Source: Dehalococcoidia bacterium (lineage in GTDB: Bacteria; Chloroflexota; Dehalococcoidia; GIF9; UBA5629). From it: DNA of 64,000 bases. Location of the stretch: contig DAOTVU010000040.1 of assembly GCA_034436215.1 (NCBI GenBank), positions 17,780-81,779 on the forward strand, written 5' to 3'. Of the stretch, positions 1-64,000 are shown piece after piece; within the stretch, counting starts at the first letter, position 1; every line of letters starts with the position of its first letter. The notes beneath the pieces were generated by a model. It saw only the letters and a program-made list of their open reading frames with translations. It was not told where the DNA came from and ran no database searches. The position numbers and the translations under genes are program-made.

Positions 1-2188
1 TTTATTTTTAGCGAGCGACCCGATTATTAGAGAAAAAAACATCGAATTTATGCGCCAGAACGGGCTGGATGCTGATGGTTCCGAGGAATTACTCGAAGGA
101 CTTCTTAAGCTCGATAAGAATGGGTATGATGTCGTTATTATAGATGATGAGTTACAGGATATTAATGGTTACGAAGCATGTATAAAGGTCAGACAGCAGT
201 ATGAAATAAGTATAATTTTACTCGGGACAGTACCCGAGTCGGAGGCATGGTCCAGAATAGATGAGCTTGGTTTTGACCTATATTTAAAGAAGCCCGTAAG
301 TCCCCGTGAATTACTTGCCCGGGTAAAAGCGTTGATACGCAGACCGCTGGTTGAACGTAAAGCTGGAGGGGGAAAATCTCCGGAAGTTCCATCTACTTTA
401 TCAATTCCGGACAGGATGCAACAGGTAGCAGGATCTTCTACAAAAATGCCCGTACAGAATAATCCGCCAGTTGCAACCCAGCGTTTTACTCAGCAGGAGA
501 TAACCACCGGGGCGGCACCTGGAACCAAACTTCCAGTGGATAAAAGCGAAGATCGCGGCGAAGCAAAAATACCGCAGCACCAGGTATTCAACCAGCCTCG
601 TATGCCTGAGCCTCTAATTGATGCAGGCCGAGCAGAATCATCCTCTACTCCAACAGATTTCTCAGCGGCATATTCCAGGGAACCGGTTACGCCAGTACCA
701 CCCCCACCATCTGGACCACCCGATCAACAATACACTTACCAACAATCGACTACCCAGACCATCAAGCCTGCAACAGCCGAAATACCCGAATCAGTACCGG
801 TATATTATCCCGCCGAACCGAGTACGGATGTTCTGGCGGATGCCAGGATCATCAAACTGGTGGAGGCTCTGGTAAACGGCAAACTTGCGGATATAAATCC
901 TGTAGTGGATTTTAATCTAAAAATGGGTTTTGCCTATCCTGCGGTGGACAGTCTTCTCGATACCAGCGATCTGGAAACACTGAAAATTCTGGAAAATCTG
1001 GCTGCTGGCGGTATCCTCATCAAGGAGCCTTATGAAAGGTTTTATGTTGACCCCGACAATATGTTCCAGCTTGTGCCGATGGAATGCTGCCCGCATTGTG
1101 ATAATTGTGATCTGGTAAAAGGACAACTGGTAGAGCATTTTGCCTGTGGCTATGTCGGTCTGGATAAAGACTTCAAGCAGGATAGCCGCTACGTGTGTCC
1201 TAAATGCCGGAAGGATTTAAGACTTATAGGCACCGATTATCGAAATATCGGTATTCATTACCGTTGTGAGAGCTGCAACGAGATATTTACAACGCCGGTG
1301 GTTAAATGGCGTAATCTCAAGACACGAAAAGTGTGGAATTCTGAAGAGCTCAGGGAAATAGAAGTTTATTCATATCGCTTCAGCCCTGATAAACGGGGGT
1401 GGCTGGAATTCCAGTTAAAACCCAAAGCGCAATTGGTGGATTTTCTCAGATCACGTGGCTATCAGGTACAGGAGCTGGCGCAGATGACCGGACGCTCAGG
1501 CGCGGTTCATACGATAGATGTAATGGCTATCAGGGATGACGTTATCACCAGAATCAATCTCGGTATCGGCCTGCTGGTAGCTAATACCGGCGAGCCGGAG
1601 GTCGGATTGGATGCGCTTTTCAGATATGATACGAGAACCTACGATGTTGGTATTAATTATAAAGTAGTTATTGTGATACCAAAACTGAGTACTGAAGCCA
1701 TGAACTTCGCCAGACGGCAGATGATACGCGTGTTTGAAGCCAAAACACTGGCCTCAGTGGTTTCTAATATTACGGGCACTCCTCCCGTAGATACGAGCCG
1801 GCAGGACAATACGATTGTGGTAGATACCAGCAATGCACTGGGTAACGCAAGGTCGATTCTGACCAGGTTTCTTAGAAACAGGGGATATGAAGTCTATGAG
1901 CAGGCGTTGATTGTGGGAAAATCGGGCGTGGAACATATTTTTGATATTTTTGCACGCAGGGATGACCGAATTATTATCCCGACCATCGCTGTCGGTATAG
2001 CAATATCCCGTGGAAACCAGCCAGTGGAGATGGATGAGATATCCCGTTTTGACGCGGCGGCTTTTGATTCTGGGATCAAGAACAAAGTGTTTGTGGGAAT
2101 ACCATACATAAGTCTGCAGGCCAAGCAGTTTGCACGACAGCAAAAAATAGATATCCTCGAACAACAGGATTTAAATAAGATTATGTAA
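1..2188 (+). CDS. Response-regulator receiver (REC) domain protein, 5' partial (reading frame is open to the window edge). Carries a Pro/Gln-rich linker, a C4 zinc-ribbon cluster and two tandem degenerate Mrr_cat-like restriction-endonuclease-fold domains.
   Basis: The frame of the 50..2188 ORF stays open back to nt 2 (LFLASDPIIREKNIEFMRQNG...). The N-terminus matches the REC consensus: DPxIRE in helix 1, phospho-acceptor in VVIIDD, LGT (conserved Thr) and LKKPVSPRELLARVKALIRR (conserved Lys plus helix 5), so the true start is upstream of the window. Zn cluster ECCPHCDNC...CPKCRKD...CESCNE lies at nt ~1079-1280. Two homologous ~115-aa repeats (nt ~1430-1755 and ~1848-2165) share the motif RGY-V-E-x6-G(R/K)SG-x-H-(T/I)-(I/F)-D-(V/I)-x-A-x-RDD. 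Their layout matches Mrr_cat, but the catalytic (Q/E)xK is replaced by GIG/VGIA. Confidence 0.6.
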   Translation, partial: LFLASDPIIREKNIEFMRQNGLDADGSEELLEGLLKLDKNGYDVVIIDDELQDINGYEACIKVRQQYEISIILLGTVPESEAWSRIDELGFDLYLKKPVSPRELLARVKALIRRPLVERKAGGGKSPEVPSTLSIPDRMQQVAGSSTKMPVQNNPPVATQRFTQQEITTGAAPGTKLPVDKSEDRGEAKIPQHQVFNQPRMPEPLIDAGRAESSSTPTDFSAAYSREPVTPVPPPPSGPPDQQYTYQQSTTQTIKPATAEIPESVPVYYPAEPSTDVLADARIIKLVEALVNGKLADINPVVDFNLKMGFAYPAVDSLLDTSDLETLKILENLAAGGILIKEPYERFYVDPDNMFQLVPMECCPHCDNCDLVKGQLVEHFACGYVGLDKDFKQDSRYVCPKCRKDLRLIGTDYRNIGIHYRCESCNEIFTTPVVKWRNLKTRKVWNSEELREIEVYSYRFSPDKRGWLEFQLKPKAQLVDFLRSRGYQVQELAQMTGRSGAVHTIDVMAIRDDVITRINLGIGLLVANTGEPEVGLDALFRYDTRTYDVGINYKVVIVIPKLSTEAMNFARRQMIRVFEAKTLASVVSNITGTPPVDTSRQDNTIVVDTSNALGNARSILTRFLRNRGYEVYEQALIVGKSGVEHIFDIFARRDDRIIIPTIAVGIAISRGNQPVEMDEISRFDAAAFDSGIKNKVFVGIPYISLQAKQFARQQKIDILEQQDLNKIM

Positions 2189-2236
2189 ATAGGTCAGGGG
2201 TAGTAAGATAATAAGTACAACCAATAAAAGATCTTT

Positions 2237-3757
2237 ATGAATAATATATTTCTCGTCCTGACCGCTATAGTATTTCTGGTTTTGCTTACCGGGATTTTCT
2301 ATTTTATGCCCCTCGAGTCTATCTGGATAGCCGCCGGTGTGTTGCTTGCTATATTGCTTTACCATTTCTTATCCCGGCTCATCAAAGGAAGACAGATCAG
2401 AGAACCGAAACCCAGTAAATGGCAGAACCTTAGCTCACTTCTCGTTATCTTCATAGTTATCTTTGTACTTTTCGTGGTCATATTGCGTGAAGCTGTATCT
2501 TCTATCATGATCCATATACTGCTGGTATCCCTGATTTTTACCATGATGATAAATTTTCTTACCGTTCCACTGGCTATATTTCATAAATTGAGGGAGAAAA
2601 AGCAGGTTTCAACATCCAGCGATTTTAAGCCGAGGGTGAGTATTATCGTACCAGCCTATAATGAGGAAAAAGTGGTTGCCAGAACTATCGAGACCCTTCT
2701 GGAGGCAGATTATCCTAATAAAGAGATAATAGTTGTCGACGACGGCTCAAAGGATAATACATATGCAATTGCTTCGAAATATATTAATAAAGGGGTAAAG
2801 GTTGTCCACCGGCCTAACGGGGGCAAATTTGCCGCCCTGAATACCGGTATTGCCATGTCGTCAGGTGAAATTATTGTTACGGTGGATGCAGATAGTTTAA
2901 TAGCACGCGCCGCCATTGCTGAAATCGTAAAGGGATTTGAAGATCCGGAAGTCGCGGGCGTTGCAGGGAATTTAAAGGTATTTAATACGGATAAACTGAT
3001 CGGAAAGATACAGGCACTGGAATATATCGTCCAGATACAGGTTGTACGCCGGGCTTTCGAAAATTTCGGATCATTGACTGTTGCTTCGGGAGCATTCAGT
3101 GCCTTCCGCAAAAAGGCACTCGAAGAGATCGGCTGGTATGATCCCGATTATCTACTCGAGGATTTTGATATTACTATCAAATTGCTCAAATCCCACAGGA
3201 TATTACATGGGAACAACGAAGCTGTATGCTATACTGAAGCACCGGAAACGCTGCGCGACGTTTACAGACAACGACTGAGCTGGTTCCGTGGAGACTTCCA
3301 GAATTTCTGGAAACACCGCGATACTTTCTTCAATCCCAGATTTGGCATTATGCACAAGCTGACCTTTCCTTACATGCTGATCTCAATGACACTGGTACCC
3401 ATAGCCAGTATCGTGGTGATCATTACTTCAATTATCATGTTGATAAATGGTGAGTGGATGACTTTATTATTAGCATTTGCATTATTCACCACTTTGCAGA
3501 TATTGTTATCGATAATAGCCATTCTGATTGCAGAAGAGGATCTGAAACTGGTAATTTACGCGCCATTATTTATTGTCGGCTATAAGCAATTTCTGGATTT
3601 TACCATGCTAAAAGCCCTTATCGATATCATACTTGGCGGTGGTACATATCTGCGCCGCGAAAGGGTTGCCAGGGTAGGTGATTCTTCTGCGGGCAGGCGT
3701 ACGCCAAATGAGAATCTAACCACACAGACAGCAACCGAAACCGGTAAAAACACTTAA
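2237..3757 (+). CDS. Family-2 processive glycosyltransferase (membrane-embedded polysaccharide synthase, PgaC/IcaA/BcsA/NodC-like)
   Basis: N-terminal and C-terminal TM helices flank a GT-A domain. Motifs seen: SIIVPAYNEE, DDGSKDNT, VTVDADS (DxD) and QRLSWFRGDFQ (QxxRW, the processive-synthase signature). Confidence 0.8.
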   Translation: MNNIFLVLTAIVFLVLLTGIFYFMPLESIWIAAGVLLAILLYHFLSRLIKGRQIREPKPSKWQNLSSLLVIFIVIFVLFVVILREAVSSIMIHILLVSLIFTMMINFLTVPLAIFHKLREKKQVSTSSDFKPRVSIIVPAYNEEKVVARTIETLLEADYPNKEIIVVDDGSKDNTYAIASKYINKGVKVVHRPNGGKFAALNTGIAMSSGEIIVTVDADSLIARAAIAEIVKGFEDPEVAGVAGNLKVFNTDKLIGKIQALEYIVQIQVVRRAFENFGSLTVASGAFSAFRKKALEEIGWYDPDYLLEDFDITIKLLKSHRILHGNNEAVCYTEAPETLRDVYRQRLSWFRGDFQNFWKHRDTFFNPRFGIMHKLTFPYMLISMTLVPIASIVVIITSIIMLINGEWMTLLLAFALFTTLQILLSIIAILIAEEDLKLVIYAPLFIVGYKQFLDFTMLKALIDIILGGGTYLRRERVARVGDSSAGRRTPNENLTTQTATETGKNT

Positions 3758-3803
3758 ATTATATACGTGCAATGATGGTATCTTCTTAAGAGGAATTTTA
3801 AAA

Positions 3804-4769
3804 GTGAAGGAAATCTTAGACTATTATGCCGGAAAAAGAGTCCTGGTTACAGGCGGTGCCGGTTTTATCGGTTCGCATCTGGTTGAGAAATTGCTCAACC
3901 TGCAGGCATCCGTTAGCGTAATCGATATTATGCTGTGCGGAAATAAAATAGCCCATCTGGAAGGAAATAAGAATTTAAGGATATATAAAGCCGATGTAAC
4001 CGATTTACAGGCTATCACTCCCTTTTTTGATGGGCAGGACATTGTTTTTCATATGGCCGCAGTTGTGGGCGTTGAAGAAACACAGGACGAGCCGGTCAAC
4101 CTTCTCAATGTCGAGGTAGGAGGCACTGCCAATGTAATAGCACTGGCAGCAAAAAACAAAGTACATAGGTTTATTTTTGCTTCATCGTCCGAAGTCTATG
4201 GGGATTCTGCCGAGCCTATGAAGGAAGATGGCCCTTTCAATCCAAAGTCAACCTATGCACTTGCCAAGCTGATCGGCGAGCATTACTGCAAAGCTTATTA
4301 TAAAAAATATGGCCTCGAATATACTGTACTGCGCTATTTTAACTCGTATGGTCCTCGACAGGACGAGCGCTTCGTACTTTCTCGTTTTATTACGAGAGCT
4401 TTAAACGGGCACGAACTTCACATTTATGGCGACGGAACGCAAACGCGCGATTTCACCTACATTGATGATAGCGTTCATATGACCCTCCTGGCTGGCGCTA
4501 TGGTGACTGGTATTAATCAAATTTTTAATTTCGGTACCGGTCGTGCAGTGTCAATAAATACGCTGGCCGATCTTGTTCTGCAAAAACTGGGATTAAAGGA
4601 CAGGGTACCTGTCAAACACGTAGACTATGATCACAGAAGGACCCGGGAAATAGAGGTATTCCACAGGCTGGCCAATGTAGATCTGGCAGAGAAATTACTG
4701 GGTTACCGCCCGTTAATAGACCTGGAGACCGGAATCGAGAAATGCATTGCATGGTATCGCAGCCGCTGA
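3804..4769 (+). CDS. NAD-dependent epimerase/dehydratase (UDP-sugar 4-epimerase / UDP-glucuronate decarboxylase-like, extended SDR)
   Basis: GTG start. Rossmann motif VTGGAGFIGSH and catalytic YxxxK (YALAKLIGEHY). Length 321 aa, typical for the family. Confidence 0.85.
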   Translation: MKEILDYYAGKRVLVTGGAGFIGSHLVEKLLNLQASVSVIDIMLCGNKIAHLEGNKNLRIYKADVTDLQAITPFFDGQDIVFHMAAVVGVEETQDEPVNLLNVEVGGTANVIALAAKNKVHRFIFASSSEVYGDSAEPMKEDGPFNPKSTYALAKLIGEHYCKAYYKKYGLEYTVLRYFNSYGPRQDERFVLSRFITRALNGHELHIYGDGTQTRDFTYIDDSVHMTLLAGAMVTGINQIFNFGTGRAVSINTLADLVLQKLGLKDRVPVKHVDYDHRRTREIEVFHRLANVDLAEKLLGYRPLIDLETGIEKCIAWYRSR

Positions 4770-4783
4770 TATATGCAGACCAG

Positions 4784-6610
4784 CTATTTGGTAACCGATT
4801 TCTGACAAACGGAATAATTGTACCATTGTTCGAAGGTAGTTATCGTTCCCTGCTTTTTTGTCCAGTTGATTATTGGTTGAATCAAAGCGATCTTCTCTTT
4901 ATCAATGGTGCCATCTGAACGCACAAAGGCGTCGGGATGTATCGTGATGGCAGCTACCCCCAGATAACCAAGCAAGTAACATAAATTGGTCCCTATTTCA
5001 TTATAAAATTGTTCTTCATAGGCCGCATGGTATCTGCAGTAGTCAGCAATGCCGGCAGGCCGGCTGATATCAATTACATTACCCCATACCAGCCTTGTCT
5101 CATCCCACTCGCAAACATCGCTGGCAGTCGGTATTCGGTACATGCCCGCAGGATTCTTATGTCCATCTACGTCAACAGGCTCAACCGAGGGATTGGGCTC
5201 TTCGGTTATATGAGTGGAAAATATTTTGAAACCCGCATCCTGTACAGCCAGATATCCCATTCTATCCCATGAATCGGTAGGTACCGTTAAGGCCACAGGG
5301 TCCAAACCGAAATACTTTGCATAGCTATCGCGGGCTTTTCGAAGTTTCAATTTAATGTCGGTATATTCAGTTTGTGAACGGGCAGTATCGAGCTGGTAAA
5401 ACTCCCAATCATATCCGTGGACGCTTATACCGACCACACCCCGGTTGAGGTAATCCTTTATCCAGGGTATATCGTATGAATCGGCACCGTCGGCATTCGA
5501 CACTATGCCCAGATCAAGAGGTACATTATTTTTTTCGAACAGCAAAATTATCTCCCTGACAACATCCTCATAATACCCCTTAGCCACGTCATCGAGCCGA
5601 AAAATTATAGCTGGACCTCCATTGTAAGCCGGCATAATGCGTTTACCGGTCGTTGCCTCAGTCCACCGCACCTGGTAGCTGTACCAGTCCTCGGCAGAGG
5701 TTATGTCACCCTTCAATTGTAAGGTTTTAATCAAGCCATACAGCTGAGAGATCCGCAGAGGATCCACTTCACCGTTTGTATTGATAAATGACGATGGTAG
5801 TATTTCAACTGCTGCAGCCGCATTCCGATCAAGGGTCTGGTCAATAGTAGATTCAACGGCCTTATCAACTCTGGATAATATAGCAGTGTTTATAGCCTCA
5901 TTAGCCTTACCTTTCCTGGGCGGAGGAAGAGAATAGTCCAGGGTAGCCACGATAGGTAAGTAGTAGATACCTCGCGAGTCAGGCATTATCGACTGCGATT
6001 TATGGTCCACCGAAGGATTGTATGTATTTTGATAACCGGTGGCAATTACTCTGAAACCGGCGGCCAAAATCGCCGAATAGTTTATCTCTGAAAAATATAA
6101 ATCCGGTAATAAGCATGTCATAGGTTCATGTCCGAAGAAATCAGTTAACTCCTTGCGATATTTTGAAAGGTCGTCTATCAATTTACCGTAAAGCGGATCG
6201 TTTTTAGAAGTATCTGCCTCAAGCCATGCAATTGAATTACCATCAAAGCAGATATTTATCATGCCAGCATCAACAAAATCCTGTAAATATTTTAAGCTAT
6301 CATAGCTGCCATTCCCCGGTAAAGGCGGCAGAGCTACCTCTACTGCGACCCTTTGCCGTCCGAAGATCCGGATAATCTGATCCGTAGCCGATTTAAGGCT
6401 GTTATCGATTTGACTGATGATGAATACAATGGCACTACGATTACCCACATATGGGGGTGTGCTCACTTTACGTGTATGAATTTGCTGAACCTGTGATTTA
6501 TCGGGTTCCTGTCTCACCTGCGTTACAGGTATATACGAACATGCAATGATCGTTAGAAGGGTAAAAAATATGGCTAATTTTAAACCGCAGTTTACTATAC
6601 TGGATTTCAT
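4784..6610 (-). CDS. Lipoprotein with a C-terminal polysaccharide-deacetylase (CE4/NodB)-like domain and an N-terminal domain of unknown (possibly hydrolase) function; PelA/PgaB-like architecture
   Basis: Signal peptide plus lipobox (LLTIIAC). The C-terminal half has CE4-like motifs IIFRLDDV (cf. TFDDG) and SVHGYDW (His motif); the rest is divergent. 608 aa. Confidence 0.4.
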   Translation of the reverse strand: MKSSIVNCGLKLAIFFTLLTIIACSYIPVTQVRQEPDKSQVQQIHTRKVSTPPYVGNRSAIVFIISQIDNSLKSATDQIIRIFGRQRVAVEVALPPLPGNGSYDSLKYLQDFVDAGMINICFDGNSIAWLEADTSKNDPLYGKLIDDLSKYRKELTDFFGHEPMTCLLPDLYFSEINYSAILAAGFRVIATGYQNTYNPSVDHKSQSIMPDSRGIYYLPIVATLDYSLPPPRKGKANEAINTAILSRVDKAVESTIDQTLDRNAAAAVEILPSSFINTNGEVDPLRISQLYGLIKTLQLKGDITSAEDWYSYQVRWTEATTGKRIMPAYNGGPAIIFRLDDVAKGYYEDVVREIILLFEKNNVPLDLGIVSNADGADSYDIPWIKDYLNRGVVGISVHGYDWEFYQLDTARSQTEYTDIKLKLRKARDSYAKYFGLDPVALTVPTDSWDRMGYLAVQDAGFKIFSTHITEEPNPSVEPVDVDGHKNPAGMYRIPTASDVCEWDETRLVWGNVIDISRPAGIADYCRYHAAYEEQFYNEIGTNLCYLLGYLGVAAITIHPDAFVRSDGTIDKEKIALIQPIINWTKKQGTITTFEQWYNYSVCQKSVTK

Positions 6611-6690
6611 AACATAATATTAAGGATTTAATTGCGATGAGTCAAAATACGGTCAGAAGTTCATCCTACGCCGTAAAATACGTTATTATT

Positions 6691-7746
6691 ATGTGTATGC
6701 ACCGTAAATTTGCAACTGCCGAAATAATCATAATTCTATTATTTACCACATTTACCGGATGTGTATTTAAGCCTGATGGTACTAACATAACATTGCCGTC
6801 ATCGAATTTATCTGAAAACAGAGGTAATTTGACTTCATCGAGGATCATATACACAATGAAGGGCGTAGGCATCGATTTGCCGCCGGATGATTTTGCTGAT
6901 ATGAAAAAAGCAGGTATCGAAATACTGGGAACAGAGTGGGGTATGGAGGAAAGCATTGTGAGAGTAAGAGCTTTCCTTGATCAGGCAGAGAAAGCCGGAT
7001 TAAAGGTGGTGATGGATGGTGGTTTCAGTTATACCGCCTGGGGGTTCACAGATGATGATTGGGACAATTTGCCGCCTGGCAAACATCCCGTATGGCAAAA
7101 GGAAAGAGTTCAGAAATGGGTGGATGCCTTGAAGGATCATCCGGCTATATATGCCTGGGATATATGTAATGAATTCGGCGAAAATCTGCCCAGCGGAGCC
7201 GGTATCAGGGGATCAGATTGGCCCAGAGGTCGAATAACCTTGGAACAGATCAAACAGGCAAAGGCCGATATACAGGCAATAGACCCGACAAGACTGTTTC
7301 ATCTGCGAATGTACGGCTGGAACACTGAAAAAATGGAACCGCATATAAATGCGTTACTCTCGAGTGGGATAATAGATATCATATCTTTAAACCTGTATTC
7401 AAACTATCTGGAGAAGGGCAGGCTTGAATGGCCCGGGGTAATTCAGGATGCAGGACAATATTATGTTGATAAAATCAAAGAGCTTTCTCCCAAAACGAAG
7501 GTCTGGTTATCTATAGCGGCCTTTGAATATCCGGGGATATTTCAGCGGCCCACTAATTTTTCATTGATCAGAGATTTGAAATCTGCAACCAGAATAAAAA
7601 ATCTGGATGGGATTTCCTTTTTTTGCTGGGGCCCGGTTAGTCAATGGGATGACAAATGTAACTGGTACCTGCCGCAAACAGGAACCGATATATGGGACAT
7701 AATCAAAAGATATTTAAAGGATCCGCAGAAATTTGTCGCAAACTGA
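6691..7746 (+). CDS. Glycoside hydrolase, (beta/alpha)8 clan GH-A (GH5/GH113-like), lipoprotein
   Basis: The ORF opens at 6637; the likely start is an internal Met at 6691 or 6697, just before a lipobox (LLFTTFTGC). DICNEFGE matches the GH-A acid/base NEP motif and AAFEYPG is a candidate nucleophile Glu. Confidence 0.5.
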   Translation: MCMHRKFATAEIIIILLFTTFTGCVFKPDGTNITLPSSNLSENRGNLTSSRIIYTMKGVGIDLPPDDFADMKKAGIEILGTEWGMEESIVRVRAFLDQAEKAGLKVVMDGGFSYTAWGFTDDDWDNLPPGKHPVWQKERVQKWVDALKDHPAIYAWDICNEFGENLPSGAGIRGSDWPRGRITLEQIKQAKADIQAIDPTRLFHLRMYGWNTEKMEPHINALLSSGIIDIISLNLYSNYLEKGRLEWPGVIQDAGQYYVDKIKELSPKTKVWLSIAAFEYPGIFQRPTNFSLIRDLKSATRIKNLDGISFFCWGPVSQWDDKCNWYLPQTGTDIWDIIKRYLKDPQKFVAN

Positions 7747-7762
7747 TATTTAATTAGCTCTG

Positions 7763-9163
7763 CTATCGACTTATATTCAATAATTCCCTGGCTGCACGTT
7801 CGAGGTCAGGATCGTCTGTAAGCTCAATACATTTTTCCACATCCTGTCGGGCTTTAACCATATCGCCTAGCTCTTTATAGATTATTGCTCTGGTGTAGTA
7901 GGCCACCGCCATTTCATAATCGATTTTAATAGCCTCATTGCTATCCTTCAATGCCCGATCTAGTTCGCCTTTCTTATAATAGCACCAGGCGCGCCTGTCA
8001 TAAGCCTGAGCAAGCTTCGGATTGAGTTCAATTGCCCTATCGCAGTCCTTTATAGCATAATCCCATTGAGACAGGTTTATATAGGCCCATGCTCTGGTGG
8101 TATAGGCAAGAGCAAATTTGGGATTCAGCTCAATGGCTTTAGTAGCATCTACAAGCGCAAGATTATAAAGATGCTTCAATATGTAACCCCACGCACGCAT
8201 GTTATAAGCCAGAGCAAAGTTCGGATTCAATTCTATTGCTTTATTGCAGTCGTCCATCCCCATGGTCAACCAGTCCCGCGTGTAATCATATGATACCTTT
8301 TCAAAATAAACCCACGCTCTCATTGTATAGGCAAAAGGCAATTGGGGATTTAATTCGAGCGCTTTATTACAATCCTCAATAGCGATATCATGTCTTCCTT
8401 TCATTGTATTGGCCCATGCACGGTTTACGTAGGCCGTAGCTAATTTCGGTTCAAGCTCGATTGCTTTATTGCAATCTGCTATTGCCAGATCATATCCTCC
8501 CGTCTGGTTATATGCCCATGCGCGGTTAACATAGGCCAGAGGGATTGTCGGATCAAGATCGATGGTTTTGTTGCAATCTTCGATAGCCTGTTCATATTTG
8601 CCCATTTCATTATAAGACCATGCCCTGTTCATATAAGCGATAGCCCTGCCCGGAGCGATATCAATGGCACGATTACAGTCTTTAACAGCTTCTTCATATC
8701 TGCCTTTGGCATTCAGCGCCCATGCCCTGTTGATATATGCCAGTTCATTACGGGGGCTGATATCTATCGCCCTATCACAATCGGCCAGAGCCAGATCATA
8801 CAGGCCTTTTTCATTATAAGCCGAAGCGCGTGTGATATAGGCAAGCGCCATCCGTGAATTAATAGCCAGCGCCTTATTGCAATCCGCTATCGCAAGATCG
8901 TATTGACCGATCTGGTTGTAAGCCAGAGCCCTGTTTACAAAAATGATAGCTTGATGAGAGTCTCTGCTTATGGCTAAGGTGTATTCATCGACTGCCCTAT
9001 CATACTGTTTTTCGGCATAATAAACATTGCCCTTCTTATAATGCTCGGTTGGGGAATCAAGAAGATTACAGGAAGATAATACAGGCATCACTAAAGCTAT
9101 AAACACTATAACTGCTATGCTGGAAAATAATGTGTATATGCTGGCGTTCTTCGATAAATGCAT
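7763..9163 (-). CDS. TPR-repeat lipoprotein (about 12 tandem 34-aa TPR units)
   Basis: Lipobox VLSSC, followed by repeated A-Y-x-N-R-A-x-A-Y / AI-x-DC-x-KAIEL-(N/D)P units throughout. Confidence 0.8.
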   Translation of the reverse strand: MHLSKNASIYTLFSSIAVIVFIALVMPVLSSCNLLDSPTEHYKKGNVYYAEKQYDRAVDEYTLAISRDSHQAIIFVNRALAYNQIGQYDLAIADCNKALAINSRMALAYITRASAYNEKGLYDLALADCDRAIDISPRNELAYINRAWALNAKGRYEEAVKDCNRAIDIAPGRAIAYMNRAWSYNEMGKYEQAIEDCNKTIDLDPTIPLAYVNRAWAYNQTGGYDLAIADCNKAIELEPKLATAYVNRAWANTMKGRHDIAIEDCNKALELNPQLPFAYTMRAWVYFEKVSYDYTRDWLTMGMDDCNKAIELNPNFALAYNMRAWGYILKHLYNLALVDATKAIELNPKFALAYTTRAWAYINLSQWDYAIKDCDRAIELNPKLAQAYDRRAWCYYKKGELDRALKDSNEAIKIDYEMAVAYYTRAIIYKELGDMVKARQDVEKCIELTDDPDLERAARELLNISR

Positions 9164-9235
9164 TTGCAGTTAAGTATATCCAGAATGATGGGAATAGCAC
9201 AACTTACCTTGACGTATATATCTGGTTAATCTACT

Positions 9236-9265
9236 ATTAGACTAACGATTATTAGACTAACGATT
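9236..9265. repeat. Perfect tandem direct repeat, 2 x 15 bp (ATTAGACTAACGATT), in the divergent intergenic region
   Basis: Read directly from the sequence at 9236-9250 and 9251-9265. It sits between the TPR gene start (9163, minus strand) and the GT2 start (9339, plus strand). Confidence 0.9.
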
Positions 9266-9338
9266 ACAGGCGGTGAATTTACGCTGAGATGGCTTCCGGT
9301 CAGCGTTATATCTGCGTGATATCGACAGGATAAAATAA

Positions 9339-10697
9339 ATGATTTACTGGCTGCTACAACTGGCCGATCTTGTCTATTACCACATCTTCCATATATTCTT
9401 TGCATTTGGCCTTTTTTGCTGGTTTATCTGGACACTGAGATTGATGTTATCGGCTCCTTACAGGCCTTTTAAGACCGACGGGCCATTTAGACCACCTGTT
9501 TCTGTACTGGTTCCGGTGTACCACGAGCAAAGCACTGCACTGATTGAAAGTCTCGGGTCGATGATCAGATACACATCTGCTGAAGATGAGATACTGGCAC
9601 TGATAGATGTGCGTGATAAAGCGGCATTGACACCGGGGGCGTTGCCCCACCATCCCCGCCTGAAGATACTGGTAGCACCGCCGGGCAAAAGGCCTGCGCT
9701 GGTTGCCGGATTCCAGGCCGCGGTAAACCCCATAGTGTTAATTACGGGTAGCGATACACAGTTTAACAGAAATACCGTATCGGAATTAGTCAAGCCATTC
9801 ATAGACCCACAGGTTGGAGGCGTTACGGGTCAGGTGGTTACGTCCAATGATCGCGGTATTGGCGGAAAATGCTACGAATGGGGCCTGGTTCTTCGCAATA
9901 AGATGATTTATCCAGCCATGAGCCGGAGCAATACCGTTCACGTGATGAACGGAGAATGCTATGCCGTCCGTAGAGAGCTGGCACTAAAACTTACTCCCGA
10001 ATTTTTAAACCAGAAATTTTTAGGTAAGTTATGCGATTCGGGGGATGATGGTTGGATGACCACACTGGTGCTGAAAGAAAATTACAAGACAGTCTATCAA
10101 TCTACCGCTATTGCTTACACTAACCCGCCCAACAGCTTTGACGAATTTCTCAGACAGCAATTAAGGTGGAACAGAAATTCTACCAGGCGTTCTCTTATGG
10201 TTCTGACCAGAGCATGGGCGTACAAGCACGGTTTTATGTACCCATTTCAATTGTTTATTGCGCTGGTTAAGCTTCCTTTCTGGGTTGTTGTTATTGCACT
10301 GGCCGCATATCGTTTCTTTTTTGGTCATGATATAGGTGTGGTGGCTGCATCCTGGTTTGATCCCTGGTGGCATATTTTCCGACCGTTGATTTTTGTGGCA
10401 GGTGTCGTTATTATCCGTGCGTTGCGAGGTCTTCCCTATCTAATCAGCGAACCAAAAGCTCTTTTGTTCTTGCCCCTTTATGCTTTTATTTCCCCGTTTA
10501 TTTTAGCTCCTTACAAGCTCTATGCAATGATGACGGCGAGAGATACTAAGTGGCTGACAAGAGGCAAGGAAGGGGAAGAAAAGAAGACTGCTGCCGGTTA
10601 TGTCACCACCGGGGCGATAATTATTTGTATTCTATTCAGCTTGCCCTTGATTGCACTGGGCTCAGCTCTGGCCGATGATGATGCCGATTCTTATTGA
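9339..10697 (+). CDS. Second family-2 glycosyltransferase with QxxRW motif (polysaccharide synthase-like, multi-TM)
   Basis: VSVLVPVYHE, ITGSDTQ and QQLRWNRNSTRRS (QxxRW). N-terminal and C-terminal TM segments. Confidence 0.75.
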   Translation: MIYWLLQLADLVYYHIFHIFFAFGLFCWFIWTLRLMLSAPYRPFKTDGPFRPPVSVLVPVYHEQSTALIESLGSMIRYTSAEDEILALIDVRDKAALTPGALPHHPRLKILVAPPGKRPALVAGFQAAVNPIVLITGSDTQFNRNTVSELVKPFIDPQVGGVTGQVVTSNDRGIGGKCYEWGLVLRNKMIYPAMSRSNTVHVMNGECYAVRRELALKLTPEFLNQKFLGKLCDSGDDGWMTTLVLKENYKTVYQSTAIAYTNPPNSFDEFLRQQLRWNRNSTRRSLMVLTRAWAYKHGFMYPFQLFIALVKLPFWVVVIALAAYRFFFGHDIGVVAASWFDPWWHIFRPLIFVAGVVIIRALRGLPYLISEPKALLFLPLYAFISPFILAPYKLYAMMTARDTKWLTRGKEGEEKKTAAGYVTTGAIIICILFSLPLIALGSALADDDADSY

Positions 10698-10705
10698 TAA
10701 TTTGA

Positions 10706-11743
10706 TCAATTATAGCCCTTAATTACTCTATTAAGAGCTGCCATGAATCTTTTTTTACCTATCTCTGCATATAATATTCGAACACGTCCGTTAGGGTCAC
10801 CACCTTCATACCACATTCTTACGCGGTCGCCTTCGACAATAATGCTGGGGGAGGTTGACCATTTTTCATCGTATCTGCCGGGAGTTTGTCCGTGGACAAA
10901 AAGAAGTCCGTTCTTCACCCAGTTCTTCCCATCTTTACTGCTGGCAAGATATAGATTAAGGTAGTCAGCCATAGTGAATATTATGCAATAGCTATCGTCT
11001 ATCCTGAAAGCCGTGAGATTTCTATAAACCTGCGTTTCTCCGATAGATGGGTCCGGCGACAATACTTTACCCTTTTTATTCCATGATAGGCCGTCGCTGG
11101 ATTCGGCCAGACCGTAAAATGTCCATCCCGGATTCTGTTTACCATAGCCTTTATAGTACATAAGATATTTATTATCCACTTTTATTACGGTGTGTTGACC
11201 GCCAGCTCCCTCGTTATCCCAGGCGTTGCTTGTCTTACGTAAAACCGGGTTGCCGTCATAGCGGCTCCAATTTACGCCGTCTGATGATGATGCATAACAT
11301 GCACATCCACCATATGCTTCGGCGCCATACCACATTTTATAGATACCATTTTCATATATAACTGTCATAGGATCTATTTTATCCCCTTCATAATCAGTCG
11401 AGGGCGTCATACATACACCGGTTTTTATCCAGATTATGCCGTCATCCGATGTCGCACGCATTATCCTGCCGACTTTGTCTGCAAAACTCTGTCCGCGATA
11501 CCACATAACATATAAATTATTGGCGAGTTTAACAACTACGGGTGATTCGATCGATTTATCATCGGGACTGCCTGGACTACCGAGGTCAATTACTACACCC
11601 TTCAACATCCATGGTAAGGCGCCAGTTCCCACAACTTCAAGGTCAGCAGCTTTATAAGCTGTTAGCTCAAAGACGAATATAGCAACTACCGAGATAATTG
11701 TAATAGACAGCCCGATAACAAGAAAAATAATCTTACTTTTCAA
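10706..11743 (-). CDS. Membrane-anchored BNR/Asp-box beta-propeller protein (sialidase/GH33- or GH43/GH130-like glycosidase fold)
   Basis: N-terminal TM anchor. Three Asp-boxes of the form S-x-D-G-x-x-W (TSDDGIIW, SSDGVNWS, SSDGLSWN). The repeated hydrophobic beta-strand pattern fits a propeller. Confidence 0.5.
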   Translation of the reverse strand: MKSKIIFLVIGLSITIISVVAIFVFELTAYKAADLEVVGTGALPWMLKGVVIDLGSPGSPDDKSIESPVVVKLANNLYVMWYRGQSFADKVGRIMRATSDDGIIWIKTGVCMTPSTDYEGDKIDPMTVIYENGIYKMWYGAEAYGGCACYASSSDGVNWSRYDGNPVLRKTSNAWDNEGAGGQHTVIKVDNKYLMYYKGYGKQNPGWTFYGLAESSDGLSWNKKGKVLSPDPSIGETQVYRNLTAFRIDDSYCIIFTMADYLNLYLASSKDGKNWVKNGLLFVHGQTPGRYDEKWSTSPSIIVEGDRVRMWYEGGDPNGRVRILYAEIGKKRFMAALNRVIKGYN

Positions 11744-11863
11744 TAATTTAAAATTAGCCTCTGCGTAACTATCAAATTTTTATTATTTACTAATCGGCTT
11801 ACACTTGATAAGATTAATTAACATGATAAGTATATTTGGTAATAGGTCACAATGCAAAGTCAG

Positions 11864-11892
11864 TTAGCAGGCAAATATTATTATGTTATAAT
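11864..11892 (+). promoter_or_regulatory. Putative sigma70-like promoter (-35 TTAGCA, 17-bp spacer, -10 TATAAT) upstream of the 1228-aa surface-protein gene
   Basis: TATAAT at 11887-11892 and TTAGCA at 11864-11869, inside an AT-rich 187-bp divergent intergenic region. Confidence 0.25.
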
Positions 11893-11930
11893 GACTTATC
11901 GGAGGTAGCAGCCTGTATAAAAGGAAAAAT

Positions 11931-14900
11931 TTGTATATGCCTACTGTGTCAAAATCCTCGTTTAAATTAGTTATTACTGAAATAACGAATAGAGTAAATA
12001 AATTCCATTTGAAATACAATTTAAATTTGATTTTAAAGAATTTCCCGCCCGGTGCGGGATTTTTATTTTATCTGCTTATGCTAATCTCTTTGTTGCCTTT
12101 ACCCCGCATTCTGCTTACCGAACCGGTGACTGCTGATGCGGGCATTATGAGATGGGATACGGTGGCTACGCCCGGTTCCGTTTATGGACGCTTTGATGTG
12201 CTCAATCCAAGTGATATCGTCAGCCTTGCGGCGGGATCGTTGGGTAGAGTAGTTGCAGTTGTTAGAGTGGCAGAGACGACTCCTTCCGGGGCGCAGAATC
12301 AATTATTTTACAGTAACAACTATGGAATCGAATGGAAAGATGCTGCTTTTTATACTTTGAATAGCGGAGGATGGGGCAATAACGAGATATTTGAGATAGC
12401 GGTTGCTCCGGATAACCCCAATGTCTGGGCGATAGTGGCCGGATATTCAGACGAAAGTAACCGTCCCAAACATGTCTGGTATACCGATGATTCCGGTGTC
12501 TCATGGGTGGATACCAATATCCAGCTCGCTAATACCACGGAGACGATCAGAAGTATCGATATCTCACCATTATACGGTAATGGGCTCAGAGACATAGGGG
12601 TTACAACCGTTACCGGCGCAGGAAGCGGGAGGTTCTACATTACTTCATCGAAAACATGGAGTAGCTGGTTTGATCAATCACTCAGTCCTTCGGTTTTGCC
12701 GGTGCCTTCGAGCAGGGCAGATTACTTTAACATCAAATTTTCACCTAACTATGCCAGCGACTTCTCAATTGCACTTGTGTATGCTACCGGGGACGCAACT
12801 TATTTCAATGTGGGCTTTAGGGACGTCAATCAAAATGTGACATTGAGCTATGCCTTCAACGGGCAGGGCGTAGAAGTTAAGAATTCCGCTTCAGCAAATA
12901 ATGCGTCTCCCGGCTATGGCCAGATAAACAATGCATGTCTGCAGTTGCCTGCCGATTTCACCGGCCAGAGTTCTACGCTGCGCAGAGCTTATATTAGCCT
13001 GGATGCCAGCCCCAAAACGCCGGGATCAAGCGAAGACGGCGTTTTTCGGGTTGATGATACCCACGTATACGTACTTATGGATACAACCAGGACAGCAGAT
13101 AAATCTATTTACAGCATTGCATACTACGGTACCTATGCTCAGGGAAAGCTTTTACTGGGTGAACGAAACGGCTATCCGTGTACTGCAACCGTGCCGACCT
13201 GGTTTACCGATTCACCAACTACATGCCCTGTACCGTGCTGGTACCCCGCTCTTAAACCTCCAACCGGCGCAGCTGCCCAGGGCACCTGTGTTGCAGGCAC
13301 CAAGGATGGTACAGGGGCGGCAATCGTTCTATGGAATGATGATGGTAGCCTCTCTTACGCCGCTACAGGTTCCCTGGCCAGAACAACCGGTTCGGCATGG
13401 TATTCGAATTTGTTATCTTCTCCAAAAGGGAATGATGAGTCTGCCTTTGCAGTGAGCCGGAATAATGGAGAAACATGGAATGAGCTCGGATTGATTGATA
13501 CTACCATAGACTGGTTCAACGACGTTGCACCTTCGGTAGATTGTTCTACCATATATCTGGCTTCGGCCAATTCAAACTCAGCGACTGGCTGTTCGGGTTT
13601 TGACAGTGTCTGGCGTTCTACACTAAATAAAGATGTGGCAAATCCATTGCCTATTAGCAATCCACCTTTATACTACTGGGAGCGGATACTTACGCGCACA
13701 ACTTCCGTTTCATGTAACGTCACACAGTCAAATAAACCGCTCCTGCGCCTTCCATTGGGTTGCACCGATCAACCCGATGGAAGTACCATAGCCTGGGCAG
13801 CGCAGGGCACAACGGCACAGATGTGGTCAGCCGATTATGGAGATTTCTGGGCAGATATTACAGCCCGTGACATTATCCAGGATTTTGCTTTTGAATCAAG
13901 TAAAATCCTGTATGATTTATCTCCCGGCGGATTGGTACACAGGCTTACGTATTCCGGCACTGCCTGGGATACAACCGCTAAGAGTTATGACAGCCGCGTG
14001 GTAAGTGCACACACAATTGCAGTCTACCCCAAAGACAAAGTTCTGGTAGGTGCAGCCGTGGATGGCGTGGTAGCCGCATCTTTTTCACCTACAAGGGGCG
14101 AGCAGTGGATTGAGATACCAAGAGGTGCACGTTTGAACGGCAACATACACGTAGCATTTGATGTCGATTTTGCCAATAACAAGTTCATCTATCTGGCAGA
14201 TGATAAGCTTGATGAAAACGGTAATAAGGATTCCAATCGTACAGGCACGGTTTTCAGAGAGCAGGCACCGGCTTATATTAAAATGGAAGATGCGGATATG
14301 ATGAGCGAGGGTAATGCCGGTCATTCTGCAGTTAAATGGCCTACCTTTGCTCCTAACGGCGTCAGGATTTATGATCCTCCTCACCGCGACGGGCAATTCG
14401 GTATAGCAACCGCAAAGACGGGTGACCCGCAGCCTGCTGTCTACACTGCTCACAATATTATACCGACCACACAGGGTATGAGAAACAGTGCAGTCTGCCG
14501 AACGCTTAGACCCTGGCAGGCTATGCCCAAATACGGTGTGCCGTGGGATTGTCTGGATGTGTATACGCCTGCTACGCAGAATGATGTGCATTTTACACTC
14601 GAACCGTCATCATTGAAAGCCTGCGGTTGTTGCACACTCGATTCATATACAACTCTTTTTGCTATTGATGATGTCTCCGGAGGAACATACGGTGATACGG
14701 GTTATGATCCGGAAAGAAACCAGGGCATGCTATGGGCTTATATTGATTGTCTTGCCAAGAAAGGGCCAGCCATAATATCACCACTTGACGGTGGTTTTAT
14801 CGGCAGCGATCCGGTTACTGGCCGGAATCAGCAGGTTGACCTTTCCTGGGAACAGCTATGTGTGGCTGTAAAGTACGAAATGCAAATTGCCAAGGACCGA

Positions 14901-15617
14901 GACTTTACACTTAAGGTAAATCCCGCCTCAACATCACCTGGCGGTAAAGTATCAATAACCGCAGTCACCGGGTCGATAACCGTAAACCTGGATAACCAGA
15001 ATGTGACCACGCCGGCGCTGTGGATAGCTCCTGGTGCTCTGCCTGAATCCGGTGCCACCTATTGGTGGAGGGTTAGGGTAATACAATCAACAACAGGCCA
15101 GCTTGCCACCAGTCCATGGTCTAAGGAAGCCAGTTTTTCCATAAAGCCGGGATTTATAACAAAAACCCCGGTCCAGTGTATCGAACTTTTAGGCCCTGTC
15201 AATGGCTGCACAGGATGCCCGGTGAAACCCACGGCTTTTTCCTGGACGCCTTATAAGGAAGCGACCAAATATGAGTTTGTTCTGGCCCGGGACCCATCCT
15301 TTATGCAGATTATTAAGAAGGCTATTACAACGGGAACGTCCTATGAGTACAAAGATGCCCTGGACTACAGCAGGAGTTATTACTGGCGTGTACGCGGAAT
15401 CGAAATAAACGGTAAATCCAATGTGAGTGAATGGAGCTCCACCTTTACTTTCCAGACAGTTGCGCCACCTCCTCCTGAACCCGCTAAACCAACCAAACAG
15501 CAGCAATTTCAGAAGGAAAATCCAAATTATCTGTGGCTGATTATCGCCATAATTTTTGCAGTGCCGATTTTATTGATCGTTTTAATCAGGCAAACAAGAA
15601 GATCCAGGTGGGATTAA
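11931..15617 (+). CDS. Large (1228 aa) cell-surface protein: BNR/Asp-box-containing beta-propeller region(s), C-terminal Fn3/Ig-like beta-sandwich repeats, Pro-rich stalk and C-terminal TM anchor
   Basis: The ORF-track start is TTG at 11931, with an alternative ATG at 11937; the true start is uncertain. Asp-box-like motifs YTDDSGVSW, SRNNGETW, WNDDGSLSY. The C-terminus reads PPPPEPAKPTKQQQ...LWLIIAIIFAVPILLIVLIRQTRRSRWD, a single TM followed by a basic tail. Confidence 0.6.
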   Translation: MYMPTVSKSSFKLVITEITNRVNKFHLKYNLNLILKNFPPGAGFLFYLLMLISLLPLPRILLTEPVTADAGIMRWDTVATPGSVYGRFDVLNPSDIVSLAAGSLGRVVAVVRVAETTPSGAQNQLFYSNNYGIEWKDAAFYTLNSGGWGNNEIFEIAVAPDNPNVWAIVAGYSDESNRPKHVWYTDDSGVSWVDTNIQLANTTETIRSIDISPLYGNGLRDIGVTTVTGAGSGRFYITSSKTWSSWFDQSLSPSVLPVPSSRADYFNIKFSPNYASDFSIALVYATGDATYFNVGFRDVNQNVTLSYAFNGQGVEVKNSASANNASPGYGQINNACLQLPADFTGQSSTLRRAYISLDASPKTPGSSEDGVFRVDDTHVYVLMDTTRTADKSIYSIAYYGTYAQGKLLLGERNGYPCTATVPTWFTDSPTTCPVPCWYPALKPPTGAAAQGTCVAGTKDGTGAAIVLWNDDGSLSYAATGSLARTTGSAWYSNLLSSPKGNDESAFAVSRNNGETWNELGLIDTTIDWFNDVAPSVDCSTIYLASANSNSATGCSGFDSVWRSTLNKDVANPLPISNPPLYYWERILTRTTSVSCNVTQSNKPLLRLPLGCTDQPDGSTIAWAAQGTTAQMWSADYGDFWADITARDIIQDFAFESSKILYDLSPGGLVHRLTYSGTAWDTTAKSYDSRVVSAHTIAVYPKDKVLVGAAVDGVVAASFSPTRGEQWIEIPRGARLNGNIHVAFDVDFANNKFIYLADDKLDENGNKDSNRTGTVFREQAPAYIKMEDADMMSEGNAGHSAVKWPTFAPNGVRIYDPPHRDGQFGIATAKTGDPQPAVYTAHNIIPTTQGMRNSAVCRTLRPWQAMPKYGVPWDCLDVYTPATQNDVHFTLEPSSLKACGCCTLDSYTTLFAIDDVSGGTYGDTGYDPERNQGMLWAYIDCLAKKGPAIISPLDGGFIGSDPVTGRNQQVDLSWEQLCVAVKYEMQIAKDRDFTLKVNPASTSPGGKVSITAVTGSITVNLDNQNVTTPALWIAPGALPESGATYWWRVRVIQSTTGQLATSPWSKEASFSIKPGFITKTPVQCIELLGPVNGCTGCPVKPTAFSWTPYKEATKYEFVLARDPSFMQIIKKAITTGTSYEYKDALDYSRSYYWRVRGIEINGKSNVSEWSSTFTFQTVAPPPPEPAKPTKQQQFQKENPNYLWLIIAIIFAVPILLIVLIRQTRRSRWD

Positions 15618-15671
15618 ATCTTCATCATCAATTTAAATAAAACGTTATCAAAATAAGGCCTTTGCTATTTG

Positions 15672-17429
15672 CTAATACAACAATGAAAGCGTTTTGCGGG
15701 TGGCGTCTCGCCCGCGGATGGCGTCTTCTAAAGTAGCATCCAGGGTGATGGCCTTATTGAAATCTTCCAGCGCAGACTGGTAATCAGACTTGTGAAAATA
15801 GGTCCATGCCCTGTTATCATATGACCAGGCATTAGCAGGATCCAGTTGAATAGCCCTGGTGAAATCGGTCAGCGATTCTTCATATTGACCCAGCCGTCGG
15901 TAAGCAAGACCACGCTTATTGTAATATGAATAGATAGTCGGATTTAGAGCTATCGCCTTAGTATAATCTTTGATGGCATTATCGTAGTTACCTATGTTTA
16001 TATACAGATTGCCCCTGCAGTAATAGGCATGCGCAAAATTTGGATCGAGTTCTATCGCCTTATTAAAATCCGCCAATGCCTCATCATATTTTTTCTTATT
16101 GTAGTATACATTGCCCCTGCCTAAATATGCATAAGGATTATCAGGATTCACGTCTATATAATTGTTGTAATCAGATACAGACCTATCATAATCGCCGGTT
16201 TTATAGAAGATCCATGCCCGTTTCTGGGCGTAGAGCTCATCTTCAGCACTGAGCTCTATAGCCATATTAAAATCGGCTATGGCCTCATCGGTATAACCCA
16301 TGCTGAATTTACAACTACCACGATTATGGTATGCATCGCTATATCGAGGATCGATCTTTATTGCAGTTGAAAAATCTTTTATTGCTTCCTGGAATTGGCC
16401 ATTTTTCTGATATAGCTTGCCCCTGGCATTATAAGCGGGCGCATAGTCGGATTGTACGGCAATTGCCTTGTCAAAATCCTGAAGAGCTTTTTCGTTATTC
16501 CCGGCGGCAAAGTAAGCCTTACCACGCTCTGTATAAGCTTCAAAATAATCCGGATTGATCTCGATAGCTCTGGTATAATCGGCAAAGGCCTTGCTTGTAT
16601 TCAAAATAGCGGCATACGATTTTCCACGTAAAATATAAACCTCTGCATAGTTGGGGTCGAGTTCAATAGCACGGTTGTAATCGGCAATTGCTAGATCGTA
16701 CTGTCCCCTAAGATAATAGACCTGCCCTCTGCTTTTATAGCTTTTTGGATCTCGAGGATCTATTGCGATGGCTTCGTTATAACTTTGTAACGCTTTTTGA
16801 TAATCGCCTTCTCTTGTATACATCCAGCCTATTTTACGGTGCACCTCCCGATCATCTTGCTTATATGTTAATTGCTTACGATAGTCAGATAAGGCTAATT
16901 CATATTCTCCCAGAGAAGAGTAAGTGTTTCCGCGGTAATAATAAATATTATTGTAATCCGGGTTTATAGAAACAGTACGGTTATAATCGTCCAAGGCTTC
17001 ACCAAATTTTCCCATAGCATAATAGGTGTTCGCCCTCTCAAAATAACCATCTGCATAGGCTGGATCGAGTTTGATTGCCAGCGTAAAATCATTAATGGCA
17101 TTCTGGTATTCTCTGGTATTAAAGTAAGCCTTACCACGATTGTAGTAATATTTAGGTTCAGCTGGCTCCAGCTTAATTGCTCGAGAGAAGTCGTCAATAG
17201 CTTTTATATAATCTGCTTTGTGGTAATATGCGAGACCACGGTTATTGTAAGCGATAGCATAACCGGGATCGAGATGGATGGATGTTGTATAATATGATAT
17301 CGCTTCATCCCAGGATTTACTGTTCCGGGCCATGTCACCGTAACGAAATGCTGCCATACCTGGCTTCACGCATGAAATTAATAATGACCCCAGTAATGCT
17401 ATCGATATAATCTTAATAAACCATTTCAT
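15672..17429 (-). CDS. TPR-repeat lipoprotein (about 16 TPR units)
   Basis: The ORF extends to 17540, but the probable start is the internal Met (MKWFIKIISIALLGSLLISC, lipobox) at 17429, which removes the overlap with the upstream gene. The TPR consensus Y-x-x-R-G-x-x-Y is repeated throughout. Confidence 0.75.
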   Translation of the reverse strand: MKWFIKIISIALLGSLLISCVKPGMAAFRYGDMARNSKSWDEAISYYTTSIHLDPGYAIAYNNRGLAYYHKADYIKAIDDFSRAIKLEPAEPKYYYNRGKAYFNTREYQNAINDFTLAIKLDPAYADGYFERANTYYAMGKFGEALDDYNRTVSINPDYNNIYYYRGNTYSSLGEYELALSDYRKQLTYKQDDREVHRKIGWMYTREGDYQKALQSYNEAIAIDPRDPKSYKSRGQVYYLRGQYDLAIADYNRAIELDPNYAEVYILRGKSYAAILNTSKAFADYTRAIEINPDYFEAYTERGKAYFAAGNNEKALQDFDKAIAVQSDYAPAYNARGKLYQKNGQFQEAIKDFSTAIKIDPRYSDAYHNRGSCKFSMGYTDEAIADFNMAIELSAEDELYAQKRAWIFYKTGDYDRSVSDYNNYIDVNPDNPYAYLGRGNVYYNKKKYDEALADFNKAIELDPNFAHAYYCRGNLYINIGNYDNAIKDYTKAIALNPTIYSYYNKRGLAYRRLGQYEESLTDFTRAIQLDPANAWSYDNRAWTYFHKSDYQSALEDFNKAITLDATLEDAIRGRDATRKTLSLLY

Positions 17430-17490
17430 TTCAAATATATTGGTGAGAATCCCGATAATCACAATTCCATTTAAACCGATAAAAGCAGAC

Positions 17491-18135
17491 TCATGCATGC
17501 TTGAGTGCAACACCCTCAAGCACGTTGGCAACATCCTCACACATATCCGTCGCCCCCTCCAGCTGTTCGAATATCTCGCGCCATTTGATGATCTCCGCTA
17601 TTTCCGCCGTGTCATCAAATAGTTCTTTAAGCGCAGAACGGTAGATTTTATCGGCGATATTTTCCAGTCTGTTGATTTCGACACAGCTTCCCAGTATTTT
17701 TTCCAGATTGGCATTATGTCTTCTCAGACTGGGCATTACATTTTCAACTTCGGTGGTAATCTGGACCAGTATATCCGCCAGTTCTTTGGCTCTACTTCCC
17801 GGCTTCTTTACGTTATACAGCATCATGGTGTCACCGGCCGCCTGCAGCAGGTCCGTAACATCGTCGAGTGAGTGTGCCAGCATCCCTATATCCTCCCGAT
17901 CAAACGGGGTGATAAATGATCGGTTTAACTGATACATGATCTCATGTGTGATGGTATCGCCCTGATGCTCGATTCTGGTAAGCTCATCCACTTTCTGCTC
18001 GATATTCTCCCAGTTATATATCATGTCTTGTAAAACCAGTGCGGCCTTGACCATATTATGGGCGCTAACTTCAAACAGATCAAAGAAGCGGTCATCGCGT
18101 GGCATTAAATTTAATTTAAACATCTCAACCAGCAT
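17491..18135 (-). CDS. DUF47 / PhoU-related protein (phosphate-transport-regulator-like, TIGR00153 family)
   Basis: All-helical ~210-aa protein with the characteristic DUF47 N-terminus (FDLFEVSAHNMVKAALVLQDM...). The start may be the Met at 18123. Confidence 0.65.
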   Translation of the reverse strand: MLVEMFKLNLMPRDDRFFDLFEVSAHNMVKAALVLQDMIYNWENIEQKVDELTRIEHQGDTITHEIMYQLNRSFITPFDREDIGMLAHSLDDVTDLLQAAGDTMMLYNVKKPGSRAKELADILVQITTEVENVMPSLRRHNANLEKILGSCVEINRLENIADKIYRSALKELFDDTAEIAEIIKWREIFEQLEGATDMCEDVANVLEGVALKHA

Positions 18136-18270
18136 TTAAATTATAACACAGACATCATCTCCGTCTGAATTTATTTTAGAAACAATGGATACACTGCTGT
18201 ATGTAAGATTCTTAGAGACACGAGTAAATAGATAGCGATATAATATGACAAATATAATGGAGTAATTTAA

Positions 18271-20559
18271 ATGGAAATTTATCGAAATCACCAATATTCT
18301 CCGGCTGATAGAGCGGAAGACCTTGTAAATCGTATGGATATAGATGAAAAGCTGGCTCAGTTGAGCGGCGTGTGGGCCATGCAGTTGCTCGATGAAAATG
18401 GATTTTCAGCGGATAAAGCCGGCAATTTGATTAAAAACGGCATCGGGCATATCTGCAGAGCTGGCGTTGGTACGGCACTGGATCCACCAGAACTGGTGGA
18501 TTACGTTAACGGCGTCCAGCGATTCCTTACTGAGGAAACCAGATTGGGCATACCTGCCATTATACATGAGGAGTGTTTAAGCGGCTTCGTATGTAAAGGT
18601 GCGACCATCTTTCCGCAGATAATTGGTCTGGCCAGCACCTGGGACAGACAGCTTATCACAGAGATAACCACGGTTATACGGAACCAGATGTTATCGGTAG
18701 GATTCAGAATGGGGCTTGCGCCTGTGCTGGATATCGCACGCGATCCGAGATTCGGAAGATTGGAAGAGACGTTTGGTGAGGACCCATTTTTGACTGCGGA
18801 GATGGGTATTGCCTATGTACGCGGACTACAGGGAGACGATATAAAAAATGGCGTACTGGCCACTCTAAAACATTTCGCAGGCTACAGCAAACCAGAAGGA
18901 GGGTTAAATCAGGCTCCGGCAGATATCCCTCCACGCATGTTAAGAGAAATTTATCTGTATCCGTTTGAAAGGGTTATTAAAGAAGCAGGCGCTCTATCGG
19001 TCATGAACTCTTACAATGAGATCGACGGGATACCATCTGCCGCTTCAGAAGAGTTGCTAACTCGAATTTTACGTGACAGTTGGTCTTTTTCAGGTATTGT
19101 CATATCTGACTATTATGCTGTATTGATGTTGAACACATTTCATCACATCGCCGACAGTCCTGATCAGGCAGGCTGGCTGGCGCTTAAGGCGGGAACAGAC
19201 CAGGAGTTGCCTGTTCCTGATTGCCTTAATGAGATATTTAAGGAAAAAGTACTGGCAGGGATTTATCCAATAGATGTCGTTGATCGAGCGGTAAAAAGGA
19301 TTCTTCAGTTAAAATTTATACTGGGCCTATTTGAAAATCCGTATATTTCATCCACCGTAGGGAAAAAGGTGTTTGATGTCCCCGAGCAACGGCAACTGGC
19401 GCGAAGAGCTGCCCGGGAATCGATAATTCTGCTTAAAAACGAAGGCGGCCTTTTGCCACTGAGCAAGAAAATCAAATGCCTGGCAGTTATCGGCCCTAAT
19501 GCGGACAATCCGAGAAACCAGCTTGGGGACTATACCTATGCTTCCCAAATTGGTTTGATGACCATGACAGCGCATTCTTTGCAATGCGAATTGATATCTG
19601 ACGGAATGTGTAATAGCGATACTATTACAGTGCCGGTCATAACAGTGCTGGAAGGTATAAAAAGCCATGTTTCCCATGAATGTGAGGTGAAGCATGCCAG
19701 GGGATGCGATATCAGCGGTGAAAACCGTGAGGGATTTGGCGAGGCCATCGAGGTCGCCAGGTCGGCGGATGCGGTTATATTCGTGGCTGGAGGCCGGTCA
19801 GGTCAGACAGTAGATTGTACCAGTGGCGAGATGCGTGATGCCGTCAGTCTGAATCTTCCGTCGATACAGAATGCTCTTTTAAAGGAAATCTATGACCTTG
19901 GCAAACCGGTAATACTGGTTATTATCAATGGGCGCCCGATTACACCCGCATGGTTAGCCGAAAAAATACCGGCCATTGTTTTAGCGTGGTTACCCGGTGA
20001 GGAAGGAGGTAATGCTGTAGCAGATATCATCTTCGGTGATTATAATCCGTGCGGTAGATTGACCGTAACTATCCCGCGTGATAGCGGCCAAATACCGATT
20101 TACTACGGTAGCAAGCCGTCCGGTGGCAAATCACAGTTCTGGGGCGATTATGTTGATTGTAAGGCCGGACCTTTATATGAATTTGGTTATGGCTTAAGTT
20201 ACACGAAATTTAAATACGATAATCTGCATATAGAGCCACAGCGCATTTCCGTTTCAGGCGAGACCGAGATAAGCTTGGATATAACCAACGTGGGAGATAA
20301 GCCGGGCGCTGACGTAGTGCAATTGTACGTAAATGACGTAACAGCCAGTGTTACAAGACCGGTAAAACAGCTAAAAGGCTTTGAACGTATTCAGCTTCAG
20401 CCGGGAGAAAAACATAACATTAAGTTTTATCTCAGAGCTGTTGATCTGGGTTTTTATAATCAGGAACTGCAATATGCCGTTGAACCGGGTATGTTCAAAG
20501 TTATGATAGGTCGCTCTTCTAATGATATTCAATTAGAAGGAAGCCTAGAGATCGATTGA
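18271..20559 (+). CDS. Glycoside hydrolase family 3 beta-glucosidase/beta-xylosidase
   Basis: GH3 N-terminal (beta/alpha)8 domain with GIVISDYYA (catalytic Asp region, cf. GFVISDW), an alpha/beta sandwich and a C-terminal Fn3-like domain. 762 aa. Confidence 0.85.
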   Translation: MEIYRNHQYSPADRAEDLVNRMDIDEKLAQLSGVWAMQLLDENGFSADKAGNLIKNGIGHICRAGVGTALDPPELVDYVNGVQRFLTEETRLGIPAIIHEECLSGFVCKGATIFPQIIGLASTWDRQLITEITTVIRNQMLSVGFRMGLAPVLDIARDPRFGRLEETFGEDPFLTAEMGIAYVRGLQGDDIKNGVLATLKHFAGYSKPEGGLNQAPADIPPRMLREIYLYPFERVIKEAGALSVMNSYNEIDGIPSAASEELLTRILRDSWSFSGIVISDYYAVLMLNTFHHIADSPDQAGWLALKAGTDQELPVPDCLNEIFKEKVLAGIYPIDVVDRAVKRILQLKFILGLFENPYISSTVGKKVFDVPEQRQLARRAARESIILLKNEGGLLPLSKKIKCLAVIGPNADNPRNQLGDYTYASQIGLMTMTAHSLQCELISDGMCNSDTITVPVITVLEGIKSHVSHECEVKHARGCDISGENREGFGEAIEVARSADAVIFVAGGRSGQTVDCTSGEMRDAVSLNLPSIQNALLKEIYDLGKPVILVIINGRPITPAWLAEKIPAIVLAWLPGEEGGNAVADIIFGDYNPCGRLTVTIPRDSGQIPIYYGSKPSGGKSQFWGDYVDCKAGPLYEFGYGLSYTKFKYDNLHIEPQRISVSGETEISLDITNVGDKPGADVVQLYVNDVTASVTRPVKQLKGFERIQLQPGEKHNIKFYLRAVDLGFYNQELQYAVEPGMFKVMIGRSSNDIQLEGSLEID

Positions 20560-20679
20560 ATTTGATGGCTATGCGAATATTCGATATTGTTTCTCGATCT
20601 AATTTGTCCTGAAGATAAGTATATTGTAGAATTGCCTGCAAATACGGTAAGTAAATTAACAGGCAAGGAGGATCAGATA

Positions 20680-21255
20680 ATGAAATCACCCTGGGGATGC
20701 TTGCTGGCAGCTATTGGTGCGATAGCCGTCATTGCCATAATTATAGTGGTTGCTCTGGTTGGCATATATAATTCCCTTGTAACAAAGTCACAGGCTATCG
20801 ATGCTCAGTGGGCTCAGGTAGAAACACAGTACCAGAGGCGTTTTGATCTTATCCCCAATCTGGTAAATTCGGTAAAAGGTATGATGAAGCAGGAACAGAC
20901 GGTATTTCAGGCAATTGCGGATGCCAGGACAAAATATGGGGGAGCTAAGACGGTAGATGAAAAGGCTGCTGCTGCCGGAGAAGTGGAAACTGCTCTGGGC
21001 AGGTTGATAGCCATCATGGAAAATTATCCCGAATTGAAATCCAGTCAGAACGTCACCGGTCTGATGGATGAACTGGCAGGAACCGAAAACCGTATCAGCG
21101 TTGAACGGCGAAGATTTAACGACCTGGTAAGGGAGTATAATACCCAGATCAAGACCTTTCCCACCAACATGCTGGCAGGTATGTTTGGCTTCAGTGAGAG
21201 GGAATATTTCAAATCTGTTACCGGTGCCGATCTGGCTCCTAAGGTCGAATTTTAA
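20680..21255 (+). CDS. lemA: LemA family membrane protein
   Basis: The ORF opens at 20587, but AGGAGG sits 6 nt before ATG 20680 (MKSPWGCLLAAIGAIAV..., TM helix). It has the LemA-type coiled helical body (YNSLVTKSQAIDAQWAQVETQYQRR). Confidence 0.8.
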   Translation: MKSPWGCLLAAIGAIAVIAIIIVVALVGIYNSLVTKSQAIDAQWAQVETQYQRRFDLIPNLVNSVKGMMKQEQTVFQAIADARTKYGGAKTVDEKAAAAGEVETALGRLIAIMENYPELKSSQNVTGLMDELAGTENRISVERRRFNDLVREYNTQIKTFPTNMLAGMFGFSEREYFKSVTGADLAPKVEF

Positions 21256-22151
21256 TGAGAAGGCTTTTTATTGCATATCTTGCATTATTAACGCTATCGA
21301 TATCAGCCACACCCGCTCTGGTGATGGCCCAGTCTTATCCACAGCCACAGGGTTTTGTCAACGATTTCGCTAATCTGTTATCTGTGGATGCAAGAATGCA
21401 ACTTGAAGACCGGCTGAGCAAACTGGAAAAAGATACAGGAGCTGAAGTGGCTGTTGTTACTATTAAGAGCCTGGAAGGCGATACGATAGAGGATTACGCC
21501 GTCAGGCTTTTTGAAAAATGGGGCATCGGAAAAAAAGATAAAAATAACGGCGTTCTTTTTCTGGTTGCTTTAGATGACCGCAAAATGAGGATTGAGGTGG
21601 GTTACGGGCTCGAACCGATTATAACCGATGGCAGGGCCGGGCGCATCCGTGATGATGAGATACTTCCCAGATTCAAGCATAATGACTATGAAGGCGGCAT
21701 AGTTGCCGGTGTGGCTGCTATTGAAAAATATATCCGCGAGGGTATTCCACCAGCTCCACTTGAGGAAAATCCGGTCAAATCGATATTTGGCGGCTTCGAA
21801 GTGGCATTTTTTGTACTTACATTTATTACGATTTATCTTTTTGGATTTATGGCACGCAGCAAGAGCATCTGGTTAGGGGGTATATGGGGCACGATTTCTG
21901 GTATTATCCTCGGGCTGACCATAGGCGGCATAGTTGCCCTGATCATAATGCCTATCCTGTTCATGGGAATCGGATTGCTTACAGATTTCATTCTTTCTCG
22001 AAATTATCAAAAACTGGTTGCGGCAGGTAAGCCAACACACTGGCATAAAACTTGGGGTGGTTTCTGGAGTGGTGGAGGAGGTTCAGGTGGTGGTTTTGGA
22101 GGCTTTGGAGGCGGTATGTCGGGTGGGGGTGGAGCCAGCGGCAGCTGGTAA
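21255..22151 (+). CDS. TPM-domain (YgcG-like) membrane protein with Gly-rich C-terminal tail
   Basis: ATGA start/stop overlap with lemA. Signal peptide, then the TPM fold (VAVVTIKSLEGDTIEDYAVRLFEKWGIGKKDKNNGVLFLVA), TM helices and a tail GGFWSGGGGSGGGFGGFGGGMSGGGGASGSW. Confidence 0.75.
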   Translation: MRRLFIAYLALLTLSISATPALVMAQSYPQPQGFVNDFANLLSVDARMQLEDRLSKLEKDTGAEVAVVTIKSLEGDTIEDYAVRLFEKWGIGKKDKNNGVLFLVALDDRKMRIEVGYGLEPIITDGRAGRIRDDEILPRFKHNDYEGGIVAGVAAIEKYIREGIPPAPLEENPVKSIFGGFEVAFFVLTFITIYLFGFMARSKSIWLGGIWGTISGIILGLTIGGIVALIIMPILFMGIGLLTDFILSRNYQKLVAAGKPTHWHKTWGGFWSGGGGSGGGFGGFGGGMSGGGGASGSW

Positions 22152-22312
22152 AACAGCATATTTCCTCCTTTGAAATTCTCGTTATTGCTATATTATTATT
22201 TATCACACGTATGCGTGATATATGTGAGATCCTTAATATCGGTTATAATTAATTTATATATGTACTCAAATATCGTACAGACTAAAATAAGATTATTTTT
22301 GAGGTTTGTCGT

Positions 22313-22951
22313 ATGTCCGAAGAACTTGGTAGAGTGGAAAAACCCGAAGTAAGCAGCTTTAAACACAGCAGAAAGATATTACAGGTGCCCTTAATATATT
22401 CCGGTAAAGACTCACCGCCGGATTACATGGAGCTTTTCGAGAAATACTGGCAGCAGGCTGATGAGATGATCTCGAAGCTGGAAAACAGGCTTGGCAGTGT
22501 GACAGTTATCCTCCATGAATCGGTGACCCGGAGCGGTGATGATGGCCTAAATATAATTCGAGATCTAAATCCACGCAGTCTGGCAATATGTGAAACAAAA
22601 AGTAAGATGGGCGGCAGGCTTGTTTCATTTGAGGATCCTGGATTGCTGGCAGATGTTATGGACTGGGAGCAGTGTTTAATGATAGGATTTGTCAGTGAAA
22701 GAGTGGCCCGGAAAGTATATGAGTCTTTTAACGAGGCTTCCAGAGAGCGTTACCGGCATATCAGCAAGGCGATTGATGAAATATTAAAGGATGGTGATAT
22801 AGCTCTTCTTTTTATAAGAGAAGGACATCAGGTGCAATTCCCGCAGGATATCGATGTTTTTATGGTAGCTCCCCCAGCCCTTGATGAATTACACCGCTGG
22901 GCACGCGATCGCGCAATAAAGCGGGAGAAAACCGAAGTCAAATCCGAGTAA
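22313..22951 (+). CDS. Hypothetical protein (212 aa), no recognised domain
   Basis: Clean ORF with a plausible RBS and coding-like composition; no motif I can assign. Confidence 0.4.
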   Translation: MSEELGRVEKPEVSSFKHSRKILQVPLIYSGKDSPPDYMELFEKYWQQADEMISKLENRLGSVTVILHESVTRSGDDGLNIIRDLNPRSLAICETKSKMGGRLVSFEDPGLLADVMDWEQCLMIGFVSERVARKVYESFNEASRERYRHISKAIDEILKDGDIALLFIREGHQVQFPQDIDVFMVAPPALDELHRWARDRAIKREKTEVKSE

Positions 22952-22991
22952 CCTCCAATTTTTATATGCTTTTGCAGGGCTAAAAACAAGT

Positions 22992-23783
22992 TCAGAGAAG
23001 TCCCTTAACAAGGCCGCCGTCTACCTGAATTGTGGTACCCGTAATGTAACTTGATCTTTCCGAAGCCAGGAATATAGCTAGGTCGGCTACTTCTTCGGGT
23101 TTCCCACAGCGCTTCACGGGTATTGTGGTAGTAAGCTCTGCCAGGATTTTCTCGTATGCTTTATGCTGTTCCTCGGCTCTTTTCTTAATAATGGCTTGCA
23201 GTCGATCGGTAAGAACCCATCCGGGACAGATATTATTAACATTTATATTATAGGGAGCAAGCTCCTGGGATAGGGTTTTGGCCAATCCCAACACGGCGGC
23301 TCTTATGGAATTAGAAAGGATCATGTTCTCCAACGGTTGCTTGGCAGCTATTGAAACCAGATTTACTATCCTGCCCCAACGCTGCTCTTTCATGATGGGT
23401 ATCACCTCACGACAGAGCCTTACCGTACTGAGCAGATTTAATATCATCGCATATTCCCAGTCCTGATCTGTAAAGCTGAGCGAAGGCCCGGTTGGTGGTC
23501 CACCGGCATTTGTGATAAGAATGTCGACCCACCCGAATCTATCTACAGCCGCGTTTACCAGATCTTTAACATCGTTAGCTTTGGTCAAGTCAGCGACAAC
23601 TGGTAGGATTTTAACCTGATAGCTGTTTTCTATTTCATTTGCCGTGTTGATAAGTCCTGCTTCGTTACGGGCGCAGATAACCAGGTTAACGCCCTCTTTA
23701 GCAAGACCAATGGCTACTGCTCTGCCAATGCCCCTGCTGGCTGCCGAAACTATAGCTGTTTTTCCAGCAATACCTAAATTCAT
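22992..23783 (-). CDS. Short-chain dehydrogenase/reductase (SDR family oxidoreductase, FabG-like)
   Basis: TGASRGIGRA-type N-terminus (VSAASRGIGRAVA), NAG motif (ITNAGG) and catalytic tetrad region. Confidence 0.85.
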   Translation of the reverse strand: MNLGIAGKTAIVSAASRGIGRAVAIGLAKEGVNLVICARNEAGLINTANEIENSYQVKILPVVADLTKANDVKDLVNAAVDRFGWVDILITNAGGPPTGPSLSFTDQDWEYAMILNLLSTVRLCREVIPIMKEQRWGRIVNLVSIAAKQPLENMILSNSIRAAVLGLAKTLSQELAPYNINVNNICPGWVLTDRLQAIIKKRAEEQHKAYEKILAELTTTIPVKRCGKPEEVADLAIFLASERSSYITGTTIQVDGGLVKGLL

Positions 23784-23834
23784 GGTTTTATATTATACGA
23801 TAGTCTCTGATATATAAGCAGATCATCTCAAAGA

Positions 23835-24740
23835 TTATGCGTGTGTAGCCCTGTGAAGGCACTGCTTCCAGCGAGTATTTACCCATTCCTGTAATTCATC
23901 AATCTGCTCTTCGGTAATGGTTTTAAATCTACCCTGCTGTAAAAAATATTCACGCAGCGGTCGAAGAGGGGTTCCTTTGCTGGCCATCGATTCACTGGCA
24001 GATGTTAACCTGAAGATGTTATCTTCGATCTCATACAGGATTACCAGACCGGTCTCGACAGCCAATTCGCCGATTTTAATGGTATCGCTGAAGGGAAACA
24101 ACCAGCCCGGAGGACAGGGAGTATGTACATGGATGAATCTGGTACCTTCGATGGTTCTGGCCTTTTTAACTTTTTCATAGAGATCAAGCGGGTAGGAAGC
24201 AGAGCAGGTAGCCACATAAGGTACCCCGTGGGCTTCCATGATAGCGGTCATATCTTTTTGATACTGCTGTTTACCCAGTAGAGGAGTGGTACCGGATACA
24301 GCACCCAAAGGGGTCGATCCGGATCGCTGGTTACCCGTATTCATATAGCCCTCGTTATCATAGCAAACATAGATGAAATCCATCTGCCTTTCTGCGGCGC
24401 CGCTGAGGGACTGAATGCCTATATCATGTGTTCCACCATCACCGGCAAATGCCAGAACCGTCAGGCCTTTTCTTCCCAGTGCCTTCAGACCTGCCACCAA
24501 TCCAGTGGCCGATGCACCGGTAGAAGCAAATGGGGTATTTACACATGGCACATTTACAGCAGTGATGGGATACATGCCGTGCAGAACGGTTGCACAACTG
24601 GCGGGCACGGTCACAATACACTGGCCTTCAAGTGCCTTGAGAATATGTCGATAAGCCAGCGAGAGAGCACAGCCGGGACAGGTACGGTTGCCCGGAAGAA
24701 TCCACTCTTTATCGGTTAAAGTAACCGCATTAGCTTTCAA
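23835..24740 (-). CDS. porB: 2-oxoacid:ferredoxin oxidoreductase beta subunit (TPP-binding; PorB/VorB-type)
   Basis: TPP-binding GDG motif (FAGDGGTHDIG). Last gene of a 4-gene por-type operon. Confidence 0.85.
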   Translation of the reverse strand: MKANAVTLTDKEWILPGNRTCPGCALSLAYRHILKALEGQCIVTVPASCATVLHGMYPITAVNVPCVNTPFASTGASATGLVAGLKALGRKGLTVLAFAGDGGTHDIGIQSLSGAAERQMDFIYVCYDNEGYMNTGNQRSGSTPLGAVSGTTPLLGKQQYQKDMTAIMEAHGVPYVATCSASYPLDLYEKVKKARTIEGTRFIHVHTPCPPGWLFPFSDTIKIGELAVETGLVILYEIEDNIFRLTSASESMASKGTPLRPLREYFLQQGRFKTITEEQIDELQEWVNTRWKQCLHRATHA

Positions 24741-24752
24741 ATTGTATTCTCC

Positions 24753-25973
24753 TCAAATCCTGCAAATCCATTCGGGATAATCGGGATTAATTACCGTTTC
24801 TTTAAGAGAGGCAATAGCCCGTTTGGTGGCTTCAACTAGTTCCCGTGCTTTAACATCCCGTCCACCCAGACCAACTATGAAATTCCTGACGGCAGCATTG
24901 ATATAAGTGCCATACAATGCTGATTTGATCTCTGAGCAGGTTGCGCCTTCTGAACCATAGCTGATATTTTTATCAAATACCACTATGAGTTTGGACTTGC
25001 GTAGAGCTCTGACGACATCTGCCTTGGGAAATGGGCGGAAAACCCTTAAACCAAGCACACCTACATTAAATCCCTGTTCTCTTAACATGTCGGCAGCAAC
25101 GATGGCTTCCATGGCAAGACTGCCCATTGCGACAATGGTTATTTCGGCATCTTCATTGCGGTCCTCCCAGAATAGCCTGGAATAATCACGGCCGAAAACC
25201 CGATTAAATTCATCGCCCGCTTCTATTATAGTTTTAGGACAGTCCTGCAGTGCTTCCTGCAAAAGATAACGCAATTCCATATAGCCATGGCATAGTTTCC
25301 CATCTACACCAACTCGTGGATTTGCCAGTGTCACCAGGTTATAGTTTTTGGGATTTGCCGGATCCAGAATGGTATGGGGTTTATATGGCAGTAGATATTT
25401 ATCAACATCCTCCTGATCGGGTACGTCCACCGGCATTTCAGTATGGGAGAGTATGTAGCCATCATAACAAATCATAACCGGTACGTAGACCTGTTCTGCT
25501 ATCCGATAGGCCTGGATAACCGAATCCATGACTTCTTGATTATTTCGACAGTATATCTGTATCCATCCTGTATCACGCTGGGAAATCGAATCCTGCTGAT
25601 CGTTCAATACATTCCAGGGCGCACCTATGGCTCGATTTACGCATGCCATGACTATTGGCAGTCTGGCACCTGCTGCCCAGTGAAGCATTTCATGCATATA
25701 GGCAAGTCCATGCGAACTGGTTGCGGTAAACGTCCTTGCTCCCACCAGCGATGCTGATGTGCATACTGCCATTGCGCTGTGTTCACTTTCTACGGCCACA
25801 TATTCTGCCTTTAGCTCTCCGTCTTCTACAAAGAGCGATAGTTGTTCAGTCAGAGGAGTCTGTGGGGTAATTGGATATGCAGCTATTACCTGCACTCGGC
25901 TCAACTTGGCCGCAATGGCCGCCGCCTGATTGCCATCTATAATTTGGATATTTGATTTTCTCGGTACTGCCAT
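24753..25973 (-). CDS. porA: 2-oxoacid:ferredoxin oxidoreductase alpha subunit (PorA/VorA-type)
   Basis: 406 aa. Pyruvate-flavodoxin/ferredoxin oxidoreductase domain I/II-like sequence; sits immediately after porD. Confidence 0.85.
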   Translation of the reverse strand: MAVPRKSNIQIIDGNQAAAIAAKLSRVQVIAAYPITPQTPLTEQLSLFVEDGELKAEYVAVESEHSAMAVCTSASLVGARTFTATSSHGLAYMHEMLHWAAGARLPIVMACVNRAIGAPWNVLNDQQDSISQRDTGWIQIYCRNNQEVMDSVIQAYRIAEQVYVPVMICYDGYILSHTEMPVDVPDQEDVDKYLLPYKPHTILDPANPKNYNLVTLANPRVGVDGKLCHGYMELRYLLQEALQDCPKTIIEAGDEFNRVFGRDYSRLFWEDRNEDAEITIVAMGSLAMEAIVAADMLREQGFNVGVLGLRVFRPFPKADVVRALRKSKLIVVFDKNISYGSEGATCSEIKSALYGTYINAAVRNFIVGLGGRDVKARELVEATKRAIASLKETVINPDYPEWICRI

Positions 25974-25975
25974 AG

Positions 25976-26278
25976 CTATGTGCCAGCCACACTTTTATTT
26001 TCAGACACCATATTTATTGCCTGTACCGGGCATACCTGTGAGCAGATTCCACATCCCTTGCAATACACAAGATTGATAAAGGGAGGAATGGCTTTAGTAA
26101 TCACAGCTTCCGGACAGTAAAGCCAGCAAAGGAAACAGGTAGGCTTGTTCAATCTCGTTGTTGTACACTTATCGGTATCGATAACCGGTTTATGCGTTCT
26201 CCACTCACCGGTAATCCCTGCTTCGCCGATGCCGGGCGATGACTCATCACATATATGATTGCATTCTCTTGTCCCCAT
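25976..26278 (-). CDS. porD: 2-oxoacid:ferredoxin oxidoreductase delta subunit (2x[4Fe-4S] ferredoxin)
   Basis: Two Cys clusters (CxxCxxCxxxCP) in 100 aa. Confidence 0.8.
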   Translation of the reverse strand: MGTRECNHICDESSPGIGEAGITGEWRTHKPVIDTDKCTTTRLNKPTCFLCWLYCPEAVITKAIPPFINLVYCKGCGICSQVCPVQAINMVSENKSVAGT

Positions 26279-26288
26279 TTACCGGTTC

Positions 26289-26879
26289 CTATTTGCCGAT
26301 TCTTGTTGTCTCATATGTTTTTATTATAGCAGTAATATTCCTCTCAACGCTGTTCCTGGAGAATCTTTCTCTCACTACCCTCTCCAGTGTAGATAAGTCA
26401 ACAATCTTGGTTGCTTTTACAAGTGCTCCAAGTATAGCTGTATTTACAACTACCAGCCCTGCCACTACTATACCCAGGTCTTCACATATCCTGGTAGCAT
26501 CCGCCGTAGCGATATTGAATTCTCCTTTTATCGGCAGATCCTTCGGTGGAAAGGGGGAATTAACAATCAACCAGCCGTTTTTAACAATATCTTTGGTGAC
26601 ATCCGGATAGGTAAGTAATGTATGGTCAAGTACCACAACGATATCGGGATTCTCAACCTGTGATACCACCAGCACCGGTTGATGGGAAATACGCGTGGAT
26701 GCGCTAACAGGTGCCCCCCTACGCTCGGCGCCAAAAGATGGTGCAGCCGTAACTCCTTTATACCCCTTCAAATATGCCGCCTGTGCAATAATCTTGGCAG
26801 CCGTTATAGCACCTTGTCCTCCCCTCCCATGCCATCTTATCTCAAGCGGGCGACTGTTCAGGGAAGTTTTCAGAGCCAT
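26289..26879 (-). CDS. porG: 2-oxoacid:ferredoxin oxidoreductase gamma subunit
   Basis: EIRWHGRGGQGAITAAKIIAQAA, the classic PorG/KorC N-terminus. Confidence 0.85.
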   Translation of the reverse strand: MALKTSLNSRPLEIRWHGRGGQGAITAAKIIAQAAYLKGYKGVTAAPSFGAERRGAPVSASTRISHQPVLVVSQVENPDIVVVLDHTLLTYPDVTKDIVKNGWLIVNSPFPPKDLPIKGEFNIATADATRICEDLGIVVAGLVVVNTAILGALVKATKIVDLSTLERVVRERFSRNSVERNITAIIKTYETTRIGK

Positions 26880-26974
26880 CTAATTATTTTTTCTCCAGGG
26901 TATTAATTGAGGCACCGAAGACATATATTAGCGCTGGTAATACATCGATGTCAAAAATATGGATATAAACAAGA

Positions 26975-27736
26975 TCAGCTAAATAATGCAAGTCGCTTGA
27001 GTTCACCTTCGTGAGCTGCCAGCCATTTACGATGTTTTTGCCAATCTGGACAATATTCGCCGACCAGCTTCCAGAATTTCGATGAGTGGTTCATATATCT
27101 TAAATGCGCCAGCTCATGGATAATGACGTAATCAATAACCTCATCGGGTGCAAACAGCAATTTCCAGTTCAAGGTCAGATTACCCGCCGCTGAACAGCTA
27201 CCCCAGCGTGTTTTCTGCCCTCGTATAAGTATTCTTCTGTAAGTGAGACCCATTTTTTCTTTATAAAAATTGGATTTACGGATGAAGATTTCATCCGCCT
27301 GTTGCCGGTACCATTTTTCCAGCATTCCCGCTATATTCGCGCTATTCCCATTAAGGTAGACGTATAAAATATCACCTTCACGTACAACACTGTCACGGTG
27401 CTTACTGTCCCGGATGGGAATAAGCCTGAGAGTCCGTCCCATAAAAAATACTCGGTTCTCTCCGGCCGGGTAATTATTAAAAAGCGGTAATTGCACCGGT
27501 TTATTATCGGGCATATGTCGTAATATCCAATCAGCCTTCTGTAAAAGGACTTCTCTGATTTTTTGTTCTGTATAATTTTGAGGGACTACAATAGTGAGTC
27601 CGGATTCAGAGCGTATTTCCAATCGGATGCCCCTTATATTAGGACTCAGTTTAACCAAATAATTTATCGATTTTCCGTAAAGATTTATATTCCTTTCTCC
27701 AAGCAATATCAGGCGTCCGTTTTTTCTTAACTTCAT
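26975..27736 (-). CDS. YgjP-like zinc metallohydrolase (DUF45 / M48-related, HExxH)
   Basis: HELAHLRYMNHSSKFW motif near the C-terminus. 253 aa. Confidence 0.65.
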   Translation of the reverse strand: MKLRKNGRLILLGERNINLYGKSINYLVKLSPNIRGIRLEIRSESGLTIVVPQNYTEQKIREVLLQKADWILRHMPDNKPVQLPLFNNYPAGENRVFFMGRTLRLIPIRDSKHRDSVVREGDILYVYLNGNSANIAGMLEKWYRQQADEIFIRKSNFYKEKMGLTYRRILIRGQKTRWGSCSAAGNLTLNWKLLFAPDEVIDYVIIHELAHLRYMNHSSKFWKLVGEYCPDWQKHRKWLAAHEGELKRLALFS

Positions 27737-27857
27737 GGTCTAATTTTAGCTTTGTTTTCTTTGTATTTCCATGTCACTCCGGTTTTTGCCACGAAATTTT
27801 GTTTGGCGTAAACTTCTGTGAAAACCGCCGATATTATCGCGGGAGGTCGAAACCAAT

Positions 27858-28553
27858 ATGAAATGTTTTATCCTTGCCAGCGGTTTTGGCACAAGGTTAT
27901 ATCCGCTGACTTTAACCTGTGCAAAACCTTTACTTCCTTATCGCGGTAAGCCCATGATTAACCACATTGTTGATAAAATCCCTGAAAATATGGAAATACT
28001 GGTAAATATCAACAAGAAGTTTGAGATGGCCTTTTATTCTTGGCAAAAAGAACAGAAACGACCCATCACCCTTTGCGTCGAAAATGTATATACGGATAGA
28101 GAGAAATTGGGTGCAATAGGCGCGCTGAATTACTGGATAAAAAACAAAAATATTTCGGAAGATCTATTGCTTTTCGGCAGTGATAATTATTTCGAATTCT
28201 GCCTGAACAAGTTTATGTCGGCGTATAACGGTCATAATTTGCTGGTAGCAGTACATGATATCGGCGACCCCTCCAGGGCAACCCAGTACGGCGTGGTGAA
28301 ATTATCTGAAAATAAGATCATCGAAATAGAAGAAAAACCTCTAAAACCACGGTCTAGTCTTGTTGCGACTGCGTGTTGGATACTCCCGGCCCGAATATTT
28401 CCCATAATCAGTGATTTCTGTCAGGATGTAAACAGGGATAATCTCGGGCATTTCATTGCTCACCTAATCAAGCAGGATGAAGTCTATGCCTATCTATTTA
28501 CAGAGACATGGATAGATATAGGCAGCCTTGAGACATATTATGCAACCAGATGA
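27858..28553 (+). CDS. Sugar-phosphate nucleotidyltransferase (NTP_transferase family, short form)
   Basis: N-terminal LASGFGTRLYPLT (the G-x-G-T-R-L-x-P-L-T signature). Confidence 0.7.
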   Translation: MKCFILASGFGTRLYPLTLTCAKPLLPYRGKPMINHIVDKIPENMEILVNINKKFEMAFYSWQKEQKRPITLCVENVYTDREKLGAIGALNYWIKNKNISEDLLLFGSDNYFEFCLNKFMSAYNGHNLLVAVHDIGDPSRATQYGVVKLSENKIIEIEEKPLKPRSSLVATACWILPARIFPIISDFCQDVNRDNLGHFIAHLIKQDEVYAYLFTETWIDIGSLETYYATR

Positions 28554-28671
28554 CAATGGGTTGTGCTTTACATACAGCAGTGAATTTATAGAAGTGGAAG
28601 TTTTCATCATATTCGTAATCATACGGCGAGATAAAGTAAGATTAAATAAGAATCTATAAAAGGAGGCCAAA

Positions 28672-29061
28672 ATGGAAGACATAGAGAATCTGGTAAAAAC
28701 AACAATCAGCCAGATAGAGAAGGTCCTAAGCAGTAAAACCGTGGTTGGAGAGCCGATTAAAATCGGCGAAACGACATTGATCCCATTATTGAGTGTCGGT
28801 TTCGGATTTGGTGCGGCGGGCGGAGGACATGGAAAGAAAGATTTAAAACAACCAGTCGATGTTGAAAAAACGGGACCTGGAGGGACAGGCGGCGCGGGCG
28901 GTTTACGTCCCATTGCCATTATTGTTATCGATAAAGATGGTGTGCGAATCGAACCTATTAAAAGCAGCCTGGCCGCAGCAATTGAGAAGTGGGGTGATAA
29001 GGTGCCTGATATGATCGATAAGATCGCTGGGAAATTGAGTGAACGCAAAAAGGATGGTTAA
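28672..29061 (+). CDS. ytfJ: Sporulation protein YtfJ / GerW family
   Basis: TISQIEKVLSSKTVVGEPIKIGETTLIPLLSVGFGFGAGGG..., then a Gly-rich loop and VRIEPIK; typical GerW/YtfJ. Confidence 0.75.
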   Translation: MEDIENLVKTTISQIEKVLSSKTVVGEPIKIGETTLIPLLSVGFGFGAAGGGHGKKDLKQPVDVEKTGPGGTGGAGGLRPIAIIVIDKDGVRIEPIKSSLAAAIEKWGDKVPDMIDKIAGKLSERKKDG

Positions 29062-29063
29062 CA

Positions 29064-29648
29064 TTGACCGCTGTTATCATCGCATTAACGATAATAGTAC
29101 TCATCGTTCTCCTGCTTTTATTGCCCATGAAAATTGAATTGGGAGGCGCTGTTTATAACAGGATAAATGCCATCCTTAGGGTAAAATTTTTATTTGGTTT
29201 GATAGCCCTGAAATTTGATATTTTTCCCCAAAAAGCAGGTAATGCGCCGCCAGATAAAGAAGTGACCTTCTATTCACAGGCAAAGCTTCTTTATAATATT
29301 CTGAATGTAAACGGTTTGGGTAGCAATCTGGTTGAATTAATCGGCCGTATCCGGCATAGAGTCAAGATCGATAATATTGATATTAATTTAAAGTTCAGCT
29401 CAGGCGATGATTATTATACCGGCTTGATATGCGGTCTTTTACTGCCTTTTGCACTGATTGTGAGCGAACTACCCACCATTAATATGAGATTACAACCAAA
29501 TTTCGTCGATGAGATATCGATTAAAGGCTATTTTCATATCAATGGCTGGGTACAACCTGTTCAAACACTGCTACCAACATTGAAATTTTTATGCTCGGCG
29601 CCATTCCAAAATGCCAGAAGCCTTATACTGAAATACAATGCAGGGTAA
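29064..29648 (+). CDS. DUF2953-like (YtfI-like) membrane-anchored protein
   Basis: N-terminal TM helix. Size and position next to ytfJ parallel the Bacillus ytfI-ytfJ pair, though in the opposite order. Confidence 0.4.
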   Translation: MTAVIIALTIIVLIVLLLLLPMKIELGGAVYNRINAILRVKFLFGLIALKFDIFPQKAGNAPPDKEVTFYSQAKLLYNILNVNGLGSNLVELIGRIRHRVKIDNIDINLKFSSGDDYYTGLICGLLLPFALIVSELPTINMRLQPNFVDEISIKGYFHINGWVQPVQTLLPTLKFLCSAPFQNARSLILKYNAG

Positions 29649-29833
29649 TATTTATAAACTGGAAGAGAGCATTCAAATTGGCGATTATATCATCACGCCT
29701 TTTATTCATATTTTTATAAACTACTTTTTAATAAAGGGAAACATAAATGTTTATGCGTTTAAAATACCCATTTACATAATTATACGTAAAAGGGAGTTTT
29801 CCAGAATTTGCAGGATTACCGGAGAAGAACTTT

Positions 29834-30505
29834 CTATAGATCTGGCCATAAGCGAGTGTCCTGCTCTGGCTGTGGCTCTGCAAGATAAAAGCTCTGAGTC
29901 TCATTTACGATCTGACCGGTGACCGGTGTTGATTTGGGCTTTTTATATCGAGGCTGTTTCCTTCTCCTGCCGGTGAACTGGGCACCGCCGGTCCACAGAC
30001 CGGTGAAAAACTTTCGATCGAGCGGATGAAGGTAATCTGCGCAGTAGAGCAAATCTCTGGACGCAGCATTCTCGAAATAAGCTACCTCGACATGTTTGCC
30101 CATATTTTTAACCACCTGTAATGTATAGCTGAAATCAGCATCTCCGCTTACCAGTATCGCAATATCATAGGTATTATTTGAAGCAAAATACAGCAAATCC
30201 GTAGCCAGCATTACATCGATGCCTTTTTCTACCGGAATGCCCTGCGAAAGCTTTGTTGTACCCAGCCTCAGCTCTAAATATGGAGTCTTACGCAATGTAT
30301 CAAGGAATTCCTGTTGTTCCCGATGGGCATCCGACCTCTGAGTTGAGTCCTGCAAAACATTATAATAATAGGTTCTGATAAGATGACGCTGGCCACATAG
30401 TTTGCGTGTAAATTCAGCGAAGTTCAGATCCACCCTTTTGAAATTGTTTTTCAATGAATGGTACAAATTGCTGCCGTCAATAAATATGGCAACCCTATCG
30501 CTCAT
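29834..30505 (-). CDS. NYN (LabA/DUF88-like) domain protein with basic C-terminal tail
   Basis: N-terminus VAIFIDGSNLYHSL, the NYN/PIN-like signature. Basic tail RRRKQPRYKKPK. Confidence 0.75.
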   Translation of the reverse strand: MSDRVAIFIDGSNLYHSLKNNFKRVDLNFAEFTRKLCGQRHLIRTYYYNVLQDSTQRSDAHREQQEFLDTLRKTPYLELRLGTTKLSQGIPVEKGIDVMLATDLLYFASNNTYDIAILVSGDADFSYTLQVVKNMGKHVEVAYFENAASRDLLYCADYLHPLDRKFFTGLWTGGAQFTGRRRKQPRYKKPKSTPVTGQIVNETQSFYLAEPQPEQDTRLWPDL

Positions 30506-30612
30506 TAACTCCTCCTGTACCGTATAAAATGATCGCCCTCAACGGATAACAAGTATACGATATTACTTGATAATGTCATTATACTGGAATTGTATCATTA
30601 TTCATAAATTTG

Positions 30613-33045
30613 CTATGGTTTCTTCTGAACTGCATACCAGAGTCTACGGCCGTCTGTGGTAAATTCGACCGTTCCATTGATTGAAGTGATAAAGACGTGC
30701 TCATCACCGATAACTTCCTTTAAGTGTTCTACTACTTCTCTGGACGGATGTCCGAAACGATTATTGGCCCCCACGGATATTACAGCAGCCCGGGGATTCA
30801 CTATTTCAAGAAAATCAGGAGTGGTGGATCCTTTACTGCCGTGATGTGCTACCTTCAGTACCGTACTGGGTAAATCGGCTCTGGATGATATTAAGTAGTT
30901 TTCCGCCGCTTTCTCAATATCGGCAGTTAGCAAAAAACTGACATTTCTATAGTAGACTTTTAAGACCAGAGAATTATTGTTGATATCATCTGACGTGCCC
31001 GAATGAATGATTTTTGGTGGATTTAATACCGCTATTGACAGGTCTTTGCCCACATCCATTACCTGGCCTGCATGAAGCTCGCTTATCTCGATTCTCTTGT
31101 TTTTCGCATAATCAATTACAGTGTTACCCAGCACTGTTGTGAATGGCATTGCAGGAATCGCCAGTTTTTTAACTTTGTAATTTTTCAAAACATCTACTGT
31201 TCCTGAGATATGATCCGCTTGTAGCTGGGTAAGTATTATAAGATTGATACTCCGATCCCAGAAGGGTATCTTCCGATCGATTTGTGCACAGACTGCCGAC
31301 GGATCAGGGCCTGAATCGATGAGGATATTATTGCCTTGGGGAGTGCGTATTAAAATTGATTCACCTTGCCCTATATCCAGCACTGATATGTGAAGATTTC
31401 CATCGGGGAGATTCAGAATAGCAACCCATATCAGAATGTCAGCAATAAGTAGAATACTGATAGTCTGGTGAATATAAGATCGTACCGGTAACTTATTCCG
31501 AATATACTCAATTATAAACCTAAAATGGGTAATTAATCTGCTGTATGAGTTTTTAACAGCAGACCGGTATATGATCATTAAAGTACCACCAACTAGGATT
31601 ATATAATAAATGGCAGCCTGCCAGACTTCGATATGTAATCCGGAAACACCGGCTAAGGGCAGGGTGTCAAATATATCTATGATTAAGATGAAGTAGCTTA
31701 GAAAAAGCCAGGCAACACCCCCGAAGATAAAACCCAGCGGTGTCCATATGAGCCCAGATATCGATGCCAATAATGATGTGACCATAATGCCGGGAAGCGA
31801 TGGCATGGCGAAAAAAGTGGTCGGTATGCTGACCAGGGAAAGGAAATGGAAATTCAGAACGGTCACGGGCAATGTTGCTAAAATGGCAGCCAGGGTGGTA
31901 CCGAAGATGGTGAAGATTACTTTCTTAAACCTGAGTAAATAGCTACTGTGTTTCTTTTCCCATGAGGCGTTGGCAACTCCTATAAGAAGCGGCGAAGCAA
32001 CCGTCAGACCGAGCATTGACAGAAAGCTCAACTGAAAGCTGGTATCCCATAGAAGATGGGGATCGATGGATAGCATCAGAATGGCTGCAAATGTGAGGGC
32101 TATAAAGCCGCTGCGTTGCCTCCCCAGCATCTCAGCAACCAGAAATAGACTCCCCATGATAGCAGCCCTGACCAGGGTTGCTGGCATGCCTGTCAATAGA
32201 GTATAAAGCCATATAGAGAAAAAAGATACCCAGATATATAAATGATGTCTTCTACCAAATAGCCATATCGACAAGGACAGAACTACCCCCAATATAATGG
32301 TAAGATTCAGGCCGGAAATGGCGATCAGATGGGTTGTACCAGTATTATAAAAGGATTGGACCAGATTTTGTGGCAGATTGCTGCGGATACCAAGCAAGAT
32401 TGCCTGCGCCAGTGCCGCCTGTGGTTGTGGAATGATCCTGGAAATAGCATCAGCCATAATGATACGTAACGAGTAAATCCATCCCAACAGAGAAACCCCG
32501 TTATCTTTCTGGAGCACCTGTATGGATGGATAATTAATTACCGAATAGATGCCACGATTTGAAAGGTATCTTTTATAATCAAAGTCTGCATAGTTTTCAG
32601 GAGTTTCCACTTTGCCCGAAAGCTGTATCAGATCTCCATAGTGGATATCTTTATAGAATGGCAATCGTACAAGAGCATCTCCGCCTATAGGAAAAGTCTT
32701 GTCCTCAACAGTAATTCTACTGCAGGATAAGCGAAACGTTATTGAACGCCCGTGGATTTCTGGCTGATCTGATATCATACCGACCACAGTTACAGATGCC
32801 GCATCATTATAAAAGCGCAGCTGTTTATCGTTTACAGGTTCAACAGATGATTGGAATCTCAGGATACCAACAGCAAAGGATATTATGCATAAGGCAATCA
32901 GGATAAAGGGCTTTCGATTTCCTCTAATCAGAATGGCCACTATGAAAAATGGCAATGATATAAGCGGTATCCATAATGGCAGCTTTACAAATGGCCCTAA
33001 AGCTATACCGGCTATCCAGGAAATCCCGATATAAATAAGAGGCAT
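30613..33045 (-). CDS. comEC: DNA internalisation-related competence protein ComEC/Rec2 (DUF4131 + competence domain + metallo-beta-lactamase domain)
   Basis: 810 aa. Multi-TM competence domain and a C-terminal MBL fold (HxHxDH-type: LQADHISG). Confidence 0.85.
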   Translation of the reverse strand: MPLIYIGISWIAGIALGPFVKLPLWIPLISLPFFIVAILIRGNRKPFILIALCIISFAVGILRFQSSVEPVNDKQLRFYNDAASVTVVGMISDQPEIHGRSITFRLSCSRITVEDKTFPIGGDALVRLPFYKDIHYGDLIQLSGKVETPENYADFDYKRYLSNRGIYSVINYPSIQVLQKDNGVSLLGWIYSLRIIMADAISRIIPQPQAALAQAILLGIRSNLPQNLVQSFYNTGTTHLIAISGLNLTIILGVVLSLSIWLFGRRHHLYIWVSFFSIWLYTLLTGMPATLVRAAIMGSLFLVAEMLGRQRSGFIALTFAAILMLSIDPHLLWDTSFQLSFLSMLGLTVASPLLIGVANASWEKKHSSYLLRFKKVIFTIFGTTLAAILATLPVTVLNFHFLSLVSIPTTFFAMPSLPGIMVTSLLASISGLIWTPLGFIFGGVAWLFLSYFILIIDIFDTLPLAGVSGLHIEVWQAAIYYIILVGGTLMIIYRSAVKNSYSRLITHFRFIIEYIRNKLPVRSYIHQTISILLIADILIWVAILNLPDGNLHISVLDIGQGESILIRTPQGNNILIDSGPDPSAVCAQIDRKIPFWDRSINLIILTQLQADHISGTVDVLKNYKVKKLAIPAMPFTTVLGNTVIDYAKNKRIEISELHAGQVMDVGKDLSIAVLNPPKIIHSGTSDDINNNSLVLKVYYRNVSFLLTADIEKAAENYLISSRADLPSTVLKVAHHGSKGSTTPDFLEIVNPRAAVISVGANNRFGHPSREVVEHLKEVIGDEHVFITSINGTVEFTTDGRRLWYAVQKKP

Positions 33046-33051
33046 ACCGTT

Positions 33052-33561
33052 TTAGTCTCCAGCAACAGTATAGGATCTAATTTTTTCAACAAGCGATTCG
33101 CTGAAGCCTTCAATATGGAGTAGGTCATCTACACTGCGGTATGGTCCATGTTTATTACGGTAATCAACAATCAATCTGGCTCTGCTTTCCCCGATACCGG
33201 GTAATGCCTGTAATAGCCAGATATCCGCCCGGTTAAGGTTTACCTTCTGGGGCTGGGATAACCGTGTTTTGTCCGGCACGTGGATGGTTATGCAGAGTAT
33301 ATCTGCATTGTCACTTAAACCGGCCGAAGTTAACAGGCTGTTTACGGTGTCATCACCCCGCACAGTGTAAATACCGGGTCTGATTACGGCGCCATCGATA
33401 AAGACACTGCCTGTTATATTGGCAGAGGCAGAATTTGACAGTATGATTTCGTCCGCTTTAAGTTGCCCCAATTTCAAAGCAAAATAGAAAAGACCGGAAA
33501 TCAGGCTTAGCGTAAGGAATGATGCTATAATAAGCCATATTTTATCTGCAGCACCCTGCAT
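33052..33561 (-). CDS. comEA: Competence protein ComEA (SLBB + helix-hairpin-helix DNA-binding)
   Basis: N-terminal TM. C-terminal HhH: VNLNRADIWLLQALPGIGESRARLIVDYR. Confidence 0.8.
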   Translation of the reverse strand: MQGAADKIWLIIASFLTLSLISGLFYFALKLGQLKADEIILSNSASANITGSVFIDGAVIRPGIYTVRGDDTVNSLLTSAGLSDNADILCITIHVPDKTRLSQPQKVNLNRADIWLLQALPGIGESRARLIVDYRNKHGPYRSVDDLLHIEGFSESLVEKIRSYTVAGD

Positions 33562-33615
33562 AAACTACCTCCATTTAGCTGTTTGTGCGCATACGGTGAT
33601 AGAATTTTATCATAT

Positions 33616-34083
33616 ATGGAAAATATAAAAACTGTAACTGTAAACAAAAAAGCGTATCACGATTATCATATCATCGGAAGCTATGAAGCTGGGCTGGCCC
33701 TGAAAGGATCGGAAATTAAATCTATACGATTGGGGAGGGTTAATATAAAAGATGCATATGCCCGGCCTGAGAATGGTGAATTATGGCTTTATAATTCACA
33801 TATTGCAGCTTATCAAACAGGAGGATTCGGCTCCCATCAACCAGACCGCAAGCGTAAACTCTTGATGCATAAGGCTCAGATTGCTGAACTGTCATCTCTG
33901 GCCAATCAAAAAGGTTTGACTCTTATACCCCTGCGGATATATATTAAAAATGGTATAGCAAAACTCGAACTGGGAATAGGGCGGGGCAAAAAGCAGTACG
34001 ATAAACGGGAAGTTATTGCCAGACGTGACACTGAACGTGAAGTAGAAAGAGCCTTGAAAACAAGGCATCGATCAGGACATTAA
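33616..34083 (+). CDS. smpB: SsrA-binding protein SmpB
   Basis: The ORF begins at 33583, but the SmpB-like start is MENIKTVTVNKKAYHDYHI at 33616. The C-terminal basic tail (KKQYDKREVIARRDTEREVERALK) is present, and the gene lies immediately upstream of the tmRNA gene. Confidence 0.9.
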   Translation: MENIKTVTVNKKAYHDYHIIGSYEAGLALKGSEIKSIRLGRVNIKDAYARPENGELWLYNSHIAAYQTGGFGSHQPDRKRKLLMHKAQIAELSSLANQKGLTLIPLRIYIKNGIAKLELGIGRGKKQYDKREVIARRDTEREVERALKTRHRSGH

Positions 34084-34096
34084 AATCAGAATACGT

Positions 34097-34445
34097 GGGG
34101 GCGCGTGGCTTCGACAGGGAAAAGCCTACAGTATGGCAGGCCGAGGTGCTATCAACCTCGTAAATCTGGTAGCAAAAGACAACTGCCGAAGAAGCAGTTC
34201 CTGTAGCCGCCTAATTTAGGAGGCTCGTCCAACCTTTCCTCGTCCCGGTGGGAAGGGATTGGGCGAAGAAATGCTGGGATGCACCAGCCCCATGCCGATA
34301 AGGCTGGCCAAGATATAATCGGCTGGCCCGCTCAAACTCGGCCGAGCAGAGGTTGATCGGGTGAGATTAAAATGCCGGCTATGCCTGTAGAGGTACTGGC
34401 AACTTTTTTCTGGACGGGGAGTTCGACCCTCCCTCGCCTCCACCA
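34097..34445 (+). ncRNA. ssrA: tmRNA (ssrA), ~349 nt, with encoded 3' CCA
   Basis: 5' end GGGGGCGCGUGGCUUCGACAGGG and 3' end GGACGGGGAGUUCGACCCUCCCUCGCCUCCACCA. They form a 7-bp acceptor stem with a G3:U wobble, the alanine identity element, plus a T-arm. The internal tag frame (34173-34214) ends ...AEEAVPVAA-TAA (stop at 34212-34214). The gene is directly downstream of smpB. Confidence 0.85.
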
Positions 34446-34465
34446 GAAAATCTTTTTCAATTATC

Positions 34466-35191
34466 CTACTTTATTGCAGTGTGTATAGCAGCAGCACCGA
34501 AGAATAACTTACGTGACGTAACATTCACGAAGCCTGAGTTTAAGAGGAAATCCTCCATTTCTTTAACTGAAAAGAAATCACGAACTGATTCTACCAGATA
34601 GCGGTAAGCCTCTTTGTTGCCCGATAAAAGATAACCCGAGGTAAAAACCCAGCTACTCAGATAAAGGTTATCGCACAGGCGGATAAAAGCACAAGAAGGC
34701 TGGCTACTTTCTACAATGACAAACCTGCCGCCGGATCTGAGAACGCGGAAAATTTCTTTTAAGTATATTGGTCTCATAGGATTGTTAAAAGTAAGATTTC
34801 GGAAGGCAAATGAAATACCAATGCAGTCAAAATAACAGTCCTCAAACGGGAGTTTGGCAACATCAGCGTGGATAAAAGATATTTTGTTGGTGAAAGACCG
34901 CTGTTTTCGGGAGGCAATCACCAGCATAGGCTGACTGTAATCAACTCCAGTAATTTCGGGATTATATCTGGCTAATTTGGCAATGGTAATAGCAAGATCT
35001 CCGGTCCCACAGCACAGGTCCAATATCCTTGTCGGATTTCCTTCCAAACATGCCAGTGCGGCTTTTTCCCGCCATCCAGTATCCATACCGAATGTGATAA
35101 TATGATTGATCAGGTCATAACGTACAGGAATGCGGGTAAAGATTTGATGCAGGTGCTTTCTTACTACGGAATTATCCACAGTTTCAAACAT
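34466..35191 (-). CDS. menG: Demethylmenaquinone/ubiquinone methyltransferase (class I SAM-MTase, UbiE/MenG)
   Basis: SAM motif I ILDLCCGTGDL. UbiE-like length (241 aa). Adjacent to a MenA-like gene. Confidence 0.75.
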   Translation of the reverse strand: MFETVDNSVVRKHLHQIFTRIPVRYDLINHIITFGMDTGWREKAALACLEGNPTRILDLCCGTGDLAITIAKLARYNPEITGVDYSQPMLVIASRKQRSFTNKISFIHADVAKLPFEDCYFDCIGISFAFRNLTFNNPMRPIYLKEIFRVLRSGGRFVIVESSQPSCAFIRLCDNLYLSSWVFTSGYLLSGNKEAYRYLVESVRDFFSVKEMEDFLLNSGFVNVTSRKLFFGAAAIHTAIK

Positions 35192-35197
35192 AACTAT

Positions 35198-36094
35198 TTA
35201 AATTCTTATAAAACCGGACAGCAAATAGCCTACACCAATTAATACCTGTGTAAGCAAAACTACCATGACATTGGTGCCCATGGCGGGAACGAGCTTGTCA
35301 AGTTCTCGATATCTGAATGAACCCCGCATAGCTTTTATAGCAATAGGTAGAGTCAGGAGGGCTATTAGTGTAAATGGTGGCATAGTTTTAAATAGAACGG
35401 CACCGATAATCCATAAATAGACCATGAGGGTAAAGACCGTATAAAAAATGGCTGCACCTTTTCCTCCCAGTGTTATCGGTAAATTCTTCCTTTTACCTAC
35501 CTTATCAGCTTCTATATCGGGAAACTCATTAAGCAGTAGAAGATTATGCACCAGTAACCCGGAGGGAATGGATGCTATCAAAGCATGTACCGTATACTGG
35601 CCGGATTGAGAAAAATACATGCCAAGGACGGGTAAAATGCCAAGACCAAGTCCGGGAGACCATTCTGGCCAGTAACACTTTTGAATAAGAGGGCTATAAA
35701 AAACAATACAGAAAGCTGCCATAATAAGAAGAGGCAAAAGCAACCAGCCCTTGATGAGGATGAAATAGATGCCCACCGGAATTGCCAGAACAAGGCTGAC
35801 TATACTTATCCAGAGGACTTCACCTGAAGTAATTCGACCTTCTCTAATCATCCCGCTGCCACCGCTAAAGGGGGTAAGAATAGTTACCCTATCAATTCCG
35901 CTCCTGTAATCGAAGTAGTCGTTCAAAGTGTTAACACTTATATGCGTCAGTATTAAACCGATGGTTGCAAGTACTGCCTCCCATAAATTGAAAAAACCGT
36001 CATACCAGGCTATGCTGGTACCGGTAAACCCTAAAACTACGGAAAGTATGAGAAATTGCGGTCTGGTCTCAAGGAAATACAACTTACCTTTCAT
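35198..36094 (-). CDS. menA: UbiA-family prenyltransferase, MenA-like (1,4-dihydroxy-2-naphthoate polyprenyltransferase)
   Basis: Asp-rich motif NTLNDYFDYRSGID. 8-9 TM helices. Confidence 0.8.
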   Translation of the reverse strand: MKGKLYFLETRPQFLILSVVLGFTGTSIAWYDGFFNLWEAVLATIGLILTHISVNTLNDYFDYRSGIDRVTILTPFSGGSGMIREGRITSGEVLWISIVSLVLAIPVGIYFILIKGWLLLPLLIMAAFCIVFYSPLIQKCYWPEWSPGLGLGILPVLGMYFSQSGQYTVHALIASIPSGLLVHNLLLLNEFPDIEADKVGKRKNLPITLGGKGAAIFYTVFTLMVYLWIIGAVLFKTMPPFTLIALLTLPIAIKAMRGSFRYRELDKLVPAMGTNVMVVLLTQVLIGVGYLLSGFIRI

Positions 36095-36193
36095 GATGCT
36101 CCCATAATTTGCTTTTAGTTAGATTGGACATTATACCAAAAAGGCAAGAGTTAAAAATAAAATACTGTAATTATCTGATGACGTGTAATGTGT

Positions 36194-39100
36194 TTACCAG
36201 GGATCTATATACATCCCTCCAGATTCCTTCTTATACTCGGGGGAGATGGATTTCAGACCGCGTAGAATCCAGCGCCTCGTTTCAGCAGGATCAATAACCG
36301 AGTCTATCTCCATATACGATGCCATGTTCACTGCTTTACCCATCGTATAGGCCTGATCGACCAAGAATTTGTATAGTTTATCACGTTCTTCTGGATCTTT
36401 AACCGCTTCAAGCTCTTTACGAAAGCCGTGTTTTACTGCGCCTTCAAGCCCCATGCCGCCAAATTCCCCCGTAGGCCACGAGGTGGTAAAGAATGAGTCG
36501 TGAAATCCACCGGCAGCCATAGCCATAGCACCCAAACCATATCCTTTCCGTAGTACAATCGTAAAATAAGGCACTGTCATCTTGGCTCCTATAACGAACA
36601 TGCGGCATACATGCCGTACCTGGGCGCGTGTTTCAATTTCCGGTCCAACCATAAATCCAGGGGTATCACACAGAGATACTACAGGCAACCGGTGAACATT
36701 GCATAACTGGAGAAAGCGTGCGGCCTTATCGGCACCTTCTGCCTCTATTGCCCCACTCATATAGACCGGGTCGTTAGCGATCAAACCAAAAGGTATACCT
36801 TCTATGCGTATTAGTGCGGTTATCATGCCGGGTCCAAACTGACGTCTTAGTTCGATAACAGAACCGAAATCTGCCAGCGTTTCAATCACAGCTCGGACAT
36901 CATAGATATGCAGACGGTTCTCAGGTATAAGCCAGCGCAGTTTGCGTTGATCATCAGCTTCCCATTCGTCAACCGAACCCTGGAAATAGGAAACATATTT
37001 TTTAGCCACGGCAACAGCTTCAGTCTCGTCGGCCACTGCTATATCGACGACTCCATTTTTGGTTTGAACATCAATTGATCCTATTTCTTCAGGTCTTACA
37101 ACACCAAGTCCGCCACCTTCAATCATTGCCGGTCCTCCCATACCGATATTGCTGTTTTTAGTTGCTATAATTACATCACAACATCCGAGCAGAGCCGCGT
37201 TACCGGCAAAGCACGGTCCTTCAACTATCCCTATCAGAGGCACCCTTCCACTTAGCGCCCCGAATCGGTTAAAGGTGGTTAGATCGAGGCCAGCTACTGC
37301 ATTTGCATCTGTATCACCAGGTCTTCCCCCACCTCCCTCCGCAAACAGAAAGGTGGGTAATCTCCACCTGTTGGCCAGTTCCAGCATACGATCCATCTTT
37401 TTATGGCTGAACAAGCCCTGTGTGCCTGCAAGAACGGTATAATCATAAGCCAGAACCATACATCTGGCTTTATCATCGCTAAACAGCGATCTGTTGACCG
37501 TGCCAATCCCCGTGATCAGTCCGTCAGCAGGCGTATTTTTCATCAGGTCTTCCAGAGTTCTTCTGCTACGTTGTGCTGCAACGACCAGCGCCCCGTACTC
37601 TATAAAACTTCCCGGGTCGCACAGGTCATCAATATTTTCCCTTGCGGTACGCTGATTCTTCTTGTGTCTCCTAGCAACAGCTTCCGGACGGTTTGCATCA
37701 AGAGTATAGGCATGCCGCTGGATAACAGCCGCAAGATCTGACCTGATAGCATCCAGATCTATAGCCTCACCGCCGGTTTTAGCGGTTACCGAAACCTCCG
37801 CTTCTTCCAAAAATATAAGGACATCACCCTTAGCTATTGTTTCATCTGGTGAAACACATATAATGCGTACGTACCCACTGCGGTCGGATGATATCACATG
37901 CTGCATCTTCATCGCTTCCAATATGACCAGTTTTTGCCCTGCGGCAACCTCATCACCCTCTTTTACCTCGACACTTACCACGCAGCCCTGCATGGGAGAG
38001 ATAATAGGTACCATTCCCTGAGGAGTTTCAACGGTCTTTTGTGTTGCCTGTTTTATTCCGCCAGATATGTTTGTTTTGTAAAATCGTAACTTTTCATCTT
38101 CAGAAATGCGTGCCAGAGATGCGGCATTATCGTCTATAAATCGAGTATAAACATCATCATGAATGACTTCTGGGCGGTTCAATAGGTTTATCAGAAATGG
38201 TATATTTGTGTTTACACCGCTGATACGAAACTCCCTGAGTGTACGCTGGGCCCGTGCAACCGCATCTTCGAAACGGGGTGAATGTGATGTGACGACCACT
38301 TTGGCCAGCAATGAGTCAAAAGATGGGTTCACGGTATATCCACTATATCCGTACCCATCAACCCGAATGCCCGGTCCCGAAGGCACTTCATAAACCTGTA
38401 TTACGCCACCCTCAGGCAAGGCATTGCCCTTTTCATCGATAGTTTCCATGTTAATACGCATCTGGATGGCATAGTAGCGAGGTGTGGTTGCATTCTTATT
38501 AAGGCCGATATCAGCCAGCGATTTGCCATCAGCTATCTCTATCTGCGCCCTTACCAGGTCTATGTCTGTGATTTCTTCGGTTACGGTATGCTCGACCTGA
38601 AGCCTTGGATTAACCTCCATAAACGCATATAATGCATCATCCGAGGCTTTACTTTCTACCAGAAATTCAAACGTCCCAAGGCTCAAGTAATGAGATTCTT
38701 TGGCGATTTTAAGTGCTGCTGATGTGATTTTTTCACGCAGGCCAGGCGAAAGTACAGGACAGGGAGTTACTTCGATGACTTTCTGGTTACGTCTCTGAAG
38801 CGTGCATTCGCGTTCACCCAGATGTATGACATCTTTACCATCACCGATAACCTGAACCTCAACATGCCGGGATCTGGGGATGAACTGCTCTACGTAAACA
38901 TCACAGGAACCGAAGGCAGTGCTGGCTTCAGCCTGGCAGAGTTTGAAGGCCTGTTCAAGATCGGACTCGGTATAAACAGGCCTTATGCCACGGCCACCAC
39001 CACCCATGACCGCTTTTACCATAATGGCAGCATTTCTGCCCAGTGACCTAAAGAAATTCCTTGCTTCCTCAAGTGATGTTGCACCCTGCGTACCGGGCAG

Positions 39101-39490
39101 TAGTGGTACCCCACAACATCTGGCCAACGCTCTTGCTGCGACTTTATCTCCAAAGAGCCCAAGTAAATCCGGACGAGGTCCAATGAAAACCAATCCTTCC
39201 TGTTCGCAACGTCGTGCAAAATCTGCTTTCTCACTTAAAAACCCATAACCCGGGTGAATGGCATCGCATTCATTTGCTTTGGCTATATCGATAATCTGTT
39301 CCATATCGAGATAAGCAGTTACACCTTTACCGTTGAGTGCAAAGGCCTCATCGGAGGCCAGGACATGCAAAGATTTAGAATCATCGGCAGAATAAACTGC
39401 CACTGTCTTGATGCCGAGATCTGCAGCAGCGCGGGCAATGCGGATGGATATTTCACCTCTATTGGCTATAAGAATTCTGGATATTTTCAT
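36194..39490 (-). CDS. Single-polypeptide biotin-dependent acyl-CoA carboxylase (biotin carboxylase, BCCP and carboxyltransferase domains fused in that order)
   Basis: The N-terminus is a biotin carboxylase ATP-grasp domain (MKISRILIANRGEISIRIARAA...). A biotinyl domain sits in the middle with EAMKM. The C-terminal ~530 aa resemble the propionyl-CoA carboxylase beta / AccD-AccA carboxyltransferase. Confidence 0.85.
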   Translation of the reverse strand: MKISRILIANRGEISIRIARAAADLGIKTVAVYSADDSKSLHVLASDEAFALNGKGVTAYLDMEQIIDIAKANECDAIHPGYGFLSEKADFARRCEQEGLVFIGPRPDLLGLFGDKVAARALARCCGVPLLPGTQGATSLEEARNFFRSLGRNAAIMVKAVMGGGGRGIRPVYTESDLEQAFKLCQAEASTAFGSCDVYVEQFIPRSRHVEVQVIGDGKDVIHLGERECTLQRRNQKVIEVTPCPVLSPGLREKITSAALKIAKESHYLSLGTFEFLVESKASDDALYAFMEVNPRLQVEHTVTEEITDIDLVRAQIEIADGKSLADIGLNKNATTPRYYAIQMRINMETIDEKGNALPEGGVIQVYEVPSGPGIRVDGYGYSGYTVNPSFDSLLAKVVVTSHSPRFEDAVARAQRTLREFRISGVNTNIPFLINLLNRPEVIHDDVYTRFIDDNAASLARISEDEKLRFYKTNISGGIKQATQKTVETPQGMVPIISPMQGCVVSVEVKEGDEVAAGQKLVILEAMKMQHVISSDRSGYVRIICVSPDETIAKGDVLIFLEEAEVSVTAKTGGEAIDLDAIRSDLAAVIQRHAYTLDANRPEAVARRHKKNQRTARENIDDLCDPGSFIEYGALVVAAQRSRRTLEDLMKNTPADGLITGIGTVNRSLFSDDKARCMVLAYDYTVLAGTQGLFSHKKMDRMLELANRWRLPTFLFAEGGGGRPGDTDANAVAGLDLTTFNRFGALSGRVPLIGIVEGPCFAGNAALLGCCDVIIATKNSNIGMGGPAMIEGGGLGVVRPEEIGSIDVQTKNGVVDIAVADETEAVAVAKKYVSYFQGSVDEWEADDQRKLRWLIPENRLHIYDVRAVIETLADFGSVIELRRQFGPGMITALIRIEGIPFGLIANDPVYMSGAIEAEGADKAARFLQLCNVHRLPVVSLCDTPGFMVGPEIETRAQVRHVCRMFVIGAKMTVPYFTIVLRKGYGLGAMAMAAGGFHDSFFTTSWPTGEFGGMGLEGAVKHGFRKELEAVKDPEERDKLYKFLVDQAYTMGKAVNMASYMEIDSVIDPAETRRWILRGLKSISPEYKKESGGMYIDPW

Positions 39491-39673
39491 TTATACTCCC
39501 GTCCTATTATTAGCTTTTAAGACAGTAAATTTAAAACGTTATTTTCTAAAATATAAATTGCCAGTTAATTTCAGCGGCCTATCTAAAAAGCTGGAAAAAT
39601 AAATACTCATAAGTATGATATAGATTTTCCATCAAAGTATAGCAATTTTCACTATATTTATCAGCGTTTTAGT

Positions 39674-40831
39674 TCACGGCCGTAGTAAAAATCTGGAGAT
39701 CACCATGCGCTGCACTTCTGAGGTTCCTTCATATATGGTGGTTAGTTTGGCGTCACGAAAGTATCGCTGCATGGGCGAATCCATCATATAACCGTAGCCG
39801 CCCATAATTTGAATGCCCTCAATGCTTGCTTTCATAGCGAGCTCGGTTGCGGTCAGCTTAGCCATAGCTGCATAAAGCGAAAACGGCTCATTTCTATCAG
39901 CCAGCCACGCGGCTTTATAGGTTAACAGGCGAGCCGCTTCAAGTTGGGTGAATATATCAGCCAATTTATGGCTTATACCCTGATTATTCCCAATAGGAAT
40001 GCCAAATTGCCTCCGTTCCATTGCATAAGGTACAGCTTTATCCAGCACTGCCTGAGCAATACCAACACCTTGAGCGGCGATACCTATCCTTCCATAATCT
40101 AAAATTGAAAGGCAGATAGACATACCCTGCCCTTCTTCACCAAGCCGGTTTTCAACGGGCACGCTGCACTCGTTGAAAACCAGATTGCAGTTGGTTGCCG
40201 CACGCATACCAAGCTTGTCGTATTTTCTCCCTTTTGTGTAGCCGGGCATACCTGTCTCCACTATGAATGCGGTCATACCGCGTTTTCCCAGCACGGGTAT
40301 ATTAGCAAATACAATAGCAGTATCACAGACATCTCCATTAGTGATAAATACTTTAGTGCCATTTAACACGTAATAATTTCCCTGCCGGATGGCCGTAGAT
40401 TTTATTGAGGCGATATCGCTACCGGCTTCGGATTCTGTAATGCCAAAAGCACCAACCTTTTCTGCCTGTGCCAGCGCAGGCAGATACTTTTTTTTCTGAT
40501 CGTCTGTACCGTGCATATAAATAGGCTCAGTACATAAGGCAAGGTGGGCATTGAGAATATCCGAAGTGGAAGCGCAGGCAACAGCAAGTTCTTCCGCAGT
40601 TATAGCAAAAGATAAATGATCACCCCCAGCGCCACCGAATTCTTCGGGTATGCACAATCCCGTTAAACCAAGCTTTCCCATGGATTTAAAATTATCCATA
40701 GGAAATTCCTGTTTTCGGTCATATTTATCAGCAACCGGTGCTACAGATGACCTTGCAAATTCGCGAACCCTGGCACGCAGTAAGTTATGCTTCTCATCTA
40801 ATGTAAAATTCAATCGATACCTCCGCATCAA
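39674..40831 (-). CDS. Acyl-CoA dehydrogenase
   Basis: 385 aa ACAD with the conserved C-terminal catalytic region (YEGTSEVQRMVISR). Confidence 0.85.
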   Translation of the reverse strand: MMRRYRLNFTLDEKHNLLRARVREFARSSVAPVADKYDRKQEFPMDNFKSMGKLGLTGLCIPEEFGGAGGDHLSFAITAEELAVACASTSDILNAHLALCTEPIYMHGTDDQKKKYLPALAQAEKVGAFGITESEAGSDIASIKSTAIRQGNYYVLNGTKVFITNGDVCDTAIVFANIPVLGKRGMTAFIVETGMPGYTKGRKYDKLGMRAATNCNLVFNECSVPVENRLGEEGQGMSICLSILDYGRIGIAAQGVGIAQAVLDKAVPYAMERRQFGIPIGNNQGISHKLADIFTQLEAARLLTYKAAWLADRNEPFSLYAAMAKLTATELAMKASIEGIQIMGGYGYMMDSPMQRYFRDAKLTTIYEGTSEVQRMVISRFLLRP

Positions 40832-40990
40832 AAATTTATAGGTTTTATTTTAACCCCATTTATCAGTTGATGCATTATTCGTCAAGAATTAAATATTTAA
40901 AAAAATGTACCTTATTGAAAATTGACTTTAGTGTATAAGGTACATATGCTAGTAAAATGTAAGATATTCGTGTATACTTTACCATGTTAT

Positions 40991-41014
40991 TTTATCTGCT
41001 TGTTTATCTGCTTG
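40991..41014. repeat. Tandem direct repeat, 2 x 12 bp (TTTATCTGCTTG), in the divergent promoter region
   Basis: Read directly from the sequence at 40991-41002 and 41003-41014. Confidence 0.85.
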
Positions 41015-41130
41015 CTTTAAGGGGGTGGGAACCTTGAAAATTTATACGCTGATCTAATATTAACAAAACTCCATTTTCTTCAATCAGCATTATTATCATG
41101 GGTATCAAGTACGGGAGGTAGAATTTAGAG

Positions 41131-42906
41131 GTGAACGGATCAAAGATAACTATTATTTTACTGATCATTGCTCTATGTATGATTCTTGCAGGCGATCTTC
41201 TGGCGTTTTTTGTACAAACAGATTTTGGCAACATAAAAGTCAAAGATGTTCGATTTGCCGGAACTAACGGCATCATGATGAGTGGTCTGCTCTATATTCC
41301 CAAAAACGCAACTGCTAAAACTCCGGCTCCCGGTATTCTGGCTGTTCACGGCTATATCAATTCCCGCGAGACTCAGGATGGATTTGCTATAGAATTCGCC
41401 AGACGTGGATATGTGGTTTTAGCCTTGGATGAAACCGGTCACGGCTATTCCGATCCGCCAGCTTTTGCTAATGGTTTCGGCGGAATAGACGGATTAAGAT
41501 ATCTTCGTACGCTCGACTTTGTGGATGGTAAGAACATAGGTATGGAAGGACACTCAATGGGGGGCTGGGCGATACTGGTAGCGGCAGCGGTGATACCGGA
41601 TGGCTACAAATCATTTGTATTTGAAGGATCATCAACCGAAACACTGGGTACACCCAAAGGTTCAGCAACCTTTCCTCGAAATGTAGCTTTGGTATTTTCT
41701 CAGTGGGACGAGTTTGCCGGGTTTATGTGGGGCGCTCCCATGGCACCAATGATTGTTAAGACAGACAAGCTGAAGGCCCTTTTTGGTACAACCGAAGACG
41801 TAGTAGTAGGTAAGCTTTACGGTTCCATATCCGATGGAACTGCCCGTAAATTGGTCATGCCCAGGAATACCCATCCTTGGGATCACATGTCCACAGAATG
41901 CATCGGTGCCGCGGTGGCATGGTTTCAACAGACCCTAGATGGGGGCAACAAGTTGCCACCGGAAAATCAGATATGGATCTGGAAGGAGATCGGCAATTTA
42001 ATTGCTCTGGCTGGTATGATTTTACTGTTTTTCCCCGTAGGGGCACTGCTATTGAAAACAGCATTCTTTAAAGAGCTGGCCGGAACCCCTGCCGAACCCA
42101 AACCACTAAAAGGAGCGGGATGGTGGATAGGAGCTATTATATTTGCTATACTGACCGGCGCACCGTTCCTTAGTTATAAAGAATTCCCCGTCCAGCTAAA
42201 AATACCGGCTTCGGCTTTTCTTTCACAGAATATCACCACACAAATGCTCTCATATGCCCTGATGAGTGGCATTGTGGCAGCTATCTTCTTCTTGATTTTC
42301 CATTTTGCCATTAACCGCAAAGTCAATGCCACCGGCGACAATTATGGTCTTACCTGGTCCACCAAATTAGACTGGATTAAGATAGCTAAATCCTTCCTGC
42401 TGGCCTTGCTGGTAGCACTTGCAGGATATGTGACACTTCTTATTTCAAGCTGGCTATTTACAGTCGATTACAGATTCTGGATATTCGCAGTGAAGCCCAT
42501 GTCGAATTTACAGTTCATGATATTCCTGTGCTATCTCATTTTCTTCATCCTTGCCTGGATAGGAATAGCCACAGTTTTACATGGCGAATTAAGGCCATTG
42601 ATTAAAGGTAAAGAATTAAGCATGGGTGCCGAAATGCTGGTAAACATGGCTTTGCTTGTCGCAGGATTTCTCGGATTCTTCCTTTTCATGTATGTACCAC
42701 TCTTCACCACAGGTATACTGGGTAATCCATATGAGCCGTTGTGGGCTATAATTGGTATCCAGTATCTGTATTCAATGCCTATCAGCGCATTTATACTTAC
42801 TTACTTCTACAGGAAAACGGGACATATCTATGTCGGTGTATTTTTGGTAGGTCTTTTCCTCACATGGCAGATAGTGGCTTCACAGGCGACACACTTTGGT
42901 TTCTAA
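41131..42906 (+). CDS. Alpha/beta-hydrolase (dienelactone-hydrolase/S9-like, GHSMGG nucleophile elbow) fused to a C-terminal ~8-TM membrane domain
   Basis: GTG start, with a signal/TM at the N-terminus. GHSMGGW lies at aa ~140. The C-terminal ~300 aa consist of hydrophobic helices. Confidence 0.6.
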   Translation: MNGSKITIILLIIALCMILAGDLLAFFVQTDFGNIKVKDVRFAGTNGIMMSGLLYIPKNATAKTPAPGILAVHGYINSRETQDGFAIEFARRGYVVLALDETGHGYSDPPAFANGFGGIDGLRYLRTLDFVDGKNIGMEGHSMGGWAILVAAAVIPDGYKSFVFEGSSTETLGTPKGSATFPRNVALVFSQWDEFAGFMWGAPMAPMIVKTDKLKALFGTTEDVVVGKLYGSISDGTARKLVMPRNTHPWDHMSTECIGAAVAWFQQTLDGGNKLPPENQIWIWKEIGNLIALAGMILLFFPVGALLLKTAFFKELAGTPAEPKPLKGAGWWIGAIIFAILTGAPFLSYKEFPVQLKIPASAFLSQNITTQMLSYALMSGIVAAIFFLIFHFAINRKVNATGDNYGLTWSTKLDWIKIAKSFLLALLVALAGYVTLLISSWLFTVDYRFWIFAVKPMSNLQFMIFLCYLIFFILAWIGIATVLHGELRPLIKGKELSMGAEMLVNMALLVAGFLGFFLFMYVPLFTTGILGNPYEPLWAIIGIQYLYSMPISAFILTYFYRKTGHIYVGVFLVGLFLTWQIVASQATHFGF

Positions 42907-42998
42907 CAGCTGGCTTATTGAATAATTGCTTGATATGATGGTTCGTGCTGCGTTAACGCAGCACGAACCATTTGTTCATGTCTTTCACTCAATATATA

Positions 42999-43502
42999 CT
43001 ATGCCTTAATCTCCAGACCTTCTAATATGAGCTCGCCGGCTATCCTTGCCGCTTTGCCTGCAGGCAAACGGCATTTTTTAGAAGCATCGGCCCTGATAAA
43101 CTCTTTCTGATCGGTCTGATCTGCCAGATTAAAACTTTTTCCGAAAATTTTGTGCTGAACATCCCTGCAGTTACACCCACCCATTTCCTGCTCGAAGAGT
43201 CTGCACAGTTTGCGGGCGGCTCCTGTTGTGCGTTGAACAGCTACGAAATCTTCTGCTCTTTCTCTGCCAAAGGCGAGACCAAGCGCCATAATAGCTCCTA
43301 TTACAGCACCGCATGTCTCCCCTCGCAGGGCTATGCCCGGCATAGCCGTAGCTGCCTTCAGTACTTCCCTGTTTCCAAGGTGAAATTCTTCCTGCAAAGC
43401 AAGCAATGTGCCCTGGGCACAGCTTCCAAATAACTCCTCATAATCGCCCGCTTTTTGTTCCAATCGACTGAGAATTTCCTCTTTGTTACGGTCGAGATAC
43501 AT
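42999..43502 (-). CDS. C_GCAxxG_C_C family protein (putative redox-active Cys protein)
   Basis: CAQGTLLALQ... and GETCGAVIGAIMALGL, the family signature. Confidence 0.55.
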   Translation of the reverse strand: MYLDRNKEEILSRLEQKAGDYEELFGSCAQGTLLALQEEFHLGNREVLKAATAMPGIALRGETCGAVIGAIMALGLAFGRERAEDFVAVQRTTGAARKLCRLFEQEMGGCNCRDVQHKIFGKSFNLADQTDQKEFIRADASKKCRLPAGKAARIAGELILEGLEIKA

Positions 43503-43531
43503 TTATTAAACCTCCATTCTAACAAAATCTC

Positions 43532-44176
43532 TTATGGACGTACTGGATTATGCTGCGGGAAAATATGAATACCCCAATATCCTAAGTAAGCGAATAGTAT
43601 ATGTTTGGGCAACCTGCCCAAAATACCAACCAGAATGAATTTCCACAGAGGATACTTTAGCACACCCGCTGCTATACCAGCCAGATCAAACAACGGGTTA
43701 GGAATGAATGCGAGAACGAATATAGTTAAACTCCCCCATTTCGACATCCAGCCGGCCACACGCTCATAGTTTTTTGTATCCCGTACGGCTATACGTCCGC
43801 TGTATCCCAGCAAATATCCGGTAGTTTCGCCTAACGATGCACCAAGAGCAGAAGCAATCCCCACCCACAACGGGTCCAGAGAGTTAAGTGATACAGCTCC
43901 AATAAGTGAAGTTAATGCCAGGCCGGGAATCGGTATAATCAAAGTAGCCGAGGCTGCTAACGATATAATAAAGATCGCTGTATATTTCAGACCCCAGTAC
44001 CTGGCCATGAGCAGAGCAAAATTAGCGATAGCTTCCCGCTGCCAGAACAGGAAAACGACGAGCAAAATGACAAAAACCAGCGATAGAAGCTGAAATAGAT
44101 GCTCCCTATTCCAGAAATGCTTTCTGTTAGTGTTTTTCGGATCGGTAATTTGTTCTGCCAATATTATCCCTTTCAA
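43532..44176 (-). CDS. DedA/TVP38 (VTT-domain) family membrane protein
   Basis: IIPIPG and FIPNPLFDLAGIAAG motifs. 5-6 TM helices. Confidence 0.6.
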   Translation of the reverse strand: MKGIILAEQITDPKNTNRKHFWNREHLFQLLSLVFVILLVVFLFWQREAIANFALLMARYWGLKYTAIFIISLAASATLIIPIPGLALTSLIGAVSLNSLDPLWVGIASALGASLGETTGYLLGYSGRIAVRDTKNYERVAGWMSKWGSLTIFVLAFIPNPLFDLAGIAAGVLKYPLWKFILVGILGRLPKHILFAYLGYWGIHIFPQHNPVRP

Positions 44177-44181
44177 TAATA

Positions 44182-44919
44182 CTATATTTGTGGCAATATA
44201 CTTGCATATTTTTCCGTTCTACTCAGTCCGGCTTCTGACTGCATCAACCAGGTCATCCAGCATAGTTCGATAGCACGATATCCGGTACAAGGAGCGAGTT
44301 TTTCTATTAACAGAATGAAGTCTATATCTGATTTTGGGTGAGGTATATTTACCCTATCCAATATCTGAAAAAGAACTTTTTTTACTATTTTATCGGGCAT
44401 CACCGTATCCATACCACCCATCATTCTCAGATACTGATAAGTATTAATGCCCACCCCTTTGATTTTGCCGATAGGGTCAAGCTGCCATCCCTTTAAATCT
44501 GCATGCTTTGCCCAGTGTATCAAAGCTTCTCTATCGCTGATTTTATACTTATTTTTGAGGGTTGATAAATAGGTAGCTACCTCTCTGGCGACTTGCCATG
44601 ATCGTGCATTTTTCCATATAGGGATTAATTTATCGCTATCGGCATCGGCAAGCTCCTCCATAGTTGTAATAATTCCCGGTTCAACTAAATTGATGCGAAA
44701 AAGTTCGACTTTGGGAACTACCGATTGAAAATAATTCAGTCCGATGGAATCAAAGGCGGCATCAACCACCATTAGGACTGCATTGCTGTGCCATCTGGCT
44801 ACAGCCAGACAACGATTGCAGTGCTCATGGACCATAGGCACCTGCTGCATATATTCTCTCACGATCAATTTTAGCAGGTTGATATCGTATTTCGTCTTCA
44901 TGCAAGTACAAATAATCAT
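44182..44919 (-). CDS. Helix-hairpin-helix protein, possible HhH-GPD-like DNA glycosylase; function uncertain
   Basis: HhH-like LDPIGKIKGVGINTYQYLRMMGG; the rest is unrecognised. Confidence 0.3.
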   Translation of the reverse strand: MIICTCMKTKYDINLLKLIVREYMQQVPMVHEHCNRCLAVARWHSNAVLMVVDAAFDSIGLNYFQSVVPKVELFRINLVEPGIITTMEELADADSDKLIPIWKNARSWQVAREVATYLSTLKNKYKISDREALIHWAKHADLKGWQLDPIGKIKGVGINTYQYLRMMGGMDTVMPDKIVKKVLFQILDRVNIPHPKSDIDFILLIEKLAPCTGYRAIELCWMTWLMQSEAGLSRTEKYASILPQI

Positions 44920-44923
44920 TAAA

Positions 44924-45463
44924 TCAAAATTTATACCAGCCCAGTACGATTATAATTGTCATCGCCACTGCGGATATAATTGCACCAATCCATCCCAGAA
45001 GTGAAAGAGCTGTAACGATGATACCGGCCATTAAGACTCCACAGAATACCGATAGCAGTGATGGTAAAAATTTTAATCCCACAATGAAAGCAAGGATCGA
45101 ACCAGTCCATGCACCAGTAAAAGGTAAAGGAATACCCACGAAAAGTGCAAGACCCAGCCATTCGTATCTTTGTATTTTTTTCTCATGTTTTCTGGTACGC
45201 ACAAATACCCAGTTTATCAACTTTTCTCCAGGTTTTACCAGACTTAAAAGTCTCGCCAGTGAATCAAAAAAGAGCAATAAAATGGGCACGGGCAACATGT
45301 TGCCAACGATGGAAACGCACAAAGCCTTATACCATGGCATGGCAAATGTATACATTCCAACAGGAATAGCCACTCGAAGCTCCGCTATCGGCAAAGCCGA
45401 GATAAGCAACACTATCAGCTCAGGAAGTAATTGAAGATTGAGAAACCATTCAAGCGCATTCAT
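44924..45463 (-). CDS. Small membrane protein, putative small multidrug export protein family (COG2426/PF06695-like)
   Basis: LISALPIAELRVAIPVG N-terminal signature. 4 TM helices. Confidence 0.45.
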   Translation of the reverse strand: MNALEWFLNLQLLPELIVLLISALPIAELRVAIPVGMYTFAMPWYKALCVSIVGNMLPVPILLLFFDSLARLLSLVKPGEKLINWVFVRTRKHEKKIQRYEWLGLALFVGIPLPFTGAWTGSILAFIVGLKFLPSLLSVFCGVLMAGIIVTALSLLGWIGAIISAVAMTIIIVLGWYKF

Positions 45464-45608
45464 TAAAGGTCGGATTGCCTTTTATTAATGCATCATTATA
45501 GCATCAAATTAATAAGCATTTGATGATTTACAGGCGCAATTGTTGCATAAATATCGGATTATGTTTTATGCTTAATTGATAATAAACTAAAATCAGGTGA
45601 GGGGAAAT

Positions 45609-46361
45609 ATGTCCGGTCATTCTAAGTGGGCACAAATAAAGAGGCAAAAAGGTGTTGCCGATTCCCGGCGTGGCGCAATTTTTACTAAACTGACGCGTGA
45701 GATAATTATAGCAACAAGACAAGGGGGGCCGAATCCAGAGGCTAACTTTCGATTGCGGCTTGCTATTCAGAGGGCACGCGACAATAACATGCCCAAGGAA
45801 AATATCGAAAATGCTATAAAAAAGGGGAGCGGCGCAGTAGAAGGAACCACCTTCACCGAGATGATCCTGGAAGGATATGGCCCTGCCGGAGTGGCTATTT
45901 TACTTGAGGTTATGACAGATAACCGTAATCGTACAGTATCTGAGATCAGAAGCACCTTTCAGAAATATAACGGCAATATGGCAGAGGCTGGCAGCGTTTC
46001 CTGGCTATTTGAAAATACGGGAGTGATTACTATTGATACGAATGGAATTGATCCAGATGAACTGTCATTATATGCGCTGGATGCGGGTGCAAAGGATGTT
46101 AAGGAAGACAAAGGCCTGCTCGAAATTTATACCGACCCGCACGATTTTGAAGCGGTTAAAATGGCTATTGAAAAGAGGAAAAAGCCTTTATCTGCAGAAG
46201 TGACTATGGTACCTAAAAGCACAGTTACACTGTCTGAGAAAGAGGCTTTACAGACTATAAAGCTGCTAGAAAAGCTGGAAGAGCTGGACGACGTCCAGAG
46301 GGTTTTTTCCAATCTGGAATACAGTGACGCCTTGATTGAAAAACTGAAAGCTGAAGCCTGA
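45609..46361 (+). CDS. yebC: YebC/PmpR family DNA-binding transcriptional regulator
   Basis: MSGHSKWAQIKRQKG N-terminus (ORF-track Met 45597 is upstream of the RBS GAGGGG). Full-length family member. Confidence 0.9.
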   Translation: MSGHSKWAQIKRQKGVADSRRGAIFTKLTREIIIATRQGGPNPEANFRLRLAIQRARDNNMPKENIENAIKKGSGAVEGTTFTEMILEGYGPAGVAILLEVMTDNRNRTVSEIRSTFQKYNGNMAEAGSVSWLFENTGVITIDTNGIDPDELSLYALDAGAKDVKEDKGLLEIYTDPHDFEAVKMAIEKRKKPLSAEVTMVPKSTVTLSEKEALQTIKLLEKLEELDDVQRVFSNLEYSDALIEKLKAEA

Positions 46362-46399
46362 CGTATGACCGCCATCGTGCATGAGTCAAAGGCATTACA

Positions 46400-46900
46400 A
46401 TGCGTGTATTAGGTGTTGATCCCGGCACATTATACATGGGTTATGGCATTGTAGAAGAAACTGGTGGAAATAGAATTTGCATGGTAAATTGCGGCGTGAT
46501 TTCGGCTCCACAGAAAATGTCGATCGAATTAAGGCTTTGCCGTATGTATGATGCTCTGGTAAAGTTGATCACAGAATTTAAACCTGATGCGGTTGCAATA
46601 GAAGAACCATTTGTGGCTAATAATGCACGCTCTGCTCTTGCTATTGGAAGAGCTCAGGCTGTGGCTATTTTAGCCGCAGTTCAGGCTGGATTGCACGTTG
46701 AGCGTTATATGCCTACCGAAGTTAAACAGATGGTCACCAGCTATGGGCGAAGCAGCAAGGAACAGGTACAGGAAGTAGTCAAACTTCAATTGGGTATTAC
46801 TGGGCTTCCAGAGGCTACAGATGCCGCCGATGCATTGGCGGTAGCCATCTGTCATCTTAATCAAAAACATATGCAGGAAATTATTAAAAGGGGTTACTGA
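46400..46900 (+). CDS. ruvC: Holliday junction resolvase RuvC
   Basis: MRVLGVDPGT N-terminus and catalytic acidic residues. Confidence 0.9.
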   Translation: MRVLGVDPGTLYMGYGIVEETGGNRICMVNCGVISAPQKMSIELRLCRMYDALVKLITEFKPDAVAIEEPFVANNARSALAIGRAQAVAILAAVQAGLHVERYMPTEVKQMVTSYGRSSKEQVQEVVKLQLGITGLPEATDAADALAVAICHLNQKHMQEIIKRGY

Positions 46901-46905
46901 TTTAG

Positions 46906-47487
46906 ATGATCGTAGCAATTGAAGGAACAGTAATAAACAAAGGTAGCAATAGTGTAACTATTAAAACAGGGCCCTTAAGCGTTCTACTTTATGTTCCCGG
47001 TTCTACGATCGCAAAGCTGGGAAATATCGGAAGTAATGTGTCACTGTATACCCATTTATACGTACGGGAAGATATGCTCGCTTTATACGGTTTTTCAACA
47101 TGGCAGGAACTAAATATTTTTGAGCAATTAATCACTGTTACCGGCATAGGACCAAAGGTAGCCCTAGCTTTACTTACAGCGCTTAACACAGAACAAATCA
47201 TAACTGCCATATTAAGTGGCAATACGGACCTTCTCAGCCAGGTGCCAGGCATCGGCAAAAAGACAGCCGGCCGCATCATACTCGATCTTAAAGGCAAACT
47301 GGAAAAAGGATGGGAAGGTGAAGTATCATCTTCAATTTCTTCGCTGGATAATGATGCCCTGGCCGCATTAACCGGTCTTGGCTATTCTGTAAGGGAAGCT
47401 ACTCAGGCATTAAGCAATATACCCGTTACGGAAGGGATGACGGTTGAGGATAAAATCAGACTGGCCCTGCAGCGTCTCGCGAGGTAG
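46906..47487 (+). CDS. ruvA: Holliday junction branch-migration protein RuvA
   Basis: OB-fold N-terminus MIVAIEGTV, two HhH motifs (ITVTGIGPKVALALL; VPGIGKKTAGRIILDL) and the C-terminal domain III. Confidence 0.9.
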   Translation: MIVAIEGTVINKGSNSVTIKTGPLSVLLYVPGSTIAKLGNIGSNVSLYTHLYVREDMLALYGFSTWQELNIFEQLITVTGIGPKVALALLTALNTEQIITAILSGNTDLLSQVPGIGKKTAGRIILDLKGKLEKGWEGEVSSSISSLDNDALAALTGLGYSVREATQALSNIPVTEGMTVEDKIRLALQRLAR

Positions 47488-47594
47488 CTATAATTATCTA
47501 ATTTTCTTAATCAAATCAGAACCTATAAATACATTTAAACCATACATTTTTCGATATTTGGTTTTTGGTAAATGCGCTTTATAATTAAAATACG

Positions 47595-49598
47595 ATGCCT
47601 TCATTTAAAATTGTATCTGATTTCAAGATGACCGGTGACCAACCTGAAGCTGTTGACGCTCTGGTAAGAGGTATAGAACAGGGTTTTGACAAACAGGTAC
47701 TTCTGGGTGTCACCGGAAGTGGTAAAACCTTCACCATGGCCAATGTGATAGAAAGATTGCAACGCCCTACTCTGGTCATGTGTCATAATAAGACGCTGGC
47801 AGCACAGCTGGCTACCGAATTTAAAGAGTTTTTCCCCGATAATGCGGTCGAATACTTTGTCAGTTACTATGATTATTATCAGCCCGAAGCATATATCCCG
47901 CAAACCGATACGTATATTGAAAAGGACACCGATATAAACGAAGAAATAGATAAATTACGACATGCTGCCACACGTGCCCTGTTGACCAGAAGAGACGTTC
48001 TGATTGTAGCCTCGGTTTCCTGCATATATTCTCTGGGCGAGCCGGACGAATATCGAAGCTTTGTGGTAACAATCAACAAGGGCGAAAAGATAGAGCGCAA
48101 CAAGCTGGTTCGCCGATTTGTGGATATGCAATATGAAAGAAACGATTACGACTTTTCTCGCGGTAAATTTCGTATACGCGGTGATACAATTGAGATATTG
48201 CCATCTTATGAAGAAGTTGCCATTCGTATTGAATTCTGGGGTGACGTTATTGAACGTATCATAGAGATCGACAGTTTGACCGGAGAGCTGTTAACTGAAA
48301 GACAGTCGGTTGACATTTTCCCCGCCAAGCATTTTGTCACATCACCTGAGAGACTTGAGCTGGCAATAAACGACATACGTAAAGAGCTCGAACAAAGGAT
48401 AAACGAATTTAAACAACAGGGCAAACTCCTGGAGGCAGCTCGTATTGAGCAACGTACAAATTATGACATTGAGATGCTTACCCAACTCGGATATTGCAAC
48501 GGTGTGGAGAATTATTCTCGACATCTCCAGCGTAGGCCAGCCGGAAGTCCTCCATGGACTCTGCTTCACTATTTCCCCGAAGATTTTATCCTGTTTATCG
48601 ACGAGTCTCATATGACCATTCCACAAATTCGCGGTATGTACCACGGTGACATGAGTCGCAAACAAACTCTGGTTGATTATGGATTCAGGCTGCCATCTGC
48701 TCTCGATAACCGCCCATTGAATTTTTCAGAATTCGAAAAGATAATCAATCAAGTCATTTTTGTATCGGCTACGCCTGGTCCATATGAGTACGGTACCAGC
48801 AAACAAGTTGTGGAACAGCTCGTCCGCCCGACGGGTTTACTGGAGCCCACGGTAGAAGTCAGGCCGACCACGGGCCAGATTGACGATTTAATTCATGAGA
48901 TAAAGATAAGAGTTGATAAGGGTGAGCGCTGCCTGGTCACCACCCTGACAAAGAAAATGGCTGAGGAGCTTTCAGATTATCTCCGCGAGATGGAGATAAA
49001 AACGCACTATTTACACTCTGAGGTGGACACGCTGGAACGCGTGGAAATTCTGCGCGATCTGCGGCTGGGTGTATACGATGTCGTAGTTGGTATTAATTTG
49101 CTGAGGGAAGGTCTCGATTTACCCGAGGTCAGCCTTGTGGCAATTCTGGATGCAGATAAAGAGGGTTATCTAAGATCAAAAGATGCATTGATCCAGACAA
49201 TGGGCCGTGCCGCACGACATATTGATGGGCACGTTATATTGTATGCTGATAAATTAACCGACTCCATGAAGAACGCTATCGATGAGACTTACAGAAGACG
49301 TCGTATTCAGGAAAAATATAATATAGAACACGGTATAAAACCGCAGAGCATTAAGAAGGCTATCAAAGATATAACCGAGAGGGTTAAAGTTGTCGCTGAA
49401 GAAAGAGCTAAATATCAGACAGTACCGGCACCACCAGAGGAAATCGCCAGATTGATCAGAGAGTTAGAAGCCCAGATGAAAAAAGCTGCTAAAAATCTGG
49501 AGTTTGAAAAGGCTGCCCTCCTACGCGATCGTATAATTGAGCTCCGTAAAGATGAAGAAACAATGTTTCCGATCCGCATTAAAAAACAATCAGTTTAA
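47595..49598 (+). CDS. uvrB: Excinuclease ABC subunit B (UvrB)
   Basis: F-x-L-x-S-D-F-x-x-TGDQP N-terminus, Walker A GVTGSGKT, helicase motifs and the C-terminal UvrB/UvrC interaction coiled coil. Confidence 0.95.
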
Positions 49599-49644
49599 TG
49601 AAATGGCATATTCTGCATGAATCCGTATGCACTGCTAACGATAT

Positions 49645-50871
49645 TTAGATTACATCAATGCTGAGCGGAAATTTGGACAATGCCTCACAACCTTTGGCAG
49701 TAATCAGTATGGGATTTTCATAGCGAAAACCTATGTTTTCTTCCGGACAGGCATATTGAACTGCACATATCAGCATTTCATTTTTTTGATATACGTGGTC
49801 TGGATTTGTCCAGTAGTCGAATGGCCCATCATTTAGTCCTATACGCCATTCATCTCCCATCATCCCGATACCGTGTTCAAAACCGGGCACCAGATAGTCC
49901 TGAAATCCACGTTCTTCAGCAAAAGCCAGCATCTCATCAGCTAACCTCGATGGTGTAATTCCCGGTTTATAAGCTCCGAGCACCTTATTTATTAGATCAA
50001 CGAAGTTTCGAGCATGCCACAGTTGTCTTCTGGTTGCTTTCCCGAGGAAATAATTATGGGAGTGATCGCCCAGTCCGAGCTTGAACATAGCATGGAGGTC
50101 AACCATCAGGGATTCCCCAATTTTAAGCTTTTTTCTTGTAGCTGGGGTACAGGCACCGGCTGCCAGACCGGTACGATAACCAGATGCGATCTCGTTTCCT
50201 CCCGTGAATGACCATTCCCATTCGCTGCCAGCTTTTCGCATAGCATATGCCGCCAGCCCGGCAATCTCCGTCTCCGTCAGCTCGGTAAAATCGCTATTTT
50301 TAAGCGCATCATATACCGCTTTATGCCCTATATCTACAATCCGCGATGCTTCACGAAATCGATTGATAGTACCTTCATCTTTAATCATGGAAAGTTTATC
50401 TACAATTATATGGGCATTTTTGAATGTGGCTTTGGGGAGAGCGGCCTTAAGCATGACAAATTCGAACAGTGTGAGATGGCCCTCAGGCAAGTAAGTCCCC
50501 ATGCCTGTTTCCATACCGATAATACCCTTCCCACTTTTTAAATGGGGCTTTATAAGCATCTGCAATAAAGAAATTTGATCCTGACCGCCCATAGGGCCAT
50601 AACCGAGGATATGATCCTGATCCAGCCATGATTCGTCCGCCACACGCGCAGCATCAATAACAAACGTAATAGCCGTTGGAAGGCCTTCAGGCGGTATAAC
50701 TATATAGGACCTCCATGGGCAAAAAGCATCAAGCGTCCACGATAAGGTACGCAATCTCGTGCCCAGATATACATCTATATTGTTTTTTGCCATTTCTTTC
50801 TGGATGGACTTAATGCGTTTGGGAAAATCGATAAAGTATAGATCTTCTTTTGTCAGCTTTTTTTCTGGCAT
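49645..50871 (-). CDS. M24-family metallopeptidase (Xaa-Pro aminopeptidase / creatinase-like) with creatinase N-domain
   Basis: 408 aa with a pita-bread fold. Metal-binding His/Glu motifs (HSHNYFLG; EHGIGMMGDEW). Confidence 0.65.
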   Translation of the reverse strand: MPEKKLTKEDLYFIDFPKRIKSIQKEMAKNNIDVYLGTRLRTLSWTLDAFCPWRSYIVIPPEGLPTAITFVIDAARVADESWLDQDHILGYGPMGGQDQISLLQMLIKPHLKSGKGIIGMETGMGTYLPEGHLTLFEFVMLKAALPKATFKNAHIIVDKLSMIKDEGTINRFREASRIVDIGHKAVYDALKNSDFTELTETEIAGLAAYAMRKAGSEWEWSFTGGNEIASGYRTGLAAGACTPATRKKLKIGESLMVDLHAMFKLGLGDHSHNYFLGKATRRQLWHARNFVDLINKVLGAYKPGITPSRLADEMLAFAEERGFQDYLVPGFEHGIGMMGDEWRIGLNDGPFDYWTNPDHVYQKNEMLICAVQYACPEENIGFRYENPILITAKGCEALSKFPLSIDVI

Positions 50872-50889
50872 TCAGTTCACTCTCCGAAT

Positions 50890-51294
50890 TTAAAATTCCG
50901 TGGGTATGGTTGCGATTACTTCATTAAGGCGATCAACGGTAGGCGACAGAGTAAGAGCTTTTACCAAGTTACCTTTTAACATCATTTTCCCCGACATAAG
51001 AGCAGCACGAGCTTTCAACTCCCCACGTGAGATTCTGGCAAACTGATCATAATCAGCTGTAATGGTAAACTCTGCTTTGGGAAGTGCACCTTCCACAATA
51101 GATATGGACTCGATATTACCGTTCTTTAAGCTGTAAAAAACGGCCCTTGTCTTACCATCGGGACATCTGGTATTAATCGTTAACATAGAGGAAGTAATAT
51201 GCTTCATCTTTTCGGGCGTCAGTTCTTTTCTACACCTTCTCAATACTTCATCTGCCCATTCTTTGCTCAGATACTTGAACTTTTTCTCCGGCAC
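50890..51294 (-). CDS. SCP2 sterol-carrier-like domain protein
   Basis: C-terminal LKARAALMSGKMMLKGNLVKAL, the SCP2 signature. Confidence 0.55.
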   Translation of the reverse strand: MPEKKFKYLSKEWADEVLRRCRKELTPEKMKHITSSMLTINTRCPDGKTRAVFYSLKNGNIESISIVEGALPKAEFTITADYDQFARISRGELKARAALMSGKMMLKGNLVKALTLSPTVDRLNEVIATIPTEF

Positions 51295-51355
51295 CGGTCA
51301 CCTCCCTAAAATTATTTTATTAATAAATACCAAGCTATTTCTGAAGGCCCGCTAA

Positions 51356-52108
51356 TTATTTTCTAAAACTGCTCAGTCTGTCTTCAGTATCAGTGATATC
51401 AAATTCGCTTTGATATTCGAGCTCGAGGCTTTGTTCGAGTGAGAGTGTTTCATTTTTATTATAAAGATACTTATATGCTTGAATTGATTGCGCGCTATTG
51501 GAAATTATTTTTTTAACCATCGTTTGCAGTGCTTCTTCAAGCTTTTCGGCTGGAACTGCCAGGTTAATCAGCCCAATGCGCTCAGCTTCTTTTCCTGTGA
51601 TTGCGTCGGCTGTGAAAGAAAGCTCTTTAGCTTTGAGAAAACCCACACGGCGGGGGAGCCTGGCACTCATACCCCAGGTGGGGCGCAGCCCCCATCTGGC
51701 GTGGGTATCGCCGATTTTGGCCTCCTCATTTGCTATAACGATATCACAGGCCAACATGATTTCCAGTGCACCCGTGAAACAGAATCCATTGACAAGTGCT
51801 ATAACACACTTTGGTACGGAACGGATAGCGTTTATAAGATCTCTGGCAGGTAAATCGAGTATATCTCCTACCTTACCCCGTTCGAGCCTTCGGTCTCCCA
51901 GCGATTTCAGATCGACTCCGGCACTGAATGCCTTCCCTGCACCGGTAACAACAATTACCTTCACATTACTGTCACCGCCTGCAGACAAAATAGCTTCCTT
52001 AAGTTCCTTAAGCATGGTTGGGGTAATGGCGTTCATAGCCTGCGGTCGGTTAATAGTAATTCTGCCAATTCCCGATTCTTCCTGGTAAATAAGTGTTTCA
52101 TATGACAT
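51356..52108 (-). CDS. Enoyl-CoA hydratase/isomerase (crotonase family)
   Basis: Oxyanion-hole motifs VVTGAGKAFSAGVDL and ALVNGFCFTGALE. Confidence 0.85.
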   Translation of the reverse strand: MSYETLIYQEESGIGRITINRPQAMNAITPTMLKELKEAILSAGGDSNVKVIVVTGAGKAFSAGVDLKSLGDRRLERGKVGDILDLPARDLINAIRSVPKCVIALVNGFCFTGALEIMLACDIVIANEEAKIGDTHARWGLRPTWGMSARLPRRVGFLKAKELSFTADAITGKEAERIGLINLAVPAEKLEEALQTMVKKIISNSAQSIQAYKYLYNKNETLSLEQSLELEYQSEFDITDTEDRLSSFRK

Positions 52109-52318
52109 CTTTTAACTCCTCAACAATATTTTTACTCAACCCTCTTCTTTTGTTAAAAGGCCTGTGCATGTAATTGATAGTACTATAACATAAAGTACAA
52201 TTTTTGACATAGTGATAGAATAATAAGATAATTAACTTCAACTCTACACCGCGAATTATATTTACAGCAATTAATATATCCAACAAATTAAATTAAATGG
52301 GTAACCGGAGGGAATGTT

Positions 52319-53719
52319 GTGACCGAATATTTTTATTCTGACCTTAAATATCTTTTTGAGCCGCGAACTGTGGCTATTGTGGGCGCCTCAAAAGACGAGT
52401 TCAAATCGGGTGGCATGTTTATTAAAAGAATGCTGGAAGACAGGTTTGCCGGTACAATTTATCCTATTAACCGCAAGGAATCGGAGATTATGGGATTAAA
52501 GTGTTACCCATCAGTTTCAGATATACCCGGCGAAGTTGACATGGCTATACTGGCCATACCGGCTGCATCGATCAATTCTGCGATGGAAGATTGCGCATTC
52601 AAGCATGTTAAGTTTGCAATTGTGCATGCCGTAGGTTTCAGCGAAATGGGTGATGAGGGAAGATTTGTTGAGGAAGAGATGGTAGCCATAGCGCGCAAAG
52701 GCGGCACACGCATTATCGGACCAAATTGTATGGGTATTTTCACCTCCCGCGGAAGAATCAATACAATCGTGCCTTATACACCACTACCCCTTGAGCCGGG
52801 CAGAATTGGATTTGTGGGGCAAAGCGGATGGGTAAGCGAGATGTTTTTACGTCACGGCGGTGAGAGGGGTTTGCGTTTCAGTGGAGTTATCAGCATAGGT
52901 AATCAATGTGACCTGAGAATTGAAGATTTAATTAAATACTGGGGTGATGACCCAGATACAGACATAATTGCTGCCTATGTTGAAGGGGTTAAAGATGGAG
53001 AACATTTTATCAAGGTTGCCAGAGAAGTATGCCGCAGGAAGCCGGTCATTGTCTGGAAAGGCGGCAGTTCCGAGATGGGTGCCCGATCTGCTGCTTCACA
53101 CACCGGCTCACTGGCCGGCAGCTATCAAATATTTCAGGCGATGTGCAGGCAAACAGGTATAATACCGGCTTATGGCATGGAGGATCTTATCGATCTGGCT
53201 GTCGCCTTTGTCAGTCCAGTATTACCTCCAGGTAACAATGTGGGTCTTTTAATCGAAGCAGGCGGTGGCGGGGTAGCCTCTTCTGATGCCTGTGAAAAAG
53301 AAGGGTTGGAGATAAAACTATTTTCCCAAAAACTGCAGCAGCAGCTTCAGGAATACCTTAAAGATAAAGTACCTCCCTCCAATAACCGAAGAAATCCGGT
53401 CGATCTGGTGTGGGCGCCTGTAATTGGCGGCTCAAAGCTATTTGTTGATTGCATGGAGATGATAATGCCGGAGGTGGATGCCTGTCTTGTCATCTCATAT
53501 GCATTTCTGCAGGAGGACTGGTTCAGACAACGGATGATCGAAATAAGGAATAAATATATGAAGCCCATAATATTTATTCCTGCCAATGCACATGATCAGG
53601 TAGAAGGTAGTATAAAAGCAGTTAAAGAAGGATTACCAGTATATATTATGCCCGAAAATGCGGTTCGCTGTATCGGCGCAATGAGAAGAAGAGCCCAGTT
53701 TCTGAATAGCCTAAAGTAA
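52319..53719 (+). CDS. CoA-binding protein, ADP-forming acetyl-CoA synthetase alpha-subunit-like (CoA_binding + succinyl-CoA-ligase-like domains)
   Basis: GTG start. VAIVGASKDEFKSGG (CoA-binding Rossmann) and a ligase-CoA domain with the phospho-His loop region. 466 aa. Confidence 0.65.
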   Translation: MTEYFYSDLKYLFEPRTVAIVGASKDEFKSGGMFIKRMLEDRFAGTIYPINRKESEIMGLKCYPSVSDIPGEVDMAILAIPAASINSAMEDCAFKHVKFAIVHAVGFSEMGDEGRFVEEEMVAIARKGGTRIIGPNCMGIFTSRGRINTIVPYTPLPLEPGRIGFVGQSGWVSEMFLRHGGERGLRFSGVISIGNQCDLRIEDLIKYWGDDPDTDIIAAYVEGVKDGEHFIKVAREVCRRKPVIVWKGGSSEMGARSAASHTGSLAGSYQIFQAMCRQTGIIPAYGMEDLIDLAVAFVSPVLPPGNNVGLLIEAGGGGVASSDACEKEGLEIKLFSQKLQQQLQEYLKDKVPPSNNRRNPVDLVWAPVIGGSKLFVDCMEMIMPEVDACLVISYAFLQEDWFRQRMIEIRNKYMKPIIFIPANAHDQVEGSIKAVKEGLPVYIMPENAVRCIGAMRRRAQFLNSLK

Positions 53720-53779
53720 AGAGTTGTTGGAATATAAATACCATAAATCGGGCATGTCGAATTGCATAATTTCTTATAT

Positions 53780-55030
53780 TCAATACAGTCTTAGTAGCGC
53801 ATCTATCTCTCGGCCACAACCACCCAGAGGTGCGTATTTCTTAATCTTAATCAATCCTTCAGTATCGAGAAAATAAATGGCTGGTAACTTAGAAGGCTGG
53901 TAAAGGTTAACAACCTTTCCATCGAGATCAAGTGCAACCTGCGTTTCAATCCCGTAGAGCTTTATCCATTTTTCCACTTCTGCCGGTTTTTCCTGACTAA
54001 CTATTACCAGCACATCCATCTGGGTTCTCGGCCAGTTATCGTATATCTGCTGGATGCAGCGCATTACTTCAAAGCAGGAACTGCATCTGGTCGTAGTAAA
54101 GACCATTATCAACTTTTTGCCGTGGTAAGATTCGAGAGTACACGGAACTCCATTTATCGTTGGTAAGTTAAAGTCTGGTGCGTAACAACCAACACGTGCA
54201 CAGGTTGTTCTGTCAGTTTTTAAATTGGTTGAGTTATCGCTGATATCTTCTGCCTCGATTGTTACGTTTTCCGATTTGATGGCATCGGTAGAGAGTGAGA
54301 GCCCGGTGTTGGAAGGAAAGGTTCCATTCTTTATCCCGGCAATGAGCTCTTTTATATTGTTAATTGCAGTAGCAAAAGTCGCACACGTATTATCCGGGAC
54401 ATTATATCTGCTGTTTACAATTCCGATAACTTCGCCGCGATTGTTGAACATCGGGCCTCCACTACTGCCCGGATAGGTCATGGCGTTGCTTTGAATATAG
54501 TCTACCGATTGTATTCTGCGGAAAGCACATATAATCCCCGAACTGATATTCAACTTATTACCATCGCTGGATACCGGATAGCTTACAACCAGTACAGAGT
54601 TTCCAATCTGTAGTTCATCTGATTCCGCCGAGCTACCGATGCTGGCAAAAACGTATCCGGCATCTCTTTCGGAGAGCTTAAGTAAAGCAATGTCAGTCTG
54701 TTCATCAGACATGACAATTTTGCCTTCATACATAGTTCCATCACTCATTATAATAGCAGCATTGGTATTACCGTTGAGCACATGTCGGCTGGTTATCAAG
54801 TAGCCATCATTTGATATAATTACTCCCGATCCCATACGATCTGTTGTCGTAACTCTTACGACAGCGGATAGTTTGTCCTTTATATTTTCATAGGATGGAA
54901 GTATATTACAGGAAATAAAACATATAGAAAATAAAAACAGAAATTGAAATATATTTAAAAAAGTAGATGTTCTCTTAACCATAGCATCATTTGATCCAAA
55001 GCTAATGTTTTCTATATTAACATATTTCAA
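53780..55030 (-). CDS. Trypsin-like (S1/HtrA-type) serine protease fused to a C-terminal thioredoxin-fold (TlpA/redoxin-like, CxxC) domain
   Basis: N-terminal signal/TM. Catalytic triad context TSRHVLNG (His), DIALLKL (Asp) and GSSGGPMF (Ser). The C-terminus has TTTRCSSCFE (CxxC) in a redoxin-like fold. Confidence 0.65.
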   Translation of the reverse strand: MKYVNIENISFGSNDAMVKRTSTFLNIFQFLFLFSICFISCNILPSYENIKDKLSAVVRVTTTDRMGSGVIISNDGYLITSRHVLNGNTNAAIIMSDGTMYEGKIVMSDEQTDIALLKLSERDAGYVFASIGSSAESDELQIGNSVLVVSYPVSSDGNKLNISSGIICAFRRIQSVDYIQSNAMTYPGSSGGPMFNNRGEVIGIVNSRYNVPDNTCATFATAINNIKELIAGIKNGTFPSNTGLSLSTDAIKSENVTIEAEDISDNSTNLKTDRTTCARVGCYAPDFNLPTINGVPCTLESYHGKKLIMVFTTTRCSSCFEVMRCIQQIYDNWPRTQMDVLVIVSQEKPAEVEKWIKLYGIETQVALDLDGKVVNLYQPSKLPAIYFLDTEGLIKIKKYAPLGGCGREIDALLRLY

Positions 55031-55104
55031 GTACCGGCGATGAATACAGCTCAGTCAATATGTAAGGTATAGTTCCGACAAGTAACACCAGAGGAGATAT
55101 AAGA

Positions 55105-55457
55105 ATGGGGGAAATAAAAATGACGGGCAAACTTTTTGATAATCGGGGCAATCTATTGGTCACAGGCTGGGCAAAACAACCGTTAGTGTATGCTAATCTC
55201 GAAGATTTACATTTTCATCCGCTAAAGTTGTTTCAGCCCTTGCCGTCCTTGATTGGGGTGTCAGTGTGTGGCCATACCGTTCGTTCTGGATTTGGGCCAG
55301 TTTTTCACATTACCTGAAGGACGGGCGAACTCTCGGTTTAAATCTCGGTGGAGGTATAGGAAATAATCCTGAAATTACCGATAATGCCGTTATACTAGAT
55401 GGCAAAATCAGCAAACTGGGTAACGTAGAATTTAAATACGATAATAGAGATTTTTAA
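55105..55457 (+). pseudogene. Possible frameshifted small gene (two overlapping ORFs in frames 1 and 3, ~117 aa combined)
   Basis: ORF 55105-55317 and ORF 55266-55457 overlap by ~50 nt and read as one continuous message with a +/-1 shift near 55290-55310. No recognisable domain. Confidence 0.25.
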
Positions 55458-55569
55458 AAACCCTGGCATATACGTTCGGATGATGGCTAGCTCGATCTTT
55501 AATTTGTACCATATGCGATGATGAAATGGTATAATTAGCAAAATTGTTAATAATATTCAGAGGATTGAA

Positions 55570-56523
55570 TTGTCAACAAAGCAGGAAAGATTAAAAAAAT
55601 ATGCGCCGAGATTAATAGAGCTGATTATCGATAGGTGGACATCGTTGATTATCCGCGAAGCTTTTCTGGGTGTTCACCGGTTTGATGATTTCCATAAAAA
55701 TCTGGGGATTGCTCCTAATATACTGTCACTGAGATTACAAAGACTTTTGGATGGAGGTATATTCAGGGTACTGCGCTACAGCAATAATCCTATAAGATAC
55801 GAATATCATTTTACCGACATGGGGCGTGACCTCTATCCACTGGTAATTTGCATTAAATACTGGGGCGATAAATGGCTCAATAAGGGTAGAAAACCCGAGG
55901 AAATGCTGCTGCATATGGACTGCGGGTGTATCTACGAGCCTATTCCAGTGTGTTCTGAGTGCGGCGAAAAAATCGAATACGGCGATGTAATTTATGATGC
56001 CTCGATACGTAAAATGACAGCTTCGGGGTATAGATTGATTGACACACGTAAACGTAAGCCCTCCCGGCTGGTGAAAAACATCGAAAATATATGTTCCTCC
56101 GAGCGGACACTTAACCTTGTCGGTGATCGATGGTCCTTCCTGATTATCAGAGAGGCTCTGCTGGGCGTCAGAAAGTTCGATACTTTCCTTGAGGAGCTTG
56201 ATATATCACGTACGGTCCTGGCGGCCAGATTGAAATTTCTGGTTAGCCGGGGGATTATGACGAAACGGAGGTATTCGGAGCATCCACCACGCTACGAATA
56301 CAGATTAACCCCGAAAGGCAGCGACTTGTATATTATCGGATTGGCATCAATAAGCTGGGAAAATAAATGGTTGACCGACATGGGCGTGCCGGAAATATCA
56401 CTGAAGCATAAGAAATGCGGAAATGTTTTTAATACCAGGATTGTGTGCTCTCATTGCGGTCATGAAGTCACTTCGATAAATACACAAAGCTCGCGAAAAT
56501 TAGCTGCCTTAAAATGCAGTTGA
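55570..56523 (+). CDS. Tandem HxlR-family winged-helix transcriptional regulator (two HxlR domains, each followed by a CxxC-x(n)-CxxC zinc ribbon)
   Basis: Repeat 1: WTSLIIREAFLGVHRFDDFHKNLGIAPNILSLRLQRL. Repeat 2: WSFLIIREALLGVRKFDTFLEELDISRTVLAARLKFL. Both are followed by YEY...T-x-G...L...W motifs and then Cys pairs (CGCIYEPIPVCSECG; CGNVFNTRIVCSHCG). Confidence 0.75.
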   Translation: MSTKQERLKKYAPRLIELIIDRWTSLIIREAFLGVHRFDDFHKNLGIAPNILSLRLQRLLDGGIFRVLRYSNNPIRYEYHFTDMGRDLYPLVICIKYWGDKWLNKGRKPEEMLLHMDCGCIYEPIPVCSECGEKIEYGDVIYDASIRKMTASGYRLIDTRKRKPSRLVKNIENICSSERTLNLVGDRWSFLIIREALLGVRKFDTFLEELDISRTVLAARLKFLVSRGIMTKRRYSEHPPRYEYRLTPKGSDLYIIGLASISWENKWLTDMGVPEISLKHKKCGNVFNTRIVCSHCGHEVTSINTQSSRKLAALKCS

Positions 56524-56778
56524 GTTATTAACCTTTCAACCCATTCTCATATATTTATACAGCTTCGGTATATCTTCACATAAATCTTCCCTGAATATGC
56601 TGAATACTTGAAACACGATTTTGTAAATGTTATTATAAGTACATTTATGCAAGTAAGTATTGTTATATATTATCAGTATTATGCAGAGTTTTATCCAAGG
56701 AGGCTATGATGAGTTAGATCTATCAAACGATATGGTTAGATATGGTAGAAAACAACATAAAAATTAAAAGGAGAATGC

Positions 56779-58131
56779 ATGCAGAAAAAATTTTTTGCAC
56801 TAATAATGTTGGTAGCGGTAATTTTATCACCTGCAGTTTTCATAAACTGTGGAACGACGCAACCGGAAGATAAGACACCGATAGTCATGGGATACGTTGG
56901 AGCAAACAGCATACCTATGATCAAAGCTTGCGCTGACGCTCACAAAATCGCCATTGATGAAGTCAATGCAGCAGGCGGAATCCTGGGGAGAAAGGTCGAG
57001 CAGATAGTGATCGACGCAAAGGCTCAACCAAATCTATGTGTGGATGGCGTTACCAGATTACTGACAGAGCATCATGCCATGGCTGTTAATGTCATTCCCA
57101 TGTCCGATCTTACGCTTGTTTCTATGGATAAGGCATCTAAGCTCTTTCATGAATATCCCCATATCTTCTTTGCCGATGCCTCGGATGAGGCAATCACCAG
57201 ACCCGTGCTAACAGATTATGAGACCTACAAATTTGTTTTCCGTAATCAGATCATGATGCCATCATCGGGATGGCTGATGGATGAAGTACTTGACATGTCC
57301 AAAAACATGATCGGTGCCAAAAAGATCGCCATTCTCTGGGAAGACTCTTCTTATACCAAAGGGTGGCGGGAAGGTGTGCCATCACTGGGAATACCCAAGA
57401 TGAGCGAATATGCAACCAGTAAATATGGACTCGAGGTTGTACTCGAGAAAAGCCTGCAGTGGCGTGCAGGCATGTATCTGCCTGTACTTGAGCTCTGTAA
57501 AATGAATGGAGCCGAAGCTATTATTTACAATGCAGGCCCCAGTTCGGATATCGAGGTTTTTACCAAGCAATGGGCACAGTCCAGTGCCAGAGATATTACA
57601 CCCATCTACTGGTGGGGTGGCACTATGCATTCGAAGGCGTTCTGGCAACTGACAGGTGGATTAGCCCTGGGTTCTATCGGTGTGTATGCGGATCATGACA
57701 TCCCCATCACCAATAAAACTATTCCGTTTAATGAGAAATGCAGGGCACAAGGTACGTTGATAGCCACTACCACAGCTACAGCTTATGAAGATGTCTACTT
57801 TATGAAAGCCGCCATTGAAAAGGTTGGCAATACCAGAGATATCAATGCAATCATTAAAGAGCTTGAAGGCAAAACGGTCGTAGAAGGCGTATCGGCCAAT
57901 AAATGCTACTTCACGGGAGAAAAAATAGCGCCATTCTTCCATTCCCGAGAAATAGTTGATCCTAAAGAACCGATGAAGCACATACCTAACAGCTATTGTT
58001 TTGGATTTGTCCAGTGGCAAAAAGATGGAAAGGTTGCCTACGTAGCTCCAAAGAGCGATCTGCCTCAGTGGGCAAGTTATTCCAATTACAAAAAACCGGC
58101 AGATTTGCGTGCCGAAGCTGGTGTTAAATAA
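56779..58131 (+). CDS. ABC transporter substrate-binding lipoprotein (type I periplasmic-binding fold, branched-chain amino acid / LivJ-like family)
   Basis: Lipobox AVFINCG. The sequence IVMGYVGANSIPMIKACADAHKIAIDEVNAAGGILGRKVEQIVID is the classic Leu/Ile/Val-binding family N-terminus. Confidence 0.8.
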   Translation: MQKKFFALIMLVAVILSPAVFINCGTTQPEDKTPIVMGYVGANSIPMIKACADAHKIAIDEVNAAGGILGRKVEQIVIDAKAQPNLCVDGVTRLLTEHHAMAVNVIPMSDLTLVSMDKASKLFHEYPHIFFADASDEAITRPVLTDYETYKFVFRNQIMMPSSGWLMDEVLDMSKNMIGAKKIAILWEDSSYTKGWREGVPSLGIPKMSEYATSKYGLEVVLEKSLQWRAGMYLPVLELCKMNGAEAIIYNAGPSSDIEVFTKQWAQSSARDITPIYWWGGTMHSKAFWQLTGGLALGSIGVYADHDIPITNKTIPFNEKCRAQGTLIATTTATAYEDVYFMKAAIEKVGNTRDINAIIKELEGKTVVEGVSANKCYFTGEKIAPFFHSREIVDPKEPMKHIPNSYCFGFVQWQKDGKVAYVAPKSDLPQWASYSNYKKPADLRAEAGVK

Positions 58132-58152
58132 AACTATACCGGAGGAATATAA

Positions 58153-58719
58153 ATGACCGTCAATATGGAAAAATTCCTTGTCACCGAAAAGCAGAAAAAC
58201 TTTCCCTGGGATTTCATAGCAGATGCTGATACCTACGAAGTCTGGGATGAAATCGAAATCGGTAAAGAATACGTTGCGCCAATTAAATATGAAGTTAAAG
58301 CAGAGGATATCATCAACTATTCGCAGGCAATCTTAGATGACAACCCTGTTATCTCCGATGAAAAAAAGGCCAAGGAGAGCCCGTTTAAAGGATTGATAGC
58401 ACATCCTCTTTTTCTGACGACTATAGGTTTTTTTTGTATTAGATCAGGCCCCGGTAGCTGGATACGGACACCAGGCGCACGAAATCCGGGCCAAAAGATC
58501 GAATTATACGAGCCCATCAGGCCCGGCGATATCATCACTCTTCACATGAAATCCTATGATAAATGGATTAAACGCGGCAAATACTATATGACATACGAAA
58601 TCAAGTATATCGATCAGCATAACCGTCTCAAGGCGACTATGTGGACCACCCTTATTCTGCCCAGAACAAGGGAGGACATCCGCAAGTTCATGCGCGCCGA
58701 GCACGGGCTGGAGGCCTGA
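58153..58719 (+). CDS. MaoC-like (hot-dog fold) protein, probable non-catalytic partner subunit of a heterodimeric (R)-hydratase/dehydratase
   Basis: Hot-dog fold with DDNPVISDEKKAKESPFKGLIAHPLF. It does not match the Asp/His catalytic pattern of canonical MaoC. Confidence 0.55.
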   Translation: MTVNMEKFLVTEKQKNFPWDFIADADTYEVWDEIEIGKEYVAPIKYEVKAEDIINYSQAILDDNPVISDEKKAKESPFKGLIAHPLFLTTIGFFCIRSGPGSWIRTPGARNPGQKIELYEPIRPGDIITLHMKSYDKWIKRGKYYMTYEIKYIDQHNRLKATMWTTLILPRTREDIRKFMRAEHGLEA

Positions 58720-58742
58720 TTCAATAGACGTCCCTAATTTAG

Positions 58743-59198
58743 ATGAGAGGAGACAAATTTATGAGTAATGTGACATTCAGTTCGGTTAAACTTGAAGAAA
58801 AGCTACCTGAGGTAGTACAGGAAGTCACGCAGGAAAGAATATGGAAGTACGCTGCGGCTTCTCTCGATTTCAATCCCGTGCATATCGATCCGGAATGGGT
58901 GAAGACGGCTCAACCTTTCAGCATACCGGTGACCGTAGCGCATGGTATGATGACCATTTCATTTGTTACATCGGTGTTGACCAACTGGGCATTTCCTTCG
59001 GGTGGCTGGGTTAGAAAGATCGATGTCAAGCTGACCAAACCTGCTCCCCCAGGTACCGTTGAGAAATGTGGAGGTATCGTCACCGAGAAACACCCGCGTG
59101 GGAAAAACCAGAGCTTTGTGGTAGTAGAGGTTTGGGCTGAAAATCAGAATGGCGAAAAACTCGCCGTCGGGACCGCAGAAGTGGTATTACCGGATTAA
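58743..59198 (+). CDS. MaoC-family (R)-specific enoyl-CoA hydratase / dehydratase (hot-dog fold)
   Basis: DFNPVHIDPEWVKTAQPFSIPVTVAHGMMTISFV, the canonical MaoC dehydratase motif. Confidence 0.8.
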   Translation: MRGDKFMSNVTFSSVKLEEKLPEVVQEVTQERIWKYAAASLDFNPVHIDPEWVKTAQPFSIPVTVAHGMMTISFVTSVLTNWAFPSGGWVRKIDVKLTKPAPPGTVEKCGGIVTEKHPRGKNQSFVVVEVWAENQNGEKLAVGTAEVVLPD

Positions 59199-59211
59199 AT
59201 TAAGAGATCAT

Positions 59212-59253
59212 AGCAGCAAAGGGCTGGGCTTTAAAGCCCAGCCCTTTGCTGCT
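59212..59253. terminator. Bidirectional intrinsic terminator: perfect 21+21 nt palindrome (AGCAGCAAAGGGCTGGGCTTT|AAAGCCCAGCCCTTTGCTGCT) between convergent maoC and ftsK
   Basis: Read directly from the sequence. It is a GC-rich ~19-bp stem with a TTAA loop, with U/A-rich flanks on both sides. Confidence 0.7.
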
Positions 59254-59261
59254 GCCGGTAA

Positions 59262-61463
59262 TCAATTTTCTATTTTGCCTTTTTTATCTTTGCCGAAACC
59301 TTCTTCCCTGAGCTTATCCATAAGTCGTGCCGCCCGTGGAAATCCTATTTGAAGCTTACGCTGTAGATAGGAAGCTGAGATCTCCTTAGACTCAAGTGCA
59401 AGCTGGCGGGCAACATCGAGTAATTCATCTTCAACAGGTTTTTTACTCTCGGGTGTCTTCTGGGCCATATCATCGAAATTCACCGTCATGCTATCCTGCC
59501 TTCGCTGTGCAGACCAGAAGTTAACCAGTCGTTCTATCTCAGCATCGCTTACCATAGTTCCCTGAAGGCGTTTGGGTTTGGAAGCATCCTGTGGCATATA
59601 CAACATATCGCCACGACCGAGAAGTTTCTCAGCGCCGGCTGAATCTATAATAGTTCGAGAATCAACCTGTGAAGTAAGTGCAAAACTCAAGCGTGTCGGA
59701 AAATTGGCCTTTATCAATCCGGTTACCACATCAACCGATGGACGCTGTGTAGCCACAATTAAATGTATACCCGTGGCGCGGGAAAGTTGTGCAAGCCTGC
59801 AAAGAGATTGCTGGACTTCATCAAAAGCAGCCATCATCATGTCGGCCAGCTCATCTATAACTACCACAATATAGGGCAAAAATTCCGAGGGATGTTTATC
59901 CCTGTTGTAATCTTCGATATTGCGTGAGCGGGTAGCCGAAAAACGTCTGTAGCGGCTGTCCATTTCAGCCAGTAACCATCGGAGTGCAAGGACTGCTTTT
60001 TCTATATCTACCACAACCGGAGCATATAGATGCGGTATTCCATTGTAATTGACGAGCTCAACCCGCTTGGGGTCTATCAGAATAAAACGGACGTCATCGG
60101 GTGTATTGTTCATCATCAAACAGCAGATAATTGAATTCAGACAGACGCTTTTACCGCTTCCTGTAGCGCCGGCTATCAGCAGATGTGGCATCTTGGCCAG
60201 GTCGGCTACTACCGTCTCGCCGCCAGCCCCTTTGCCCAGCGCTATCGTTAATCTGCTTTTGGCCAGTTGTCTCTGGAAAGCAGTGCTTTCCATCACTCCG
60301 CGCAATCCTACTGAGCCAAAAGTGGTATTGGGAACTTCAATACCCACCATCGATTTACCGGGAACGGGTGCTTCTATCCTTATGCTTGGTGCTGCCAGAG
60401 CCAAAGCAAGATCATTGGCGAGCGAACTGATGCGCTCAACCTTTACCCTTGTTCTCTGTACTTCCTCCGTCCTCACGATTATATTTCCACTACGATCCCT
60501 TTCCCTGATTTCCCTGGTCTTGATATCCCAGCCCGGCTCTACCCCGAACTGGGTAACCGTCGGTCCACGGTTTACTTCGATTACCTTCGCCTGGACTCCA
60601 TAGCTGAGAAGAGCTTCTTCTATAGTTTGACGGCGCTTTTCGATCTCGCTATCGCTTATAACGGTTTCTGCTACTTTATCCAGTATGTTTATATTGGGTA
60701 AAAGCCACCCACCCACCATTATGGTAGAGCGCAGGTGATCCATAACCGCGGTATCGGTAGAAGCAACTGGTTCGGTTTCTCCAGTCTCTCCGCCTGCCTC
60801 TTCGGGCTCATTCACAGTAATCGCAGGCGAAGATTTCCCACCCCGTAAATGCGGTTGTTTTGCAATTTCCACCAGTTCTCTTATTGCTGAGGCGGTACCG
60901 AGTGCGGCGCGCTTTATCAACCTCCCCAGCCACTCCGGTGCTATGAAGAAAACGGAAAGCAAAAACAATCCTCCGATGATAAAAACACCCCACATAACCG
61001 ATTCTGTGGCTATAGCCTGCCCTATATATCCTCCCAGTGTAACCCGGGCAAGAATGCTGGAGCCTGATGGTTTAAAATATGAGAGCAATCCCCATAGCCC
61101 TATCATGAAAGCCGCACTTCCCAGCCAGTAGTTCCAGTAGCGTAAGAACATGCGGGGCCATCCTGCAATAACACATATCCCGATAAATGCTATTATTACG
61201 AAGACTATTCCCAGCCCCATCAACTTAAAAACGGCCAGCCAGGCGTTATTGAGCGCTGATGTAATATCTTTGCCAATCTGGTCTATCCAGTCTGCAATTG
61301 ACGGCCAGAATGCGATGAGCAGACAGATGCCGATTACAAATAGCAGTGCAAGGATGACGGGGCCGGAGAAAAGAAACTTTAGAGAAGAATTGTTTTTTCC
61401 CCTTTTTTTGCCTTTACTTGAAGTTTTTTCTCTGTTGTTTCTCCTGCTTTTATCTGTGGGCAT
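59262..61463 (-). CDS. ftsK: DNA translocase FtsK/SpoIIIE
   Basis: N-terminal 4-TM region and linker. Motor domain with Walker A GATGSGKS. C-terminal gamma winged-helix (ISASYLQRKLQIGFPRAARLMDKLREEG). Confidence 0.9.
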   Translation of the reverse strand: MPTDKSRRNNREKTSSKGKKRGKNNSSLKFLFSGPVILALLFVIGICLLIAFWPSIADWIDQIGKDITSALNNAWLAVFKLMGLGIVFVIIAFIGICVIAGWPRMFLRYWNYWLGSAAFMIGLWGLLSYFKPSGSSILARVTLGGYIGQAIATESVMWGVFIIGGLFLLSVFFIAPEWLGRLIKRAALGTASAIRELVEIAKQPHLRGGKSSPAITVNEPEEAGGETGETEPVASTDTAVMDHLRSTIMVGGWLLPNINILDKVAETVISDSEIEKRRQTIEEALLSYGVQAKVIEVNRGPTVTQFGVEPGWDIKTREIRERDRSGNIIVRTEEVQRTRVKVERISSLANDLALALAAPSIRIEAPVPGKSMVGIEVPNTTFGSVGLRGVMESTAFQRQLAKSRLTIALGKGAGGETVVADLAKMPHLLIAGATGSGKSVCLNSIICCLMMNNTPDDVRFILIDPKRVELVNYNGIPHLYAPVVVDIEKAVLALRWLLAEMDSRYRRFSATRSRNIEDYNRDKHPSEFLPYIVVVIDELADMMMAAFDEVQQSLCRLAQLSRATGIHLIVATQRPSVDVVTGLIKANFPTRLSFALTSQVDSRTIIDSAGAEKLLGRGDMLYMPQDASKPKRLQGTMVSDAEIERLVNFWSAQRRQDSMTVNFDDMAQKTPESKKPVEDELLDVARQLALESKEISASYLQRKLQIGFPRAARLMDKLREEGFGKDKKGKIEN

Positions 61464-61475
61464 AGAATTATTCTA

Positions 61476-63128
61476 CTATACCTCTATAGCAGTTGTAATT
61501 ATCATCGGACGGCGCTTGGTTTGCTCGTAAAAGAATTTACTCAGCATATCCTTGACTCGTGTATGAATGGAACTGTATTCTACTATGTGCCCTTTGCCCA
61601 GGGCATTGGCTACAAGGTCACGACCCCTTTCTATCACAGATCCATCATGTTCGGTATCTACAAATCCGCGTGACACTATGTCCGGTCTTCCTACCAGCTT
61701 ACCTTCCTTTTTATCCAGGGCAACGATCACGACCACTATACCGTCCCGCGATAGCAACTTTCTATCACGCAATATAACAGGCGCGTAACCACCCAGAACC
61801 AGTCCATCAACATAGACGTTGCCGTATGGGAGCTTACCATCGATTCGCCCTTTTTCGCCATCTATCTCCAGTATATTGCCATTTTCCATTACAAATACAT
61901 TGCCCTCCGGCATTCCCATGCTTTTGGCCAGATTGGCATGAATTACCAGATGGCGATATTCGCCATGAATCGGCATAAAGAATTTGGGCTTGATGAGGTT
62001 AATCAGCATTTTGAGTTCTTCCTGGCTTCCATGACCGTGCACATGAACTGTTGAGTGTTCTCCGTAAATTACGTTGGCCCCCTGGCGGAATAGATTATCT
62101 ATAGTGCGGTTAATCAATGCCTCGTTTCCAGGTATGGGTGTAGCAGAAATGACCACCGTATCACCGCGATGTATGCGTATCTCACTGTGATCGTGATTGG
62201 CTATCCTTACCAGTGCTGACGTGGGCTCTCCCTGACTGCCAGTGGTAATGAGAATGACCTGTCTGGGCTTCAGATTTTTAAGCTCCTCGATGCTACACAG
62301 TATTCCGGAAGGTATATTCAGATAGCCCTGATCGGTAGCCATCTTAACCGTATCTTTCATGCTGCGCCCGATAATACAAACGCGCCGACCGTGTTGTTTG
62401 GCGGCATCGATGACCATTTGTATACGCGAAACCAGGGAAGAGAATGTAGCGATGATGACTCGGCCGGATGCATCGCTGATGATACGGTCGAGGGACTCTT
62501 TAACAACTTTTTCTGAAGGCGTATAGCCAGGAAGTTCTGCATAGGTTGAGTCTGCCATCAGCATCAGAACTCCTTCGCTGCCGAGGTGCGCAAGCCTACC
62601 CAGATCGGTGGTTATCCCATCAACCGGCGTATAATCGATTTTAAAATCGCCGCTGTGGACGATAATTCCCAGTGGCGTATAGATAATCAGACCGACGGCA
62701 TCCGGTATACTGTGACAGACGTGAAAAGCTTCTATTTTAAAGCTACCAACCTGGAATTTGACCCCTGGCTGAATCAGCTTGAGTTTGGCCTTAATGAAAG
62801 ACCGATGCTCTCTGAGCTTGACGGAAATAAGCCCCTGGGTTAACCTTGTTGCATAAACCGGAAGGTCAAGCTGCGGCAAAATATAGGGCAGGGCGCCTAT
62901 ATGGTCTTCATGCCCGTGTGTGATAACAATCCCCCGTAATTTCTCCTTATGTTCGAGCAGGTAGCCTATGTCGGGTATGAGGAGATCGACTCCCAGCATT
63001 TCATCTTCGGGGAACATCAAACCGGCATCGATGATGACTATATCATCGGCGTACTCGATGGCCATCATGTTTTTGCCTATTTCACCGAGTCCGCCCAGAG
63101 GTATTATCTTTAATTTAGAGCGGGTCAT
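61476..63128 (-). CDS. rnj: Ribonuclease J
   Basis: MBL HxHxDH motif (ITHGHEDHIGALP), a beta-CASP region and a C-terminal domain. 550 aa. Confidence 0.9.
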   Translation of the reverse strand: MTRSKLKIIPLGGLGEIGKNMMAIEYADDIVIIDAGLMFPEDEMLGVDLLIPDIGYLLEHKEKLRGIVITHGHEDHIGALPYILPQLDLPVYATRLTQGLISVKLREHRSFIKAKLKLIQPGVKFQVGSFKIEAFHVCHSIPDAVGLIIYTPLGIIVHSGDFKIDYTPVDGITTDLGRLAHLGSEGVLMLMADSTYAELPGYTPSEKVVKESLDRIISDASGRVIIATFSSLVSRIQMVIDAAKQHGRRVCIIGRSMKDTVKMATDQGYLNIPSGILCSIEELKNLKPRQVILITTGSQGEPTSALVRIANHDHSEIRIHRGDTVVISATPIPGNEALINRTIDNLFRQGANVIYGEHSTVHVHGHGSQEELKMLINLIKPKFFMPIHGEYRHLVIHANLAKSMGMPEGNVFVMENGNILEIDGEKGRIDGKLPYGNVYVDGLVLGGYAPVILRDRKLLSRDGIVVVIVALDKKEGKLVGRPDIVSRGFVDTEHDGSVIERGRDLVANALGKGHIVEYSSIHTRVKDMLSKFFYEQTKRRPMIITTAIEV

Positions 63129-63134
63129 CGCATC

Positions 63135-63731
63135 TTAAAAGAGGCTCAATTGAGCGGGATGGTCTTTTTCCTGCTCCATAGCATTTGCTTCAGCCAGGAC
63201 AGCAGGCAGCTTCATGATATCGGCCTCGATAATTTTACGCAGATTAGCCTGGTGCAGAGCTGCAGCAGGGTGATACATGGCAAAATAAATCGTGCCCCCT
63301 ATACGTTTAGCTCTGCCGTGGATTTTACTTATACTTTCGCCGGGGAAGTATCTGGCCATGGAATAACGCCCCAGCGTAACTATTACCTTCGGCTTGATTA
63401 TCTCTATCTGTCTATCAAGCCATTTGCTACAGGCAAGAATCTCACCTGGCAGAGGGTCACGGTTCTCGGGCGGACGGCACTTTACAACATTGGCGATAAA
63501 AACCTGGTTGCGCTTCATGCCTATCATGCCTATCAGCTGTTCAAGGTACTGCCCGGCCGATCCCACAAATGGCCTGCCTGACTGATCTTCATACCATCCT
63601 GGGGCTTCACCTATGAAAAGCAGACTTGCGTTATCAGGGCCCTCGCCAGGTACAACCTTTGTGCGGTGTCTGGATAGATCGCAATCTTTACAACGTTCTA
63701 TTTCCGCATGTAGTTCTACGAGTGATGACAT
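63135..63731 (-). CDS. Uracil-DNA glycosylase, family 4 (Fe-S containing UdgA-type)
   Basis: N-terminal Cys cluster (CKDCDLSRHRT...), the GEAPG motif (FIGEAPGWYEDQSGRPFVGSAG) and C-terminal HPAAALH. Confidence 0.85.
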   Translation of the reverse strand: MSSLVELHAEIERCKDCDLSRHRTKVVPGEGPDNASLLFIGEAPGWYEDQSGRPFVGSAGQYLEQLIGMIGMKRNQVFIANVVKCRPPENRDPLPGEILACSKWLDRQIEIIKPKVIVTLGRYSMARYFPGESISKIHGRAKRIGGTIYFAMYHPAAALHQANLRKIIEADIMKLPAVLAEANAMEQEKDHPAQLSLF

Positions 63732-63788
63732 CTAAAAGCAATCATAACATATGGTATTTTAACGGTCAATTCAAACCCGTTGTAAAAC

Positions 63789-64000
63789 TCATTTCATAAC
63801 AAACAGCAAAACAGCGCTCACTATGACCATTGTCAGCGATACGGCAGATATAACAGCAGGCTTTTTCTGGCCTTCAGCAATGAAATGTATGAGTGATACG
63901 AGAAGGACTACCTGCGGCAGAAGAAGCATGATCACCAGTCCGGTTGTGATCAAGGCAGATGGTGATAGCTCTATCAGCTTTCCGAGTAACGAAGGCAGCG
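63789..64000 (-). CDS. C-terminal fragment of a membrane protein whose gene continues beyond the window's 3' edge (partial)
   Basis: Minus-strand frame open from 64000 to the TGA at 63789. The translation is strongly hydrophobic (...LVIMLLLPQVVLLVSLIHFIAEGQKKPAVISAVSLTMVIVSAVLLFVMK*). Confidence 0.3.
   Translation of the reverse strand, partial: LPSLLGKLIELSPSALITTGLVIMLLLPQVVLLVSLIHFIAEGQKKPAVISAVSLTMVIVSAVLLFVMK

Follow-up and report, generated by a model that had tools for sequence, protein, structure and literature searches.

The gene at the start of the analysed window, a 64,000-nt stretch of a Dehalococcoidia genome, encodes a protein in which a receiver (REC) domain is joined to the output domain TackOD1 and to two nuclease-dead Mrr-like domains. 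Its relatives, found in bacteria and archaea, are encoded next to a polysaccharide synthase or else next to the motor of a type IV pilus, so that its most likely role is control of a cell-surface polymer, not DNA cleavage. In our best reading the protein serves the adjacent exopolysaccharide synthase as an accessory or regulatory subunit, gated by a signal. To the more specific proposal, i.e. that it is an atypical TackOD1-family response regulator whose output end is a conserved cytoplasmic partner of the adjacent PgaC/IcaA-like GT2 synthase, we give about even chances. The grounds are direct observations (domain identities, loss of the catalytic motif, gene pairing, and a parallel pairing or fusion with pilus ATPases), from which we infer action at the protein level, gating by the REC domain and the nature of the polymer.

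The gene occupies positions 1–2188 of the plus strand. Its frame is uninterrupted from nt 2 to the stop codon at 2186–2188 (728 codons, + strand frame 2), and there is no in-frame stop at the window edge, which bears out the initial annotation in placing the REC N-terminus beyond the annotated Met. The gene had also been considered 5′-truncated, and comparison with the near-identical protein P0001 (732 aa; two residues differ on inspection) and contigs L001 and L002 revealed that only the first 11 nt, completing the four codons for MNRI, are missing upstream of the edge. Upstream extension thus placed the start at MNRI, and detected a GAF-HisKA-HATPase_c kinase two genes upstream on both contigs. 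The predicted order of domains was confirmed by reading of the ORF and by domain matches: REC, a 163-aa linker, a winged helix with two zinc sites, and two homologous Mrr-like domains. Because the full architecture is common to more than 120 protein clusters, the possibility that the ORF is an artefact was rejected. No second copy of TackOD1 or of the Mrr-like domain was found elsewhere in the window.

The REC domain (positions 2–349) was identified with Pfam Response_reg (PF00072; score 46.2 bits, cutoff 30.2, E 5.8e-12) and matched the receivers of PhoP, PmrA and ArlR in PDB with E values around 1e-12. It had been described as complete-looking, which holds for Asp52 (kept in 98/99 homologs), Thr/Ser80 (87/99; Thr80 in the query) and Lys101 (100/101; P0001 numbering throughout), but not for the acidic pair after strand 1 (E-D in PmrA and PhoB). 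In the alignment to PmrA the query carries Ala/Ser8-Ser9 at this site, and the family columns read S (92/95), then S/N, then a conserved Asp10. With Ser-Ser replacing the acidic pair, the domain is not fully canonical and, judging from these residues, may not be phosphorylatable; the conserved Asp10, one position further on, could stand in for the pair. A profile search of the protein gave no match to Trans_reg_C (PF00486) of OmpR/PhoB-type regulators, and NCBIfam OmpR-family models matched the REC region only, far below their cutoffs. The linker (350–838) is of low complexity and rich in Pro, Gln, Ser and Thr (26 Pro, 14 Gln and 32 Ser+Thr in 163 aa). Among 96 homologs it is between 44 and 456 aa long, and residues 1–5 of the structure model, its only linker residues, had pLDDT values below 50.

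The region downstream of the linker corresponds to TackOD1 (PF18551; 109.4 bits against a cutoff of 32, E 2e-31, model positions 10–187 of 188). This output domain of archaeal response regulators was described in 2018 as occurring "also in some bacteria" and having a function that "remains obscure" (Galperin et al. 2018, PMC5847659). The zinc-ribbon cluster, previously regarded as a separate unit, is part of this published domain together with about 80 preceding residues. The cluster is indeed conserved, but instead of the four CxxC motifs originally reported it contains three CxxC and one HxxC, which make up two sites, C367/C370/H383/C386 and C403/C406/C426/C429; the additional "CDNC" Cys of the query is not conserved. 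The published domain has eleven conserved Cys, in five CxxC and one HxxC (PMC5847659). This pattern is absent from the present clade, where only C-x2-C / H-x2-C / C-x2-C / C-x2-C is found, and is retained completely by distant single-domain relatives.

The winged-helix part of TackOD1 (839–1075) has DNA-binding regulators of the MarR/ArsR/Lrs14 type as its best structural neighbours. It is acidic (pI 4.3), and so is its presumed recognition helix, SDLETLKILENLAAGG. The beta-rich double zinc-ribbon part (1076–1399; conserved metal sites C3H and C4) is basic (pI 8.5), as is the first Mrr-like domain (pI 9.45), which is compatible with nucleic-acid binding. PDB structural neighbours were found for the winged helix only and none for the zinc-ribbon part, while the 459-aa C-terminal sequence gave no significant match in PDB, only weak zinc-finger noise.

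A REC domain followed by a DNA-binding output is the commonest design of response regulators. The protein might thus be a transcription factor in which an operator is bound, under REC control, by the winged helix and the zinc ribbons, perhaps with help from the dead Mrr domains, so that the GT2 operon is turned up or down; its paralogs would play the same role on pilus operons. We consider this rather unlikely, yet deserving of attention. The basic zinc-ribbon part and first Mrr domain speak for it, as does the capacity of inactive PD-(D/E)xK domains to retain DNA binding, whereas the acidic winged helix and recognition helix speak against it. Conversely, both the basic regions and the resemblance of the TackOD1 N-terminus to DNA-binding regulators weaken the case for a protein partner.

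The two Mrr-like domains (1418–1780 and 1853–2185) are 38% identical (E 2e-26), which confirms their supposed homology, and both were found to have the restriction-endonuclease-like PD-(D/E)xK fold that had been ascribed to them. Mrr_cat (PF04471; cutoff 21) scored 14.8 bits for the first, better conserved domain and 29.6 bits for the second. A profile of the repeats reached AF1548 (PDB 1Y88) at E 0.15 in PDB, which a single-sequence search did not. In the resulting profile alignment (AF1548 "EIDVVAERDGERYMIECKFH") the Asp is retained in at least 90% of sequences. Opposite the E-C-K of the AF1548 motif IECK, repeat 1 has N-L-G and repeat 2 has T-I-A, hydrophobic or small residues that are not conserved, and family-wide neither repeat has a conserved acidic or Lys residue at the (D/E)xK position. 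The repeats therefore have no catalytic Glu or Lys, in accordance with the earlier view that the Asp was kept and (D/E)xK lost. Polar residues are retained near the degenerate active site (E19, G25-x-S27-G28, H31, D34, D41, D71 and D76 in repeat-alignment numbering), in both repeats as well as in PilB-fused copies. The structure model (pTM 0.55) had Can2, Card1 and NucS among its structural neighbours.

The Mrr-like domain, tandem in the query family and triplicated in P0115, is not the peculiarity of this protein that it had appeared to be: hundreds of proteins of 310–350 aa, from archaea and bacteria, have one dead copy after TackOD1. Homologs are publicly annotated as "response regulator" or "restriction endonuclease", and the latter label, together with the Mrr_cat match, would speak for a two-component system controlling a defence protein or a still active restriction endonuclease of the Mrr type (type IV). 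We rejected this highly improbable reading, as the catalytic motif is lost and, with no defence neighbourhood, polysaccharide or pilus genes form the context in at least 63 of the 73 loci described below. In contrast to AF1548, the query domain is tandem and never occurs here in a restriction-modification context. NA-iREase1 (PF22722) likewise has an Mrr-like REase fold that has lost its activity and serves a non-catalytic purpose. It was matched by 3 of 21 repeats (best E 7e-7), most repeats not reaching it, and is defined by NACHT/STAND NTPases in conflict systems, none of which are present here.

The gene of the membrane GT2 synthase (2237–3757, plus strand) begins 48 nt past the stop codon of the regulator. 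It was assigned from Pfam, NCBIfam and synteny as PgaC/IcaA-like, its score against NCBIfam PgaC_IcaA (213 bits) lying under the equivalog cutoff. A promoter and terminator scan of positions 1–5000, performing at chance level, placed no terminator-like site in the 48-nt gap. Next come (i) an NAD-dependent sugar-nucleotide epimerase/dehydratase (3804–4769, plus strand) and (ii) a DUF2334-like protein (4784–6610, minus strand; weak match), which may have a role of the polysaccharide-deacetylase type; both are syntenic in the closest clade. The remainder of the putative exopolysaccharide locus (6637–10697) encodes a 369-aa protein without assigned identity (plus), a TPR protein (minus) and a NodC-like GT2 (plus), the second GT2 of the locus. 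In this lineage the regulator closes a cassette in the order GAF histidine kinase, OmpR-type regulator, REC-TackOD1 protein, in which the OmpR-type regulator is of the canonical DNA-binding type, with an E-D acidic pair.

Relatives of the protein are encoded in at least 244 GTDB species genomes, and nearly all of the 80 that we inspected are labelled Dehalococcoidia/Chloroflexota. Among 73 non-redundant Dehalococcoidia loci, each with at least 1.5 kb of downstream sequence, 53 had the homologous GT2 in the same orientation at a distance of up to 700 nt. Within the clade sharing ≥60% identity, this GT2 was present in all 22 loci, REC in 18/19, and the kinase plus OmpR regulator in 15/19. The GT2 link suggested in the initial annotation was thereby substantiated, and it recurs in archaea. 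The GT2 neighbour was absent from 3 of 11 loci in the 45–60% identity band, which we counted against a protein partner.

Analysis of the more distant relatives revealed a second type of context. A REC-less paralog clade (35–42% identity) resides in type IV pilus operons that hold PilB-MshEN, PilC, pilins, PilD, PilT-like proteins and PilM/N, in agreement with the published occurrence of arCOG06883 in thaumarchaeal type IV pilus loci (PMC4858521; see also PMC5847659). Three full-length proteins, P0193, P0200 and P0224, have the order (dead Mrr)x2-MshEN-T2SSE without TackOD1, and P0200 is located inside a pilus operon; these fusions make the dead-Mrr pair a part of the machine. Four representatives were sampled for the contexts in archaea and in other distant relatives. 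For a Nitrososphaerales TackOD1 protein (324 aa, one Mrr-like domain), the gene 41 nt downstream encodes a GT2 with 41% identity to the GT2 of the window (E 1e-105), another relative adjoins another chitin-synthase-like GT2, and one precedes an archaeal-type pilus ATPase cluster. A bacterial relative, from candidate division WOR-3, has neither context, which also counts against a protein partner.

The gene is always co-oriented with, and directly upstream of, its presumed target. This position is also typical of transcription factors and weakens the protein-partner interpretation, as does the possible loss of REC phosphorylation. Regulation of transcription by this protein is, on the other hand, at odds with the OmpR-type regulator already present in the cassette, with the fusion of the dead-Mrr pair to PilB-type ATPases in the absence of any winged helix, and with the tight two-gene pairing in archaea and bacteria, which is more typical of subunits than of regulators. 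We favour action on a protein partner because of this apparent division of labour with the OmpR-type regulator, the acidic winged helix, and the combination of GT2 synteny, archaeal pairs, pilus paralogs and PilB-type fusions. There is a precedent in MshEN, by which pilus ATPases as well as the GT2 synthase NfrB are regulated (PMC8669469).

The cassette suggests a branched pathway, in which the OmpR-type regulator would set transcription, while the REC-TackOD1 protein would act on the synthase by direct binding, switching polymer synthesis or export on or off. Across the flexible linker, the REC domain would gate the output module through its phosphorylation, or else solely through contact with the kinase or another protein; the latter is considered because the acidic pocket is Ser-Ser. 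As for the two dead Mrr domains, they would act as a pseudo-dimer that docks a partner or binds a ligand, and not as a nuclease.

A further alternative, to which we assign a small probability, is that the dead Mrr domains serve mainly as ligand sensors, reading a nucleotide second messenger, another phosphorylated small molecule or nucleic acid and passing the signal on to the synthase or pilus motor, much as c-di-GMP is relayed by PilZ and MshEN. The module occurs with the same two types of machine that PilZ and MshEN serve (PMC8669469). The polar constellation kept in the repeats and the PilB-fused copies, the presence of Can2, Card1 and NucS among the structural neighbours, and a GGDEF/HD-GYP gene next to the locus in one relative point in the same direction. 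Against this, no known ligand-binding family was matched, the Can2 and Card1 matches concern nuclease domains and not the CARF sensors, and a protein interface would explain the conserved residues equally well. To our knowledge, moreover, archaea with the TackOD1/dead-Mrr module generally lack c-di-GMP enzymes.

The fusion of REC to inactivated Mrr domains had been thought to be undescribed. This is not wholly so, since REC-TackOD1 is a known class of archaeal response regulators; the Mrr-like domain is the part not found in the published description, which mentions neither it nor a GT2 link (PMC5847659). Like the archaeal proteins, the query has REC followed by a winged-helix and Cys-rich zinc domain (E 2e-31), and both are associated with cell-surface machinery. 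The archaeal type example, NKOR_04565 (318 aa), has no linker and no space for an Mrr-like domain, whereas the query has in addition a low-complexity linker of about 160 aa and two dead Mrr domains, and has two zinc sites in place of the 11-Cys, three-site pattern. Unlike those proteins, it is bacterial (Dehalococcoidia) and has as genomic partners a GT2 synthase and the kinase/OmpR cassette. Searches of the available literature yielded nothing on TackOD1 beyond the 2018 description, and nothing relevant on inactive restriction endonucleases with type IV pili or NACHT, or on Dehalococcoidia pili with exopolysaccharide.

Functionally, the query module resembles PilZ (BcsA, Alg44) and MshEN (NfrB; MshE/PilB), which recur with processive GT2 synthases and pilus ATPases as separate or fused modules (PMC8669469), and the PgaD/IcaD accessory subunits of PgaC/IcaA synthases are comparable cytoplasmic regulatory modules. 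None of these has any sequence or fold relationship to TackOD1 or dead Mrr, and in the PilB fusions the dead-Mrr pair is N-terminal to MshEN. PilZ and MshEN are c-di-GMP receptor modules, whereas control of the query appears to pass through a two-component kinase. Tentatively, TackOD1 with dead Mrr may represent an ancient control subunit that archaea and bacteria have in common and that serves PgaC-like GT2 synthases and type IV pilus ATPases, parallel to PilZ/MshEN and possibly reading a ligand at the remodelled nuclease site, with REC fusions linking it to two-component signalling.

Three points are new: (i) outside the short REC-TackOD1 forms, the regular partner of TackOD1 is a nuclease-dead Mrr domain, (ii) in Dehalococcoidia and Nitrososphaerales alike, the gene for this module is paired with that of a PgaC-like polysaccharide synthase, and (iii) fusions of the dead-Mrr pair to PilB-type pilus ATPases exist. 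Besides correcting misleading "restriction endonuclease" annotations, they together point to a previously unrecognised class of regulators of adhesion and biofilm machinery in uncultured Dehalococcoidia and ammonia-oxidising archaea, in which control of the cell surface is poorly understood.

The query frame (+ strand, frame 2) is uninterrupted from its first complete codon (nt 2) to the stop codon at 2186-2188, and the ATG at nt 50 given in a mechanical listing is internal to it. A near-identical protein from two other assemblies (P0001, 732 aa; two residues differ on inspection) supplied the four codons (MNRI) that lie beyond the window edge, which bears out the initial annotation of the gene as 5' truncated. 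Pfam analysis of the query protein revealed three domains in total: Response_reg (residues 6-109, E 5.8e-12), TackOD1 (PF18551; residues 283-459, E 2.1e-31) and Mrr_cat (PF04471; residues 619-728, E 2.9e-8). The receiver (REC) and TackOD1 are joined by a Pro/Gln/Ser/Thr-rich linker of 163 residues (44-456 aa among homologs).

The receiver had been described as complete-looking, and Asp52, Thr/Ser80 and Lys101 (P0001 numbering) are indeed kept across the REC-bearing family. However, in its end-to-end alignment with the receivers of PmrA, PhoP and ArlR, the E-D pair of PmrA corresponds, ungapped, to Ala8-Ser9; the family carries Ser (92/95) and then Ser/Asn at these positions, followed by a nearly invariant Asp10-Pro11. 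The OmpR-type regulator encoded immediately upstream has an ordinary acidic pair (I-I-E-D). Given this replacement, the query receiver is atypical: it may be phosphorylated weakly or via the shifted Asp10, or may act independently of phosphorylation.

TackOD1 was defined as an archaeal response-regulator output domain, "also in some bacteria", in which 11 Cys are conserved and whose function is obscure (Galperin et al. 2018; PMC5847659), and is contained in thaumarchaeal type IV pilus loci (Galperin et al. 2018; PMC4858521). Compared with the published domain, only two metal sites (C367/C370/H383/C386 and C403/C406/C426/C429) are conserved in the query clade; the full five-CxxC-plus-HxxC pattern is retained in distant relatives. 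Neither the Pfam model nor the domain as described in 2018 extends into the Mrr-like region.

As initially annotated, this region comprises two homologous domains, repeat 1 (nt 1418-1780, +) and repeat 2 (nt 1853-2185, +), which share 38% identity (E 2e-26). Searched alone, repeat 2 passed the Mrr_cat threshold but repeat 1 fell short of it; among 21 isolated repeats of the family, 19 matched Mrr_cat and three NA-iREase1 ("inactive REase"). In a repeat-profile alignment with the Mrr-type reference structure AF1548 (PDB 1Y88), the Asp of "EIDVVA" is retained in at least 90% of sequences, while the (D/E)xK motif, "IECK", corresponds to non-conserved N-L-G (repeat 1) and T-I-A (repeat 2). Both repeats should therefore be nuclease-dead, as had been proposed, and it is very unlikely that the query is an active restriction enzyme. 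The repeats have in common a striking polar set (E19, G25-x-S27-G28, H31, D34, D41, D71 and D76; repeat-alignment numbering). That the remodelled site is a ligand sensor seems rather improbable as the primary description of the protein, and such a role could overlay either a synthase-subunit or a transcription-factor function.

REC, TackOD1 and Mrr_cat occur together in more than 120 protein clusters (90% identity), and relatives are encoded in at least 244 GTDB species genomes; the 80 inspected loci are labelled almost exclusively as Dehalococcoidia or Chloroflexota metagenome-assembled genomes. An exhaustive HMMER search yielded 2021 clusters (50% identity), many of them proteins of 310-350 aa, including those of Nitrososphaerales archaea and candidate division WOR-3 bacteria, for which the query match spans TackOD1 through the first Mrr-like domain. 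Since their consensus retains the G-x-SG-x-x-H-x-F-D motif, the dead Mrr domain is the usual companion of TackOD1. Several variants were also noted. P0115 (L006 8001-10469) carries three dead Mrr repeats, and its REC is so degenerate that Pfam misses it; the synthase gene still lies directly 3'. P0211 (743 aa; truncated UDP-glucose dehydrogenase-TackOD1) and P0228 (600 aa; TackOD1 and dead Mrr fused to a rubrerythrin domain) are either real fusions or gene-calling artefacts. Some homologs were called without REC (e.g. P0067, 507 aa); 5' of one of these, a 1.1-kb uncalled gap (L007 6836-8001) contains a REC-like tblastn match, and a misplaced start site or a frameshift probably accounts for the missing REC in several such synthase-linked entries.

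The GT2 synthase gene downstream (2237-3757, +) best resembles PgaC/IcaA (213 bits, under the equivalog cutoff), and a promoter/terminator scan detected no terminator-like site in the 48-nt gap preceding it. Of the non-redundant Dehalococcoidia loci, 73 extend far enough downstream to be surveyed; a homologous GT2 follows within 700 nt on the same strand in 53 of these, in line with the suggested link to the synthase; eight have a PilB-type ATPase within 4 kb and 12 have neither. In the clade of at least 60% identity, GT2 is present in 22/22 loci, REC in 18/19, and a kinase plus OmpR regulator in 15/19. Upstream extension in two relatives (L001, L002) located a kinase, the gene order being divergent UDP-glucose dehydrogenase, GAF-HisKA-HATPase kinase, OmpR-type regulator, query homolog, GT2 and a sugar-nucleotide epimerase/dehydratase. 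Outside Dehalococcoidia, four representatives were sampled: a Nitrososphaerales TackOD1 protein (324 aa) is encoded 41 nt upstream of a GT2 with 41% identity to that of the window (E 1e-105), a second adjoins a chitin-synthase-like GT2, a third lies 5' of a KaiC-like ATPase, T2SSE and two T2SSF genes (an archaeal-type pilus locus), and the single WOR-3 locus has neither context.

In the window, GT2 is the first gene of a larger putative exopolysaccharide locus (3804-11743: epimerase/dehydratase, DUF2334-like, unknown 369-aa, TPR, a second NodC-like GT2 at 9339-10697, and GH32/43-like), most of which is syntenic in the closest clade. A GGDEF + HD-GYP gene adjoining the UDP-glucose dehydrogenase of one close relative (L007 1594-3312) hints at c-di-GMP input. 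A tmRNA gene (34097-34445, +; Rfam 157 bits; ARAGORN tag peptide AEEAVPVAA) establishes the window as bacterial chromosome.

The most distant clade (35-42% identity, without REC) consists of the pilus-linked copies, and the two of the 12 "neither" loci that were looked at are also pilus loci (PilD, pilin, PilT-like ATPase, PilM/N). REC-less paralogs (447-466 aa; TackOD1 and two dead Mrr) reside in Dehalococcoidia type IV pilus operons encoding PilB-MshEN, PilC, pilins, PilD, PilT-like ATPase and PilM/N (L084 5573-11152; L072, L076, L077, L078, L081, L083). Three Met-initiated, full-length proteins (P0193, P0200, P0224) lack TackOD1 and carry two dead Mrr domains followed by MshEN and a T2SSE ATPase, P0200 being encoded in an operon with PilC and pilin; thus, the pilus motor protein can itself incorporate the dead-Mrr pair. 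The same tandem precedes MshEN-T2SSE in P0181 and at L095 700-3108, just 3' of a gene (L095 165-590) whose product resembles, by eye, a Roadblock/LC7-type protein. MshEN sets a precedent, as a single regulatory module that serves pilus ATPases as well as the GT2 synthase NfrB (PMC8669469), and the TackOD1/dead-Mrr module likewise occurs with both types of machine.

Taken with the parallel pilus context and the PilB fusions, the conserved pairing of the two genes argues that the module would act with the machine and not as a nuclease. A serious rival, which we nevertheless consider fairly unlikely, is that the query is a winged-helix/zinc-ribbon transcription factor (presumed recognition helix, SDLETLKILENLAAGG). 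Against this, the cassette already contains a bona fide OmpR-type transcription factor, the winged helix of the query is acidic (pI 4.3), the PilB fusions have no winged helix, and the gene pairing spans the archaea-bacteria divide. All four points speak for a protein-level mode of action, and hence for the reading in which the query would be a signal-gated accessory subunit of the GT2 synthase, to which we give an even chance.

REC-TackOD1 has already been described, so the query does not represent a novel type of protein, contrary to the initial impression of an undescribed family; that impression holds for the tandem dead-Mrr extension, of which the literature searched makes no mention. The same literature neither recognises the dead Mrr domain as part of the wider TackOD1 family nor reports the PilB fusions or that the pairing with GT2 extends over two domains of life. 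The query family supplies a concrete, testable hypothesis for TackOD1, an orphan domain.

Follow-up and report, generated by a model that had tools for sequence, protein, structure and literature searches.

A two-module Dehalococcoidia gene cluster with a probable role in synthase-dependent production of a cell-surface polysaccharide

The region analysed here, which lies at the start of a 64,000-nucleotide stretch of DNA (the window), is a Dehalococcoidia-specific gene cluster, conserved in uncultured members, whose probable role, judging from homology and synteny, is to make a cell-surface polysaccharide by a synthase-dependent route. For this polymer, an N-acetyl-hexosamine or a uronic derivative thereof is the most likely building block. 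The architecture of the cluster is like that of known biofilm-polysaccharide systems, with parts that are uncharacterised, and the literature on this Dehalococcoidia lineage yielded no experimentally characterised member of such a system. The ten open reading frames of the first-pass annotation, with strands alternating + + - + - + - + -, were all present (Table 1). The logic that it had proposed, a synthase with a deacetylase, a hydrolase and TPR proteins, was borne out by family scans, two AlphaFold models and synteny, with several details proving wrong. This logic of synthase, deacetylase fold, hydrolase fold and TPR holds because neither of two tests refuted it: the GT2 proteins were not of the dolichol-phosphate or teichoic type, their matches covering the GT domain and the membrane region, and co-conservation in relatives was strong. 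We consider the reading supported in part for several reasons. First, the GT2 proteins score far below equivalog cut-offs, the genes fall into two modules, a neighbouring GH3 gene drops out and neither a c-di-GMP receptor nor PgaD was seen in the cluster. Second, the TackOD1 regulator, a two-component pair and an NDP-sugar dehydrogenase are the most conserved partners. Third, a matrix polymer and a wall- or S-layer-associated glycan are not distinguishable here.

Table 1. Genes of the cluster, in window positions
Feature	Position	Strand	Support
REC-TackOD1-2xMrr_cat-like response regulator	1..2188	+	Pfam TackOD1 109, Response_reg 41, Mrr_cat 34 bits
GT2a, membrane-embedded PgaC/IcaA-like GT2 synthase, 506 aa	2237..3757	+	PF00535 139.8 bits
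Extended-SDR nucleotide-sugar 4-epimerase/dehydratase-type enzyme, 321 aa, cytoplasmic	3804..4769	+	PF01370 207 bits
Tandem deacetylase-fold (DUF2334/CE4-like) lipoprotein, 608 aa	4784..6610	-	AlphaFold pLDDT 88.8; lipobox IIAC, Cys24
Clan GH-A-like (beta/alpha)8 barrel lipoprotein, 369 aa (longest ORF)	6637..7746	+	AlphaFold pLDDT 84.8
TPR lipoprotein, 466 aa, last gene of module A	7763..9163	-	TPR_1 267 bits, 11 repeats; lipobox LSSC
GT2b, HAS/NodC/chitin-synthase-like membrane GT2, 452 aa	9339..10697	+	GT2 family models 37.7-49.6 bits
Membrane-anchored five-bladed propeller, GH130/GH32/GH43 type, 345 aa	10706..11743	-	GH32N 37 bits
Surface protein, 1,228 aa	11931..15617	+	BNR/sortilin-VPS10-like propeller, C-terminal Ig/FN3-like, TM 1201-1219
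Second TPR lipoprotein, last gene of module B	15672..17429	-	TPR_1 424 bits, 14 repeats; signal MKWFIKIISIALLGSLLISC

Gene order and conservation of the two modules

Synteny was compared across about 40 related loci. In some 25 of them, from different MAGs and metagenomes, the same order recurred: NDP-sugar dehydrogenase, GAF histidine kinase, OmpR-type regulator, REC-TackOD1-Mrr regulator, GT2a, SDR epimerase, tandem DUF2334 protein, a facultative GH-A barrel and a TPR lipoprotein. This widely conserved block, module A, was kept down to identities of 60% for GT2a, 45% for the TackOD1 regulator and 32% for the deacetylase-fold protein. It begins upstream of window position 1, since the window opens inside the cluster, and the source contig carries three further conserved genes there (the dehydrogenase and the two-component pair), the same as in the loci of relatives. 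The SDR gene lay 3' of GT2a in 24 module A loci, and the first TPR lipoprotein was syntenic in 25; the GH-A gene was found in 17 of the 25 loci covering that interval and was absent from 8. The remaining four genes form an accessory module B: GT2b and the propeller, followed by the 1,228-aa BNR/sortilin-like surface protein and the second TPR lipoprotein. The earlier picture of one locus with two GT2 synthases stood as to the genes but not as to a single machine, the synthases belonging to separable modules.

The REC gene, which had been named only in passing, turned out to be the most conserved partner of GT2a; the other conserved partners, the two-component pair and the dehydrogenase, lie outside the window. 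It encodes 732 aa on the source contig, its first 20 codons falling outside the window, where its frame is open up to position 2, and it is complete in one related locus. This gene lay directly 5' of GT2a in every GT2a homolog examined, and the two formed the sole invariant pair across loci. The TackOD1 response regulator is an unusual regulator that is always paired with the synthase cluster.

Intergenic gaps measured 8-187 nt, and the genes alternate strand and are therefore not one operon. This alternation is what would speak for chance neighbours whose genes do not work together, a view to which we assign next to no probability, as synteny already contradicts it: about 25 loci show the genes in the same order and orientation, at protein identities down to 32-60%. 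The gene linkage is not chance. The GH3 beta-glucosidase gene (18271-20559), 0.8 kb from the cluster, had been suggested as a further member; it was near the cluster in only one of the eight loci reaching that side, and we do not include it. A signal peptide was not found in the GH3 protein.

Synthases and predicted chain processing

The two GT2 proteins are membrane-embedded, as had been proposed: PF00535 and related models scored above cut-off for both, and hydrophobic blocks flank the GT domain on either side. The best curated match of GT2a was PgaC/IcaA (TIGR03937, 213 bits, far below the cut-off of 422; model positions 28-345 of 407), spanning the GT domain and the membrane region after it, and the best of GT2b was NodC (119 bits, far below the cut-off of 550; model positions 46-394 of 395), with Chlorella-virus HAS (7sp7) matched at 3e-22. 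Across the cluster, the family-model scan gave no gene that reached an equivalog cut-off. The nearest PDB entries of GT2a were 6yv7, HAS and BcsA, and chitin synthase was also matched. Polyprenyl-phosphate and teichoic-type transferases aligned with no more of the GT-A domain than its first ~100 residues, and this assignment was rejected for both proteins.

GT2a carries DDGS168, DADS217, EDFD308 and QRLSW345 (residues 345-349), and its catalytic D, DxD and ED motifs were kept in 118-119 of 120 homologs; the motifs of GT2b are GSDT137, GDDG235 and QQLRW273. The QxxRW motif, earlier attributed to both, is therefore present in GT2b but has lost its Arg in GT2a. This residue was missing in 92 of 92 orthologs (at least 54% identity), which read QRL[S/G]W, and more distant homologs had QRxRW in 28 of 28. 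In characterised processive GT2 synthases, the QxxRW Arg contacts the nucleotide diphosphate, as seen in BcsA structures. Its loss counts against reading GT2a as a processive synthase.

It seems unlikely that the GT2 enzymes yield short products on which the extracytoplasmic enzymes then act, be these chitooligosaccharide-like signals following NodC/NodB logic, a glycolipid or a lipid-linked oligosaccharide. The lost Arg, the match of GT2b to a chitooligosaccharide synthase with a deacetylase-fold protein nearby, and the closeness of GT2a to the Pyrobaculum membrane GT2 6yv7, which we take to be a mannosyltransferase in N-glycan biosynthesis, would agree with such products. However, the NodC score is low, the similarity takes in the channel-forming membrane region of PgaC, BcsA and HAS, and it is polymer systems that typically have TPR scaffolds, a tethered endo-type GH-A barrel and a tandem deacetylase.

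We favour polymer synthesis, in which GT2a would polymerise the sugar and thread the chain through its own membrane domain, as its homology and architecture suggest. The UDP-sugar donor would be tailored in the cytoplasm by the NDP-sugar dehydrogenase and the 4-epimerase-type enzyme. The latter, foreseen as an epimerase/dehydratase, was confirmed as an SDR, its nearest structures being GalE (4zrm), WbpP, WbgU and UDP-GlcA decarboxylase. The dehydrogenase, just outside the window, is WecC/TviB-like and scored 309, 275 and 228 bits with UDP-ManNAc/UDP-GlcNAc dehydrogenases versus 172 and 156 bits with UDP-glucose dehydrogenases. In one distant locus, the neighbours of the GT2a homolog come down to REC-TackOD1, GlmS and a CE4 deacetylase, a minimal cluster that suggests a HexNAc- or GlcNAc-derived polymer; the closer matches of the dehydrogenase agree with such a product.

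Outside the membrane, the lipid-anchored 608-aa protein may de-N-acetylate the chain, going by its modelled fold. The earlier description of a two-domain deacetylase-like lipoprotein was accurate, with both domains of deacetylase fold. Its best Foldseek matches were 3rxz and 3qbu (putative polysaccharide/peptidoglycan deacetylases), CE4 esterases, ArnD and GH57; the family scan gave no significant stretch with the GH57 model, and the DUF2334 score of the window copy was 22.1, below the Pfam cut-off of 26. The C-terminal domain retains D340, D341, H398 and H558, a D-D-H-H set invariant in 45 of 45 sequences, and would be the catalytic one. The N-terminal domain (S66, Q67, D123 and L271; motif in 12 of 45) is a degenerate copy that probably binds glycan. 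Similarly, the proposed GH-A-clan lipoprotein has a barrel fold (best Foldseek matches GH158, GH53, GH5, GH2, GH164, GH10 and GH26), a probable start at Met21 (position 6697) and the lipobox FTGC, and no match at the level of a CAZy family. Its N178-E179 pair is invariant and E297, the putative nucleophile, is at least 90% conserved, with Gln in its place in two orthologs and Ala in a third. This barrel may trim or release the chain, with the TPR lipoprotein as a candidate scaffold; both long TPR lipoproteins had been recognised correctly, lipoboxes included.

Output would be under phosphorylation control and not that of a recognisable c-di-GMP receptor, through the GAF histidine kinase, the OmpR-type regulator and the REC-TackOD1-Mrr protein, the last of which stands 5' of the synthase in every locus. 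Neither a PilZ or other c-di-GMP receptor nor a small membrane protein of PgaD/IcaD type was seen in the cluster. The notion of a monoderm version of such systems fits the Dehalococcoidia lineage and the logic holds, but these two components are absent.

Module B and the cell envelope

Module B starts with GT2b, always followed by the propeller gene; directly 5' of GT2b, two relatives have a UDP-sugar dehydrogenase gene in truncated form. Beyond the source organism's own contigs, it was found as a unit in eight loci extending past GT2b. Module B, which a subset of genomes carries, adjoins module A in all sequences long enough to show the junction. The second TPR lipoprotein occurred only where the other three genes were also present. 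This last protein has 585 aa from Met38 of a 622-aa ORF, which gives a lipoprotein signal peptide and makes 17429, the end of the region as first drawn, the likely true start of its gene.

Two BNR/Asp-box propellers had been described, which is right for the 1,228-aa protein and not for the 345-aa one, whose resemblance is to GH130, GH32 and GH43. The latter matched a GH130 beta-1,2-mannobiose phosphorylase model (54 bits) and GH43 models, and its best PDB hit was 9fj8, a GH130 1,2-beta-oligomannan phosphorylase (1e-9). A sialidase-type BNR identity was discarded on its GH130, GH32N and GH43 matches, despite SxDGxxW-like motifs in the translation. The family profile of the 1,228-aa protein matched sortilin (7e-7), as well as GH74 and sialidases; among 17 homologs, seven had Sortilin-Vps10 and three BNR matches, and Ig_Rha78A_N scored 31.5 bits. 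Its family counts 3,719 representatives, and the named members examined were all Dehalococcoidia. Not every accessory protein is a lipoprotein, as had been supposed: four of the six have a lipobox, whereas the 345-aa protein has an uncleaved N-terminal TM anchor and no Cys, and the 1,228-aa protein a C-terminal TM helix. All six are therefore extracytoplasmic.

These tethered glycosidase-like folds (GH-A barrel, GH130-like propeller, BNR propeller) and the nearby GH3 gene would also suit a catabolic locus, in which surface-tethered hydrolases, the deacetylase and the cytoplasmic GH3 degrade environmental chitin or plant glycan. We regard this as very improbable, as the GH3 gene is not syntenic, the conserved block contains no sugar transporter or binding protein, and what stays invariant is a GT2 synthase along with its regulator and the enzymes for sugar nucleotides.

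Module B may be for making or handling another glycan, and this glycan may be attached to the large BNR-type surface protein. A tentative alternative, which we hold distinctly less probable than the main reading, is that module B works for the cell envelope itself and not for a secreted matrix, as may the rest of the cluster: the 1,228-aa protein would be an S-layer-like wall protein, decorated or anchored by a glycan that GT2b, the propeller and the TPR lipoprotein make or remodel. The large family, the propeller with Ig/FN3-like domains and a C-terminal TM anchor, and the movement of module B always as a block including this protein agree with this proposal. DET1407 of Dehalococcoides is presumably annotated as a BNR/Asp-box protein. 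Also in favour, this putative S-layer protein is among the most abundant Dehalococcoides proteins (PMC5102406); the term BNR is absent from that paper. On the other hand, module B is missing from most loci that have module A, so the core can do without the 1,228-aa protein. Sequence does not separate a wall glycan from a matrix EPS.

Comparison with known polysaccharide systems

PNAG is made by pgaABCD in E. coli and icaADBC in Staphylococcus, the latter showing that the logic works in a monoderm. These systems combine a CE4-fold deacetylase (PgaB-N or IcaB), a glycosidase barrel (PgaB-C) and TPR repeats (PgaA). The cluster shares with them a membrane GT2 synthase, PgaC/IcaA being the top curated match of GT2a, and an extracytoplasmic CE4-fold deacetylase, glycosidase barrel and TPR protein. 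It differs in the low TIGR03937 score, in QRLSW for QxxRW, in four N-terminal TM helices of GT2a versus two (sequence inspection) and in the absence of a PgaD/IcaD partner. In addition, the deacetylase is of tandem DUF2334 type and one of its domains is dead, an unclassified GH-A barrel stands as a protein of its own in the role of hydrolase, the TPR protein is a lipoprotein with no porin fusion, and control is by a TackOD1 response regulator and not by c-di-GMP.

Pel (pelA-G; Gram-positive pelDEA(DA)FG with the pelX epimerase) and fungal GAG are partly de-N-acetylated HexNAc polymers, and have in common with the cluster a sugar-nucleotide 4-epimerase, polymerase, deacetylase, hydrolase and TPR scaffold. 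However, the polymerase PelF is a GT4 and not a membrane GT2, the hydrolase domain of PelA is GH166 and not clan GH-A, PelD binds c-di-GMP, and family scans gave no match to Pel models in the cluster.

GT2b resembles class I HAS, NodC and chitin synthases: residues 110-419 align with the Chlorella-virus HAS, nearly the full NodC model is covered, and the GDD...QQxRWxxxxxR pattern is common to both. The truncated dehydrogenase gene preceding GT2b in the two relatives recalls the has operon, which pairs a synthase with a UDP-sugar dehydrogenase. In contrast, the first Asp of the GT2b DxD is Gly (GSDT), its NodC score is low and its partners are a propeller, a giant BNR protein and a TPR lipoprotein; we know of no such partner for HAS or NodC.

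Finally, Listeria pssA-E/pssZ and Bacillus ydaJ-N are Gram-positive, c-di-GMP-controlled synthase loci, the Listeria product being ManNAc-based. Their regulators are c-di-GMP receptors and their hydrolases GH8, whereas the present cluster has no BcsB-like subunit and no family-level match to them. The likeness lies in a monoderm setting, in a GT2 synthase that has a hydrolase and a cytoplasmic regulator dedicated to it, and in a ManNAc-based product there and a WecC-like dehydrogenase here.

Layout and conservation of the cluster

The model best supported for the cluster is a monoderm version of a synthase-dependent system for a surface polysaccharide. Positions 1-17540 of the window carry ten ORFs, which alternate between the strands with 8-187 nt between neighbours, and the source contigs showed that the cluster begins upstream of the window (Table). 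The upstream genes of the conserved block (dehydrogenase, GAF kinase and OmpR-type regulator) occupy 4204-7695 of L037, the source-contig locus extending upstream of the window, and 16810-21805 of the related locus L003, where they are followed by a GGDEF + HD-GYP protein. Only 8-54 nt separate convergent ends, and 26-187 nt separate divergent starts (e.g. 4769-4784, 7746-7763, 10697-10706 and 15617-15672). The alternating-strand order, unusual for a biosynthetic cluster, is also kept in the relatives. It rules out a single operon, which counts against the polysaccharide model. For the GH-A barrel gene and for TPR622, a TPR lipoprotein, the longest ORF probably starts too early (at 6637-6697 and 17429-17540, respectively): starts at Met21 and Met38 give typical lipoprotein signal peptides, and that at Met38 also abolishes the overlap of TPR622 with the PhoU_div (DUF47) gene at 17491-18135. 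Promoter and terminator scans were uninformative, the terminator-like sites corresponding to the shuffled expectation, and the Rfam scan of the window yielded no riboswitch and only a tmRNA.

Table. Features of the cluster and of the remaining window (window positions)
Feature	Position	Strand	Source	Assignment
NDP-sugar dehydrogenase, 468 aa	upstream of window	-	source contig	WecC/TviB-like
Histidine kinase	upstream of window		source contig	GAF-HisKA
Response regulator	upstream of window		source contig	OmpR-type
REC-TackOD1-Mrr_cat protein, 732 aa	1-2188 (first 20 codons outside window)		source contig	
GT2a	2237-3757			PF00535, 139.8 bits
SDR	3804-4769			resembles GalE, WbpP, WbgU and UDP-GlcA decarboxylase equally well
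608-aa lipoprotein	4784-6610	-		predicted tandem deacetylase fold
GT2b	9339-10697			best matches NodC and Chlorella-virus hyaluronan synthase
tmRNA gene	34097-34445	+		bacterial type, tag peptide AEEAVPVAA
1,098-aa ORF	36194-39490	-		biotin carboxylase, biotin-carrier domain and carboxyltransferase domain fusion; predicted one-chain acyl-CoA carboxylase

Conservation was analysed by using the 608-aa family to scan a single genome of each species (33 loci) and GT2b to scan metagenomes (10 more loci), and synteny by tblastn with all window proteins separated the genes into two units. Module A runs in the order NDP-sugar dehydrogenase, kinase-regulator pair, TackOD1 regulator, GT2a and SDR, tandem DUF2334 protein (the 608-aa lipoprotein), GH-A barrel and TPR466, a TPR lipoprotein of 466 aa. 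Its order and orientation were identical in about 25 loci and persisted down to 60% identity for GT2a, 45% for the TackOD1 regulator and 32% for the 608-aa protein. The GH-A barrel gene was present in 17 of the 25 loci covering its position, and the kinase-regulator pair was absent from three loci. Module B (GT2b, invariably accompanied downstream by the propeller, 1,228-aa and TPR622 genes) was missing from most module A loci, in which unrelated genes come after TPR466, namely those for a nitroreductase and a cation-efflux protein and an ORF of 239 aa that matches no Pfam family; wherever the contig extended that far, module B adjoined module A (L038, L042, L044 and L045). The linkage of the cluster genes is more than chance, and a fortuitous neighbourhood is excluded, being contradicted by the synteny. 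The co-conservation in relatives that the first-pass annotation had proposed as a check on its Pel/PNAG-like exopolysaccharide locus (2237-17429) was therefore found. The related genome loci all came from Dehalococcoidia-type MAGs except for one bin labelled Thermotogaceae, and close homologs of GT2a likewise carry names of Dehalococcoidia or Chloroflexi MAG proteins.

The two glycosyltransferases and the donor sugar

PF00535 scored above its cut-off in both GT2a and GT2b. For GT2a, the best-scoring curated family was PgaC/IcaA TIGR03937 (213.3 bits, model positions 28-345 of 407), whose equivalog cut-off (422.3 bits, whole protein) was not reached, and the solved relatives were a membrane GT2 (6yv7), hyaluronan synthase and BcsA. 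The GT-A motifs DDGS168, DADS217 and EDFD308 were retained in 118-119 of 120 homologs, and hydropathy placed hydrophobic blocks on both sides of the GT domain, at 4-115 and 375-460, which may form a transmembrane channel as in processive synthases. At the QxxRW site, residues 345-349 (window 3269-3283) read QRLSW. The Arg was replaced by S or G in all 92 homologs with at least 54% identity, and was present (QRxRW) in all 28 homologs with 44-51% identity. The canonical form co-occurred with loci having neither dehydrogenase nor SDR, and the Arg-less form with loci having both. The lost Arg is a clade feature of GT2a. Its absence counts against the polysaccharide model, as does the lack of a PgaD/IcaD-like small membrane partner adjoining GT2a: GT2a is flanked by the genes for the TackOD1 regulator and the SDR, and the intergenic gaps are too short for an ORF.

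GT2b is a different type of GT2, about 25% identical to GT2a homologs. It scored 119.4 bits against NodC TIGR04242, below the 550-bit cut-off, and matched the Chlorella-virus hyaluronan synthase 7sp7 at 3e-22. Its motifs are GSDT137, GDDG235 and QQLRW, and its hydrophobic blocks lie at 12-30 and 305-444. Of the two QxxRW synthases originally described, GT2b thus keeps the motif, whereas GT2a and its 92 orthologs do not. A polyprenyl-phosphate or teichoic-type transferase identity was rejected for both, since similarity to those families is confined to the first ~100 GT-A residues; the first-pass annotation had named dolichol-phosphate or teichoic-acid transferases as an example of a refuting outcome. 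Short oligosaccharide or lipid-linked products come second by weight among the alternatives to a surface polysaccharide.

As for the donor sugar, the SDR reached no equivalog cut-off, and the fact that all scores of the cluster fall under such cut-offs is a further point against the polysaccharide model. The module A dehydrogenase is nearer to UDP-ManNAc/UDP-GlcNAc dehydrogenases than to UDP-glucose dehydrogenases, so a HexNAc uronic acid may be part of the product. In L045 and L040, GT2b is preceded by a truncated UDP-sugar dehydrogenase gene of 307 aa.

Predicted extracytoplasmic proteins

Sequence searches of the PDB were weak for the 608-aa and 369-aa lipoproteins, and fold prediction was therefore needed. 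The 608-aa protein had no PDB match at E<=1; its confident model (pLDDT 88.8) consists of two deacetylase-fold domains of the distorted (beta/alpha) barrel type, with 3rxz, 3qbu, 7ax7, 2cc0, 2c71 and ArnD as best Foldseek matches; CE4 esterases and GH57 also count among the closest folds. In the C-terminal domain, D340, D341, H398 and H558 were invariant in 45 of 45 family members and would be the metal/catalytic residues, with a putative role as metal ligands. The N-terminal domain keeps D-D-H-H in only 12 of the 45, which are the most divergent ones, and in the window protein these sites are S66, Q67, D123 and L271. Retention of the C-terminal set and its replacement in the N-terminal domain suggest that the protein combines one live and one degenerate domain, both predicted. 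Against family models, the window protein scored 22.1 bits for DUF2334 (PF10096; cut-off 26) with no hit to PF01522, and many homologs have precomputed hits to both. Literature searches for DUF2334 function gave nothing relevant. The tandem DUF2334 family is multi-copy: lone copies were observed in L009, L016, L017, L020 and L026, and second copies in L005, L006, L010, L012, L022 and L045, the extra copies sitting away from the cluster or beyond the dehydrogenase gene.

The model of the 369-aa protein (pLDDT 84.8) is a (beta/alpha)8 barrel whose best matches were all clan GH-A families. By sequence, it matched the PDB only at E~0.08, and a 14-ortholog profile gave E values of 0.025-0.14, all for GH2/GH42/GH158 at the Asn-Glu segment; no GH family model reached its cut-off. 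The putative acid/base pair N178-E179 was invariant among orthologs. The putative nucleophile E297 was at least 90% conserved, the exceptions being L003 and L019 (Gln) and L030 (Ala), and this lack of universality speaks against the polysaccharide model. At the level of predicted fold only, the tandem CE4-like protein and the GH-A barrel would supply the extracytoplasmic modifying enzyme and the glycosidase of such a system. Each module also encodes one TPR lipoprotein with an ordinary TPR array and a lipobox, TPR466 being syntenic in 25 loci. A GH3 enzyme tentatively assigned to the same locus by the first-pass annotation was dismissed, as it has no signal peptide and lies near the cluster in one locus only. 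A catabolic locus, third by weight among the alternatives, is unlikely because there is no transporter and the core is biosynthetic.

In module B, the 345-aa protein is a propeller of the GH130/GH32/GH43 type with an N-terminal anchor, and its earlier description as a BNR propeller did not hold. In L045, on a 1.2-Mb metagenome contig, its homolog forms part of a single 710-aa ORF (11424-13556, minus strand) with N-terminal REC and HD-GYP-type (HD_5) domains, a fusion suggesting that the propeller can serve as the extracellular portion of a signalling protein. The 1,228-aa protein is a member of a large family and carries Ig/FN3-like domains followed by a TM helix at the C-terminal end. The family profile matched sortilin-VPS10 (7e-7) and BNR propellers; Pfam detected Sortilin-Vps10 in 7 and BNR in 3 of 17 relatives, which are named 'hypothetical' and once 'TIR domain-containing', while the window protein stayed sub-threshold. 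Among the alternatives to the polysaccharide model, most weight goes to a glycan associated with the wall or S-layer, above all in the case of module B, whose 1,228-aa protein may be a homolog of the Dehalococcoides S-layer protein DET1407.

Candidate regulation and comparison with known systems

Every GT2a-family gene examined (window; L002-L032, L044 and L048-L053) is immediately preceded on its strand by a (REC-)TackOD1(-Mrr_cat) gene. These include four distant QRxRW-type homologs (45-48% identity), in which it lay 5-90 nt upstream and no other module A gene was present. One of these four loci has the order KaiC-like ATPase, PAS kinase, REC, REC-TackOD1, GT2, GlmS and CE4 deacetylase. GlmS supplies the pathway to UDP-GlcNAc, and GlcNAc polymers are substrates of CE4 deacetylases; their presence in this locus supports a HexNAc polymer for the GT2a family. 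The only descriptions of TackOD1 present it as a Cys-rich orphan output domain that occurs in TACK archaea and 'some bacteria' and, in Thaumarchaeota, lies close to type IV pilus loci (PMC5847659; PMC4858521). A sequence search of the PDB with the TackOD1-Mrr part gave no significant match and no solved relative.

The conserved block contains no PilZ, PelD-like or degenerate GGDEF protein that could serve as c-di-GMP co-polymerase or receptor; GGDEF/HD-GYP genes are limited to the vicinity of the block or, in single relatives, to fusions with the propeller. In known synthase-dependent systems, c-di-GMP is received by PilZ, PgaD, PelD or Alg44, and the joint absence of a PgaD/IcaD-like partner and of a c-di-GMP receptor weighs against the polysaccharide model. 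A speculative and rather improbable reading is that the TackOD1 protein replaces these receptors as a dedicated, phosphorylation-controlled activator or co-subunit of the PgaC-like clade. On this reading, the QxxRW Arg could have been lost because the donor is bound, or the enzyme activated, in a different way, and the TackOD1 domain would gain its first function. If the link between TackOD1 and GT2a is functional, the synthase would be controlled by phosphorylation instead of c-di-GMP, and a role would be assigned to a domain of unknown function common to archaea.

From what was observed, namely the assignments to families and folds, the residues conserved, the synteny and the predicted extracytoplasmic locations, we infer the enzymatic activities, polymer, TPR role and mode of regulation of the surface polysaccharide model. 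The donor sugar would be tailored in the cytoplasm, GT2a would polymerise and export the chain, the tethered lipoproteins would de-N-acetylate and trim it, the TPR lipoprotein would provide a scaffold, and the TackOD1 regulator would exert control together with the two-component pathway. Sediments, peat and aquifers harbour abundant Dehalococcoidia, whose cultured members lack a conventional cell wall. To our knowledge, the surface glycans of Dehalococcoidia have hardly been studied, and our literature searches for exopolysaccharide GT2 systems or clusters in Dehalococcoidia gave nothing relevant. With its wide conservation, the cluster offers a concrete candidate for such a glycan. It also brings together three families with no characterised member: the tandem DUF2334 proteins with one probably dead domain, the GH-A barrel, which falls outside all CAZy family models tested, and the Arg-less GT2 clade.

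Compared with known systems, the outer-membrane beta-barrel porin of synthase-dependent secretion systems has no counterpart in the cluster, and a porin is not expected in a monoderm Chloroflexota lineage; the PgaD or IcaD partner of PgaC/IcaA systems is likewise absent. In contrast, the cluster shares a TPR scaffold with synthase-dependent secretion systems (alginate, cellulose, PNAG and Pel), and its GT2s share with processive GT2 synthases (BcsA/HAS/CHS/PgaC) the GT-A domain with D, DxD and (T/E)ED motifs. No family-level comparison gave a clear membership. Altogether, the cluster would work like the pga/ica, Pel and Gram-positive c-di-GMP-controlled synthase loci while being a member of none of them.
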